Below, piece after piece: positions 1-64,000 of a DNA stretch of 64,000 bases (position 1 is the first letter of the stretch; each line of letters opens with the position of its first letter). The stretch spans positions 44,106 through 108,105 of the forward strand of contig CAJINV010000021.1 of assembly GCA_905178155.1 (NCBI GenBank), in the 5' to 3' direction. Source of the stretch: Amoebophrya sp. A120. Its lineage: Eukaryota > Protista > Dinoflagellata. Both the position numbers and the translations under genes were made by a program. The notes under the pieces are model-generated. The model saw only the letters and a program-made list of their open reading frames with translations. It ran no database searches and had not been told where the DNA came from.

Positions 1-290
1 AAACTAGTACAGAAGCACCACCCGCGACTGGAAGTAGCGGGGCGGGTGAAGCAGCAGAAACTTCTAAAACTAGTACAGAAGCACCACCCGCAACTGGTGG
101 AAGTAGCGGAGCGGGTGAAGCAGCAGAAACTTCTCAAAGTAGTACAGAAGCACCACCAGCAACTGGAAGTAGCGGAGCGGGTGAAGCACCAGCAGAAACT
201 TCTCAAAGTAGTACAGAAGCACCACCAGCAGCAACTGGAAGTAGCGTAGCAGGTGAAGCACCATCAGAAACGCAAAGTAGTGCAGCAGCA
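1..290 (+). repeat. Coding tandem repeat, ~66-72 bp unit, ~4 copies
   Basis: AGTACAGAAGCACCACC...GGAAGTAGCGG.GCGGGTGAAGCA repeated. Confidence 0.9.
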
Positions 291-1352
291 ACTACACCAA
301 TTTCAGCTCCAGACAAAGTGGCGCTACTGCCAAAAGGCAATTCTCGGGGCACAACTACGAACGCGCCGGTTGTTACTAGTACATCACCTGCCCCTCCACC
401 TGCTGCTGCTGCGAGCAATCGTCCTTCGAACGGAGACAAAGAAGTAGACCTCCCAAAGGATTCCAATTCCGTTGGCCGCGAAGATGAGAATGATCCATCA
501 ACGACGCTCGGGCCCCCTTTGCGGCTAGGTGCGCCTGCTTTAGTACAACGCGACGAGGGGGGACTGACAGAAGATGGACTACAGGAACTACACGAAACTG
601 CCAACACCACGCTATCTACTGCAACGTCCGCACAGATCTCCAGTTCCGCCACGAACGACGGTGGTGGAACGTCCGCAGGGGATGTTGAGCAAGCGCGGCC
701 GCGTGGACTGCGGAACCAAGGAAACGGTAACCGAGGCTACCAAGATTCGTGGCGGAACAAGCACAACGATCTTGAGGCCAACATGCACTGCATGCGCACG
801 GGGTTTCTCGCGGTGTCGATTGCTTTGGCGGGCGTGTTGGCGATGCTGGCTATTGCGTGCTTTATTTTCTCCACGGCAGACGACGAAGACGATCATGGTT
901 CGGAACAAAAGGATTACGCTTCGGCAGGCGGAACGCAACGCAGAGTGACTTTTGAAAACCGGTTCGCGTACGACGACGGGAAGAGTAGAGCGGGCGGAGG
1001 TGGTGCTACTTCTTTTAGTAGTGCCGGCGACCTCTATTCGCTTTCCGACGTGCCTCTGCCGACCCCCGGGCAATTTGGCTCGTCGGACTCCCGGGCCTAC
1101 CTGCTGGTTCCGTCCACGGGGAAGTTTGGCGCGTCAGCCGCGCAGGACGCGTCGTACCTGCACAGCTCGGCCGCTGGGTCGTACATGAACTCGGTGGAGG
1201 CTGGGGCGAAAGGTGCTAGCATCTTGAAGGGCACGAACTCGGAGTTCAGCCTACAGCCATCACCTTTGAGCAGTAGTGCTGGTCAACAGCCGGTCGTGCG
1301 GTCGGGAGAGGCTTTAGATAGTAGGGAGTTCTTTGGCGGCGCCGGATTATGA
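1..1352 (+). CDS. Mucin-like Ser/Thr/Pro-rich single-pass membrane protein, 5'-partial
   Basis: Frame 3 is open from the window start through ORF 318..1352. It has about 4 tandem (T/S)STEAPPATGSSGAGEAAETSQ repeats and one hydrophobic helix, GFLAVSIALAGVLAMLAIACFIF. Confidence 0.7.
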   Translation, partial: TSTEAPPATGSSGAGEAAETSKTSTEAPPATGGSSGAGEAAETSQSSTEAPPATGSSGAGEAPAETSQSSTEAPPAATGSSVAGEAPSETQSSAAATTPISAPDKVALLPKGNSRGTTTNAPVVTSTSPAPPPAAAASNRPSNGDKEVDLPKDSNSVGREDENDPSTTLGPPLRLGAPALVQRDEGGLTEDGLQELHETANTTLSTATSAQISSSATNDGGGTSAGDVEQARPRGLRNQGNGNRGYQDSWRNKHNDLEANMHCMRTGFLAVSIALAGVLAMLAIACFIFSTADDEDDHGSEQKDYASAGGTQRRVTFENRFAYDDGKSRAGGGGATSFSSAGDLYSLSDVPLPTPGQFGSSDSRAYLLVPSTGKFGASAAQDASYLHSSAAGSYMNSVEAGAKGASILKGTNSEFSLQPSPLSSSAGQQPVVRSGEALDSREFFGGAGL

Positions 1353-2761
1353 GCCGCAGATGAAGGACTCCATGTTGTCAAGAAGGATTACATCTTTGGA
1401 AACAAGTTCCCTGGAGTGTTTCCTGGAGTTCCATACTAATTGGAAGATTTTCTACTTTCAGTTTCTTGAGAATTATGATAATCATTTTATCAACATGTTT
1501 CGGAAGTAAGAATTCGGTGCTGGAAAAAACTTGTTACTCGGTTACTTTTCTTTCACTCAGCGACGCTTACTTCTAAAAATTTACAAACAGGCAGCTTTTC
1601 AAGTTTTAGACTTTCACCTTGCGCTCAAGTTTCAAGCTCGATAGAAACAAAAGCTTTCACTTTCAACCCTTCAGACCTCTTGTAAGACGGAAACAGTTAA
1701 AAACAGACCTTCCAACTTTTCAAAACAACAATTTTATCAATTGACAACTAATTTTTATCGGTAGGCTTTTTAACTTCTAAGCAGCACTTCCTTTCGGTTT
1801 TTTTCTCAGCAGGCCTAAAGCGGCTCTGGCACACTGTATTTTTCTTCAAATAGCGCTAGAACTACACGAGAGAAGAAAATAATCTCCACCCGGATTCCGT
1901 GTATCCAAAGTCAACAAACAAACAAGAATTCGGTGCTGGCAATGAAGACCTTCTGCCTCAGCAAAGCCTGTTGTTTGTTGAAATATTTCTTTGTTCTGTT
2001 CGACATTTGATGACGTGGTATGGTGTGGCAAAGTCTCAAGCAGATAAGTTCATTGTCGGTTTTTCGCTTGTTCAACTTGGGTTACTACCTGGAATTTACG
2101 GTCCGGCTGCAGAAAAATGTCAATGAGGTCGTCTCTATGAGAAGTTTTTTTCGTTGTTTGTTCTTCGGTGGCTGTTGAGTGGGATATTTGTTTGCCTCGC
2201 ACTTTCACTATGATCTCTGTCGTCTCTATCTCCTCTATCGGTAATGTGAAAAATCGGTTGCGCGAGGAGGATGAAATCTCGACCATCTTCTGTCTCTGCT
2301 AGAACACCCATCGGAACTCGCCTGAAGCGTGTTTTTTTTACTCAGAAGATGTGAAGCAATAGGACCTGGTTCTTCTCTTGTAATTTTTCGTGAAGTTGTC
2401 TGCGCCGCTCCCTTTTTTATCGAAAGCGCCATGAGTTTTTCTCCTTTTGTTTTGATGCGATAGCACATGTTCAACATCACACCCGAGTATCGGTTTTTCA
2501 TGAGTTTTTTTCTGTTTCACCAGCACCATGCCAATACGGGAGCTGTACATGCTAGAGCTAGGTTGATATAAAAGTACAAAAGTTCTTTCCGGATTCAGTG
2601 TGACGAAAGTCGCTTACGATTACGTTCACCTGCTTAATGGAAAAGCTTCATCTGTGAAGTAGAATGCATTCGTGATCGTGGCAGCTGCAGACAGGGAGTA
2701 CAGTTAAAATATTGAAAATAGCACACGCACAACAGAAGGCTACGAAACCGAAACCAGTAGC

Positions 2762-4459
2762 ATGCCCACGTCAACTGCGCCCACAGTTTCTTACACCGGC
2801 CATGCCGGGCCGGTTGCTGCGGAGTTGCGGAAGTCTGTCGCAACGATGGATGAGGATCACTTGCACCAGTCCGAGCTGATGGAGCTGCTGCAGCTCGAGG
2901 CCCTCGCGGGGTTTCTGGACTTGTTTCCCTCCTCGGACTTCGCCGGGTTTTGCCCGGTCGAGAAAGTAGCGGAAGCCGCGTTGAGTCAGTGCGGAAGAAG
3001 CAAGACCACAAACCAGAAACTTTCCATCGCGGTTGCGGACGTGTTTGCCATGCTGGAGGAGTGGGAAAATGATAATACGACGGAGCAGCTGCGGCCACAA
3101 GCGGAAAAGATGCTACTTTTAAACCTTTTGAAGCTGAAGGTCGAGCGCACACTCGGGGCTGTTGTTAGCGGACGAAATAAGGTCGGACGATCAACTACAG
3201 GAGATGAGCTGCAAGTGTCATCTACTGCTTCTACTTCTTCCAGAACGAAGCCCGCTGGTCGTGCACCAGTTGGAATATCATGTAGGGAAAATAAAATATC
3301 AAAACCCGCCCTCCAAACGACCAGCTCCACGGATCGGCTTCTGGCTTCCAACGCAGCGCGGCTGGCCCGGCTGGAGCTGCGCGTAAGGGAGCAGCATTTG
3401 TTGAGCAGCACGGGCAGCCAGGAGAAGACGCCGAGTGGACGACGAATTGCCCAACAAGAAATATTAAAGAGCACCAATTCATCTTCAACCTCGACAACTT
3501 CCGGCAACTACGTTTTTCCGCTAGTACAAGCAGAGGTGATCCGGCATGCCACGTTGATTGAACAGGAAAAACTCTCCTCGACAACCACAATCGCCAAAAA
3601 TCCGTCTTGCGATCAAGATCCGAAACCTGAGGAGGACCTTGACAGCTCGTCGAAACCTCGTCATCTAGTTGGCCGGTCCGTGAGTAGCTGTTGTACTTCT
3701 AGCGGCATATCGTCCACCGGCAATAAAGCTGCATTTGCAAAGGCTGAGCCGATCGTTCCGCCGCTGCACGGCTTAGCGAGTGCGACCGGATCGTTTGCGT
3801 CTGCTGCGCCCTGCGGGCTTCACGACGGACAGGTGTCCACCCCGCCACTCCCGCCCAGTGCGGAGCGGAGCCAATCGCTCGAAGTAAACAACAACGAAAA
3901 TGATAATTGTCTTTGTGTCAAAAATACCTCCGCCGAAGATCATCATGCATCGGTCCGTCCGCGCACGGTGCGGAAGCAGGGGCGGGTGCGGTGCGTGGCG
4001 GTACCCTCTTCGCAGTTCGGGATCGCCATGCAGGAATTGCCCACCAAAGCGACAGACGCGTTCCAGAAAGCCCGAGAGCACTTGGCGAAGGTAGAAGTTT
4101 TTGTCTCATGACAACCTTTTTTTTAGATTCGCTCGCGTGGTCACACTTCGAAGTACTAAGTGCCGAACGGTCAGAACACAGACGGTGCTACATACCTGCT
4201 ATAGTGACAAGAAAGACAAGGACTGAACCCTTAGGTGCAAAACTTCGCGTACGCACCCCGTGCCCGGAGTGTGATCCGGGATCCGCAGTACACAAAACGG
4301 GCGGACTCCCCCACGTTGGACAGCATCAAGCAGCGAAACCGCGAGCTGATCCGGGCAACTTCCCCGTTTTCGACCAGCATGACGGTGATGCGAAGCAAGT
4401 CCGTCACAGCCTTGCAGCCGATACGCAAAGGAAGAATGATCATGTTGAAAAAGATCTGA
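2762..4459 (+). CDS. Hypothetical protein; join(2762..4090,4235..4459)
   Basis: 449-aa ORF. A phase-0 GT-AG intron at 4091..4234 (AAG|GTAGAA...TTAG|GTG) joins it to ORF 4235..4459. No recognisable domain. Confidence 0.5.
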
Positions 4460-4829
4460 TGTCCGCACTGTTGTGGCTGGCCTTACGTTAGAAGTGGATA
4501 CAACTTTGAACAAGGCCGCAAAATTTACGCATGAGCAACACTGTGATGTTTAGGTTTTTGCATCAGACGAAGATCGACGGTTTGAAAAAACCCGCCAGGG
4601 TGGAGATGAAAGGACCTACATCAGCTTTCTTCACTTCAATAAGACAAAGTCGACGTTGGGAGAGGACCCTTTGCGCGTCATCCTTCTGTGGTTCAGGGAC
4701 GGGTTTCTGGGTATATTTATGAGATTTTTTTGAATACTTTTTGCGGGCGGAAGAAACTGAATAGAGGTGAAGATCTCTCGGGTGTCAAGTCACGGCTTGT
4801 AACCACTCGCGCATGAGAAGTTCATTCGG

Positions 4830-5390
4830 ATGAAGAAAAAAATCTCCACTAGCAACACGTTCGTCTCCAGTGTTGCCCCCGGCTCCGCGACCTCCTGTGC
4901 GGCACCGACAAATCCCTGGCACCAACTCCTCGTTCCCAGCGCCAACGATCCGGCTAGTACGGCAAAGCCCTTCACCCCGATTCTCGGCAAGCGCGCCGCG
5001 CTGGCGGAGCGGGCCTGGTTGCTGCGCCAGCAAACGAGCGGCACGCAGTCGGTGTTTTTTCCCTCGTCCCGCCCGCCACCGCCGGTTGTGGCCCGGATCT
5101 CCGCCACGGTACTCCAGCAAAATCCCCGTGGCAACCAGCAATCACCGGCAGGATTCGCGTTCCAACAGTGTCGCAGCGTAGGGGTGCCGCAACAGGGTGT
5201 CAATACGTTTTCCAAGCCTGTGATGGCAGGAACCTACCAGCAACAGAATGTTCCGGACTTGACTAAAGATACGGCAGCTTCGTCGGGCGATGAGACGAAG
5301 CAGGGGGACGACTTGGAGGAGGTGCAAAGGATGTTGCTGCGACAGCAAAGTGGTCCCGTGGGAATTTTGATGACTCCGCAGTATCAATAG
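4830..5390 (+). CDS. Hypothetical protein or further exon of the upstream gene
   Basis: 186-aa ORF with composition similar to neighbouring genes; no motif. Confidence 0.3.
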   Translation: MKKKISTSNTFVSSVAPGSATSCAAPTNPWHQLLVPSANDPASTAKPFTPILGKRAALAERAWLLRQQTSGTQSVFFPSSRPPPPVVARISATVLQQNPRGNQQSPAGFAFQQCRSVGVPQQGVNTFSKPVMAGTYQQQNVPDLTKDTAASSGDETKQGDDLEEVQRMLLRQQSGPVGILMTPQYQ

Positions 5391-6375
5391 GGGCGCGGTA
5401 GGTCGTGACGAGAGAGTGTAGTTGGAACAATGAAGTAGAACAGGGGAATATGATAGCTTGTTGCAGATGAAACAACTCACAGTAGAAACACGAGCGCGAA
5501 CAATGCGCGTCCCCGTGGTCCTCCTCCTCGTTGCTGTCGTCTAAATGTGATGCTATCAACTACAGCGAGAAGTTCGCTAATAGGGGTGATGTCATGTACT
5601 TAAAAGGTATGGTTGTGTTCTGTTTCTAGAAGCAGATGGTGCAACATTTCTGAAGTGTCTAACGATCCTGCTAAAGCTTTTTGTACATACTTTTACGTAT
5701 TGAATGGCAATACATACCCTTGTTTTGACCACAAGTTCGAGAACATTCCACAGTTCGTTGCCTGGGAAAGCTGAGCATCAACATTTTCAACTGTATACAC
5801 TTTTTGTGCCCCCATAATGCGTGTACGTGTAGAGTTGTCCATCATGAACAGAAAAACGTGTACTACATAATTAAAACAAAAAGTAGCTCTCCTGTCTTTC
5901 CACGTGAGTTGAGGCGGCGAAATCCCCTCGCTGGGCGAAGTGTTGGAGAATGATCTCCAGTAGTTCTTCTTCCACCCGTTCAACTTGCAATTGAGCTGGA
6001 ACTTCGTGGTGCCTAATCCGGATAAACCAGTTTCCCACTGCGTTCTTCTTGCTTTTTCTTTTGAAGTCAGGACAAGTGTGAATCCAAAAAGTACGGAGTT
6101 TGATTGAGACAAGGGTCTGAGACGAGTGAGTACACGCTACGGCCAATGAGGCGACTTCAGCACGATGGGTTCTTGAGTGCTGGAGACATTCTGTGTGACT
6201 TTCTCATTTGGCGTATGTTCAGGGCATGGAGGATGAAGTGAACCATTTTCCGCTTGCAAGGGGATGGCTGGATTGATTGCACACTGGTGAACTATCACTG
6301 GGGTTATGTTGTCAATCTTGTTTATGTTTTGTATTCGGTTTCGGTGACAGTAACAGCATAACTATAATGGATAAG

Positions 6376-6943
6376 CTCAAACATGACGCACGCCATCAAC
6401 AGGATCGCGACGGCGTGGCGGCTCTGCGCCTGGGCGCGTGCGTTGTGTATTGCAATGCCACGGCGAACCATTTGGGGCCGTGCAGCTGCAGTTCCGAGCA
6501 TCTGGGGAGTTTCCTGATCGACGGGCTGGCCTTCCCGGAGTCCTGCGAAGTCGGGCCGCCCCCGCCCCATTGTGCGCAAAAGCATAACGGGGCGCAGGTC
6601 GGCCGGCCCCGTCTGCTATTGATCACCGGCGCGGCGGAAGGTTTGCGCGCCGCCGCCAAAGGCTGTGGGCCGCGGGGCGCGGGGGGATGCCCCTCTTGTG
6701 GCGCGCCCCCCCCCCCCGCCGGCCCCGTTGGGCGGCGCCCCCTTGCCTGTTTTGCCCGTTGGCGGGTTGATAGGCTGCCCGCGCCACTGTCAGCGTGCCG
6801 CAAGGCTGCGCGCGCCCGCCACTGAGCTCGGGCCGCGCGCCCCCTTCCTGCCTTTTGCCTGCGAAGGCCAGCAGAAGGAGCGCGCCCTTCCTTTGCCAGG
6901 GCGCACGCACGCCAACTGGCTGCCCGTGTCCGTCGTTTTGAGT
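6376..6943. repeat. GC-rich intergenic segment, probable transposon remnant
   Basis: Abrupt very-high-GC core with weak inverted ends (CTCAAACATGACG / CGTCGTTTTGAG); no clear TSD. Confidence 0.3.
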
Positions 6944-7764
6944 TGGTTTCAAATCGATTGTGAAGATTCTTTATCAGCAGGCCCTACTTTTGGGTGGAAG
7001 GTGGAGTGTTCCGTTCGTAGTGATCCCCGTTCGAAACAGCAAACATTGCGCTGTTGGATGATGAGACAGGTGCGATCGCGCATGACTACGCGCATTGTGA
7101 TCATGGTGATCCTGACTAATAATCCATATTGCACATGAAACCAGCAGCCGCACCGGAGAAGCGCTACTGGAATCGATGGATGACTATCTGCTCTTTTTGA
7201 AGAGCGCCGCAATTATTTTACTCGACGAAGATCAATGCGAAGATCAAGATCTAGAGACTCATACTAAGGCATCATGTTCCCCCACAGAAGATTGATGATA
7301 AGTAAATACGTGAATTCTTGCTTTAATGTGTAAAGTAATTAGCAATGTGGCGTCCGTTCAGTATCAGTTCCGAATTACGACGTCCGCGGCCCAGTAAGTC
7401 AAAAGGTTTGTCGAGTCATCAGGCGAGTCACTTAATTTCGAGTTTATCTTTTGTACACACAACTAAGGACGCAAGATTTTTACGCGAGAAAAATTACGAA
7501 GCCTTTTTTCCCTTCGCAAGTTCACGCTTGTTTTCGTACTCTGCTAGACCACCGTTTCGAACAAGTGAAGAAAATAAGGACAAAATCCTGACGGCGCACA
7601 ACCGCAACAGCCCTCATGCCTTTGTTCCTGCTCGTTCTTTTGTTGGAGTAGCGGTCGAACGAAACTCGTCTCAGCGACGCCAGCGCGGAGGTTTAAGTGA
7701 AGGGAGAAGGAACTTTTTATCTCATTGCCCTTACGCGCGTCCGGGTCCGCGGCGCAATTTCACC

Positions 7765-8017
7765 TACGAATTGCAAATATGTTTGGGTCTGAAAGATTGC
7801 CACATTTGTCATGCTTGTCTGACATGACTCGGAACTCTGTCATGCGTAGGTGCAAAAAGATCGATTTGTCTGTGATGCAAAAGCGCAGTATGCCATGCGG
7901 AATACGCTACACATAGCAGCTCAAAAACTTGTCATGCTTGGCCACGTATGACAGTGCGCCCAGTATTCCCTGGTTTGCATCACAAGTTTCCAGACCCAGA
8001 CATTTTTGCATTTGATA
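7765..8017. mobile_element. Introner family A (TIR TATCAAATGCAAAAATGTCTGGGTCTGG)
   Basis: TIRs, left one degenerate; TSD TCACC/TCACC; lies just before the duplicated HIT start. Confidence 0.85.
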
Positions 8018-9035
8018 TCACCACCATGCCGACGATTTTTGACAAGATTCTGGATAAGGAGATTCTTTCTTTGGTTGCTTTGCAACTTCACCCTTCGCGT
8101 CAGCGAGGTGTGGGCAGAGCGACGTATATTGGTACTTGGGCTTACCGTCGCCTTGTGTTGATGCCTGCGGCGCTGTTTTTGTTTTTGTAAGCCTCCATGT
8201 CTTGCTTTCTGTGATCTATCGGTCGCAGGTAGTTGCAATGCAAATAGAACTGAGTCAGTCCTACGCATAACTTGTGTTTCGGGCAAGCGCACACGTATTG
8301 TACTTATTTTCATGCAAGGGCTAGGGCAGGACATTACCATTAGCGCGTTTTTTGATGGAGCTCGTCCTGCTTCTTACTTTCCGAGGTTTTGTGCGTCATT
8401 CGCTTTTATTTGAGATCACGTCTACTTGTCGGAAGATCGCAAAAAAAGACAAAAGTTTTCGTCGATCAAGAGACTCGTTGCCCTGGTGTGCTCCACGTGC
8501 CGAGAACAACTGGGAGCCCAGATCTAGCTTCGATCAATATTTTCGCGATTGGAAATGCTCATAATTTCATTTTCGTTATATTGGAAAACGAAAAGCCTCT
8601 AGTGAAGTAGAAGTTGTACAGATATGCCCAAGCCAGTGCTTCACAATCGCTCGAGTCATCTTCTGCAGGCGGCCTCACTAGGCAAAGGTGTCGAGAGTAG
8701 TAGCATCAAGAAATATTTGAGCTGTGTTTCATCTCTTCCTTCTATTGATAAAGCAGCGATTGCCCTGCCTGCAGTTGTTGTGGAAAAACGCTTTGGCGCA
8801 TTTCTTTATTTGCCTCGCGCAGCCAGCAGCTTGGCCACCATACATACCTGCGTACATGGGTTGCCAGCACCGGTGCAACTCCTGGAGCGGCAAGAAACCA
8901 CAGCGCGAGGGACTGTATTTAGGTTTCCTCGTTGTATTTTTGTAAATACAGCGAAACAGCACACGATCACGACGCGCAGCCGCTTTTTCACCACCATGCC
9001 GACGATTTTTGACAAGATTCTGGATAAGGAGATTC
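8018..9035 (+). repeat. 48-bp direct repeat (8018..8065 = 8988..9035) containing the HIT start codon
   Basis: TCACCACCATGCCGACGATTTTTGACAAGATTCTGGATAAGGAGATTC occurs twice, 970 bp apart. Confidence 0.95.
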
Positions 9036-9606
9036 CTTCCGAGAAGGTGTACGAGGACGACCAAGTTTACGCCTTCAAGGACATCAGCCCGGTATGGAAT
9101 ATACGTTGATTTTTTGTCATCTCATCAGTCGTGGCCACTCAGCATACGGATGAGCATGTGCATGATCTTTTTCCTGTATTACTCCGTGACGCAGGAGCAG
9201 GTAGTTGTGGGTATATTAGTTGAACGAACCCTGTGTTAGTGTTTGGCTGTGCAACATGGATCACAAACGAATCCAACACAAATTCCAATTATTATCCTCG
9301 ATTTGGAGCTGCATCAACCATTATCTACTTCTGCGAAGTAGAATCCCCTCACCACCACAGCAAGCGCCGGTGCATGTGCTCGTGATCCCAAAAGTGCGGG
9401 ATATTCCGCGCATCTCGGAAGCCCGCGAAGACCACAAAGCCGTACTTGGTCATCTATTCTACGTGGCAGGAAAGATCGGGCGAGAGCTCTGTGGGGAGAA
9501 GGGGTTCCGGATCGCGGTCAACGACGGAGACAACGGCGGACAAACGGTGTATCATTTGCACCTGCACGTGCTGGGCAACCGGCCCATGACCTGGCCGCCA
9601 GGGTGA
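8996..9606 (+). CDS. HINT: Histidine triad nucleotide-binding protein (HINT family); join(8996..9091,9361..9606), 113 aa
   Basis: MPTIFDKILDKEIPSEKVYEDD..AFKDISP|QAPVHVLVIPK...GQTVYHLHLHVLGNRPMTWPPG; HxHxH triad; canonical intron 9092..9360. Confidence 0.95.
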
Positions 9607-10112
9607 GAAGGAAAACGGAGTTGCGCAGGATGAAGATTTCTTTCAACATTAATGAGAACGAAAGAATATTAGATTTGATTTTCATTCCCACGAGGAAGAT
9701 CGCAATGTCACTGAAGACCAAAATGGGAGCACCAGATGCTGGAATTTTGCGCGAAAAAAATGTCATGTCAGTATTCTCTGGGTTGTCTCCGGCGTGCTCC
9801 TTCATCATTCTTGACAGCTCATAGTGCAGCCGCAGTGCGTTCATCCTGCTTAGTTTCCGAAGCCGCACGAGTTTCGAAACTTATCGGACGGCGGCTTTAA
9901 TGTCCAAATAATAATAAATCTGTGTTTGCTTATTTTTGCAAGATTCAGCTCTACCGAGGGGAAGACTGTTTGTTTTTGTTTTCTGCGGAGCTTTCTGAAG
10001 CAGCAGGAGAGAGCATGAGTGTGTCGCGAGCTTATGAAAAAATTGGGGTGTGAAAATATTATTTAACATCGTGTTGAACTTCAGCATAGAGAACATCTTC
10101 TAGAAAGACAAA

Positions 10113-12653
10113 ATGGCACCCATTCTCTCTCCTCAGACGCCTCATGGTTTTTGCTCTGTTGCATTGCTTTTGCGCGGTGTTTTGCTCTTGCTTCCGAGGA
10201 CAGTCCTTGCAGAAGCCGTGATCGCGGTGCCCGAGAAAGAGGAGCTACACAGAGCAAACCAGGCAGCTCCTCCTGCAGTGCGACCCGGAGGAATTTCGGT
10301 GGGCGATGCGCGGGAATTTTTCCAGACGGATTTGAAATCCCTCGTCTCTTTTCGCGTTTTACCGAAGCCAGGACGATCTTCTCCTTCTCAAGTTGTACGC
10401 ACTTCAGAGCGGGGGCCTGAGGAGCCACAAGAAGACGATGATGTCGTGAAACGTGGCTTGAGGAAGAAGGTGGAAATCCTCGATTTCTACCCGATTCGCA
10501 GCGACAAGCAGTTCAACGACACTTTGGATTTTGCGGCAAAACTGATTTACTTCGAAAACCGCTATGGCGGCGTGACCGGGGTCTTGCGAACCGATGTGGA
10601 AGATGAGGACCTGCGGCTGGTGAAAAACGACCAGGGAGGCGACCGCATGTCTCGCAGTCTGACTCTAACCTTGAACCTACGCTGAGTAAAAACCGGTACC
10701 CATAAAAGTACCCCATAATTTTGATTGAACTAGATCTAGTGGTGCCATCCATGTGCTGCAGGAGGGGTCTGCTGTGGCATTTTTGCATGAGCGGCGTTCT
10801 ACTCTGGTGGTGTTTGAGACGACGATGAACTTCTTGTCGTGTCTCCTAAGTAAGCAGGTGTCAAGATTCGACAATAGTACCTGAGTATACATATCATAAG
10901 ACTGGGCTAAATGCTTGGCACCAGAAACTTGTGGATTTGCATTTGTCTTCAGGCAATACTCCCACTTGAACGTTGGGTCCGGTACGTAGTTTTTACTCAG
11001 GATAGAACCCGCACGCCTGGTTTTCGCACAGCTACGCGTTCGGCTACACGGTGCATTTGCAGCGCTGGGTCAGACGGTGGGTGGCAACGGCAGTGAAGGC
11101 CTATAAGGTAGACAACTTGAAAAGTGCCGGCGCCGAGGACAGCAGCACGGAGACCAGAAGCTCTTCACGAAGGAGCACAACGAGCTCGACTCAGTCGAAG
11201 ACGCAAGAACGAGAAGCAATGAAAGCGTTTCTGCATGATCACAAAGACGCGATGTCTTTCGCGATGGCCGAAGTGGGGATACTGTCCGGAACCGGGCTAG
11301 CTTTGTGGCACACAGTGTGGAACGAAATGCTGCTGCCCAAGCTGGAGGAAGGAATTCTCGCGGAATCTGAAAAGTCCGTTTCAATATCGAACGACGGCGC
11401 AGAGGTTCTTGAGGCCACGACTGGAAGTGAAAGCGAAGAAGCAACGACAGTGGTAGCAGATGTTCAACAAGTAGTCCGTGCAGATGATGCAGTACAACTG
11501 CAAGAAGCAGAAACCCCCTCAAATAAGAACTCAAACAATTTCCAGCTTTTCGGGTTCGACCTCGACCCCACCGTGTATGCGCAGAACGCAGCAAATTTGG
11601 TGCAACGGGGCGCTTTTCAGCTTGGAGAGGGATTGCGGACGCAACTGCAGAAGCCTACCGGTACAAAAGCGCAACAGGGAAAAGACCAGGACCATTCTGT
11701 CTCTAGCAGTGCGGGAAGAGGTGAAAGTCAGTCTGGTGTTCATCCAGCACCATCTACCAGTAGCGCGAGGACCTCCACGCAGTTTTTGATATTGCCCTAC
11801 GTGTACAAGTTTGTGCAGGGCCTCTCAGTCTGGTTGAACCGGCAGCGGGTGCGGAATTCTATTCGGCACGCAAAAATGAGTGTGAAGAGCAGGATGTTGC
11901 TGAACAAAAGCGGTGCTGGACAAAACTATCGGGAAGATGATGGTGCTACTTTTCCTCCTTCCAACCTCGGAGGAACCTCCAGCATGGTCAGAACGACTGC
12001 ACCGACGGCAATATCTTCCGCACCAGACCCGATAAATTTCTTCGACATGAAGAACATAGACGCGCCCTTTGATGGGGACGGAGGTACGTCGGCGACTGAC
12101 GGATCTCCACTTGAAGGTGCCGGACCGGGTCGGGCGGGCGCTGTGGCTACCTCCATTGACGTTGAGCCGGAAGTCGAAGCACAGGATAAAGAGCCAAGGG
12201 TACAGAACAAGGAACGCGTATCAGCGAGCCCTGCTGCCCGTCCACAACTATCAGCAAATACTACTTTCCACTTGCTGATCGACGACGCGTACCATTCGGA
12301 CGAATCGATACTGCACACGTTTGAAGTTTTCCACCCCTTCTTGCAGCGCCCGTGGACGTTCTTCATCGAAGACAACTGTGGGGCGGTCTACCCGCTGGCC
12401 GATCGCCTTTTCGACAAAGCGCGGCCCTACGACGGCCAGGATACCGTGGAGCTGTTTTATCCTCGGAAAGACACTTATTCGTGAATGCTGTAGAAGTCCT
12501 GAGCAGCTCAACTTCCGACTTGACTGGGAACAAGTTCTTGGCTTGCGGCGTTTGCATTTTACGAAGTGTGTTTCCTGGGATAGATATGACACGAGAAGCG
12601 CAATGAAAACAGCTGCCCGGAACGACGATGCATGGAAAGTGCGTTGTTCATGA
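10113..12653 (+). CDS. Signal-anchored class I SAM-dependent methyltransferase-like protein
   Basis: Removing element 10678..11004 plus TSD fuses ORFs 10113 and 11051 (LTLNPHAWFSHSYAFGY). Motifs EVGILSGTGLALW, FGFDLDP, LLIDDAYH...FIED. The C-terminus depends on element 12458..12582 (stop at 12653 under the +5 rule). Confidence 0.7.
10678..11004. mobile_element. Introner family B (TIR TATCCTGAGTAAAAAC)
   Basis: TACGCTGAGTAAAAAC...GTTTTTACTCAGGATA; TSD GAACC/GAACC; in-frame join. Confidence 0.9.
12458..12582. mobile_element. Short degenerate introner
   Basis: TATCCTCGGAAAGACAC...GTGTGTTTCCTGGGATA; TSD not recognisable. Confidence 0.55.
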
Positions 12654-13371
12654 AGCTTTGCAGAACGGAAAAATACAAAAGTCATTTTCACTTGATGGGA
12701 GCTCCTCGGGACGATTTCAAAAATTTCATACGCGCCTTCACAAGACGGACAGACCAAACGACTGCCTCATTGTTGTAGAGACGACTTGAAAGTCAAGATA
12801 TATTTCTGTACTTCAATACTACTAAAGCTAAACCGCATATTGCTGAGTTACACGTTTCCACACCATGAGGTGTGCTGGACAGCCGACAAGCTACTGCGCG
12901 ATACCATCCTAGCGCCAGAACGACGAGAAGGAGCAGATACATTTTCACAGGTTGAAAGAGAAGTAATAAGCAGGTTTGGTACTGCTCTCGCGTTGCAATG
13001 CAGATCCTGCTCTTTGTGGGGTCTTATTTTGAAAACCTGGTTGTATAAAGCACTTATGGATCATGTTCCATCAGCAAGAAAACTACACAGTGCTATCTGG
13101 TTGTTGTTGGCTTCGCGCGCGCTCGCGCTCGCCACATCATCTCACTCTAGATGGTGGCTCGGTCATCTTGTTGGTACAACTAAGTACTTATACCCTGCTC
13201 CGTACTAAGTACAACTGCGGATGCGGTACGAAAAAGTGTACTTGTCGTGGTGCGAGGTGACATGATTTAATAAAACGAAGAGCCAGCAGATTCTCCTACT
13301 TCGCTTGGCAACTTCATGCCCTGCTTGTCGATACTTCTATTCGGTTCTCAGCGCTACCGCTAGATGAAGAG

Positions 13372-16300
13372 ATGACCCTCCCGTGGTTCGCATCGCTTGC
13401 TTGCCATCACGTGTTCGTGTTGTGGATCGTTTTGGTGTCCGAACACAAGCTTTTGCATGTCGCTTGCGGCGACGCACGAAAAACTGCTGACAGAAGTAGG
13501 GCGGGACGTCGAGGTGGACTTCCAGGTGCCGTACAGGATGGAAAGAACTACAGGCATCAAAAATCATCGAAAGCTAGTAGCGCCCGGCGGAGCCAGGACG
13601 ACCAGCTCTATGTGCACTACCCGCAATTTGACTTCGCAGGAGACAAGTTTTACTCCGCGAGTGGAGTTGTACTCGAGCAGGAAGATGAACATGGAAGAAC
13701 CGCCACGGCGCGGTCAAAATCAGGCGAGACGTTGGACCTGCTGTCATCACAAGCTGGTCAACTACAGGTTTCGACAGCTAGAAGCCCTTGTAGTTCAACA
13801 TCTACCACCTGCTCCGACTGGCGTACTGGCCTCTTCGAGGCCTTTCGACCCACCGTGTCCTGGGCCGACTTTGTCGACATTCGAAGCACTACTACTTCAT
13901 CCTCATCCAGTGGACGAGGTGACACTGGAAATAAACGGACAAAGCAGCCGACGTCCTCTGCAGCGAAACAGGACGAGAGTGCAGCGGAGAGACCGGCCAG
14001 AAGAACACGAGCGACATCGACGGCTGCAGAGCTACTTGGTCAAGACCGCGTTGATCTGGTAACCAAATGCGTGCGCGCGCGCGCGCAGAGCGCGCGCCGG
14101 CCCACGAAGCCGGCGCGCGCGCTCTGCGCGCTTGCGATATTGCTTAGCAAACGCAGCGCGAAGGCAGTTGCCGTTACCATATAGGGCAACCGCCGGGAGG
14201 CGTGAAGGTCAGGGAAATGGCCAGAAATGAAGCGGGAGAAGGGAAAAAAAGCGGACCAGATGGGAAAATGGCCACGAGGTCAAAAATCTCGCAAAAACGT
14301 CAGAAATCAAGCGGGAGAAGGTGAAAAAAGAGCATTTTTGCGGTTTGGCTCACTTAGTATCTGAAAAAGAGACGGACTATTTTTTGCTCCGCCCGCTGGC
14401 CAGCTGCGTTGGAGAAGCAGGCCCGCGACCTGTCCGGAAGCCTTAGGCCGCTTCGTAACTGGAAAAAGTTGGAAAAAAATGGCAAAAATTTGCTTCATAA
14501 CGTGGGTGGAAGCAATCGGCGGATTTTGTCCAGATCACCCGGGCCACTTAGAAAATGGGAAAAGATGAGAAATTGCGCAAAAGCGCAATCCCTCCGCAGG
14601 CTTCAAAATTGCCAGGCAGATGCGGGCGGTAAAAATGTGCAGGTCGCTGGGGCCACTTAGAAACCAGAAAAAAGCGCGAAAATTAAAAGAAATCGAGAAC
14701 CCTCGGCAGGCTTAGAAACTGGCCACCAAGGGCGGCCCGGCGGGCGCGCGCTTGCGCCGTACCATCGCGATTGGGAAAAAAAAACCGCACTAGAAGCGGG
14801 CGGGGGTATGTCACAAAATCCCCATTTGCCCTGGGTTGTGAGCAGAAATTCGGCATCTTCCCCGGGTCTGAAATGGCCGATTTTGGTGGCCCGGAAGGGT
14901 TCGCGGGTTTTCGGCCTTCCACATACCTCCCGGGCCAGGGGGCCAGTTTGTCACGCAGGGGGCTAGAAAGGATGCCACGCTGCGAGCTAGCAGACCGGAT
15001 TTCGCATTCAATGCTTATCGCAGGAGCCTGCGGGCCGCCGCGGGCGACAGTAGTTGTCCGCGGCCCTTTAGGGCCGCGGGGAAGTGGTGGAGCCCGCGGC
15101 GGCCCGCAGGCTCCTGCGATAAGCTTTGAATGCGAATCCGGAAGCCTCCGATGACCCGGGATAGCAGTGGGATTCTAATTAAAAAGAAATGGTGGCGGCA
15201 GCCGCGCGGCGCAAGCGCGGCTGGTTAGGCTTTCGCGCTGGTTAGATTTTCGCGCACGCACTTGGTTACCAATATCGCCCTCCGGGCGCGACATTCATAC
15301 CAGAAGTCCCGCCGAGAGACACAAAGATGACTCCCCGGTGATCGTCTTTCACGACACCCTAGACGAGGAACTGCAGAACTTGAAAGTTGTGCGCTACAAA
15401 CATACGGTCGAGAGCGACCACTTTCATCTGGCGGTCCGCGAGCGCCTGGCCGCCTACGTGGCGAAAAAGTTTCTAGATCCCCTTCCGCCCGGCAGTCTGT
15501 TTGCGTTCCGCGTGGCGCATTTCGCGACGGTGGCCTTGGCCCACCGGGCTATCGAGTTGCTCTCCGCGGACCACACGCGGATAGAGTTCACCAACCCGGC
15601 GCGCAGCAACTTCGGCATCCACGCGGTGGCGTGTTGGCCGGGGCCGAGTGCTAAGTCAAAATCTTCGTCAACATCTTCGGGCGGTGGCTGCGTCCTCGAG
15701 AAGGCGGCGAGGAAACGGGACTTCGAAATTTACTTTCAGAATGGGACCACAGCAAGTAGACCCGCAGGCAAGAGATCCAGCACGGAGAATTACCACAAAA
15801 CTGCACTTCAGGAAAAATCAAATCCCACCGCAGCTCCCACGTCATCATCCTCTCATGAAAGGATCCCTAACCTTGACGACCTGCGCGCCGCGCGGGAAAA
15901 CCGAGCCAGCTGGGCTGCTGTGGCGTCGCGTTTCTTTCGGGTCGCGAACCGCACACAGATATCCTCAGCAAAAACGTACCCGACCCATAGTCAGGATAGG
16001 AAACTTTGCATAGTCATTTTAAATCCAGAAGTTGTAGTCGCGGGAGTCACGCATGACCACACAGTTGGAGTCGCATTCTCGTCGTGCATTGCTGCTTTTG
16101 ATTACTACAGCCGCGTGGTCAACACATCAGATCCACTTTCTTATACTCTGCCGTTGCAAAGCCAAAGTTCCAAAATAACGACTACAAATTGGCTAGTACT
16201 GTGGCAAGCCGCTCCGCATGATGGTAGCGACGTGTTCCGGGCATGCAAAAATGATTTGCGTGAGATGAATTGGAAGGTCTTAGGAGTAGTGGGTACTTAT

Positions 16301-17702
16301 GTTTTGACAAAGGATAAAAAACGGATAAGGTGGAATACAGAACGCACGAGTACCACTCGCTTTACGGGAAGTATCTACCGGAGATTATGTTTGCGAGCGG
16401 CGAGGTATCACACAGAAAAAAGCTGGCAGGTCATATTTGTAATGCAAGAATACATAGACAAGAAAACTTGTCATGGGTGGCCCCATAGCATGCTGCTTCG
16501 GATATACAGTACAGAGCTTTTTGTGTATTTATTTTTGCATATACAAATATGCCCTGCCAGCTTTTTTCTGTGTGATACGAGGAGGACTCGACGCGCAAAC
16601 GGCGTCCGCTGCTGGAAATCGGGTTTGGTTGCACGATGTGGTACGGACCGGGCGCGAGCGCAGACCTGTGGGTCAAACTGGGCTTCAAAAACGTCCATTT
16701 TCTGGAGCAGGATTTGAAGTGTGTCGAAAAGCATCAGAAGAAGATCGCGAGCACCGGTGGCTACTTCGTGCACATTGGGGACCAGGAGGACGTTCTCCGG
16801 TTGGAAGGTTTGAAGCAAGCGCTTCACTACGAGGCTGAGGTGATCATCGACGATGGGGGGCACCGGAACAACCAAATGCTGACGTCCTTCCACCACCTGT
16901 GGCCCATCGTGCGGAACAACGGGCTGTATTTTATCGAGGACTGGGCCGAGACGGCGTACTACCCCGGGTACTTGGACGCGCCGCCCCGTGTATTCTGAGT
17001 AAAAACATCCCCACACCAGAGTCAAGTTAGGAATCTAGCAAGACAAATCCACACGTTTTGGGAGCCACGCATGAGAAGTTGCAGTCCGTAGTGTAGTGCA
17101 TGTTAGCAAGGACGGCCGCATCACAAATTCTTCTGCTTAACCTGTTTACAGCATTACAAATTCCAAAACGCGATTGGAAATGCCTCTCATGGCGATGCGC
17201 ATTACAAATCTTCCTTTAATCGCAAATCTGCATGACAACCATGGGGTGGGGACGTTTTTACTCAGGATACCGGGTCACACGCCCCGGGAACGAAACCGCG
17301 GGCACCGCGCAGTTCGCGTTTGCGATGTTCCTGCGGATATCAAATGCAAAAGTGTCTGGGTCTGGAGCAAAGCGACTTGTCATGCTAAATCTGAATCATG
17401 TGGAAATCTGTGTTGCATGATTGCCAAAAGCTGTCTACTTTTGACCTGATCGAGAGGCAGTTTCTCATGCAGGATAGGCATGATAGAACTGTCACAGAAT
17501 CTGTCATGCTATGTCCTACATACCAGACCTCATGGCTCATGGAAACTCTGCGTGACAAGTCTGGCACTCTTCCAGACCCAGACACTTTTGCAGTTGATAG
17601 CGGAACCTGTTCTGCGAGACTTTGCAGACGCCGTGCTTCGGCGATTTCGCTTTCATGGAGGTGCAGTTTAACCATGTGGTGTTTCGGAAACGCAAGCTGT
17701 AG
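13372..17702 (+). CDS. Signal-anchored protein with C-terminal class I SAM-dependent O-methyltransferase (MycE-like) domain; 5 insertions
   Basis: After element removal: TQTDKVEYRTHEYHSLYGKYL...LLEIGFGCTMWYGPGASADLW...IGDQEDV...EVIIDDGGHRNNQMLTSFHHLWP...GLYFIED...VFRKRKL*. The link to exon 1 across the 14058..15270 element is less certain. Confidence 0.8.
14058..15270. mobile_element. 1.2-kb non-autonomous TIR element with internal ~147-bp hairpin
   Basis: TGGTAACCAAATGCGTGCGCG / CGCGCACGCACTTGGTTACCA (21 bp, 1 mismatch); no TSD; palindrome at 14995..15141. Confidence 0.8.
15960..16316. mobile_element. Introner, family B-related, degenerate
   Basis: TATCCTCAGCAAAAAC...GTTTTGACAAAGGATA; flanks ACAGA/AAAAA; removal gives Q-T-D-K. 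Confidence 0.75.
16406..16577. mobile_element. Introner family D (TIR TATCACACAGAAAAAAGCTGGCAGG)
   Basis: 25-bp perfect TIR; TSD CGAGG/CGAGG. Confidence 0.95.
16991..17269. mobile_element. Introner family B
   Basis: TATTCTGAGTAAAAACATCCCCAC...GTGGGGACGTTTTTACTCAGGATA; TSD CCGTG/CCGGG. Confidence 0.9.
17338..17599. mobile_element. Introner family A
   Basis: TIRs; TSD GCGGA/GCGGA; join F-L-R-N-L-F. Confidence 0.95.
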
Positions 17703-18750
17703 CGCTGGGTGGCCGTTTGATAGACCGAAGATGACGAGTAGGCTTTGATATAATTTTTCCGCGTCGGATTTTTTACTTATTTCCTTTTGCCGTAAAAGTC
17801 AAAGTAATCAAAGAAGAAGAACACCCGACTACTTGACCGGGCAGCGGTCCGCTTCATCTGTTATCAAACTCCTGCTCTCGCACTCGCATAAAGATTAAGA
17901 TTTATTTTCGGCTTTCATCTTCAGTTGGTTCTTGTGTAGTTGTTCTTCCGCGGTCTTGTGACACTTGATTTCATTAGAGCGCAAATCAATGTGATGCACA
18001 GGAATCATTATGTGGCGGACCTCCACGACCGTCCTGGAGGAAAATGTGGTGGTCTTCTCGTCGTAATATTAAAAAGGGAAACACAATAAACAAGAGACCA
18101 CGACGAGGAGGAACGCGGTTTCCGCTTCCGCTTTCGCTGCAGTCCCCCCTGCTTTCTGATTATTCGGTGGATCACCAGCTCCGTTCGGGGTCGCTTCGTA
18201 GTACAGAAAATGGTCCGCGGGTGGAGAGACTACTTTCGTAGCCAGTCTGTGGGCTTCTTCAATTCGCAAAAGTCGGCGCAGCTTCGACTTGCCTGGTGGA
18301 CAAGATCGTTCTGTGCACCACTGGACTGGTGACTCCAAGAAGCAAAAAGCTTTTTATTGATCATTTGCTACAACTCCGCTGCACCTTGCGCAAATCAATG
18401 GAAGTAAACTACAGCAGTTTATTTGTTTCTCGACCCGCATTCACTACCACCGTGGTGCAGGGCACAACACTGCAGACGATCTTCTCCTAAAACTCCCAGT
18501 ACCGTCGTTTTTTTTTGTTTTTGCCAGGAGGATCACATCTGTATTCAAAATTTCGTGTGGGTGTCCGCTTCTCGTTCATGTTTATTTTTAAAGCTATTCC
18601 TATTGTGGAAATAAAGGTTTTATTTCTATTTCGTAAATACTTACACTCAAGGCCCCATCGCCCGAAGGAAGTAGAAGACGAAGACAGAGACCCTGTCAGC
18701 GTCCTCACGATCTGCAAGAAAATATTGAGATATTTTTCTTTGTCTCCACT

Positions 18751-21700
18751 ATGTTGTTGAGACTCGTTTATTGTAAAAATTTCCTGCTAAACAACTTCTT
18801 TCTCGCTTGGTTCACTACATCTTTAAGTTTGAGTGGATTTTTCACTTCTACAGTGCGCGGAGATGAAGAAACTTTGCCGTCGTGGTCCTCACGACCTCCA
18901 GGTGAAGCAGAGGCAGAGCCAGAGGAAGATGAAATTGCAAGTGCTCCACCTCAGCAGTCAACCTGCTTGTTGCAGATGTACCGGCCGCGAAGAACTACAG
19001 GTGATGATAGACTCGAAATGGTCCAACGGCAGACGGCAGACAGCGAAGAGATTGCTCGTAGTTCCATCGATTACGGAAAAATTGGGGTCAAGGACGTCCT
19101 TGCGGAGCTGTGGCAGACGGAATGTAAGACGCGAGGAACATTACCATCGAGAACGGCAAGTGGCAGCACACGTGCGGAGGAAGATTCGCATGATTTTCTG
19201 CTCGGCGAACTACAAGGTGCTGGAGCAGTACGCGGTCGGGAAAAAAGTCGTGAAAAGACGTATAACCTGCTCAGCTGTTACAATCTCAAACGTTGCAATA
19301 GAATCTGGAATTTGTGTTGCATGATGAGCATGACAGACTCGCACAGCGTTCCACCTTTTGCAATACATAACTCGTCAGATAATTCTAGTGCGGATTGGGC
19401 CTCCAGAACTTGTCATGCGCAATCCTGTGGGAGTAGGCTAGGTCATGCACTCTTGTATCACAGATTGCCATATTCTATTGTAACGTTTGAGATTGTAACA
19501 GCTGAGCGCGTTATAAGACGAAGAACTTGTTCGACTGGCTTTGCAGCGCCGCGACGTCCGACATGCTGCGCAGGCACGTGGAAGAAAGTGGAAACAAGCC
19601 GGCTTTTTCTGCGAAACAACAGCTGTTTCCACGGTTTCTCCACCTGTCCGTGCTGATCAACTATCATTACGCTGAGGTGAAGAACAACTACTCCTACTTT
19701 TTCAACGCGCTTTTCGACTACTATCCTGTGCAAACGTAATTGTATCGTTGGCTTGCTACGTATTCATATTGTAGTCGTGCATAGATAAAGACAGGCGTGG
19801 TCATGGTCTGATGCTGATTTATGTGCCTGAATCTGCATGTAGAAATTAGAAAAGTTTCGTTTGTTTGTCTTACTCATACTGAAAAAAATTTCATATGCAC
19901 ATAGAGTGTTGCTGATGCAATTACTTTTTGCTGCAAAAGTGCATAGTTGCCATCCAAGAACAACCCCCCAATCGCCGCTCTACTCTTACGGCCGCTTCCT
20001 GGCGTTCGTCCGCTATTTAGGTGGGGGGAACCGGTGCAATAACTTGCTGTATCTGGACACAGACGCGGTAGTTTTGAAGCCGTGGCTTATGCATTGCAAA
20101 CATGTAGTGGTCTGGCTTTGGGTCGGGAAAGGAAGTCGCTCCTTGATCTTACTCATCTATTTTGCGAACACATGATGACACCTATTCGTCTTGCGCTCTT
20201 CTACGCAGTCGAAGGCGTTTAAAAAACTTTGTTAGCTATGCTTGTTTGGTGCCCTACTACTTTTATTCGGTGTCTCTCCAAAGCTTTCGAGTGTCTCTCT
20301 GACCCAGCACAACGGAGCATCACAAGCTTCGAGACCCAAACCAGCGCTCATTTGCCATTGATAGGGCTCTCGGTCGAACAGCTGGCGGCGGTCATAACGG
20401 GGAACGATGCGGGAGCCCCGACAACGAACGCTAGAAGCAATGACGCGTGGCAGATCGCCTACACGCCCGAATCAAACGACCAATCGCGGGCCAAGCACGA
20501 CCGCACGCTGCCTCAGGCCGGTGTTTTGTTACTCAGGCAGCGGAACTCGCGCGAGCAGGAGTGGATCGTGGATTTTTTTTCTCGTCTCTTCCTGGCCGAG
20601 GGAGACCTCTGCAGTGTAGGAATGGAAGACAAGAAACGCAGCACTTCTACTTCTGCGGCGCCGACGAGAGCTAGTTTAACACCAACAGCTCCAGAGGACC
20701 ACCACGACGTGGACGTGGAAGATAAACGAGAAGGCGCACTAAAAACAGGAATCATGAAGATCGCGCGTGAGGTCGTAGTTTTGCCTAGCGGTGTTGAAGC
20801 CGCACAAATGGAAATAACGGGCAAAGAATTATCTGCATCAAGATCAACCTCAATATCAGCACCGTCAACATCTACTTCACCATCTTCTTCTCTGCAGCAC
20901 AGCAACGACCCCTTCGGTAGTCGCGTGCACGACCAGGCTTGTTTGCACCATGCGATTACTTCCAAATTCCTCAACAGCAACGAGAAGGCGGTGATGATCA
21001 ATCCGAGTAACTGGTTCCAGCACACCAGCGCGCGCACGGGAATGATCACAACGCTGGAGGACGAGAACAGCGTCTGCCTCTATCGGTCCCCGTTCGTCCT
21101 CCATTTGAGCGGGAGGCAAGGCGCGTACCGCGAGCGCGTGTTTGAAACCTACGCGAAGTTTCCCGGGGAGATACTTGGAGCGTTCGCTGCTGAGCATTGT
21201 AGCAACAATGGACGAGGATTTTTTCGTCGCGACAGCGGCAAACGCGAGGAAATAAAGCCGCCAGAGGTGGTCGTGGAGGAGGAGGTCGTAATATTGCACA
21301 GCACTTCCTCTCCTGAGAAATTATCCAATGTTCTTGACTTCAAAAGCACGAGCATGATGCCAGCAGCCGGATCTTCGCGCCTTTATTCCGCGGCAGAGAC
21401 TTTGATCGATGACGTACTCATCCCCGCGCACGGTTTCACCTTTCTCCCCGGAAGATCACGAACCAGCGGAGCAACCGCGGCCGCGCTGCACATAAGTGCC
21501 GCATTGGACGAGAAGACACTGGCTCCTCCGGTTCGGCATAAAAGATATGCCACTAAAAAGCCGCCGGAAGAGCAAGAGATAAAGCAGTACGGAACAAAAA
21601 TAAATGAAAAGACCAGCTCTAGTACTGTCGCCGATCGCATTTTGCTTAGCCAGCAGCTGCTGAGCGCGAAGGAAATAGAAAAACCTCCCGCGAGAATTAT

Positions 21701-24303
21701 GCACCTCGCGACGGACCGGCTGACGTCGCGGCTGCCACTGCACGCCTTGCCTTGGTACGATGCCCCTTTGGCGATCATTGTGCCCCAGACCTACTTCCAT
21801 GCCGGCAATAATCTCACTTCAGAGCAGAAGCTCCTTCCGCTGCATTTGGTCCAGACGGTGCAAATGCTGGACGCGGCGGCGAGTCTGCGATTATTCTTCT
21901 TGCGCAACACGGCAGTGCTGGTACAACAAGAAACGGCTTCTGATACGACACAACTTCCAAGTACCATCTCAGATGAGAATACTAGCGACGACCCTGACGG
22001 GATCAAGAACATTACTGGCCGGGGGTACGACTGGCCGTTTTCTCGCCCGGTGGTGCGGTATGTGGACGATCACAAAGCGTTGCAGCTGGTCGAGTTCAAC
22101 GACTTGAGCTGTGATCCTCTGCACCGAGGTTTGTTCGGCCGTGCGGAGATCTCCGACGAGTATGAAAGTGCAGGAAAATAAAACTTGAGTCCTCATCTCC
22201 CCGTTAAAGAACCTCATTTGAAGTAGTAGTGCTAGTGCCACAAAACAGCAACGGAAAATAAAATAGGGGAGCTGCATGCACGACCCCTTGCTTTTTGGAT
22301 AACATTCGCAAGAACCAACATGATACCACGCTCAAACAGATCCAAGTAAGTAGCAGAGGAACAACAATTGCTATGTGTGCATGACAATGACAAATAATGA
22401 GGGCGGAGTTGTGGAGTTGAAGTTGTGCACTCCTCGTCGCATATCGACCTGCAATCCTTCATGCGGGGACCGATGATGCGTGCGGGGTTTCGGGTCGGCC
22501 TGGACACCCTGCCGCACTTCTTTTTCGAGCACACAGAAAATGGAAATAACCACAGTCAAGAACTACATCAAAAAGAAAAACACTTTTCTCCCGATAGTCA
22601 CGACATGGGCCCGAAGAGTAAAAATCCTGCCGCGAGCTCAACATCACCTACGTGGAACAAGATGTTTTATCACCACAACCGGACTTCCAAACTGCGGCAC
22701 AAGCACGTGGCGGAGCACCACCGGCACCACGTCATGATATCCCTAGTAAATGCGCCGCCCAAGGAGAGGATCCAACAGGAAAAGCTGTTTGAGTTTCCGT
22801 TTCCCTTTGAATTGGGGTTTAACAGCAACCAGGCGCTGTCCAACGGACTGCTGTCGACGGCCGGTATGCGAACCTTTTTGGTGTTTCTGCCTGCGCGGAA
22901 GGTGGGAAGAAGGAAATTTTTGGGAGGAGAAGTACTATGGGGCAGCTCATCGGGGGGACGAACAACTTCTACAGCGACCAGCAGGAAGGAAAACGAAAAT
23001 GAAGATTTTCAGGAACAATATACAGTGGATGCCGCCATCGTAGATTCAGCTCTACTGCACATCCTATGCAAAAAAAAACGTGTTTTCTGTACAGTTACAC
23101 ACTAGGCGGCGACGAGGCGTGTTGCAGCAGGCCGCGCAAGACTCATGCCGGGTCTGCTAAGAAGCCTCGTTTCTTTATTCGTGTTTTCCTTTATAATCTT
23201 GGCATTGCACTGGCACTCTTGATCATGCCGAACCAAACGGGGTAGTTGTGCATGTGTCACAGCTGCAAATGTGATGTGACTGTAGCGCTTTACTTTTCTG
23301 TTGGGATACCTCAAAGAGCTGGCTCAGTATGGATATCGCGCCGCCGATACTGGGCGGAAAAATCCCACCTTTCCATATTGAAAACGCATCCGTCTGAGAA
23401 TTTGTGATGCAGATTTGTGACTACAAATCCTGTGTGTCTTGCAAGAAGGCAAGCCCAGAGAGTCCGCCCCATTATGCAGGCGGTTTGTGATGCTGCTCGG
23501 CTTACAGCATAGACATTTACCATCCTAGGCACCTAAGTCAATTCCTCCCAACTCAGGCGTGGCATATGCCTGCAGTCCTCTACTGCAAGACAAATCCGAT
23601 CTGTGTACGGAAATCCAGCATCAGAAACTTCGTTTGGATATGGGGAGGGGGCATTTTTCCTTCTGATACGCGAGGTCGATGGCGCGCGCTTCGCAAGCGA
23701 CGCGTTGCCGGAGCCACTGGGCTATCCTGTGCAAAAGTATCGTACTCGTAGTAATCGCAATCATGCATTACAAATCTCCTTCCTAACCTAAATCCGCATT
23801 ACAAATTCCATTTTTCATGCTGAGGGAATTTGTCATGCGATTTATACTAGTACGATGCTTTTGCATTTCATATGGGCCGGCTTTTTGTGGTGGTGCAGCT
23901 CGAGAACGAGAAGGAGGTGAGCGAAGGCACCAGCACTGACGGACCGGGAACGTCGAGAGAAACAGGAGGCGGCACTGTGGAACGGGAAGCTGCTGTGCCT
24001 GAAGTGTGGAGCATTTTTGATGTTGAAGAGGCGACCACTTCCGGTAGTACGGAGGAAACACAAGTCCATACAGAGAAGAACGATCGGCTCCTTCCAGTTC
24101 CCCTCTCGGAGCATATCAGAGCTGCCATGTTCGATTGTGAGGCCGGAGAAAAGGCGGCGCAACGGCTTGGATCCTCACCAGTGAAGACGGGAGCGGGTGT
24201 AGTACACAGAAATACGCTCGTGTACCAGTGCTTTATGTTTCCGGAGTCACTCATTCCGGATTACGTACAGCCGACCCGAGATAGGTTTCTCTCGGAGGCG
24301 TGA
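18751..24303 (+). CDS. Signal-anchored glycosyltransferase, GT34/GMA12-MNN10-like; 7 insertions
   Basis: LLYLDTDAVVLKP (DxD), AGVLLLR, DQACL, PFVLHLSG. Six of the seven joins are in frame when element plus 5 nt is removed; the boundary at 23060 is uncertain. Confidence 0.65.
19261..19515. mobile_element. Introner family F
   Basis: ~42-bp TIR TATAAC..GCTCAGCTGTTACAATCTCAAACGTT.CAATAG; TSD AGACG/AGACG. Confidence 0.95.
19722..19945. mobile_element. Introner family C, degenerate
   Basis: TATCCTGTGCAAACGTAATTG...CAATTACTTTTTGC...GCATA; join D-Y-H-P-R. Confidence 0.65.
20088..20270. mobile_element. Degenerate introner
   Basis: Starts TATGCATTGCAAA; TSD TGGCT/TGTCT; join P-W-L-S-K-A-F. Confidence 0.55.
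22161..22443. mobile_element. Degenerate introner
   Basis: TATG...CATA ends; TSD ACGAG/TCGAC; joins ORF 20229 to ORF 22425 in frame (S-D-D-L-Q-S-F). Confidence 0.55.
23060..23308. mobile_element. Degenerate introner, boundaries approximate
   Basis: CATCCTATGCAAAA...TTTTCTGTTGGGATA; the frame fits only if the element is removed without the extra 5 nt. Confidence 0.5.
23348..23668. mobile_element. Introner family E (GGAAAAATCCCCCTCCCCATAT)
   Basis: TIRs; TSD GCCGA/CGCGA; join A-A-E-V-D-G. Confidence 0.85.
23723..23872. mobile_element. Introner family C (TIR TATCCTGTGCAAAAGTATCGTAC)
   Basis: TSD TGGGC/TGGGC; join E-P-L-G-R-L-F. Confidence 0.9.
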
Positions 24304-24868
24304 GGGATTTTTGCAGGAAGCGGCTCCGCTTCTGCGTGGAAAACGGGTGGTGGCGGGATGATCTATCTTCGTGCCGAGTTGTTCTACTTGTGTTTAGACA
24401 GAAAAGCAACACATACTTGTTTTACTGTGTGTGCCTTGTCTATTCAGCAGCATGATATGGTACGGTGTCTTTATCGCGTGGATTTTTTTTTTCGAATAGA
24501 TACTCATGGCCTGCGCATGAAAAACGAGTTCGGCAGAAGGATCAGAGTTACGCACTTCGGCGGAGTGTGGACCTTTTTTTAGGATCTTGCTTCTGATTTT
24601 TGCCTCATGCCGTTTGAAACGGCTTTATCGTGACAAGTTTTTTAATGGATGCGAATCAATGCGGGAGCGGGACCAAAAATTCTCAAAAGCGTAACCGTCT
24701 TGTAGCACATGTAAGTACTTCCGAAAATCAGAACTCACGAGAGAGTACAGCTCATAAGGTCGATATTTTTTTGGGTTCCTCCTTCATCGCTCGCATTCTA
24801 CAAAAGCAAGTGGTCCCTCGTCGAGAACAAAGTCATGCGCTCAGTTTTCACTACACAATCTCAATCCT

Positions 24869-27800
24869 ATGAAGAGAAGGATAAGTTCGTTGTTTTTGGT
24901 TCGCTACGCCGCCGTGATTGTTTTTCTGCTGCTTTCTTGCGTTCCTGCTTTGTTGTGTCTTCCGAGTATAGTTACACTCGCCTTCCTTCTCTTTTTGCTT
25001 CACCGTGCAGTGGCGCTGCGCCCGAGGAGATGTTGGTCATCTCGTTCTCCACCAGGAGGAAACAAAACGTGTTCCATGGCAGCGGCAATGCTGGCTCTCG
25101 CGGCGACGTGGTCAGGTGGGATTGGGAGTCTAGCGCTCGTGGTCCCCGCAGAACCAGGCGGTGTTTCGTCCGGTGCGCAGTTGGAAGTGGAACACGAACC
25201 ACATCAAGAAGACGAAGGTGGTCAACATTTTTACGACGACGTAGCGACCGTTATCATCGCGGCGCCGCAGAGCAAGACCCAGAAACGGCTGCACATTCTG
25301 GAGCAAACGATGCAGTCAATTCGCCAAGCAAGTCCGAGGCTGGCGAATTCTTTGGTCCATGTGTGTTTCGACGGGAACGAGCTGCCGACGCTCAAGACCG
25401 CGGCGTACGTGCACATTCACAAGTCGCTTTGGTTCAACGCGACCCTGCGCGCAGAAAAATCGCTGAAGGAGTTGAAAAAAATTTCTGATGTAATGTGGGA
25501 AGCGGAAGATCGCTTTATCTCTCTAGACAGGAAAGGAAATCCCGAGTTCTATGGTGGCTACGTGGCCGTGAAAAACGGGACCCGCATGATCCGCGGCGCG
25601 CACCTCGACGAGCGTTGCCGCAAACCGTTTAACCACACGATATACCGGGATTTCAAGAGACGAGCAAAGATGTCGGCACGGAGAATTTTTGCGTCTAGTA
25701 CTACGTCGCGGCAGCTAATAAAGACGCGTAAAAATTACTATACTGGTTCAACTACACAACCACCACCGTCAGAACAACAGAGTTGTTCCAAGACATCTTC
25801 AGCAAATAAGTACTACATCGACGAAGCCTTCCTTGCCGCCCCAGCGCCATGGAAGTTGAGGAAGAAAGGGCTGAAATTCACCTTTTTTAGGGACGCACCC
25901 AACCTGCGGTTCGTCGAGCTCACGAAGCGGGGGTGTTTGGGCTCCACCCTGAACGCTTGTATGGCGGGGTTGCCGGACAGAATCAAGCTGGTGCACATGA
26001 TGCAGGCGGACATGCCGTTTCTGCGGCCGTTCAACGTGGACGAAACTTTGGGTCTGATGCGAAAAACGAGGCGGTGGCGCGATCAGTTGACAAGCGAGAT
26101 CAGGGCGCTGGAGGTGCAAAAATACCAACAAAATTCCGACGTGCACCGGTATTTCAAGCAGATAAGAGGTCTCGTGCAGGAGAAAAGGGAACAAATCAAG
26201 GCGATTCCGAACATCGAGCTCGTCCACTACGCACAAGGCCTCAACTGGATGCACGAGTCCTGGGGGGTGCAGGTGTGCCACGCGTTTTTGCCGAAGTACG
26301 TCGGAGAAAAGGTGATCACGTTGAAGAAGGACGACCACTTGTTCTCGCGCCGAACTGATCTCGATCTTCCGCATGACAAAATGACAAACACCTGCAGTGC
26401 CGCGCCCGATAGAAGTGGTCGTGGTGCCGCGACTTGTAGTTCCCCATCGTCTTCCGGCAGCCTCCGGCTGACCCGTTCCTCCGTCTTCAGCGACCAGTCG
26501 CACTTCATCCAGCGTGACTTCTACGACCGTTTTATCTGGCCGAAGCTGCGGAACCCGTTGGACATTGCGGGCGGTCTGGGCGTCTTTCCGGAAGACGGGG
26601 TGACTTGCGGTATCAACAAGACCTTCGGGATTTGGCACGTGGGCGACGTGTGGGACGGGGACTTCGCGGCGCATTTGGCGGCCACGGGGGAGTGGCGACG
26701 GGACTACAGCAGGGATCGCTTCCTGGTGAGCGGCGGAAGGAACGACGAGGACGAAATGACGACGAGCGAAGATATTAGTGTTCCTTCTGTACGTGACACG
26801 GGACGAGCGCCGGGGGTCGGTGTTGACGTTGTTCCTGCAACAAGAACAGAGCGCGCTCCAAATAGTAAATCTCTCAGCACGACGAGAGCTTCGTCGACAG
26901 CAGCCCCAACCGCCCACTCCTCTTCCCATTTCTGTGATGTGGTTCTGAAGCACAACATCACCCGACAGCGGTTCCTCGATTACGAGGTAGCGCTTGACGT
27001 CGAAAACGACACCGGTTCCGGCGACACTGCGGCCACCAACCCGAGGGCAACGTCTAGCAGTGATAGTGAAAGAACCGAGCAGGTGAAGGCTGTTTTAGAA
27101 AAGCTCACGTTCCCACATGAACACGAGGAACTGCCCTTGCAGAAAGAGATCAAGGTGTTCCACGTTGAAGCCTGCTGGGAGGTGGCGGAGCACCGGCGAA
27201 TCGAACAGGAAGCCATTGAGGAACACAGAAAGCGGTCGTTGGTTCCGGTGGTAGACGAAGCAGCAGAGAAGAAGGCCGCTAAGACGAATAGTGAAAAAGG
27301 AAAAGGGAAGTCGACAACGACCGATATAAAGACCAGCAGTAAAGAGGGAACGGCGAAGGGAGAGGGACGACGAGATGTGGCAAGAAGCGACGGAGGTTCT
27401 TTCGACAAGGAAGCAAAAGCGAAAAGTAAAACAAGTTCGGAACAAAATTACGAGGTGGGAACAAAGGAGCTAGCACCGCCGGCGGACAAAGGTATTAGTG
27501 GCGCATCAAGAGCAACCACAAGAAATTCAGACTTGATGCAGGTGCTGAACTTCACAACTTCGGTTGCAGAACCCGCGAAGATGAAACAAGTACTAGCGGA
27601 CGAAAACTCTGCGACAGCACCACCGGGTGTTCTTGACCACTTCTCCACAACAAAAACGAATGCCACCACGAGGATCACGACAACCCTCGCAGCGTCTTAT
27701 TACACGGGCTTCGAGGCTTCGGGGCAGTTTATTCTGCACGCGACGGAGCACGATGTGACGCACCCGAAGTACCCACACGGGACAAAGAACGTCGACGACT

Positions 27801-27883
27801 TTTGGCGGAAGTGGACGTGTTTGTTTTGCGAAGAGGTCGGGGAAGCGAGGAGGATCAGCTACGTGCACGAGGAGGGCTCTTGA
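24869..27883 (+). CDS. Membrane-anchored GT-A fold (GT2-like) glycosyltransferase, 1004 aa, intronless
   Basis: Hydrophobic N-terminus; VIIAAP, VHVCFDG, LVHMMQADMPFLRPFNV, FSDQSH motifs. Confidence 0.6.
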   Translation: MKRRISSLFLVRYAAVIVFLLLSCVPALLCLPSIVTLAFLLFLLHRAVALRPRRCWSSRSPPGGNKTCSMAAAMLALAATWSGGIGSLALVVPAEPGGVSSGAQLEVEHEPHQEDEGGQHFYDDVATVIIAAPQSKTQKRLHILEQTMQSIRQASPRLANSLVHVCFDGNELPTLKTAAYVHIHKSLWFNATLRAEKSLKELKKISDVMWEAEDRFISLDRKGNPEFYGGYVAVKNGTRMIRGAHLDERCRKPFNHTIYRDFKRRAKMSARRIFASSTTSRQLIKTRKNYYTGSTTQPPPSEQQSCSKTSSANKYYIDEAFLAAPAPWKLRKKGLKFTFFRDAPNLRFVELTKRGCLGSTLNACMAGLPDRIKLVHMMQADMPFLRPFNVDETLGLMRKTRRWRDQLTSEIRALEVQKYQQNSDVHRYFKQIRGLVQEKREQIKAIPNIELVHYAQGLNWMHESWGVQVCHAFLPKYVGEKVITLKKDDHLFSRRTDLDLPHDKMTNTCSAAPDRSGRGAATCSSPSSSGSLRLTRSSVFSDQSHFIQRDFYDRFIWPKLRNPLDIAGGLGVFPEDGVTCGINKTFGIWHVGDVWDGDFAAHLAATGEWRRDYSRDRFLVSGGRNDEDEMTTSEDISVPSVRDTGRAPGVGVDVVPATRTERAPNSKSLSTTRASSTAAPTAHSSSHFCDVVLKHNITRQRFLDYEVALDVENDTGSGDTAATNPRATSSSDSERTEQVKAVLEKLTFPHEHEELPLQKEIKVFHVEACWEVAEHRRIEQEAIEEHRKRSLVPVVDEAAEKKAAKTNSEKGKGKSTTTDIKTSSKEGTAKGEGRRDVARSDGGSFDKEAKAKSKTSSEQNYEVGTKELAPPADKGISGASRATTRNSDLMQVLNFTTSVAEPAKMKQVLADENSATAPPGVLDHFSTTKTNATTRITTTLAASYYTGFEASGQFILHATEHDVTHPKYPHGTKNVDDFWRKWTCLFCEEVGEARRISYVHEEGS

Positions 27884-27994
27884 CAAGTAGGAAGATGAAT
27901 TTGCTGTGGACCACAGGACTAAGTACTTGATCAAAAGATTACAAGGAATCCAAACCCGTAACCCTTACCCGGATTAGATACAAAGAAAAGTATA

Positions 27995-30900
27995 ATGTCT
28001 TCTGGACCAGGAGGACCAGAAGCACCAATATCCGAAGAGGGTTTCAATCTGTGGTTGAATTTGTCTCCCGCGCCTTGCTCTACATCTTCATTTAGGTGAG
28101 AAGTTCCATGAGAGCTGACGTACTTATCTTGAGCTTGCACACGAAAGATCTTTTTCTTTGGATCTTTCGTATAAACATGTGGATCGATCATGAACTCCTT
28201 GTGACAGGACGGCTTCCATCGTTTCCGTTCCAGATTATTCGTATAACGCTGATTTTTGGACGAACAATTGGAATTGCGTGGAGGATCATCACAGTACCAA
28301 CGCTTGTACAGTTGCTTTTTTTCGCAGATCACGACGATCATTTGACGATCATTACTTTCCTACGAGTCACGAGTTGCCACCAGTCACTTCGTTCACGACC
28401 ACCACCATGTTGGAACAGCACACAACTGTCGTCTCCAGTCCTGCCCCTCCTCCTCCTATCCCCTCCTCTTTCTCGCTGTCTCGCTACACTGCGAAACTGC
28501 CCGACTCGGCGGTCCACGAGGTGCAGCAATGGAACCGCGGGCTCTCGGCGGTGGACCGCCGGAGGAAGCTTTGTGCCATGAGCGAAAACCCATTCAAGTT
28601 CCTCCGGGGCGCGGACCATCTATGCATCCTGCAAAAGTTGTCGCGGTCGTGTAGTATCTATCGTAGACTAGTTTGAATTGCATCTTCGCAGGTTACAAAA
28701 AAAAATTGTTGTCAACGTGGAAAACGCAACTTGTAAAAATGCTCATATGAGAGAGATCTGTCTTCAATGTCATGCAAGATTGCAAGAGTTTTCTTACATA
28801 ACTAGTACTCATGCGATATTATTTTTGCACTGGATGCCACCTCTTTTTCGACGATTTTTCCTGCCCCGCGAAAGCCAGCAACTTGGAGGACGAGGGGCGA
28901 GTATCATCACCGCCGCAAGGACCAGCACGACCAGAGGAACTCGCAAGTGATGCGTTTTTAGCTTTCAAGCTGTGGACCCAGGGGGATTTGCACTTGGAGA
29001 ATCTCGGCAGCTGGAAAAACGCGAAGCGGCAGGTGGTGTTATGCACTGCAAAAGTATAATCGTACTCGTATAAATTGCATTCATGCATGACAAATCTTTT
29101 TCTAACCTGAAACAGCATTACAAATTCTACTTGTAGCGTTCTTGCCGGAATTTGTGATGCGATTTATACTAGTAAGTACGATACTTTTGCACAGGATAGG
29201 TGTACTCCATGAACGATTTTGACGAGAGTACGATTGCGGACTGGAGGTACGACATCTATCGGTTGGGAGTCAGCATCGTGCTGCAGCAAAACCGTTTGTC
29301 GCAGAAAGCGGAAAGAGAAGCCGGAGGAGCTTATTTCCGCACTGACAGAAACGTACGGGATGAAGAATTACAGGCACGGGAAGTGAAGATCCAAGCCTTC
29401 CTGCAAGCTTTCGCGGTGGGCTATTTCCAAGAATTTCCGATTTTGGTGGAAAAAAGCAAGAACAACCAGCAAATCCACTTCGACCGAGCGAGTATGGAAA
29501 CCAGTCCAGAGATCAGAGAGTACCTGCAAGAGTTGGAACAGTCCCCCCACGGGTTCCGGAGACGGAAACTTTTAGATAAATGGGCCCCGGTGGACGCGTC
29601 TGTTGGCGATCGGAGGTTCAGGAAAAAGAACTTTGCGAAATTGTCCAAAGCGCCAGAATATGTATTGCAAAAGAACTATCGTGCTCGCACGAAGTAATTG
29701 AAATTTTTGCATGAAGTACAAATTCTCTCAGCATGACGAAAAATGAAATTAGTCTGTCATGCTGAAAAATTTCAAGTGCCTAAGATTTGTCATGCGGTAC
29801 TGCAATTACTAGAAGTGCGATAGAGGTACTCTTGCAAAGGATACAGAAGAGATCCGGAACATGGTGATTACGTCCATGGTATGCATTGCAAATATGTCTG
29901 GGTCTGGATGATTGCCAGGCTTGTCATGCATCTTTTGCAGCCTGACCCATGGCGCCTGTAATGCATGCCCTAGCATCACCGATTTTTACAGCGCTTCCTG
30001 ATGCTTAGTCCGCATGACAAATGCCCTCCCCGCGTAGCACAAACTGGACTCTCCTGCTCGTCCTCATGCAACACAGATTTTTTTGGAATCCAAAGACAGC
30101 ATCACAAGTTACGATCTTCCAGACCCAGACATATTTGCAACGCATACATGGACACGTATTATGCGAGTCTCACGCCCGAGGCGAGGCTGCAATTACCCGT
30201 GATCGAGTTTCTCGGGTTCAAGTATCCCAGAGAAACAAGCTGGCCGCGGGTCATATTTGTAATTGAGAAACTGAAACACTAAGACTCAATGCACGAAAAA
30301 TCAAGATCATGTCTTACCTGAAGCAAACAGCACGCGATGGGTTTCTTGCGCGTGACACCTTTCTCTGCGTACGTATTTTTGCATACTTAACAGAGAGGGT
30401 CCTCGACCTGCCGGCTTTTTTCTTTTGGATACGGAGGACGTGGCGCTGCGGAACCTGCAAGGAACCGGCAGTCTCGGTGCAGGAAGGTATTACCTGCTTC
30501 TGGACGGACCGACCTCCTCGCTGGACGATGATATCATCCTGGAATTGAAGCAGCAAGCGCGACCCTCTGGTTTGTTCTGGCTAGGGTTTGACGCGTTGCG
30601 GGATTACGTGCAGGGGTTTCGCGATAACGACGCGGCGCGGCACAACACCGGTTACCACCGACTAACGCAGATATCCAACGCAAAAGTGAGTATTGCGCTC
30701 GTACTAATTATGGCAGTCCTTCATGACAGAGCCATGGCGATGGCCTTGGGGCAATCAGCTGCATTAGAAATTGCATTTTTTATTTTTAGCCCTCTCGGAA
30801 AGGAAAGAATAACAAATGTGTTGCAGCTGCAATTTACACTAATATCAAGTAGGTAAAGTACGTGCGCGATACATTAACATTTGCATTGCATAGTAAGACG

Positions 30901-32589
30901 CGGATCCGTATTTGGGGTATTTCATCGATGCCGCACCGGGGATCACCTACGCAGTGCGCGAGCTGTCCCCGTACAAGACGGATTTTCCCTTCAAGAAATT
31001 TTTCGGCCAGGAGCAGGCGTTTCTGCGGATCTACGCGCAGATTGGCCGGATTGTCGCCCGGTCGCACTTTCTGTCTTCCAACGGGACGATTGCGGAGTTT
31101 TTTGCGGAGAAGGAAATGGTGCAGCAGGGTACAGCGGGTCCTGGGGATACTCAAAAAAGCACCGAAGGACCTGCAGGCGTGAACCTCCTCGACAAGATGA
31201 ACAATTACACAGCTATTACACTAAATACCGGCACCAGGGGCGCAACTGTCGCAAAGACCATGAACATTTGGATCGAGGAGAAATTCATACCGGTATCTTT
31301 AAATTACGCCGCGCAAACGGGAAAATACTTTTCTGCCTTCAAAACGTTCGTCGACACCGTGGAGGGATTTAACTGCTCCAACACTTTATCCTCTGCAAAA
31401 GTAAGAATGACGTCGCGTACTACCTGTGGATGTCGATGTGATCCTGGTTGCGATAGTGCATCACAAGCGTAGTAGTTCCCAAGGCAAAGCAGCAACACAA
31501 TTTTTTTCGGTCTTCCTCGCGCGGAAACTATCGATTTGGGGGGTTATTTACAACAGAGACAGCTAGTCAGTACGCGCAATGCTTTTGCAGTGCATACACT
31601 CTGGGCGAAATCACGTACGCGGACGGGTACATCTGGGGAGCGTCAAACTACTTCACCAAAAGCTCGGCGAAGTATGTGAGTGCACAAATCCCCTGTCCCA
31701 CCATTTGCCATGCAAAATCCCAAACCCACGTGCTGCCCTCTGGCACTCTTCGCATGAGAAATTCCGGATGAAGCCGAAACTTTGTTACTTATGCACAGGG
31801 TTCTCGTGTGGGTTTGGTGGCTTTTGTACGAAATTGTATTGGTCAGTGTTCATGATCATGCGATGCCTATGCCTTACAACAAATCAATGGAAATGAAGAG
31901 GGGGAGTTGTTTTTGTTCCCTCTCATACGAAGGCGGCGGCGGGCGACGGTGGCGTGGTGCCCAGGACTGCGCCGGAAAACAACAGCACAAGGGCGGGTGC
32001 ATGCACTTCTGGAGCGGTTTTTTCGGACGGATTAAGTAGGACCTCTTCAAACTCCAGGGAAAGCAGTGGAAGTTCTAGCACTTTCGGAAGCAGTACGACG
32101 CACGAGCATGTGGAGAGTGGAACACAGGAAGAACATCACCAAGGTACTAGGGGGAACTCACGCCAGGAAAAGAACGCCAACAAGAACGCCGCGCCTGCAG
32201 CGCCGCCGCGGGTCACAGTGCCGCAGAAGTACGATCACGATGCGAATTTTACGAACGCCGGCATTCCGCTCACGAATCCAGGAGGAAGTGAAAGAGCAAG
32301 TCCAGCAGCATCCACGAGCGGAACGGGCACGGCGGGGCAAATGAGCACTTTGGTGGAACTGAAGGCGTTGCAACGCGAAATCAGCGAGACACAGTACACC
32401 ATGGGCGGAGGTTTTTTCCTCCTGTTCCTGCTCTTCTTCTCTCTCTTGCTCCGGCCGCGGGTCATGCTGGGATTGGGTAGTCGGGAACCGTATGGTGAAA
32501 CGAGTAGAAACTTTGCACAACCTTCTGGAAGGGACAATGAGGATGACGACAACGTCGTGTTTCACACGGATCAGTATACGCGATTATGA
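27995..32589 (+). CDS. DUF2252 (kinase-like) domain protein with C-terminal TM helix; 8 introners
   Basis: MSENPFKFLRGADHLF, LWTQGDLHLENLG, VYSMNDFDE, DWRYDIYRLGVSI, DVALRNLQGTGSLGAGRYYLLL, DDIILELKQ. The start could be 27995 (via GT-AG intron 28096..28327) or 28407. Confidence 0.85.
28621..28836. mobile_element. Introner family C, degenerate
   Basis: TSD CCATC/CCACC; join D-H-L-F-F-D. Confidence 0.75.
29040..29198. mobile_element. Introner family C
   Basis: TSD GGTGT/GGTGT; close relative of 23723..23872; join V-V-Y-S-M-N-D-F-D-E. Confidence 0.95.
29659..29843. mobile_element. Introner family C-related
   Basis: TSD CAGAA/CAGAA; join P-E-E-I-R. Confidence 0.85.
29880..30146. mobile_element. 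Introner family A
   Basis: TSD CATGG/CATGG; join T-S-M-D-T-Y. Confidence 0.95.
30223..30431. mobile_element. Introner family D
   Basis: TATCCCAGAGAAACAAGCTGGC...GCCGGCTTTTTTCTTTTGGATA; flanks TCAAG/CGGAG; join F-K-D-V-A. Confidence 0.8.
30672..30892. mobile_element. Introner family C-related
   Basis: TATCCAACGCAAAAG...TTTGCATTGCATA; join T-Q-D-A-D-P-Y-L-G. Confidence 0.75.
31387..31596. mobile_element. Introner family C
   Basis: TATCCTCTGCAAAAG...CTTTTGCAGTGCATA; TSD CACTT/CACTC. Confidence 0.85.
31673..31927. mobile_element. Introner, unassigned family
   Basis: TATGTGAG...CTCTCATA; TSD CGAAG/CGAAG; joins to ORF 31954 in frame. Confidence 0.8.
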
Positions 32590-33240
32590 ATTGTGAGCAG
32601 CGTTTCCATTTCCATTTGCATTTGCATTGTTCAGACTCGGCGATCGTGATGCTTTCCGCCTGAATACTTACGGTAAGGACGCCGGTCACGGTGCTGACTA
32701 CTTCCTGTCATCCGGAACGAAAAGTACGCTGCAGACAGTGGTTGAGCGAAAAAAAAAAAGGTTCTGTGAAAACGAGAGCGAAGTAGCTGGTTGAAACAGC
32801 GAGAGAGATCCAGATAGTACACTAGCAGTATCTGCATGATCAGCAAGACGAGGGTTAGTGGTGCCAGCATCAAGAACGAAATCCACCACCTTGAGCGAGT
32901 TGTTGTTTCTGTTGACTAGTTGTGCCGACAAGAGGACACGAGCACCTCAGAGCAACCTGGGTTGGTAAGACAATCTAGTGCTCCTATTCTGTATTGATCG
33001 GTGTGAGTAGACGATGAACTATTCTGGCGTGAGCGGATTCTTTGATATTGTGATTGTCGGTACTGCTCTTTGAGCCTGGCGAAGTCCAAGCAAGACTGAT
33101 AACTCACTCTGCCTCTCTTCGCGCGAGTGATATCTCGAACGGAAGTTCACTTCGAACACGTCGGTCTTTGGCAATACAAACTCCTGGTGGCTATCATTCA
33201 TCTAGTATTTACTTAGACAAATTTATCATTATCAACCTGT

Positions 33241-34112
33241 GAAGAAAAGAAAGTGACAAGGCCCTTCGAATTGTCGGTCTGGTCTTCGTGTGAATCGTAG
33301 AACTACGTTGCACTTCGTAAAGTAGTGGTGATAGGTTGCGAACGTCTGGGCTTCGATTTTTTCAGGATCCGCTTTTTTTGTTTGGGCTTGCTCGTGATGC
33401 TTGCATGAGAGAGCTCCCATTTCTGGTGGAGGCGCCGCCCTGGTTGCGGTTTTGGGTGGACACAGCTCTCTCATGTCGGAGCACCGGTATGCCGCTGGGG
33501 GGTGCAGCTTGCTCTTTGCAGCTTGCTGAATCTGTCCGGATTGGCGCAGCAGAGGCTGGCTTTGCCGCCTCTTCCCTGCGTTTCACTTCCACGCGCATAA
33601 GGATCTCCAGGGCCGTGCACCACGTTCGGCCTCTTGACTTTAGACGCATGCCGTACGTCTGTCCCTCATGCAGCATGGGCCCCGACTCATGTTGCATGTT
33701 GTAACTGCCCTGCGCCGCGGCCCTTTCGTTGCGCCTTCTATCGCCACTCCATTCTCGAAAGGCCTATCTCTGTATGACAAGCGCTGTAGCAGTACTAGTG
33801 GCTATCCTTATCCTTATGCCATCTTAACTTACGACTTTGCTTTGCTCTGTTTCCTTAATTACTTACTTAATGATGATGGTCTGAGCTGCAGACCACTGGG
33901 TCGCCGCAGCGTAGTGCTTGCGCGCACCATTAGAAGTGCGTTAGCACGCCCTGCTTTTCTTGCGCGCACCATCAGAAGTGCGCTGGTGCCAATCGTGTTT
34001 CTGCGCGCACCATCAGAAGTGCGTTGAAGTGCGAGGGTCGTGAGTGAGTGAGTGAATGTTTTTCATTAAGAGGCCGTCGCGCCACCCGGACGTCCTGCCG
34101 GTAGACCACCAA
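33241..34112. mobile_element. 872-bp intergenic insertion with 17-bp TSD, retroposon-like
   Basis: TATCATTATCAACCTGT at 33224..33240 and 34113..34129; internal 3x TGCGCGCACCAT.AGAAGTGCG and (GAGT)n. Confidence 0.65.
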
Positions 34113-34712
34113 TATCATTATCAACCTGTACTTAACCAAGCGCCACCCTCCCTGAGGTCACCTCTTCATACTCCACCAACTACTTATTTGAACGGCCTGA
34201 TTCGGCCTTCTTAGAGTTTCATAGACTACAAAGCCACTAACTTTATCAACAATTTTAGTACTAATTTTCCCCTGCTCGAAAGTGATTAAGGTTTATTTAC
34301 ACGAGCTGTTTCTACTTCATATTCATACGCGCTTGCTATACCAATTTTGTCCTTTTCCGAACTTCGGGTGAGGGTCCTTATTTCTTCTCCAACGAATATA
34401 TCAATCGAGAATCCACTGAGGCTTGGCACTTACTCATTTACGACTACATAGTCGACTGTACTTCTGCTCAGCAGGTTCGGCCCAACTTAAATTTTCCTCA
34501 CTGTAAATAGTTTGTAAGTTCTTGTTGTGTGCTGCTGTGTCCACCCAGTGCTAAAGATATCTAGTATTCAATCGTAACACAGACCACGTCGTAGAAAAAA
34601 AAAGGTACACGACGAGGAGGTGAAAGACACGGAAAAATCCTGTCCATGATATCTTGTTGAGATAATTTTCTTTTTGATCCGCTATAATTAAAGATAAATC
34701 AAAGTTGAAATT

Positions 34713-37700
34713 ATGTCGGATCCCCGCGGGTACCACAATTGCGCGATTGCGCGGCTCGAGGAGGAGCTCGAGACCGACTGCACCAAGGGTGTTACCCCGG
34801 AAAAGGCCGCGGAAAAGTTTGCCCGGGATGGGCCCAACGAGCTGTTCAAGCCCAAGCCCCCGACGCTGTTCATGCTTTTCATCGCGCAAATGCTGAACGT
34901 GATTATGCTGCTCCTCTCCGCCTCCGCCTGCGCTTCCCTGGTGATCGCGGGCACGAGGAGTAACCCCGAGCCGATCCACTTCGTGGAGGGGATTGCCATT
35001 TTCGTGATCGTCTTCCTCAACGCCGGCATCGCGGCCGTCACGGAGTCGGTGGCCAACCAGGCACTGGAAGCGCTGTCCAAGATGTCGCAGGCGACGTGCA
35101 CCGTGATCCGGAACGGGGAGGAGGTGGAAATTGACAGCGTGAAGGTGGTCGTCGGGGACCTGGTCGTACTGAAAATCGGGGACATAGTGCCGGCAGACCT
35201 CCGTATGCTGGAGAGCAACGAGCTGAAGGTCAACGAAATGCTGCTCACGGGAGAACCTGACGACGTAGCAAAGAAGGTTTTCAAATTCGTCGAGACAGGT
35301 ATCTTCACCTTATAAAGTCAACATTGTAGATAGAAGGTGTTATGATCATGATCGACATGGTCGCATCCAAGTACGAGGGCAACGTATTTTTGTCATGATA
35401 TTAGATGCACAAGAACGCGAGATTGTGATTGATATAATCAATGAAGACAGAGTGTCGTCCAGCGATTTCGGAAACAAGAAACCGAGTGGTATTTGAATAA
35501 ATATAAAACGAAATACTTATCAACCTTAAAGGTGTGGACGCCCGCGATAGCGGCGCCGAGCACGGCGGCGAGGAGAAGCTGACGCCAGCGTCGATGGCCT
35601 TTTCCTCCTGCCAGGTGACGAACGGTAAGGCAATAGGCGTTGTCACGGACATCGGGATGGCCACCCGAGTCGGCGCCATCGCGCTGATGCTGCAGTCCAA
35701 AAAGGAGGGTTCGGACAAGGGCTGCCTGCCGGACACCACCAGCAACATGACCCCGCTGCAGCAATCGCTGCAAGATTTGGGGGTCTTAATCGGGTATCTG
35801 GCGATCGGCGTGTGCGCGCTGGTCTTCGTAGTTGGGTGGGCCATCGATAGCAAGGACGAAACCGATCCCAGCAAGGAATCCTGGCTGTAAGGAGTGTTGT
35901 TTTTGTTTGTAAGTGCAGATAATTTATTTTCTGTTGAAATCTGAATAGGAGTGGAGATCAGCAAAGTAAGTTCCACGGCCGCGGAGAAGTACATCTTGTA
36001 GGTAGCTAATTTGCGAACTTGATGCGATGAAGATCCTGATTTCGAGTGTGCTACTTATTTTGCTTCCTGAAACGACCGCAACCAATCATGTGAAGAATAT
36101 CTTTTCAGGTACATGATCCTCGTTTCCGTGACGCTTGCGGTGGCCGCGATCCCCGAGGGCATCCCGCTGTGCGTGACCATTTCCCTCTCCTCTGGGGCCA
36201 ACACCATGGTGCAAAGGAATGTGTTGGTCACCAGGTTAGCCGCGGTGGAGACGCTCGGGTCGGCCAGCGTGATCTGCACGGACAAGACCGGGACGCTGAC
36301 GGAGGGAAAGATGACGCTGGTCAAAATGTGGTCCGCGGAGAAGCTCTACGACGTGTCCGGGCAGGGCTTCGACCCCAACGTGGGGAAGGTGTACCCGGCC
36401 GACGACCCGATGGAGATTCCCCATTCCATCTCCGGGATTAACGTGGGTGGCATGGACCACATGCCAAACCTGAAAAAGGACGTCAGCACAGCAAAGATGG
36501 GCGGAAACCAGCTGGTAAGTATGGATACTAGTACTTTGCTTTTTTCTGTCATATCAAAATCGATACCACGAGGCTGGTGGAACATCAAGTCGGGTAAACA
36601 TTAGTACCCAGAAGTACTAGGATTCGTGATGAGTCAAATATTGGCTCCCGTACACTTGTGTTCTTCGAAAACAGTGCTACGTATACATCTATCCATGTTG
36701 TTGTTCCTTCCCCGTACAATTATAGGTGCTCCCCTCCGCGACCCCCGGTTTGAAAAAGTCGGACAGTGGCAAGGAAGAGCCGACGGTCCGGTCGACGTTG
36801 CTCGCGGGTTTGCTGTGCAGCAACACGTATGGAATGCAAATATGTCTGGGTCTGGAAGGATGTTGTAACCTGTGATGCGCATTGGCATTTCAGAACACAC
36901 AAAAATCTCTCATGCATAGGTATCAAAAGCTGCTCACTTTCTGTCACCAAAATGGGGGATTTGTCATGCGGGTTCGGCATTGCGGAAGCGAAGCTTTTCA
37001 AAACCTGTGATGCTAGAGCTTCCATGCCAGACCTTCTGTGTCATGCAGAAACAGCATAACCGTTCCAGACCCAGACATTTTTGCATTTGATAACACCTCT
37101 TTATCGCAGGACCCGGTGTCCAACCAGTGGGTCCCGAAGGGGAACTCGTCCGAGGCACCGTTGGTTGTCGCCGCGGCAAAAGTCGGGTTCTGGGAGAAGG
37201 ACATTTCCGCCGCGTTTCCGCGGCTGTTGGAGATCCCCTTCAATTCGTCCAGAAAAATGATGTTGACAATATCAGAAGTGCCAGGTATAAGTGGAATTTT
37301 CATATTGTGTTCGTGCACTTTTGCACCTATCACAGAATGATCTATGCAGCAGGACAATTGATAAACGAAGAAGATGTAGATGACTCTATTGAAGATTTGA
37401 GTGGGTTAGTTCTGTCTCTGTTTGAAATATAGTGAATGGAATTCCAAACGAAAATTTTGGTTGAAGAACATGAAAAAACTACAGCCGGGACCGACCCTCG
37501 GAGACAGCGGGATTTTTTCGCGTTTTTGCAGCTTTTTTGCTGTGTTTTGCATATTTTTTTGTGTTTTGCCGGGTGGGTCTCATTCGAGTTGGTTCCCCCC
37601 AGCCAATGGCAGGCGAACTTGTTCTCCAACAATTGGCGGGAGAAAACTCGACCGAAGACCGGGGAAACACAAGAAAAAGAAGCAAAACGCGAAAAAAAGC

Positions 37701-40700
37701 TACGAAAAACGCGAAAAAAAGCTGCAAAACGCAAAAAAAAGCTACAAAACGCGAAAAATAGCTGCAAAACGCGAAAAAAGGTTGCAAAACGCGAGCAAAA
37801 GGCTTTCTCTAAGCAGTTGCGACTGGGCCGCTTTTGTTTCCCTCCCGCAAAGGAACGGGCCCAGAAGCCTCTCCAATTTCTCCAATCAAACAAGGAAGAG
37901 GGAAAGCTGCAAAAGTTTCAGCTCCCGTTCGTGGGAGAAGGAAGCAGCTGGCTGCGACCGCGGTGCCAACGTGTAAGTAAGCGCTGCCACACGACTGCAC
38001 TACGTGGGCAGCCATTTTGCTCTTTCTGCCGCAGGGGGGGCTGGGGCTTTTGCAAATTTCCCAAATAAAGCAAGAGTAGCAAACGGCCCAGCTCTTCTCT
38101 AGTGCAAACGCCGCGCAAAGAATCTCATCGCGCGGCGTCTTTTTTCGTTCTTTGCCCCGCTATTTCGCTGATTCGTAGGCGCGATTTTGCGCCGAGCCGT
38201 TGTCGCGAGGTGCATTCGTGTTGGGTCTAGTCTAAGCTGGTTGGCATGCTGGAAAGAAGACCGACGGAAACTTGCGGAACGCATCAAAATGCCATCGGTC
38301 TACGTATGGCAATCCAAAATAATCAGGACAGAATCCAGATATCAGCCGGCTTTTGAAGCGAAACACGATGGGAGTACACTTAGGAATCACTTCGGCCAGA
38401 TAGTCCTTTATTGAGAAAGTCCACTAGTAAGAATTCCAAACGAAAATTTAAATTTTGGTTGACGAACATGAAAAAACTACAGCCGGGACCACGACCCTCG
38501 GAGACAGCGGGATTAAATTGTCCGAAGGCACGAAGTATCAAGTGTAAAAATGTCTGGGTCTGGAAGATTGGAACTTGTGATGCTAACTTTGGAATCTAAA
38601 AAAATCTGTATTGCATGACCAGCAAGAGGAGCCACATTTGTGCTACGCGAGGAGGGCATTTGTCATGCGGAAATGGCATCAGGAAGCTTTCCAAAAATCT
38701 GTGATGCTGGATCATGCATTACAAGCATCATGGGTCATGCCAGACAAGCATGACAAGCCTTCCATTCTTCCAGACCCAAACATTTTTACATTTGATACGA
38801 AGTATGTGGTCATCGTCAAGGGCGCCCCAAATATCATCCTGGACAGCTGCTCCTTCACCTGCGCCGTCGGGGATTCTTCGACTCCAAATTTTGGCAAGGC
38901 CGAGAAGTCCAAGGCAATGGAAACCGTGGATCAGCTCTCCTCCCAGGCGTTGCGCGTGCTGGCGGTGGCAATGAGGTACTTACTAAGTTATGAGGTTCAT
39001 TCTTTCATAATTAAGCTGAATACCGATCGTAGTACGCAAGAACTGAAGACCAAGTGCTTTTGTCTTTCGTGAATAATACCGAGGACTTCGAGTTGGAGTT
39101 GCGCTTGGTCGACTTTGAGGAAATGGGAATCGTCGATGATGTATAGAAAGATGCATTCGCTTCAAGAAAAAAACTTTCACATCAACAGGGAATACAAGGA
39201 GCTTCCGTTCGACAACAACGACGACGAGATTTCCTCGGACACGAAATTCAAGCTGATGCTGGAGGGTGCGCAGCTGCGCTTGCTGGGTCTGTTCGCGTCC
39301 ATCGACCCCGCGCGTGAGGGTGTGAAGGAGGCCGTCGAGGCAGCCTACGAGGGGAGCATCCGGGTCACCATGATCACGGGTGACTACTACAAGACGGCCA
39401 TTGCCATCGCCAGAAACATCAAGATTCTCTTGCCAGAAGACGACGTGGCAGAGGTATGAAGAAAATGATACGAAGGATTCATATTTACAGCATGCCGTTC
39501 AACATCTTGCATGTCGAAACTTCCAACATCCGAACATCTTGATGCGAACAACATTCACCGCATTCTTAATTAACCCTTCAGGCCGCCCTGGACTGCGGCG
39601 GATTGCGTCCGAACGGGGAGTATCTGCCCGAGGTGGAGATTGACTTCTTGACCAGTAATATCGCACGAAAAAAGTGTTTCACTGTAGGGATTTTGCAAGT
39701 TTTGCATCACAAGTTTGTTCTACATCACAGAGAAAATTTGCCATGTGAGATTCCGAAGGGAAAACACAGCTAAAAATCTAGTGTCTTGCATGTGTAGCAA
39801 GACAAACCCTTCTCAGATACATTTTTTGCATCTTTTGGCTCAAGACTTCTTGTCTTGTGGCCATTTTCCCACATTAGAGACGGGGCCGCACCCCCGTGAG
39901 ATCAACTCGTCCGGACTCATCGTGGAGATCAACCCCCGTGAGATCCAAGATCCGTAGAGGCACTCTGTAACAGGCTTCAGGTGCGGCTGATGAACCTTTC
40001 GTCCCATTCGTAGAAACTTCCTAGTAAATCAAAACAAAACAAAAATGAGGACTCATCTGCCCTCCACCTGAAGCGCGCACGTGCGCAAAATGCTTCGGTG
40101 GTGCCGGCGGGTGTTTCGCCCGGTTCTTCTTCTGTCACCAGCGGCGGCGAGCATTTTGACTTGCGAGAGCCTTCTCCTTCTCGGAGTAACGTGCGCGAGC
40201 TTTTCCTCTCGGAGTAAATGCGGGCTTACCTAGCACGAGCTTCTCCTCTCAGAGTAACTTGCGCGACTTCTTCATCTCGGAGTACGGGTCGGCTCTGCGC
40301 GAGCTCCTCCTCTTGGAGTGACCTGTAAAATCAACACGCGCTTCCTTCGCTTGGAAATGCCGTTCAAGCTACGCGACGCGTTTTCTCTCCTCGGTCACAC
40401 GTAGCGTAACGAAGCAACGGGGACAGCTCCGCATCAGTGGCGATGCGCTCTAGCCTTTCGATCGGCAGATACAATCCGCAAACTGGCGCGTTGCGTTGGG
40501 GTCGGAGCACTCGTCGCGGATTGCCGGCGCGTTTCCATCTCCGGTCCACGAGGATGCCGCGCACACTAGCGGAGCGCCCTGTTGCTTGGGAGATCAGGGA
40601 CTCTTACCATATTTTCCTTCTTTGCTTCCTGTTTTTCATGCATTAAAATTAAATTTTAAAAATTCGTATTTTCATTTGCATGTCTCTGAACCTGCTTGCT

Positions 40701-43700
40701 TCGCTTCTCGCTGTTCTGGTTGTGGATAGCGGTGTCCGCAACATATTTTGCGATCTCCTCTCATTCTAAGTGCCCAATACTCAAATACTGATCTCAGGCT
40801 CATCATCGTACTCGGACCGTCTGCGCTGGCTCCGGCCTCGTTTTACGTTTGTGACGCCTTTGCCTGCAGTGGGTGCTTCGTGTTGCAGCGGCTTGTCGGT
40901 GTGATCAAATCGGGCCTGGACACAGCTTCTCCTGCCTACGGCGCGGTGGTTCCTCGAGATCTGTTGTGGTTGCAGTGATCTACAGTGTGCGACAAGTGCC
41001 GGCCGCAGGATGTCCAAGGGGATTCGCCGGTCGTGGCCATCAACTCCACGTCGCAGACGGCTGGAATCTTTCGCTATGCTATTCCTTTATATCAAGGCTG
41101 AGGCAGGGCCAAATGAGCCCTGGTCCGATCGCCCCCAAATGTGTGCGGCGCGGCCTCCCAAATGCGAGAGGTCAGCCTTGATATAAAGATGCCCGCTATG
41201 TGGTCGGTACTTATATGCCTGCGCTCCAGACCTTCGCGGGTGCTCGTCGTCGTGCGGCTGCGATCTGTTGCAGGGAGGCGGTTTCCGGACTAGCGGGTGT
41301 GAGTGTTCGGTGGTGTGGTCAACATACTTCGCCAGTTTCCCCTCCAGCAAGACCGTTCTCGCCTCCATCTCAGTGAGGTCGTGGATAGGATTTGGTGGGT
41401 GACTCCCGTTGCGTGATGATCCTGCCCTGTCTGATTCCACGTCCCCGGCACACTCGGGTAGTAGGTCGGGTTGGTGGTTTGCCATCGTCGTTCGCTTGGA
41501 CCCTGGGGTTTCCTTCAAGGCGTTCGGCAGGTCTCGCGGCCTCGCGCTTCAAGGTGTGTTGCCCTGAGATCGGGTGGTCTTCGGACTGCTGCGGATCTTC
41601 ACCTTGCTGCCCGTTGTGCTTCTTGACTGGTGGTTTTCCTCCTTCCTTGCTTTGCTCCTCCTGTTGTGCTTGGTCCCCAGAGTTCCAGGGCCTTGGTTCT
41701 CTGGGTTACCTGGGTCGAGTTGGTTGTGCGGTTCGATTCTTCCTATGCCCCTGCCCCTCTGGTCTGTGCCGCTGCAGCCGGAGGTGTGCGTTTTCATTCG
41801 TCAGCCAGCCTCTTAGAGCTGAAGCTATATGACGTTTGCGTTGGGGAGATTCTCAACGGTCCCTCAGGGCATTGCCCCGTTGCTCGCTCTTGGTGGGAGG
41901 TGGTTGAGCTTGCTTCGGGAAGAGTAGCCGGAGTTGAATTGGCTTTCAGCCTTTTCATTTGTGAATTCGAGGGCAGTGGTTGGCAGAGGTTGTGCGGGAT
42001 ATTCAGTTTTTGTTATCCCGGGACATTTGTGTTCCTTACCCACTTCCTCATTTCCTGGTTGACCAGTTGGTATGGTCGACTATAGGTGCCACCCTCGTTT
42101 CTCACCTCCAGGGGCCCTGGGCTCACCTCACCAGTGATGTTTCACTTGGTGGAAGTTGACAGGGTTCTACGAGCTATTTTGGGTGTCTATTGTCTACATT
42201 TTTTGCATCACAAGTTCACAGTGAAGCAGTTTTTTCTCGGGACAAGTAAGGTGAAGGTGTTCGCCCGCGCCAAACCGGAGGACAAACTGGAGATCGTCGG
42301 GTCCCTGCAGCGCCAGGGCCTGGTGTGCGCGATGACAGGGGTATCAAATGCAACAATGTCAGGGCTGGAAGAGCACAACTTTGTCATGCACATTTTCCAT
42401 GATCCATGATGTCTGTCATGTATGCCATAGCATCACAGATTAGATTTTTTGAGCGCTTATCTATGCGCATCCAGCATGACAAATGCCCTCTCCGCGTAGC
42501 CAAATTTGAATCCTCTTGCTGGTCATGCAATACAGGCTTTTTTAGCATCTAAATGCAGCATCACAAGTTTGGCTCTTCCAGGCCCAGACACTTTTGCATT
42601 TGATAAGGGGACGGCGTCAACGACGCCCCGGCGCTTAACAAGGCCGACATCGGGATCGCAATGGGCATCCAGGGTACGGACGTCGCCAAGGGCGCCAGTT
42701 CCATGATTCTGGTGGACGACAACTTCGTTTCCATCGTGGGCGCGGTCGAGATGGGCCGCGTGATCTACGCGGGCATCCAGAAGTTCGTCGCGTTTATCAT
42801 GTCGGTGCACATCGGGGAGGTGATGCAGATCTTTTTCTGCGTCGTGGCGAAAATCCCGATCATGCGGCAGCCCCTGCAGATTCTCTTCCTCATCCTGGTC
42901 ACCGACCTGCCGCCCGCGGTCGCGCTGGGGATGGAGCCCGGGTCCGCTACCATCATGCGGGACCGCCCGAGGCCCAAGAAGCAGCCCATTGTCTTGCGGT
43001 GGATGTGGATGTCCATCGTCATCAACGGTTTGATTCTCTCCATCGTCATCGCCATCTGCTACCTGCTCTGCTTGGAGTACTACGTGGGTACCATCCCGAA
43101 AGACGAGATCAAAGACGCCATCGACCACGAGGATGCGTTCGACAAAGCTAACAGCAACTGCATTATCCTGCTGTATAAGAACGTACCCACGAGGACCCCA
43201 TATAGTCAAGTTGACATGCATGACTCACTGTTTTGTAGTTCCGGTTAGCAAGGACAGCCGCATCACACCGCCATTTCCTCATCCTGTTTGCAGCGTTGAA
43301 AATGCCAAAACACGACTGGAAGTGCCTGTATTGCGGATGCGCATTACAACTGTTGCCGTATGATTATATTGCAAATCTGCACGTCCACGTTCTTGACAAC
43401 TCTGGTGGTCGTCGTGGGGGAGATTTATGCACATCATAGGCAGTCAGGGCATGTCGCATGCAAACCTGGATCCTCCGAGCTGGTACGTCCACTTACTCAA
43501 AAATGGCAAAAAGATATTGTTTGACTTCACTGCATGCGTTGAGTTCTGTAGTGAGTTTCCGACGAAAAAACGAAGTACAACTTTCTTTTGTCGTGTCAAC
43601 ATGTCTTTGATAAATCTACGTCTACCGCGTGGAAACTTTCTTCACAGTTTGATCACGAGCGGGAAATGACCTCTTTCATTTGTGTCCACAGTTACAAGAA

Positions 43701-45736
43701 TACGCCACGAGATAGAAGGAATACAACACCTTCCGGTTGTAGTACAGCGACGAAAGAACACGCGCAATAAAAATCAAGATCAACAATCAATGAAAAAAAG
43801 GTACTGCGCATGCCGGATGGCAGGAGACAGCGAAGACACGTGCAACGATGATTCACGGAAGATGAGCACAAAGATGCGGTTGCGTCTGGCGGTATGGTGG
43901 AACATCAAGATTTATGGCACCTTTGACGCCCGCTCCGATGTTGTACTTAGATGTTGATGTTGGGTGGAACTGCATGTCCTCCTTCCTTTGCACGGGCGAA
44001 TGGTGGTTGTGTAGTCTTCATGGCACCACGCGCGTTTTCTTGTTTTCTATGTTCCCATGGGGTCTTTTTTTCGATGTATGAGTTGAGACATCGGTGCGGA
44101 CCGATAAGCGTGTTGTAGCTGCATTTTCCATCCATACTCCCGTACCGCAACCTTTGTCGCCGTGGTGTACGCAGAAAACGTCCGCGCCTACACAAGCAGG
44201 TCGTTCGACGAGCCCTTTTTTGTGGAGATGTTCAAGAACACGGCAATGCAGAAGGCCATCGCAATCGCACAGATTGCGCTCTTATCCTGCGCAAAGTTTT
44301 TAGTCGTACTCGGGTGGCTTTGACTTTGAATCGCAATAATTTTGCATGGGAATAATAAATCAATGCGTAGTTTTCACTCTCTCCGGTTGTACTATCTGCA
44401 TAAGTTACAGATTCCGTTTGCTAGTGCGAGAAAGGAATTTTTGCAAGGGATAACTCTACTTCGTCATTTTCATTCCCGTATCAACCGCAAAAATGTCTGG
44501 GTCTGGAAGAGTGCGCGATTTGTCATGCAGCTTTTCCATGACCCAGGAAGCCTGGAATGCAGGACCTAGCATGACAGATTCTGTGCAATCTCTCTCATGC
44601 CTATCCTGCATGAGAAAATCCCTCCCGACTTGGTCAAAACTGGACGACTTTTGGTAATCACGCAACACAGATTTTTGCATGCTCGAGATTTAGCATGACA
44701 AGTTGCATTCTTCCAGACCCAGACACTTTTACATTTGATATCCCGGACTCTCGGACGCCATTTTCGAGCTCGAGGGCGTGAGGATGTCGACTTACTTATC
44801 CCGTGTTAAAGCGTCGCCACCCCATGATGCTTCGTCTCATGCAGGTTTGCATGCTGAGGCTCAGCAAGCTTGCCATGCAAAGACCCACAGCGGCCACTTT
44901 GCATTCGTACTTACTTTGGTATGTGTCATGATGCTCCAAGCAGGATAAGCATAAGGTAGTTGATGCTCCATTAGGCTTACAGTGAAGATGCCGCTCCATT
45001 GGCCAGCTAGTCATAGCCATGGCAATATTAATTGCCCAAGATTTTTGTCATGCGTCGGAAGATGACAGAATACCCAGCTTGATGACTCTGGGGTGGGTAG
45101 TAAGTACGTTTTGCACGGGATATCAAGAAGATATGGAAGGGGAGACAGGCGTTGGGTACGCGTTCGCCTTCGGATCTGCTGCGGCCTGTATTCTTATACG
45201 CGTTCACGTGGTTGTTTTTCGTCCGCATACATCAAATAGTCGCCCTCTTGATTTCTCAGTTGTACCCACTATTCTGTGGTCGCCGTGGGCATTTAGGTGG
45301 AAAAGTAGCACCAGTAAATTCTCAAATATAACAACGCCAGAAAAAAAAATGCAATCTTTCGAAAGAAAATGAAATACACAAATACCATTCGTTTTCAGGT
45401 GTCCTGCTGTGTGAGCTGTACAAATTTGTCGTGAAGGGCCAAATCCGGGAGTTCGCCCGGCAACTGAAGGAGCAGCAGGAGGCCGAGGAGGCGGAGCGCC
45501 AGAGGCTGATCGCCGCCAAGGAGCCGCTTCCGGTCTCCCTCTCCAAGGGCGGCAGCAAGGAGCTGCTCGGGAGCAAGGGCGGAAGCAAGGACAAGAAGAC
45601 GTCAAAGGACAACGGACCGCCCAAGGAGCAGGAGGTGACCAAGCCGCCCGTGATGGTCGCGGAGAACGGTACCGGCGGACCGGGGACGGAGCTCACCGAG
45701 GTCGCGGTCGAAGTGCCGGCGGATAGCACGGCATAA
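34713..45736 (+). CDS. ATP4: P-type II cation ATPase, ATP4/ENA-like Na+ pump; ~18 exons
   Basis: LTGE, AAIPEGIP, DKTGTLTEGKMT, KGAP, MITGD, FARAKPEDK, TGDGVNDAPAL, ARTATF..VYAENVRAYTSRSF. Canonical introns: 35299..35531, 35887..36108, 36515..36725, 37285..38482, 38976..39188, 39454..39581, ~43483..43800, 45188..45398, plus 9 introners. The gene symbol is by motif similarity only. Confidence 0.9.
36828..37092. mobile_element. Introner family A
   Basis: TSD ACACG/ACACC; join C-S-N-T-S-L. Confidence 0.9.
37515..38430. mobile_element. 916-bp insertion flanked by a 76/84-bp duplication of splice acceptor plus exon start
   Basis: 37439..37514 matches 38431..38514; internal tandem GCGAAAAAAAGCT.CAAAAC repeats and their inverse. 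Confidence 0.75.
38536..38797. mobile_element. Introner family A
   Basis: TSD CGAAG/CGAAG; join G-T-K-Y-V-V-I-V-K-G-A-P. Confidence 0.95.
39659..42244. mobile_element. Introner (~209 bp core) expanded to 2586 bp by a nested insertion
   Basis: TATCGCACGAAAAAAGTGTTTCACTGT...ACAGTGAAGCAGTTTTTTCTCGGGACA; TSD AGTAA/AGTAA; join T-S-K-V-K-V-F-A-R. Confidence 0.85.
39833..42194 (+). mobile_element. Nested retroposed insertion starting with a dinoflagellate spliced-leader relic; 15-bp TSD
   Basis: TACATTTTTTGCATC at 39818..39832 and 42195..42209; the insert starts TTTTGGCTCAAG. Confidence 0.8.
42342..42605. mobile_element. Introner family A inside the TGDGVND motif
   Basis: TSD AGGGG/AGGGG. Confidence 0.95.
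43164..43438. mobile_element. Introner, family B-related, degenerate
   Basis: CCCACGAGGACC...GGTCGTCGTGGG inverted match; flanks TGCAT/GGCAG; in-frame join. Confidence 0.6.
43893..44136. mobile_element. Degenerate introner with no AG acceptor
   Basis: TATGGTGGAA...TTCCATCCATA; join L-A-R-T-A-T-F. Confidence 0.65.
44283..44452. mobile_element. Introner family C-related
   Basis: TATCCTGCGCAAAG...TTTTGCAAGGGATA; TSD GCTCT/ACTCT. Confidence 0.85.
44479..44740. mobile_element. Introner family A
   Basis: TSD TCCCG/TCCCG; join F-I-P-G-L. Confidence 0.95.
44797..45122. mobile_element. Introner, family B-related
   Basis: TATCCCGTG...CACGGGATA; flanks TTACT/TCAAG. Confidence 0.75.
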
Positions 45737-47744
45737 AAAGGGATCTTCGCTTGTTGTTCTTTGTTTTGAAGAAAAAATCAAGTAGAGCGGAAAAAAATCT
45801 ACTCTGTCTTCTTGTTCTCCTCGCGGAAACAAGATGTTCATGTTGACCCTCTCGAGAGGCGGTGCCAGGTGAAAAGCCGGAAAGAATGGCATCGCTTCCT
45901 TTAAGTTGCCAAAATAAGAATCATGGCATCAGAAATATAGAAGCTGGACGAGCATATATGGATCCGTAAAATAAATAAAGCTACGTACAAAGAAATCGAA
46001 TATGAAAACGGGTTCTCTGTGCGAAGTACAACGAGGAGGGCGACGATGAATTGTACTTGTCAAATATCGATGACGATGTCGCGTTCGCCGGTCGTGCTAT
46101 CGAAGAGCTGCCAGCATTTTTTCCAACAGCACTACTGGTAGACTAAAAATTAAAGACCACCCCTTTAGCATGTCGATGTCCCCGCCGCAAGGAGGGGCGC
46201 AGTAGCCGCTCGTAAAAATTCAAGCCTCCTGTACAATTGCAATTCTGAGTGAAAAATGCAACAGAAGTTTCTTTTAGACCGAGATTGATATTACAACTAC
46301 AGCAGGGTCTGAGACGATATGACCACTACAGAAATTTCACCTCCAGACGGGCAGCATTCTGAATACCGTCGCCTCTGACCACCACTGTAAGCCAGTTGAC
46401 GAATGTTTCTGTTTCTTTTGACGTATTGGTATAATCATGAATGAATCTTATGAAAACCACCTCGCTATTTACATCATGATACAATTACGAACTATAAATC
46501 ACAAGAAATCTACTAGCCAAGTGACACACGACGATGACACTCGACATCTAGTACCGTGAGAATGGTTCACGACATTTTGTTGTGCCGGTTATAGTGTGCT
46601 TGCTGTGCAGACTCTGTTGATAGGTAGCCAAGCATGTCTTTTCCGAGGATACTTAAACAATTTGGTTAAAAAGTGCTACTTTTGTGTGTAGAAGACGAGG
46701 ATCTGAAAACAGTACTAAAAAATTGATATGAGCAGACTGACTTACATCTCGGACTACGATTTCTAACTCCAATTATCTGTACCATGTTGAAATTTCAGCG
46801 GCAGGACCTTGCTTGCTGCGTGTCATGATGATGTAGAAGGTATAAACGAATTTCCCTCGTGCGGTGCTCTTTCGAGGGTGAAGGCCACACACCTGGGAAT
46901 ACGTGCTGCGGAGAGGAAGCAGTTTGGTGTTCTGCACAAATGTTTGTTGCGTAGGAGCACGCTCTATTCGACCCCGAGAGGGTCTCTCCCTTTGCCTTTT
47001 TGCAACGGCTTTTTGATTTCACCGTTTCATAATCATATATAATGCCGTTGCCTTTAGTGGAAATAGAAACATGCGTTGACGTTGATAGGTGCGATCGCAA
47101 TAAAGGCAACGCGTATGTCATTTCATTTCCATGTTGAAGAAAACGATCCTGTGAGTTCCTCTTTTATGTACGTATTCTTGCGCGAGCGCGCGTTTTGATT
47201 TTTGATTTTGCTCGAAGAAAGAAGTAGTTGCTTGACCACCCAACGGGAGGTCGGAGGCTTACTATTGCTCACCTTCAGAAGCGCTCGCGTCATTCTCTTT
47301 GTCGACCTGAATCTGTGGCTTTCCAGCTCCTTCTGTGATGTTGAGACAGATTCAGTTTTCTCAAGCAATATATTCAAGTAGTGAAGTTGTTTTTGTCTTT
47401 GCCACAGAAGCAACAGCAGACTCCCTTGCGACCGTGTATGATTAGTGGCCAGTTCTTTTGAGTTTTACTGTCTGGATTTTTGATCTGAATCGGACATACG
47501 ACAAGAAGGCTTTTCTTCTTTTGCTTTCCAAGCAAATTATAGCGCCCTGCTTGCGTGGTCCCAGCGTCTAATTCTTCTCATCCTGTAGCATTATCGTATT
47601 GCTGTAGCGGTAGCCTGAAACAACAAGCTCGAACCTTGTAGAACAAGTCTCGCTTCCTGCTCGGCCTCTGCCAGCAACATTTTGAGATAGTATTCACAGT
47701 AGACGCACCAGACATTAACAGCAATTCCTCTCGTCATCCTCGGG

Positions 47745-48007
47745 TATCAAATCTAAAAATGTCTGGGTCTGGAAGATTGCCAGGTTTGTCATGCATATTT
47801 TGAATGACCCATGATGTCTGTGATGCATGCCCTAGCATCACAGATTTTTAGAGGACCTTGTGATGCCTCTACTGCATGACAAATGCCCTCTCCGCGTAGC
47901 ACAAACTGGAGTCCTTTTGCTGGTCATGCAATACAAATTTTTTTAGAATCCAGAAACAGCATTACAGGTTTAGAATGTTCCAGACCCAGACATTTTTACA
48001 TTTGATA
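47745..48007. mobile_element. Introner family A (5' UTR or upstream of the ATG)
   Basis: TSD TCGGG/TCGGG. Confidence 0.95.
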
Positions 48008-48038
48008 TCGGGAAGAACACGACAAAACCCGAAAGAAA

Positions 48039-50368
48039 ATGTTCTCCGTGACTAGCAAACTCGCTCTTGCCACCACCAGCTCCCTCGCGGTGCTTTCTGC
48101 TGCGGCCCCGGTTTTCGAGGATACGCCTTTGACGACGGAATTGTGGGCGTTGTGCAGCTATGCATTGCAAATATGTCTGGGTCTGGAAGGATGTAACTTG
48201 TGATGCTGCATTTGCATGCTACAAAAATCTGTATTGCATGAAGTGCAAAAGAGGTCCAGTTTTTGCCATGGCGAGAGGGCATTTCTCATGCGGTATAGGC
48301 ATCAGGAAGCCCTCGCAAAATCAGTGATGCTGGGGCATGCATCACAGACGTCAGGAATCATGCAAAATGTGCATGACAAACCTTGCATCCTTCCAGACCC
48401 AGACATTTTTACACTTGATAGCAGCAAGAATGAGGACCGTACGGACGAGCAAATGGAGGCGTTTCTGTACCAGAACCCGGACCTAGCACTATTGAAAGGA
48501 AAAATCCCCCCTCCCCATATCGAAAACGAAATTTGTGATGCAGTATTTGAGTACACAAATCGCATTTGTCTTGCTGGAGAGGACTGCAGACCCATATCAA
48601 GCCTGAATAGAGAGGCTGTGACTTAGGCGCTTAGCATGAAAAGCGTCCGCGATGTTGGCTCAACAGCATGACAAACCGGCTCCATAATGGGACGGAAGCT
48701 GCTGCCCTTGTCTTCTTGCAACACACACGTGATTTGTGACCTCAAATCAGCAACACAAATTTTCGAAAACCTACCTCTTCAATATGGGGAGGGGGGATGT
48801 TTCCTTGCGATAAGCACTGGCGCGCAGTGCGGACAAGCGTGGCGGGCTTTGGTGGGCATGGGAGTATCGAAATAGATAAACCTTTCGTCAAGAACAACAT
48901 TTATTATTCCGGTTGGTGTGCTGCATGCATCACAGAGTGCGTTGGTGCTATCTATGACGCGAAGGTCATCTATTTTTCTTGCAAGGCAAAGCAAATTCCT
49001 AGCTTCGTGTAGTCCTCGAATTTGGGATCCATGTACTTATCAATATCAAAAATCTTCAGGTACAAGAACAGCTTTGCACTGGCAGCGTTAAAAGCTTATG
49101 GCGCGGAGCCCCTTAGCACGGAGGAAGACGACGATGGGAACACACCGTAAAAATTATTATGCGGAGTTTGTAATGCTGATGCTTTATTTTCTGCACGGAA
49201 CGAAACAGAAACTTACACGATTGGCAGAATCATGAAGGACGTTCGATGCGGAACTTCTTCGTAAAAGATGAAGAAAATAAATATAATATCAGGCAGCAAA
49301 TGTGCAGCGGCGAAGAGTGTGCGAACTTGTTGTCATCGGTTGCAGACATCGAGAAAGGGATTTTGGACAGAAAAGCCGAGCGGGAAAAGCTATCAGAACG
49401 GAAAGTTGTCATTGACTAAACGGAACATCAAATGCGTCCTGTTGCTTGCCATGCGAAACTACACAACCAAGAACAACGTGCACAATTTGCAAGTCAGCTA
49501 TCTTAACCGAAATGTCAGATGACAGTACATCGCATCACAAACTGCCCAGAATCAGGCGCTCCCAGCTCGTCGTGCCCTAAGCTCATCAGCGGTTCCTCTT
49601 GTGTCGAGGCCTTTCCTCGGAGGTTGGTTTGGGCTTGGGGCGCCAGGCGAATGGACGGCTTCGAGGCTACGTTGTGATCGACAAACTGAGATCGACGATA
49701 ATAGCCTTGTTGCTGGTCCTGTGCCGGTCGCGGGGCATGTTCGGGTGTTCCGGGCAGAGCTTAGTGCAACCCTCGGACCCCGCACCCCCCCGGGCTTGAG
49801 TTGCGCAGTCTTCTAAGCAGTACGCATTTCTGTTATTTAGCATGAGAAATAATTTTCTGGATGATAGCAAAACGATCAGGCCGCAATGGACGAGGATGAA
49901 GATGATGACGACTTGGATGGCGATGACGAGGATACGGTATGAAAATTTGTGATGCGGGTAGCCGATCAACCTATCGCAGTCGTTTTTGTGTTGATGCATT
50001 GCCGCTATTAAGAAAATTTGCATGACAAACTATCAGGGGCGCATGATGGGGAGCAAGGGGTCTGCTACGCCGCCGGGTATGAAGGGACATGTCAGCTGGA
50101 CGAAAAGGTTGTTTGTGTCACATTTAGATGTTGTCAAGAAGCATGATCGTACGTATTTTGCATAGATGCATTTAAATAGCAAGTTATATATGAGTACGTG
50201 TCTAGTCTTCCACCAGGACGACCAGCGTCGCCGCATGCTGTAGTGCAATCAATGACAGCAAATTTGAATTATTTGACGCAAATTATCAGCCTTTTTCGTT
50301 TTGTTTGGATAATCAACTCGAAGATTCCGGACATCACAACGGATGACGATGAGGACGAGGACTTGTAA
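48039..50368 (+). CDS. Small secretory-pathway ankyrin-like protein with acidic tail ending DEDL
   Basis: MFSVTSKLALATTSSLAVLSAA|APVFEDTPLTTELWALC...NPDLALARSADKRGGLWWAWEYKN..YGA..DDDGNTPQQMC...DDDEDEDL*. Three introners plus GT-AG introns 48864..49059, 49147..49292 and 49937..50323. Confidence 0.75.
48159..48420. mobile_element. Introner family A, opposite orientation to the 47745 copy
   Basis: TSD GCAGC/GCAGC. Confidence 0.95.
48490..48812. mobile_element. Introner family E
   Basis: TSD AGCAC/AGCAC. Confidence 0.95.
49391..49866. mobile_element. Degenerate introner (476 bp) with probable nested ~260-bp GC-rich insert
   Basis: TATCAGAACGGAAAGTTGTC...AATTTTCTGGATGATA; join R-E-K-N-D-Q-A-A-M. 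Confidence 0.6.
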
Positions 50369-52141
50369 GAAATCTGCGAACATCTTCAAAAGCAGCTGCA
50401 AGTAGTACTACTGCAGCTCGGAAGTCGTCATGCAGGGGGTCGTCGGGGTGGAAAAGCATGATATAAATGAATCCTGCTCGGTCGAGCAGCACCAGAGCTG
50501 GCATCTTCACAACTCGAACGCTTCAACAAAATCTTCCACTTTTTGCAAGTACAAGCACTGTTGAAAATTTTCATCCACGACCTGGAAGTTGTAGCACCAA
50601 CGGCGCAACGTCCGTTGTGGTATGGAAAAAATGTTCCGGTATACATAGGTTCTCTACTAAAACAAAATGTACCAGACTTTAGGACTACTAAAATGGCGCA
50701 TGGTTAACTGGATTTACTTCTCGATTACGCAGTCATACAAGAATAGCTACTTCTTCACTTTTACTTTTTGCTTGGATCGACAATTTATTGATTTGCAGAA
50801 TTGTAGAGGACGGATCAAGAATGCCAATGTGCGAAGCTGTCGTAGAGCAGGGAATAATGATAGCAACATTTTCAGAATGCTGCAACTAGCAATTATAGCG
50901 CAGGACGAGCTACCGCGTACTAGTCCCTGAATTTTCCACGAAATGACGGCACCGGAAGCTAGTCTCGACTACAATACCGGAGATGATTTTCAAATTCAAT
51001 CATAATAGCGGTTAACTCGAAGACGAAGACCGATATACAATGTAGTTGATGAGCTGAGCAAAGGACCTCGAGCTCAGAAGGATCAGGTTAGGTTTTTCGA
51101 GCATTTTTGCACAACTGGATTGAGAATTGCCAAGAACCGCTACTGAACTGGATCCCGATATTGACTTTGCTGTAACTACACAGCTTTATATAAAGTACCT
51201 TTCTCCTGTTGTTTGCACTCAGCAAGAGCTTTTCCGGCGGACGGATGCGCTCCTCTACTGCGCAAGCCTCAGGAGTAGGACCAAAGAAGTGCTCCTAATC
51301 ATGGCGTTCATCTCGAGTGCTATGGCGAGCTGTTCTTTTATTTCAGTTGTGAGTACCAGACCCACCGCGGGGCAGCTGCACGGGTGCAGCTTTGTCGCTG
51401 AGGAACGAGACGGGGGAGGGTGGAAAAGATATGGAAATTCTCCGGGACTGTTGCTGTCTTAAAAAAGTTACTTCTTTTTATTGCGTCACGGCCGAGGGTG
51501 ATGGAGGATGAACTTGAGAAAGCGGAGAGGGCTACGCAAGCGTGAGTCAGGAGCAAACAAGCTTGGCCATGGGGCATTAGATTGTGCCTCGAGAGGTGAC
51601 TGATGAAAGAGAAGGCAGTGCTGCTTTCTTGAGGATGGCAGGAAGATCTATGCTTAGATAGGATGTAAGAAGTTGTATGTATCTGTGCCTGAGATGAAGA
51701 ACTGAAAGATCGAAAACAACAGCCAGAGGACTTGGTGATACAATTCCAAAACCGAGCTATCGTAGTAGCAACATCCAAACCGTTATTTCGATAGCCATGG
51801 GCACCAGGAGTGTGAAATTGCAAAAATACGCAACAGTCGCAAGTGTTTTTTCATTTTGGCGGCGCCGCTATGGATGTATCTAATGCTACATCATTTTCAA
51901 CATTTTCTTCTAGCGATACTTAATAATTATTCGAGGTGATTTTTATTTCGGAAAATTTCTGACAAATTCACATCAACGACACTGATTTCATTTCGCAGAA
52001 GAAGAATTTTTCACAAGAGGTTGGTTGCAGCGCCAACTGTCATCACTTTACGAGTTTTTTTTTTCAACAACTACAACGTGAAGATTCATATGCGACCTTC
52101 GAACAGGGACGAAAGAGAACAAGAGGATTACTCAAAAAAAG

Positions 52142-55100
52142 ATGCTTCTGGACCACCTGGACAGTTTTTTTTCCACCTGGACGCACGCTCCAGCCCACGC
52201 GGACGAACAGGAATTTCTTTCCAAGCTGGTGGATAGCCACTACGGCTTGCCCTCTCATGTGGACACGGAAAAGCACCTCGGATCCGCGCTCTCCGTGCTG
52301 GCGCAGCATTCCGAACACGCGAACGAGAAGGCAGCGTTGGATATCCTGTGCAAAAACGTCCCCACCCCATAGTCAAGATGGGAAATCTGCTAGACAAATC
52401 AACAAGCTTTGGCTGTTGCGCATGACAAGTTTGGCCTCGTAGTGCGATCCTGTTATTAAGCTAGTTCAGCAGCGTCACAGGTCCAGTCTGTCATGCTGCT
52501 GCGAGCATGACAAATCTCAAAGCGCCACTAGAAAACGCCTCTCATGTGTCTCCGCATGAGAAACATTCTAAGCATGCAGATTTGCATTACAACTCTGGGG
52601 TGTGGACGTTTTTAAATAGGATATTGGATGGGGTTTACTCCCTTGCCGCGAAGAAATGGCTCCCAAAGTTGCCGCTCGGGGACGAATATCAAATGCAAAT
52701 ACGTTTGGGTCTGGAGCATTCTAAACTTGTGATGCTGTCTCTGGATTCTGAAAAAAATTGTATTGCATGACCAGCAACAAGAGGACTCCAGTTTGTGCTA
52801 CACGGAGAGGGCATTTCTCATGCTGTAGAGGTATCGCAAAGCGCTCTAAAAATCTGTGATGCTACGGTATGCATCACAGACGTCATGGGTCATGGAAAAT
52901 ATGCATGACAAATCTAGAAATCTTCCAGACCCAGACACTTTCGCATTTGATAACGAAGCGCCGGTCGACCCGTTGCAGCTGCAGCCGAGTTTGAACCTGC
53001 CACCAGAGCAGGAACAGAACGTGTTGAGGTGAGATAATGCAATTTAGCGAGATCATGCATATACTTTAAAATTTTTTTTTGTTGCATGAGTTTCGGCCTG
53101 GTTTTGTAGACTAACATAAAAGAGTAGAAGATCACGAGCCATTTGTTCCGTCACCATTCACCCGTACTACACAGGCACACGCTGAACGAGGTGCTCGGGC
53201 AGAAAGTCGCGATTGCATCCAAGGATTTGCATCAGCTGGACAAGATGCGAGAAATTCTTGAGAAGCCTCAAGCCGCAGACCAGGCCTGGCAGGAGGCATT
53301 GAAGGTGAGATTGATGCTGTACAACTCTCATTGATTCGGATGCTGCACTTGTAGCGACATCATGTTGTATGTCGTTGTGCATAGTTGTTTGTGGATGGTG
53401 AAAAAATTGTGCTGGAAGCTCGCCCCTGAAAATTGCGACAAACATTATAGATCATAAATGCGGAAAATCGTTATCTTTTGTAAAACCCCCCACATCAACG
53501 GCATTTATTCAGGTCCGCGTCGACGATCTCCAAAATGTCGGCGGAACCAACGCCCACACGACCCGCCTTTTTGAGGCGCAAGCAGGTCGGGCCCCGCGAA
53601 ATAGTGCACTGGGCATGGCGCCCTGGCCCGACCCGCCTCCCGGCCACCCAAGGCTGATCGCGAAGCCCCTTGCCGCGGACCTGTCCTCTCCGTCTTGGGG
53701 CTTGCCGGCAACGTTTCCCTGAGTGCATGCTCGGACACGTTGGCGAGAAAAAAAACGCATGCTGGGGATTTCGGCCCTAAGCGGCTATCTACACACTTTC
53801 GGCCACAAAAACGAGCACCAAAAGCCCCTCGAAAAAGTACGCATGCACGACCTCCAGGGAAACGGCGACGCCGGGTCCCCAGAAGTTGGGCGCGGCCTTC
53901 AAAGCCCGGGGGCCACCTGGGCCAGGGAACGGGGCCAAACCGAGACCGCAGACGGGCGCGCGCGGCCCTCCTCAAACGCTTTGCCGCCGCTTCATGTGCC
54001 GGTCCGTGTGGGCGCTCCCACTTCTGTGCCGGCCGTTTCGCATTTCCCATGCGGCCGCACGCGAGCGGGCGGCGCGGGTGCGTCTTTTTGCGTGGCCCCT
54101 TGGCCTGCGCGCCCGTACGGGCCAAGGGGCGAGCCCCCGGCAGGATGGCGCGGCCCAAGGCGCTCGGGGTTTTTCGGTTCGAAGCGCGCCGTGGGTTTCC
54201 GGGCCGCTGCATCTTGCGAGGCCCGCGCCCAAAAAGGTGGCGCCGGCCTGTTGCTTGGCAAGCATGTGGGCACATTGCCGGGGGGGGCTTAGCAGTTTGG
54301 CGAAATTGCGAAGCACACAGGGGGGCTGCTTCCGGTTGCTGTATTACGCAAGGGGGGTGGGCCATCAGCATGGGGCGCAAAAAGATCAGTCTGAAAAGGC
54401 TCCAACCTGCTCTATGCATTCGGCGCCAGCCTCCCGGCCGGGTTTTGTTGTTGGGACAGACGCAAGCCCTTGCCCCTCTCTGCCCGCGGCTAGGGGGCGG
54501 CCGCCCGAGGATGCTCGCGCCCCTTATAGAAGTCCTATCGGGCCACCAGCTTCCGTGAGCTCTAGCGCGGCCACCAACTGGCTACGGAACGCAAATCGAG
54601 GCGGGTGGGCATAGTTCGGCGCCGCGCTTCTTCTTTGTTTTCCTGGGCAAATATTGCCCATGCGCGACAGCGTGGCGCCCTACCTTCGCAAGTAACGACA
54701 GGGCCGCCACGGGAATGCGCCGCGCGGGACCGAGGTCAAGCAGCTCGGCTGACGACTCAAGGCCGCCGCCCACAGTACAACACGCGGCACAGCAGGTGGG
54801 GCTTTAGATCGCTAAGAGAGGCGCGGCGCCCCGTCCGAGGTAGCAGCGCAGCGCATGCTTTACCAGCACCGTGCCCGCGACCAAGTAAGCGTGAGCTGTG
54901 TGGCGGGGCCGCGTTGCAGTAGCCCACACGCGGATGGGGCCGAAATGGGTACACACATCCACAAGGCCTGCTGCGTCGTCAGCTAGTGCGCTAACTTTTG
55001 TGCGCCGCCATCTCGCTAGCTTCTTTGCATGCATAACAGAGTCAGAGACTATCCCTGAAGGAAGTCCGCTGGCGGATACCATCCGGGCGGGTTGTGCAGC

Positions 55101-58100
55101 CGGCGGCCGTGTTGTTGTATGAGTTCAAAAAAAAAATTTTGATTTGGGGAAAACCGGGGTAGTGGGGACAGTTTTACCTAACGTATATTCAGGTCCGCGT
55201 CGACGATCTCCAAAATGTCGGCGGAACCAACGCCCACACGACCCATAACTCGACGAGCATCTCGGCTAGCCGCATAGAGTCCGAAGTCCCCTCCACCTCC
55301 GTCGCTGCTACTCAAATATCCCCAGATAACTGGCAATCCGGCGGGTCGAGCTCTTCCACAGCAACGCACCACTACGGAAGCAGTAGTTCCGCGGATAATT
55401 CCGCTAAACTGAGTGAGGATATCACAGAAAAAACAAAAAGCTTTTATACTTATGTTCACGAAATTGAGTGTGAAGCCGCGTGCATGAGGAATAAACCCAC
55501 ACAAGAGGGAAGTTTGTATTGCGTCGCATCATGATGCAGCATGTTCGACATAATTTGTCTTGCGACAGCGCAAGCAGGAGCTATTAATCAAAAATCGTAA
55601 AAAATGCAAAACGCTTTTTGATTTCGTTTCATAGAGGAGTTGTTCGTCTGGAAGGCGTCGCAGCACCAGGTGGGAACGAACCAACAGGAGCCGTATGTCG
55701 TGGTTCGGGATCGGGACGGGATTTCCCTGCAACTTCTCCCCATGCGCTCCGCGCTGGCGTTTGGGGACAATCGGGAATTGTGGCACCGGGACGCGGAGGG
55801 CCACATTTGGACGCCGGACAAGTCCGCCGTGGTCGACGTCGACTCTAGCGGGAAAGTACTGCTGAAATCGACGCAGGGGCTGTTGAGTACGGGGGCCAGA
55901 AACGCGGAACTGTGGAAATTAGGGGACGATGGTATATATTAGAATAATGCAGCATCAAGTTCATTTCAAATTCAATTGAATACAGGCACGTTTGGTTTGC
56001 ATGCTCTTGCAATGCGACGGTGACCACCGTGAGTCAACCTCGTAATTTGAATTCGATCGGATGTCTACAGTGGGTCGTTTTCAGCCCGCCTGCAGCACGC
56101 TAGTACAAGCAACTGTATAGATACGACAGAAGCATGATGAATCGCCAAACACGACCTGTAAAACAACGAACTCCAAAAGGTACCATGACCTCGGTTCACG
56201 GCAAGGAATACCTTCAATTTCCCGGCGTCGTGGACAGTTTCGTGGACACGCGGTTAATCGACCCGGTGAACATCTCTTATGGCATTCTCAAACGTTACAT
56301 TCTCAACTGTTACATGGATTTGTGATGCAAGAATGGGAAAAGTGAAAGGGGGGGCATTGCGCGTCTTGCATGACAGATTTGGCACAGATTGTGAGCCTGT
56401 TTGGCCCTTCCAGAATTTGTCATGCAGAGCAGCTTGATCGTGTAGATGATAATGGTAGTTTTGCATGACAAATCATGTAACAGTTGAGAATGTAACATTT
56501 GAGAACTCCATATCTCTTCCAACATTCCCGACACTCCCGAGCACCCCGCCTCCTTTGCCATCGACGACAACGTGCACCACAGCTGGGTCGCGCCGCAGGC
56601 GGGCGGGGAGCACCTCCCGCTGGCCGGGAAGGCCGGGTTGATACACCGGAACCACCCGTACTTGGTTGTCGACGCGGGGGAAACGAAATACATCGAATCC
56701 CTACAGTTGGATTTCACCGAGCCACCCAAGGAATTCCTGGTCAGTGGCAGCTCCGACGGGGGACACAGCTGGCAGAAGGTGTTTGGGACGGACTTGAACA
56801 CAGCGTACTTATTGACTTTTTCGTTAAAAGTTGGTCAGTTGCTGTTTTGCATTCTGAAGTTATTTTCACGCTTGGTGTGCCTTAATATGATAGAACTAGA
56901 AGTGCACTGATCTAGTACGCATAAGGTGAGCCATGGACATAAAAATTTTTGACAAATGAAAACGAACAAACTCTAAACACTACAGGTTCAACCTGAAGGT
57001 CCCGATCCACGACAAATTTTCGCACTTGAAAATCACTTTTCTCGAGCCGCTCGGGCAGGCCGTGCCGCACGTCTCCGGGGGCCAGTTCGGGGTCCGCCAC
57101 GTGGCGGTGTACGGTAAGGAGATGGAGCCGGCGTTCGTGGGCGGCTACCCCATTTTTGGCCCGGTGGGGCACTTCAAGTTCGAACACCTGGCCGGCCCCT
57201 TACCCGACGCGGAGAAAATTGACAAGTTGTTGGATCTGGCGAAGCAGTTGGACGTCGCGAATTCGAAGCTTGCCTTGGCGGAGGAAAGGTACGAAGCTGC
57301 GGTGGACCAGCGGAGCTTCATGGGCCTAAACGCCGCCCACGAGAGTTCTGGCGGCGGGGGGTTTTTCGGAACACAATCGATGAACTACGGAAACAGCAGT
57401 AGTAGCAGTACCTCAGGAGCTGGTGCCGGCGGCGGTTCGTTTTTCGGGCGCGCGTTCGGTTACGGCGGTGGGGAACAAGTACAAGACAACAGCGACACAG
57501 GAGCTGCTCAACAGCAGTACCAATCGGATGAACAAATTATGGACACCAGCAGTAGTACCAATCCTTCGATGCTGCAGACGATGGAAATGAGTATGAAACC
57601 TCTGTTCTACGGCATGCTGGCCTTCTGTATCGAAGTGAAAGATCCTCCCTCCCCATATCAAGAAAACGGAAATTTGTGATGCTGCTTTGTGGTCACGAAT
57701 CCCGGTGTCATGCTAGAAGGGAAGAGATGCAGACTGTAGTGCTAGCTGGCGCAGGAACGCCATGCGTCTTCAGCATGACAGGAAGCAACTGGAAATGGGA
57801 AACAGCATGACAAATTTCTTCCAAACGAGGGAACAGCTGCGTCTCTTAGCCTTCTAGCAATACAAGTCGATTCATGTACTCAAATACAGCAACACAAATT
57901 CAAATTTCGTTTTCGATTTGGGGAGGGGTGATTTTTCCTCATAATATCCTGCGGTTTGATATCCTCGAAGACAGCGGAGGGGAAGATCACGACGACAAGG
58001 GACGCGGCGGGTGTGAGCAGAGCCGGCGCCGCGGGGGTCGAAGGTCTGAGCAGGTCGAGTTTAAGGTCGTCTTGTTCATCTTCCGTTGGAGCTGCGCGTA

Positions 58101-58609
58101 GTGACGCCGGCGGGGAGACAGATAAGAATCCTTACACAGTACTAGACGCAGCAGGTGAGGTAGGACGAGAGGAGGTCAAAGGAGGAGCATCTGCAAAAAG
58201 AAATGCGCGTAATTCTAGCAAAAATGGTGGTCAAAGAGCGAAGAATAGCGGGCCAGCAAGGAATAATGAAACTGCTGGTGACCACCGAGTAGACGGTAGA
58301 AGTAGCACAACTAATTCTAATGGTCCGCGCGGGATACTAGACTTCTCGTGTCACGACCTGACAGGCGGTGATAAAGGTGGTAATGATACTAGATCCGGTC
58401 GGGTTTGCAGCGGCTTTTCGGTGCCGGAGTCAATCGCTGGATTCGGCATCAGTATGCCGAAAAGACCTGCGTGGTTGACGTTTTCATCTACTTCGCCTTG
58501 GAACAACACTACAACAAGTGATGTGGCTTCTTCGAAGGGAAGTAGTACCACAGGACGAACTTCCTTTCCTTTCGTGGCGCGACCGCGACGGTGTGCGAAC
58601 TTCTTGTAG
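52142..58609 (+). CDS. Protein with ricin-B-like and F5/8C (discoidin) domains, CCp/LCCL-family-like; 5 introners
   Basis: LQLLPMRSALAFGDNRELW (ricin-like); SSNIPDTPEHPASFAIDDNVHHSW..YLVVDAG..EFLVSGSSDGGHSWQKV (discoidin). All introner joins are in frame. Confidence 0.65.
52342..52623. mobile_element. Introner family B
   Basis: TSD TTGGA/TTGGA. Confidence 0.9.
52687..52952. mobile_element. Introner family A
   Basis: TSD ACGAA/ACGAA. Confidence 0.95.
53565..55185. mobile_element. 1.62-kb GC-rich insertion flanked by a perfect 59-bp duplication of acceptor plus exon start
   Basis: 53506..53564 = 55186..55244 (TATTCAG|GTCCGCGTCGAC...ACGACCC). Confidence 0.8.
55420..55633. mobile_element. Introner, family D-related
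   Basis: TSD GAGGA/GAGGA; join S-E-E-L-F-V-W. Confidence 0.85.
56278..56512. mobile_element. Introner family F
   Basis: ~39-bp TIR; TSD TCTCT/TCTCT. Confidence 0.95.
57628..57946. mobile_element. Introner family E
   Basis: TSD TTCTG/TCCTG; join A-F-C-G-L-I-S. Confidence 0.9.
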
Positions 58610-58717
58610 AGGATAGCGAAGAGCAAGAGTCTTGTTCATCTCTGTTGTAGAGTTCGCGACGGTGTGCGAACTTCTTGTAGAGAATAGCGAAGATCAAGAT
58701 TCTTGTTCATCTCTGTT
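58584..58717 (+). repeat. 63-bp tandem duplication spanning the stop codon
   Basis: 58584..58646 matches 58655..58717 with 3 mismatches. Confidence 0.9.
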
Positions 58718-60312
58718 CGTTGTTTTTTATCGGGAAGGTAAAGAAAGGGACGATAGCTCGTAGTTCTAGCGAAGTGCAGTGCGCCGGGAGCTTCCTTGGT
58801 TAAAGGACGGATTCTGAATCAAATGCTAGTGATTGAAGCGACGGTTAGGTAAGGATTACACATGATTCCAAGAAAGAGCATAGAAATCCTTTTGAAATAG
58901 AGGGACGATTCTTGAGCGACTTAAAATTTGGGTTAGGTTTTACAGATACACAACTTGTACACATTTTTCGTTCTTCGGCGCGCCCGACGTGATAATCAGC
59001 ATATACAGCATAAGTGCAATATAGATGTTTAGAAACTCTGGCGGGAGCTATGTTTTTATGAAACAGATTCCCGAAGATGACGATGAAAAAGTTCTACTGC
59101 TACTTAGACGCCTAAATGAATAATGACATACCCCAGAAAGTGGGGCCATAACTTTTCTAGAGCGACCATTTTTCAACATTTATCGAAAACTTTTCTACGA
59201 AGAGCGACACAAAAATTTTCACAACGTGTAAGATCGACCTGCGCAAAGCCGCTTCGGGTGCAGCTTCACCATGAGGATGTACGCCACTTTTTTACAACTC
59301 CGAATTATCGATAGAAAAGCGTGGCCAAGAAATAAGAAAAACCACACGACCGGAACATTACTCAATACCTCTCAACCTCTTTGGCGCCACCCTCCTATGC
59401 TTAGAAAGGAATTTCCGCATAAAGGTTTTGTTCCTACATAACCTCATGCAATTGCTGATTTGAACTCTCACCCAAGAACTAGTACTGCCTTTGGGTGCAG
59501 GTGCACAGGCGGATCAGCAGTGCATTTTCAAAGAGTTGCGCGTCGAGCCTTATTTCATCAGACAGCAGGATATTTTTTACCAAGATGAACGAGCCGCTGT
59601 TACTTTTTCACCAAGCACGAGCAGCTTGTTCAGGGATAAAACCGCAGGTCTTGATTCAGAAAAAAGAAACGAAGGCACGGAATGAAGAGATAAAATCCTG
59701 CGCCGAGGAAAACGAAATTAAGTAGTTTTTCACCACATCTTCAGAGAGCGCCCGCGGAGTTGCGGACAAATCATTGTGTTGAAATCTGATCATACGTGTG
59801 TAGCTCGGTATAGATATGAAGTTGAAATAAAAGGAAAAAATTGCTTTACATAATTACGTAATCTATGAGTTCTTGTGACGCCAGATCCACTTCGCTTCCC
59901 AGAGGATAGAATTCAAGCAGATTCTTCTTCATCTTCGTGATCGAAATTAAGCGCAGAGTGATCGAGATCACTTTCAGAATGAAAAATGAATGAAAAGGCA
60001 TCTTATGCCTATAAAATTCTGATCCTCACCGTGAGCAAGCGACAGAAGTGGAAGCGATCCGAAAATTTATGTTGGTACGACAATAAAAGTTGATTTGTTC
60101 GTTTTTGTCAACATACAGGGATGCTGAAAAATAAACGAGAAGCAACAACGTGCCAGTTGTATGCTTTTTCGTTCAGAAATGAACGTATTATACTCTAGAG
60201 CTCGATGATATGATGAAACATCTTCGTGTAGCAAAACCGGTTTCCGTTTAGAACTATGTTTCCCGTCTATTCGCATGCAAAGCTAGGCTGTTATTAAGTG
60301 AGTTAGTTGTAG

Positions 60313-60831
60313 GTACAGGTAGAACGTCTTGTACTTGTTCCCCACAACAGCGGGGGGATCGACGAACCCTCGCTGCGGGCTACAGCCTACAGGTAACTCT
60401 GTTGCGGTTGCCCCTCATTACTACGTCTTCGCGCAGTGGCTCACTTCTTCTCGTCGAACAGGCGTGGCGTCTGGGCACTCTGGTTACGGACTTCGGTCTC
60501 GACCCTGTTGTCGCTCCAGCGCCACAAACCCAAAAAACTCCAGTCCCCGAGCCCAGTCCCTTAACAGGTCCAGAGAGCCACTGAGCACGCAGCAGCTGGG
60601 TCGAATGGGGTGATCGCAGTACAGACTCGGTGTCGGGCCTTGAGCGGTAGAAGGAAGACAACGAGTGGCACTGAAGTCCTAGGTTATGCACACCCGGAAG
60701 GGCTATTTGTCCACTTTTACAGATCTACTATCCGCTCGGCTTGTCGGCACCAAAAATAAGTCCTATAGTTAAGCTTAAGAAAGAAGTAGCTTAGTAGATA
60801 GAAGCTTACTATAGAGGTTTCCTCCTCCTCC
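60313..60831 (+). mobile_element. ~520-bp insertion with 19-bp TSD and (CCT)n tail; looks like a 5'-truncated non-LTR retroelement
   Basis: TTAAGTGAGTTAGTTG(T/C)AG at 60294..60312 and 60832..60850. Confidence 0.6.
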
Positions 60832-61151
60832 TTAAGTGAGTTAGTTGCAGTTCTAGTTGTTATGAAAGCAGCACTAAGCTTCATTTTTAGTCGACTGTAT
60901 CAAGTATGTGATTCCATTGTTTTGTTTAGTTTTGATTTTGCTGCACCCATTTCGACTTCCTTTTTTTTACAATTCATTGAAACTGCTGATTTTATGAACG
61001 ATCGACAGCTAGAAAACAATAACAAACGTTAAGATTCCTATATCGTCTTTCTTTCCTCCATCAGTCCCAGTGTGTAGTACAACAACAACTGCCTTCTAGA
61101 AAAATGGCAACATCTCGAGGACGAGGACGTCGACGTACTTTTTTCGGGAAG

Positions 61152-64000
61152 ATGATCGCGACAGTTTGTGCTCTCCTCGTTCTAACCGCCCAAATCGCGG
61201 ACCAATCTATAATCGCAGCGACAAAGTTGGCGGGTGCGAATGTTCCTGGTCGTGATTGTCGCAGTCATGGAGATCACGATGCCCCTTTGTCAACCTCTGG
61301 TGGTCTTGCAGTTGCAGATGCTTTTGACATCGAAGAACTCTCCTGGACGAGGAAGACATCATCTTCAAGCAAAGAAGATCCAAATAAAGTCGACACAACT
61401 CTACTTGCGCACAACCTTGCCTTTTTGACAAAGTCCGACTGCCGCGCCGTTCGAACCACCTCCAAGCAGATTGAAGAATGCGGAAAGCTGGAGGACAAAC
61501 GTGTGGAAGCGGCTTGGCAGGAGGTGTTAGCGACGGAGGAGAAGTTGCGGAGACAGCAGTTGCCCGCACTGAAACTGGCTTTCGAGAAACTTTTTAAGGA
61601 GAGAAGGCAGCTGGAGAAAGTGGCAGGACTGAACAAGACGTTCTTCCGCCCCGAGCTCCGGGAAATCGGCGAGGAGATCCTCGCGAAGGCGGAGAGGCTG
61701 ACCACTTTGGTCTGGAAGTTTGTTGACTCCGAGGAGCAGGGCGATCGAGAGTTTCAGACGATGCTGGACCAGAAGATTGATGTCGAACCAGGAGCGGTCT
61801 CTCGTCCCCAAAAATCGTTTAAGGACACTACTGGTAAAATAAACCCAGCCTACCTGCAAGAAGAACGAAATAAACGCGGCAGAGAACCACGCAGCCGCAA
61901 GAACTTTATCCGGGTGCGCGACTCGATGTTTAAGCATTTGAAGACAGCCAGTCTTGAGTTCCTGCAAATCGCTGCGGAATTTCACGACGAACAGAAAACA
62001 GCAGAAGCCGATGAGAAACGAAGATTACAGAAGGAGCATGATTTAGCCGATCTGGAATATGTTGGAGCAAGAACGCGACGAGCAGCTGCAGGATGCGATA
62101 ACGAACCAGCAACAGGTAGTACTAGTTCAGCACCTGGTGCTGCGACTACTTCCTTGCAAGAACAGGAGACTAGCGGTGCTGCGCCTCATGCGCCAGCTGA
62201 TGTTTTACTTTCACATGGGGGTCGTCGTTCTTGTGGTCCCCCGACGAGCTTGGACGAGCTTTTTATCGCGGACGAGCTCGGACGCCGAGTGGGCACAACA
62301 AGTGCCCCGCATAACGCGGACGATCACGATTTGGCCCCGCTTTGTTCATCTCCGAAGACGTCGACCATATTGGAGGCCCGGAGCGCCGCCGGAAAGAATT
62401 TCAGGCGATCTAAATATTTTCACAAGGACACCACAACGAGAACCTCTAGTACTGCTAGCACAGCTCCGTCGTTGTACGATCCTCTGCAGGAGTCTCAAAA
62501 GCTGGCCAAACAGCTGCAGATTTACGGGGCGGTGATCGCAACGGCGTTTGTCTACCGTTGGATCACAGACCCAGAGAACCGGTCGGACGTGATTTCCTTG
62601 CGGAAAGACAAAAAGGAATTCGAGACGGTGCAGGAACTTTTGTCCCTGCTGAGGATCGAACTCCCGGAGGAGAAGAGGAATGGCGCAACTGCTCGGCAGG
62701 ACGACCTGCGAAATAGCAAATACTGGTTTTCGGCGGATGCGGTTTCACAGGTGGAAACAAGGATGTTTCATGTCAACAACTTGAAGTTGTTAAAACACTT
62801 GCAACAGCGAGGTTACCTCGGTGGACATCATGATGGAAATGAAATCACAGCGAAACAAGGAACGGCAAGTAGTAACCGGAGCCTCATTTCTCCATTCCAC
62901 CTGACGAAGACGCTCCTTTTGGAACGCACGATTTTAGAATTCCCCGTGGACTACAGTATATCGGGACGGGATACCTATTCCTCAGCCAACGGGCAGCAGC
63001 TCTCCGAGGCCGATTTGGCGCTGGATGTCGGCGGGTACGCGGTGAGTGCGCAAGTCTTGATGCGGAAGTGGGAAATCGAAAAGAAACGGCTACAGCGGGA
63101 AGAGCTCGCACAGAGACGGACGTTGCACGGGGATGTTGAACAAGATGATTTTCATGCCGCGGAAGATGCAGTGGCGGGAGAAATTCTAAAAGCGCCTATG
63201 ACGACGTCGACCCAAGTAGAAGAGCATTACCTGAAGCATCCTCTGCTGTTTGAGCTCGAAGAGGCGGTTGCGATGCTCGGAGCGTTTGAGGTAAAAGACC
63301 TTGTTGGCAATAAATCTAAAGGCAGCATGTCCTCGTCCTCCGTCCTCGGCCGCGCTGCAGGAATGAGACCACAAAGGACATCAAGAGCAGCTCCTCCACC
63401 GATGATTGCCGTCACCAACCGAGATTACCACAACTGGCTCCTTCTCACGATGCGCGCCGCCTTCCCCCCTGACCTCGAGCGCACTTTCAAGCGGCGGAGG
63501 TTTCCGGGGCGAAAGAATCCAGACGGGTATCCGGCGATCTTAGTCGGGCGGCAATTGGTGGCACGCAGACTGATTCAAGTCGCGAATTTTGAGGCGGAGC
63601 AGGCGGTACTGTTGATGAGACCAAGTGATGTTGGCACCATCTCCATGCCGGAGATAATTTCTCCCTTCCTGAAGGAGCTGCTGGAAAGTTTGGTGCTCGG
63701 ACGGGTTGGCAGGCGAGAAGATTGGAGGATGGACAAAAGCTACACCGTCCGTGAGCAACTGCAGCGGGCGATGCTGTCGGAGTTTCTCGGGAAGGAGAAA
63801 ATGCACGCGTTTGGTGCGTCGGGGTACTTGGTTTTCGAGATTCTGAACGGCCTGCACAAAAAACAATTCGAGCTGGTGGAAGTTGTTGTCGACGACGCAG
63901 TTGTAGAGATGACGAGTGCTGCAGCAGCCGGAGTTTATCCTCGTGGTGCTTCAGCATCCTCGAAGACCATCTCTGGAAAAGAAGCTGCTGGCAGAACTAA
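61152..64000 (+). CDS. Large hypothetical protein with signal peptide, 3'-partial (>949 aa)
   Basis: MIATVCALLVLTAQIA...; the frame stays open to the window end, so it is absent from the ORF track; no domain recognised. Confidence 0.75.
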   Translation, partial: MIATVCALLVLTAQIADQSIIAATKLAGANVPGRDCRSHGDHDAPLSTSGGLAVADAFDIEELSWTRKTSSSSKEDPNKVDTTLLAHNLAFLTKSDCRAVRTTSKQIEECGKLEDKRVEAAWQEVLATEEKLRRQQLPALKLAFEKLFKERRQLEKVAGLNKTFFRPELREIGEEILAKAERLTTLVWKFVDSEEQGDREFQTMLDQKIDVEPGAVSRPQKSFKDTTGKINPAYLQEERNKRGREPRSRKNFIRVRDSMFKHLKTASLEFLQIAAEFHDEQKTAEADEKRRLQKEHDLADLEYVGARTRRAAAGCDNEPATGSTSSAPGAATTSLQEQETSGAAPHAPADVLLSHGGRRSCGPPTSLDELFIADELGRRVGTTSAPHNADDHDLAPLCSSPKTSTILEARSAAGKNFRRSKYFHKDTTTRTSSTASTAPSLYDPLQESQKLAKQLQIYGAVIATAFVYRWITDPENRSDVISLRKDKKEFETVQELLSLLRIELPEEKRNGATARQDDLRNSKYWFSADAVSQVETRMFHVNNLKLLKHLQQRGYLGGHHDGNEITAKQGTASSNRSLISPFHLTKTLLLERTILEFPVDYSISGRDTYSSANGQQLSEADLALDVGGYAVSAQVLMRKWEIEKKRLQREELAQRRTLHGDVEQDDFHAAEDAVAGEILKAPMTTSTQVEEHYLKHPLLFELEEAVAMLGAFEVKDLVGNKSKGSMSSSSVLGRAAGMRPQRTSRAAPPPMIAVTNRDYHNWLLLTMRAAFPPDLERTFKRRRFPGRKNPDGYPAILVGRQLVARRLIQVANFEAEQAVLLMRPSDVGTISMPEIISPFLKELLESLVLGRVGRREDWRMDKSYTVREQLQRAMLSEFLGKEKMHAFGASGYLVFEILNGLHKKQFELVEVVVDDAVVEMTSAAAAGVYPRGASASSKTISGKEAAGRT

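Follow-up and report, generated by a model that had tools for sequence, protein, structure and literature searches.

The window analyzed here, a 64,000-nucleotide stretch of the Amoebophrya sp. A120 genome with one exon that matches a protein assigned to Amoebophrya sp. A120 at 100% identity, contains a host P-type ATPase gene on the forward strand (34713..45733) and numerous introners, which have TAT...ATA ends, terminal inverted repeats (TIRs) and 5-bp target site duplications (TSDs). The word GCAT[G/C/T]ACA recurs within these introners. The family A introner at 47745..48007 (263 bp, with TIRs and a 5-bp TSD) carries the six exact copies listed in a preliminary description of this DNA, three on the reverse strand (47787..47794, 47819..47826 and 47859..47866) and three on the forward strand (47835..47842, 47874..47881 and 47959..47966). 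Counting from the left end, the outermost left copy is at position 43, and the 47819 copy follows it 32 bp further on the same strand; a variant word at 47928 lies 31 bp ahead of the 47959 copy, which is itself 41 bp ahead of the right end.

Other family A introners are located at 7765..8017 (five exact copies), 17338..17599 (two), 29880..30146 (four), 48159..48420 (three; inverted relative to the 47745 element) and 52687..52952 (four). Family B is represented at 16991..17269 (TSD with one mismatch; six sites, all on the forward strand, with spacings of 31, 49, 33, 48 and 31 bp) and 52342..52623 (four exact copies), family C at 23723..23872 (three, with those at 23765 and 23796 spaced 31 bp) and 29040..29198 (three), family E at 48490..48812 (two exact copies and three variants, with pairs at 33 and 32 bp) and 57628..57946 (six sites forming three pairs spaced 31, 32 and 32 bp), and family F at 56278..56512 (four). 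The positions previously cited for the word in families B, C, E and F (52342, 23723, 29040, 48490 and 56278) are element starts, and each of these elements does hold exact copies. The window also contains an F-like family introner (19261..19515; two exact copies), a member of a small family of which three copies were found (16406..16577; one), a family E copy with an eroded left end (approximately 23351..23669; two) and a diverged family C-like introner (29659..29843; two). Three of the elements outside the ATPase gene lack exact copies: a TAC...ATA element with an exact 5-bp TSD (10678..11004), a diverged introner with an exact TSD and four one-mismatch variants (31673..31927), and a singleton with an exact TSD and three such variants (55420..55633).

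The ATPase gene comprises 18 coding segments and 17 introns, of which eight are of the GT-AG type and nine are TAT...ATA introners, all nine being removed in the protein model. Seven of the nine introners contain the word, and none of the GT-AG-type introns do. Within the gene lie family A introners at 36828..37092, 38536..38797 (five exact copies), 42342..42605 (four) and 44479..44740 (three), a diverged family B-like introner (approximately 43164..43437; two) and a spliced, diverged introner with B-like ends (44796..45126; one). An introner at approximately 39660..42244 (two exact copies) is split by ~2.3 kb of other sequence, and the protein model removes it whole as a single intron of 2,591 nt. 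Two spliced non-canonical TAT...ATA introns, at 43892..44140 and 44279..44453, contain no word even at one mismatch, and their removal is seen in abundant transcript contigs. Transcript contigs skip 270 nt at the 36828 element, equal to the element plus one TSD, and 267 nt at both the 38536 and 44479 elements; among the 15 of 883 joint rows listed for 36001–56000, from two contig runs presumed to be RNA, these three family A joints correspond to the element plus 5 nt, and they are missing from a DNA-like contig run. Splicing of families C, E and F is judged from open reading frames across the junction.

Extending the comparison to 596 kb of related contigs yields 371 elements, 360 of them members of 14 dispersed families (3–174 copies each) and 11 singletons. 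Among 146 loci, 11 were removed as redundant and four were trimmed; elements with a TIR score below 8 were left out, and at scores of at least 8 a decoy scan returns 10 hits against 372 real ones. Among 271 strong TIR pairs, the TSD measures 5 bp in 230, 6 bp in none and 8 bp in one, and an end-agnostic scan recovers TAY...RTA ends in 17 of 19 candidates. TIRs, a TSD of fixed length, short size and insertion in either orientation are properties that the elements share with non-autonomous TIR transposons (MITEs). Most family consensus ends contain an A-run at positions 11–15, weak in the F-like families, and position 13 is A in 26 of 28 ends. The TIRs were originally regarded as unrelated between families; this is true only in part, the TAT ends being common to all families and the A-run to most. 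By eye, C-rich inner TIRs are common to several families. Once the motif is masked, interior similarity stays below the cut-off in 88 of 91 family pairs and the 14 families resolve into 11 unlinked groups, arguing against a recent common ancestor as the reason for the shared word; three family pairs (3-8, 4-5 and 4-10) still share interior sequence. Family A has no match in viral contigs, and Rfam gives no match anywhere in the window. The number of motif copies shows no trend with TSD mismatches (3.1, 2.9 and 2.85 copies at 0, 1 and 2 mismatches).

The word is strongly concentrated in the elements. Its 90 copies in the window compare with a mean of 8.2 and a maximum of 15 in 100 dinucleotide shuffles. 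Of these copies, 56 fall in 4,151 bp of full elements (13.5/kb) and 20 in 1,969 bp of partial copies (10.2/kb), as against 14 in the remaining 57,880 bp of the window (0.24/kb). The word is absent from the mapped ATPase exons (3,588 bp), from other transcript-contig pieces (3,168 bp) and from GT-AG-type introns (2,734 bp), and it occurs twice in eight long ORFs totaling 10,853 bp, so that the earlier impression by eye of rarity in exons is borne out and the enrichment is real. Across the element set, 1,143 copies are found where 102 are expected from an order-3 model built from the elements themselves. Exact copies are carried by 351 of 360 family members, representing all 14 families, and by 8 of 11 singletons, the other three having intact TSDs. 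The word is 8–11 bp long with 2–7 sites per element, and its fifth base is G in 53%, C in 29%, T in 17% and A in 1% of copies.

The arrangement of the word is also non-random. Same-strand copies peak at a spacing of 31–33 bp: with one family taken per group, 8 pairs among 40 exact sites have this spacing (P=0.0002, corrected for any 3-bp window), and when two variant words are added it is present in 9 of 11 groups, a number reached by none of 5,000 shuffles. Regular spacing, of the kind that had been proposed as a check, is evident (P≤0.0002). By eye, the spacers between the paired copies seem unrelated. The outermost inward-facing sites cluster at 33–34, 43–45 and 53–56 bp from the element end (p ~0.003–0.005 in a post hoc test on 19 non-independent family ends), whereas outward-facing sites show no end phasing (p 0.15–0.33). 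Within families A and E, copies are divided between these distances: at one end of family A the outermost site is at 34 in 47 copies versus 43 in 63, and at one end of family E it is at 45 in 4 copies versus 56 in 10. An opposite-strand spacing of 15–17 bp (P=0.0009 with a post-hoc window) failed correction in three of four versions and was discarded. The 31–33 bp step and the preferred end distances point to a word that is probably read as a double-stranded DNA site.

Within families, the word is conserved beyond its neighboring bases and has not decayed at the neutral rate. Based on substitution counts by parsimony, which ignore saturation, seven word positions change at 0.29–0.32 of the interior rate on internal branches and at 0.46–0.47 on terminal branches, while the N position is neutral (0.97 and 1.04); checking the family A alignment for mixed orientation leaves the result unchanged. 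The weaker constraint on terminal branches is significant in family A (Fisher p=0.0007) and in six other families pooled (p=0.004), and the inner TIR behaves in the same way, as expected if selection acts at mobilization. The core/interior ratio computed with split columns lies between 0.31 and 0.50 in each of five branch-length classes, and on the shortest branches (0.37) it falls short of the value of 1 that neutral decay after insertion would predict. A quartile trend hinting at such decay proved to be a binning artefact in a split-half control and was discarded.

These properties bear on two roles originally suggested for the word, a binding code for one mobilizing transposase or a mark read by an RNA-binding factor. 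The RBFOX element requires GCAUG. An RBFOX-like protein reading the word on pre-mRNA and marking the intron for excision is consistent with GCATG being the commonest form and with the sites on both strands in most families, but the fifth base evolves neutrally and 46% of copies have C or T there, and the 31–33 bp step matches duplex geometry. In addition, the six consensus sites of family B all lie on one strand, yet its coding insertions are distributed 10 versus 7 between the two orientations (gene direction being taken from a codon model), which also means that sites on both strands are not a general device for making each copy orientation-proof. Because family B inserts both ways and splicing is seen for two word-less introners, an obligatory RBFOX-like splice signal is unlikely, and RBFOX-like recognition as the explanation for the word is extremely improbable. 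Retention of opposite-strand copies for stem pairing, in RNA or in a single-stranded DNA intermediate, is very unlikely as well. Although the elements at 47745 and 52342 fold much more stably than shuffled sequences (z −8.1 and −6.3), mostly through the TIR stem, and the 47819 and 47835 copies are paired in the predicted structure, no consistent pairing of the variable base is seen over 17 site pairs (the copies being related), and among 173 copies the outermost family A pair is Watson-Crick in 40, where 75 would be expected; two other site pairs are Watson-Crick only ~2 SD above expectation, again in related copies. Stem pairing requires neither one word in 11 groups nor a same-strand spacing.

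The shared ends and TSD length make a deep common origin of the families likely, and three family pairs retain common interiors; the word could therefore be a functionless relic of a single ancestral element built around a tandem unit of 32 bp. Such a relic is largely refuted by the rate of word change, 0.3–0.5 of that of its neighbors, and it accords poorly with the dissimilarity of most masked interiors and with a 32-bp pair distance that is kept while the spacers seem unrelated, leaving it with hardly any plausibility. A DNA-level mark, by which a host chromatin protein brings splicing factors to nascent RNA or tags the element for silencing in any orientation, fits the double-stranded, phased and orientation-free behavior of the word as well as a transposase site does. 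It is in keeping with the word constraint still present on the shortest terminal branches and with the restriction of the word to non-canonical ATPase introns, and the available portion of the A120 introner report records no detected U1 snRNA and no A120 transposase (PMC7789003). However, the two word-less introners are spliced in abundant transcript contigs, constraint on internal branches exceeds that on terminal ones, and coding and non-coding insertions are equally constrained (0.41 versus 0.43, p=0.64, a comparison of weak power with only 32 non-coding calls). We consider this mark unlikely, if still worth keeping in mind.

The word is more probably the predicted double-stranded DNA binding site of one shared mobilizing protein, either a transposase or a cofactor. 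A DDE transposase supplied in trans, or a cofactor together with a transposase, would load on several word sites facing the same side of the duplex, separated by three helical turns and set back from the end in increments of ~10 bp; two TAT-N7-AAA ends would then be paired and inserted with a stagger of 5 bp. Short DNA of any kind that has TAT...ATA ends and a word array could thereby become movable, which would account for so many families that differ in inner TIRs and interiors. Copies that lose sites would stop spreading and may persist as introns, as RNA excision would depend on the paired ends and not on the word. The idea of a common code is thus indirectly supported in that the word is present in 14 of 14 families, conserved and helically spaced, but the mobilizing protein was not found in the ORFs scanned. 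No transposase emerges from a Pfam scan covering 27 ORFs of the window and 104 of the 310 long ORFs in related contigs, no long TAT...ATA element of up to 15 kb was seen with one, and an integrase-motif search of 492 ORFs returns loose HHCC matches only. The 2.3-kb insert in the 39660 introner seemed by eye to contain an integrase-like word, but its seven ORFs have no Pfam hit.

The elements correspond closely to the A120 introners of Farhat et al. (2021; PMC7789003), whose inverted repeat is given in the available text as TAT, seven variable nucleotides and an A-run, and which share with the window elements short direct repeats at the boundaries, non-canonical removal and many dispersed multi-copy families. 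That portion of the report mentions neither a motif common to the element interiors nor a rule of spacing, and it declares general transposase-mediated mobilization ruled out. The IS3EU/GingerRoot elements, as far as they are described in the sections consulted (PMC10045372, PMC6839031), likewise have TA...TA termini and TIRs, but their TSD is usually 6 bp, they encode an integrase-like transposase and no internal repeat array is described there. Introner family 38 of A120, as summarized in an excerpt of Gozashti et al. (2025; PMC12130899), is a ~808-bp TIR element of five copies with a 5-bp TSD, TA/TA termini and an ORF with Copia/Gypsy integrase-like homology, and by description it resembles the window introners in TSD and termini. 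Family 38 is a natural candidate source of the mobilizing enzyme.

Phased subterminal sites in the Hermes transposon and the P element provide a precedent for the introner word, and the hAT group, to which Hermes belongs, includes subgroups with shorter TSDs. In the relevant part of the Hermes account, short repeats bound by a BED domain occur inside the ends in both orientations, with asymmetry between ends and importance of phasing (PMC10368747); the Hermes word is 4 bp and its target site 8 bp, unlike the 8–11-bp word and 5-bp TSD of the introners, in which the 31–33 bp steps run over the whole element and the word is common to families with different inner TIRs. The P element, in the excerpt available, has a site inside the TIR at set end distances (9- and 21-bp spacers), but with one site per end, an 8-bp TSD and a THAP transposase (PMC7776569), compared with multiple sites per introner. 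The 31–33 bp same-strand spacing of the word, with seemingly unrelated spacers and preferred end distances, is new here.

A single protein might both mobilize TAT-ended DNA bearing the word lattice and flag the same DNA co-transcriptionally for RNA excision, an idea that we regard as improbable. It is equally improbable that such a protein has been kept by the host as a substitute for the missing U1, serving tens of thousands of introners. If this dual role were true, the array would amount to a code, carried by duplex DNA, through which introns are defined. One conserved, phased word in most families would imply one trans-acting factor for all of them. The word may therefore serve as a handle on the mobilizing enzyme, both as bait for DNA pull-down and as a signature for locating the autonomous element, and as a separable cis-acting part with which transposition and splicing could be tested individually. 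Shared ends and a shared array, with the interior left free, suggest a modular path to mass intron gain.

The word GCATNACA, an 8-mer with a variable fifth base (N) and seven fixed positions, is a real feature of the introners. It occurs 90 times in the window, both strands counted (shuffles: mean 8.2, maximum 15), and under an order-3 model its G form is the most over-represented 8-mer (42 copies versus 3.6 expected) and its C form the third (34 versus 3.4). As the preliminary description held, the family A introner at 47745..48007 carries six copies, all exact, and the word is rare in exons, with none in 3,588 bp of mapped exons and 2 in the long ORFs of the window (10,853 bp). The other cited elements carry 2–4 copies each. 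The remaining transcript pieces (3,168 bp) and the GT-AG-type introns (2,734 bp) have none. Enrichment over other DNA is borne out at 13.5 copies per kb inside elements versus 0.24 outside in the window, and 12.4 versus 0.24 in loci of a related assembly. In the larger sample, which combines both, elements contain 1,143 copies, whereas an order-3 model built from the elements themselves predicts 102; 351 of 360 family members carry the word, as do 8 of 11 singletons. The wider consensus reads W-GCAT-(G/C/T)-ACA-R-R-t, with variants tolerated at positions 4 and 7. Five of the copies, at 48813–50315, lie outside any delimited element; this stretch, most of which a transcript contig skips, probably represents old introners. 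Long GC-rich palindromes at 15001–15136 and 14074–14136 (arms of 67 and 28 nt) occupy a GC-rich stretch without the word.

A window scan requiring TIRs and an exact 5-bp target duplication (TSD), with no fixed terminal sequence, returned 19 candidates, 17 with TAY...RTA ends. A TIR pattern excluding the word then located 146 loci in 14 of 64 parts of one related assembly (596 kb once overlaps were removed), and family A is over-sampled because of this choice. When TAY...RTA ends, a TIR score no lower than 8 and an exact 5-bp duplication were all demanded, there were 372 matches versus 10 in a shifted-TSD decoy, or 371 elements after de-duplication, in 14 families (3–174 copies) plus the singletons; with no TSD requirement imposed, 230 of 271 strong TIR pairs had the 5-bp duplication. 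All family consensus ends start with TAT, largely a product of the finder's construction, and most have an A-run at 11–15. Once the word and the outer 30 nt at either end are masked, 3 of the 91 family pairs still exceed the similarity cut-off, and the families form 11 groups. The families are thus only partly unrelated: their ends point to a single mobilising chemistry, and for the most part their interiors no longer resemble one another. Families 3 and 8 (window example 48490–48812) share interior sequence and differ in their inner TIRs, which suggests that ends and interiors are swapped as modules. A 111-bp near-palindromic TAT...ATA element without the word, nested with its own 5-bp duplication in another introner (related-assembly locus L014:1851–1961), may use a variant site.

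The word is selected. In family A, identity to consensus is 89% at the fixed positions, 62% in other interior columns and 60% at N. On trees of seven families, comparison with neighbouring bases places the fixed positions at 0.29–0.47 of the interior rate (0.29–0.32 on internal branches, 0.46–0.47 on terminal) and N at neutrality (0.97 and 1.04). Constraint is weaker on terminal than on internal branches (p=0.0007 and 0.004), as it is for the inner TIR, which fits selection acting at mobilisation. This falls short of proof that the word decays neutrally once inserted: in a split-half control the core/interior ratio is 0.31–0.50 in all branch-length classes, and word constraint does not differ between coding and non-coding insertions. 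On short branches the core changes at about 0.02 per site, the order of magnitude that TSD mismatches imply, which agrees with neutrality without establishing it.

Spacing is also regular. Among 52 exact consensus sites, 9 same-strand pairs lie 31–33 bp apart (P=0.0002), as do 8 pairs among 40 sites when a single family represents each group (P=0.0002), both corrected for any 3-bp window. With two variant words added, 9 of 11 groups have this spacing (0 of 5,000 shuffles). Spacers show no resemblance by eye, and within families pair distance is at most 1 bp off the mode in 79–96% of copies. An opposite-strand spacing of 15–17 bp failed correction in three of four versions. Outermost inward-facing sites lie 33–34, 43–45 or 53–56 bp from the element end, a phasing of period 10–10.5 (p about 0.003–0.005, post hoc, on 19 non-independent ends); outward-facing sites show no end phasing, and end variants in two families differ by 9 and 11 bp. 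A protein array on one face of the duplex would require like sites to stand three helical turns apart.

Splicing was followed in a host P-type ATPase gene (34713..45733, plus strand), whose exon 42607–43158 matches, at 100% identity, a P-type ATPase of 1,196 aa that its source names Amoebophrya sp. A120. The mapped protein implies 17 introns, 8 of GT-AG type and 9 TAT...ATA introners, with the word in 0 of 8 and 7 of 9, respectively. For three family A elements the transcript gap in two contig runs, presumed RNA, equals element length plus 5 nt exactly; none of these joints occurs in the DNA-like run. TAT...ATA introns 43892–44140 and 44279–44453, without the word even at one mismatch, are skipped in transcript contigs and protein model. 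At introner 36822–37097 the TSD copies differ at the last base and the downstream version is retained in the transcript; therefore the 5' cut falls at least one base before TAT. A 2.3-kb insert within an introner (about 39860–42140) has no Pfam match, is covered by one contig of a presumed-RNA run, and in the DNA-like run reaches a depth roughly threefold above background; the protein model nonetheless leaves out the whole 2,591-nt host intron. Three near-exact direct duplications (52–63 nt, 1.0–1.7 kb apart), each over an exon start, may be long target duplications from another kind of insertion: 8018–8069/8988–9039, 37452–37514/38450–38514 (in a 1,198-nt ATPase intron) and 53506–53564/55186–55244. 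At 29200–31472, introners split a fragmented DUF2252-like gene, a family described from bacteria.

The preliminary description also considered an RNA mark for excision, likened the GCAUG core to the RBFOX element, perhaps by coincidence, and suggested that placement on both strands would be orientation-proofing. Single element copies can fold with word paired to word. An obligatory RNA signal is nevertheless unlikely, because the variable base shows no covariation to maintain pairing, two word-less introns are spliced out, and the RBFOX element differs from the word in the fifth base, which is neutral and G in only 53%. Insertion direction, called by a codon model for 222 of 371 insertions, further shows both orientations in every family with at least five calls; family B, with six consensus sites all on one strand, inserted 10 versus 7 times in the two orientations, so that orientation-proofing within a copy is not general. 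It is possible that the word is instead a DNA-level host mark aiding splicing. The related assembly encodes a C-5 cytosine DNA methylase (locus L015:2624–6079), which bears on the repeats if they are methylated.

The likeliest reading makes the elements non-autonomous TIR transposons. A single DDE enzyme would cut and join the common TAT-N7-AAA ends with a 5-bp stagger, and the phased word is the predicted binding place of that enzyme or its cofactor. Passages on Hermes (PMC10368747) and the P element (PMC7776569) describe phased subterminal sites, which give a precedent. Those on IS3EU/GingerRoot (PMC10045372, PMC6839031) give TA...TA termini but 6-bp duplications, so the introners, with 5 bp, are not placed there. 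No transposase was found among 27 window ORFs or 104 checked of 310 ORFs from related-assembly loci. PMC7789003 likewise reports no transposase and no detected U1 in A120, and describes introners of the same anatomy (short direct repeats, and inverted repeats in which a TAT start is followed by seven variable bases and then an A-run). As described in PMC12130899 (supplement file 8, row 580), an A120 introner family with an integrase-like ORF, 5-bp TSD and TA/TA termini is the obvious candidate enzyme source.

Neither the word nor its constraint or spacing rule turned up in searches of the open introner and Amoebophrya literature, in the supplement texts searched (the one supplement of PMC7789003; files 1–12 of PMC12130899) or in passages of the review PMC11453091; a literal search for the word gave nothing relevant by title among the best 15 of 397 matches. 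The introners themselves are already known; what appears to be new is that they contain an internal word, with its own constraint and spacing rule.
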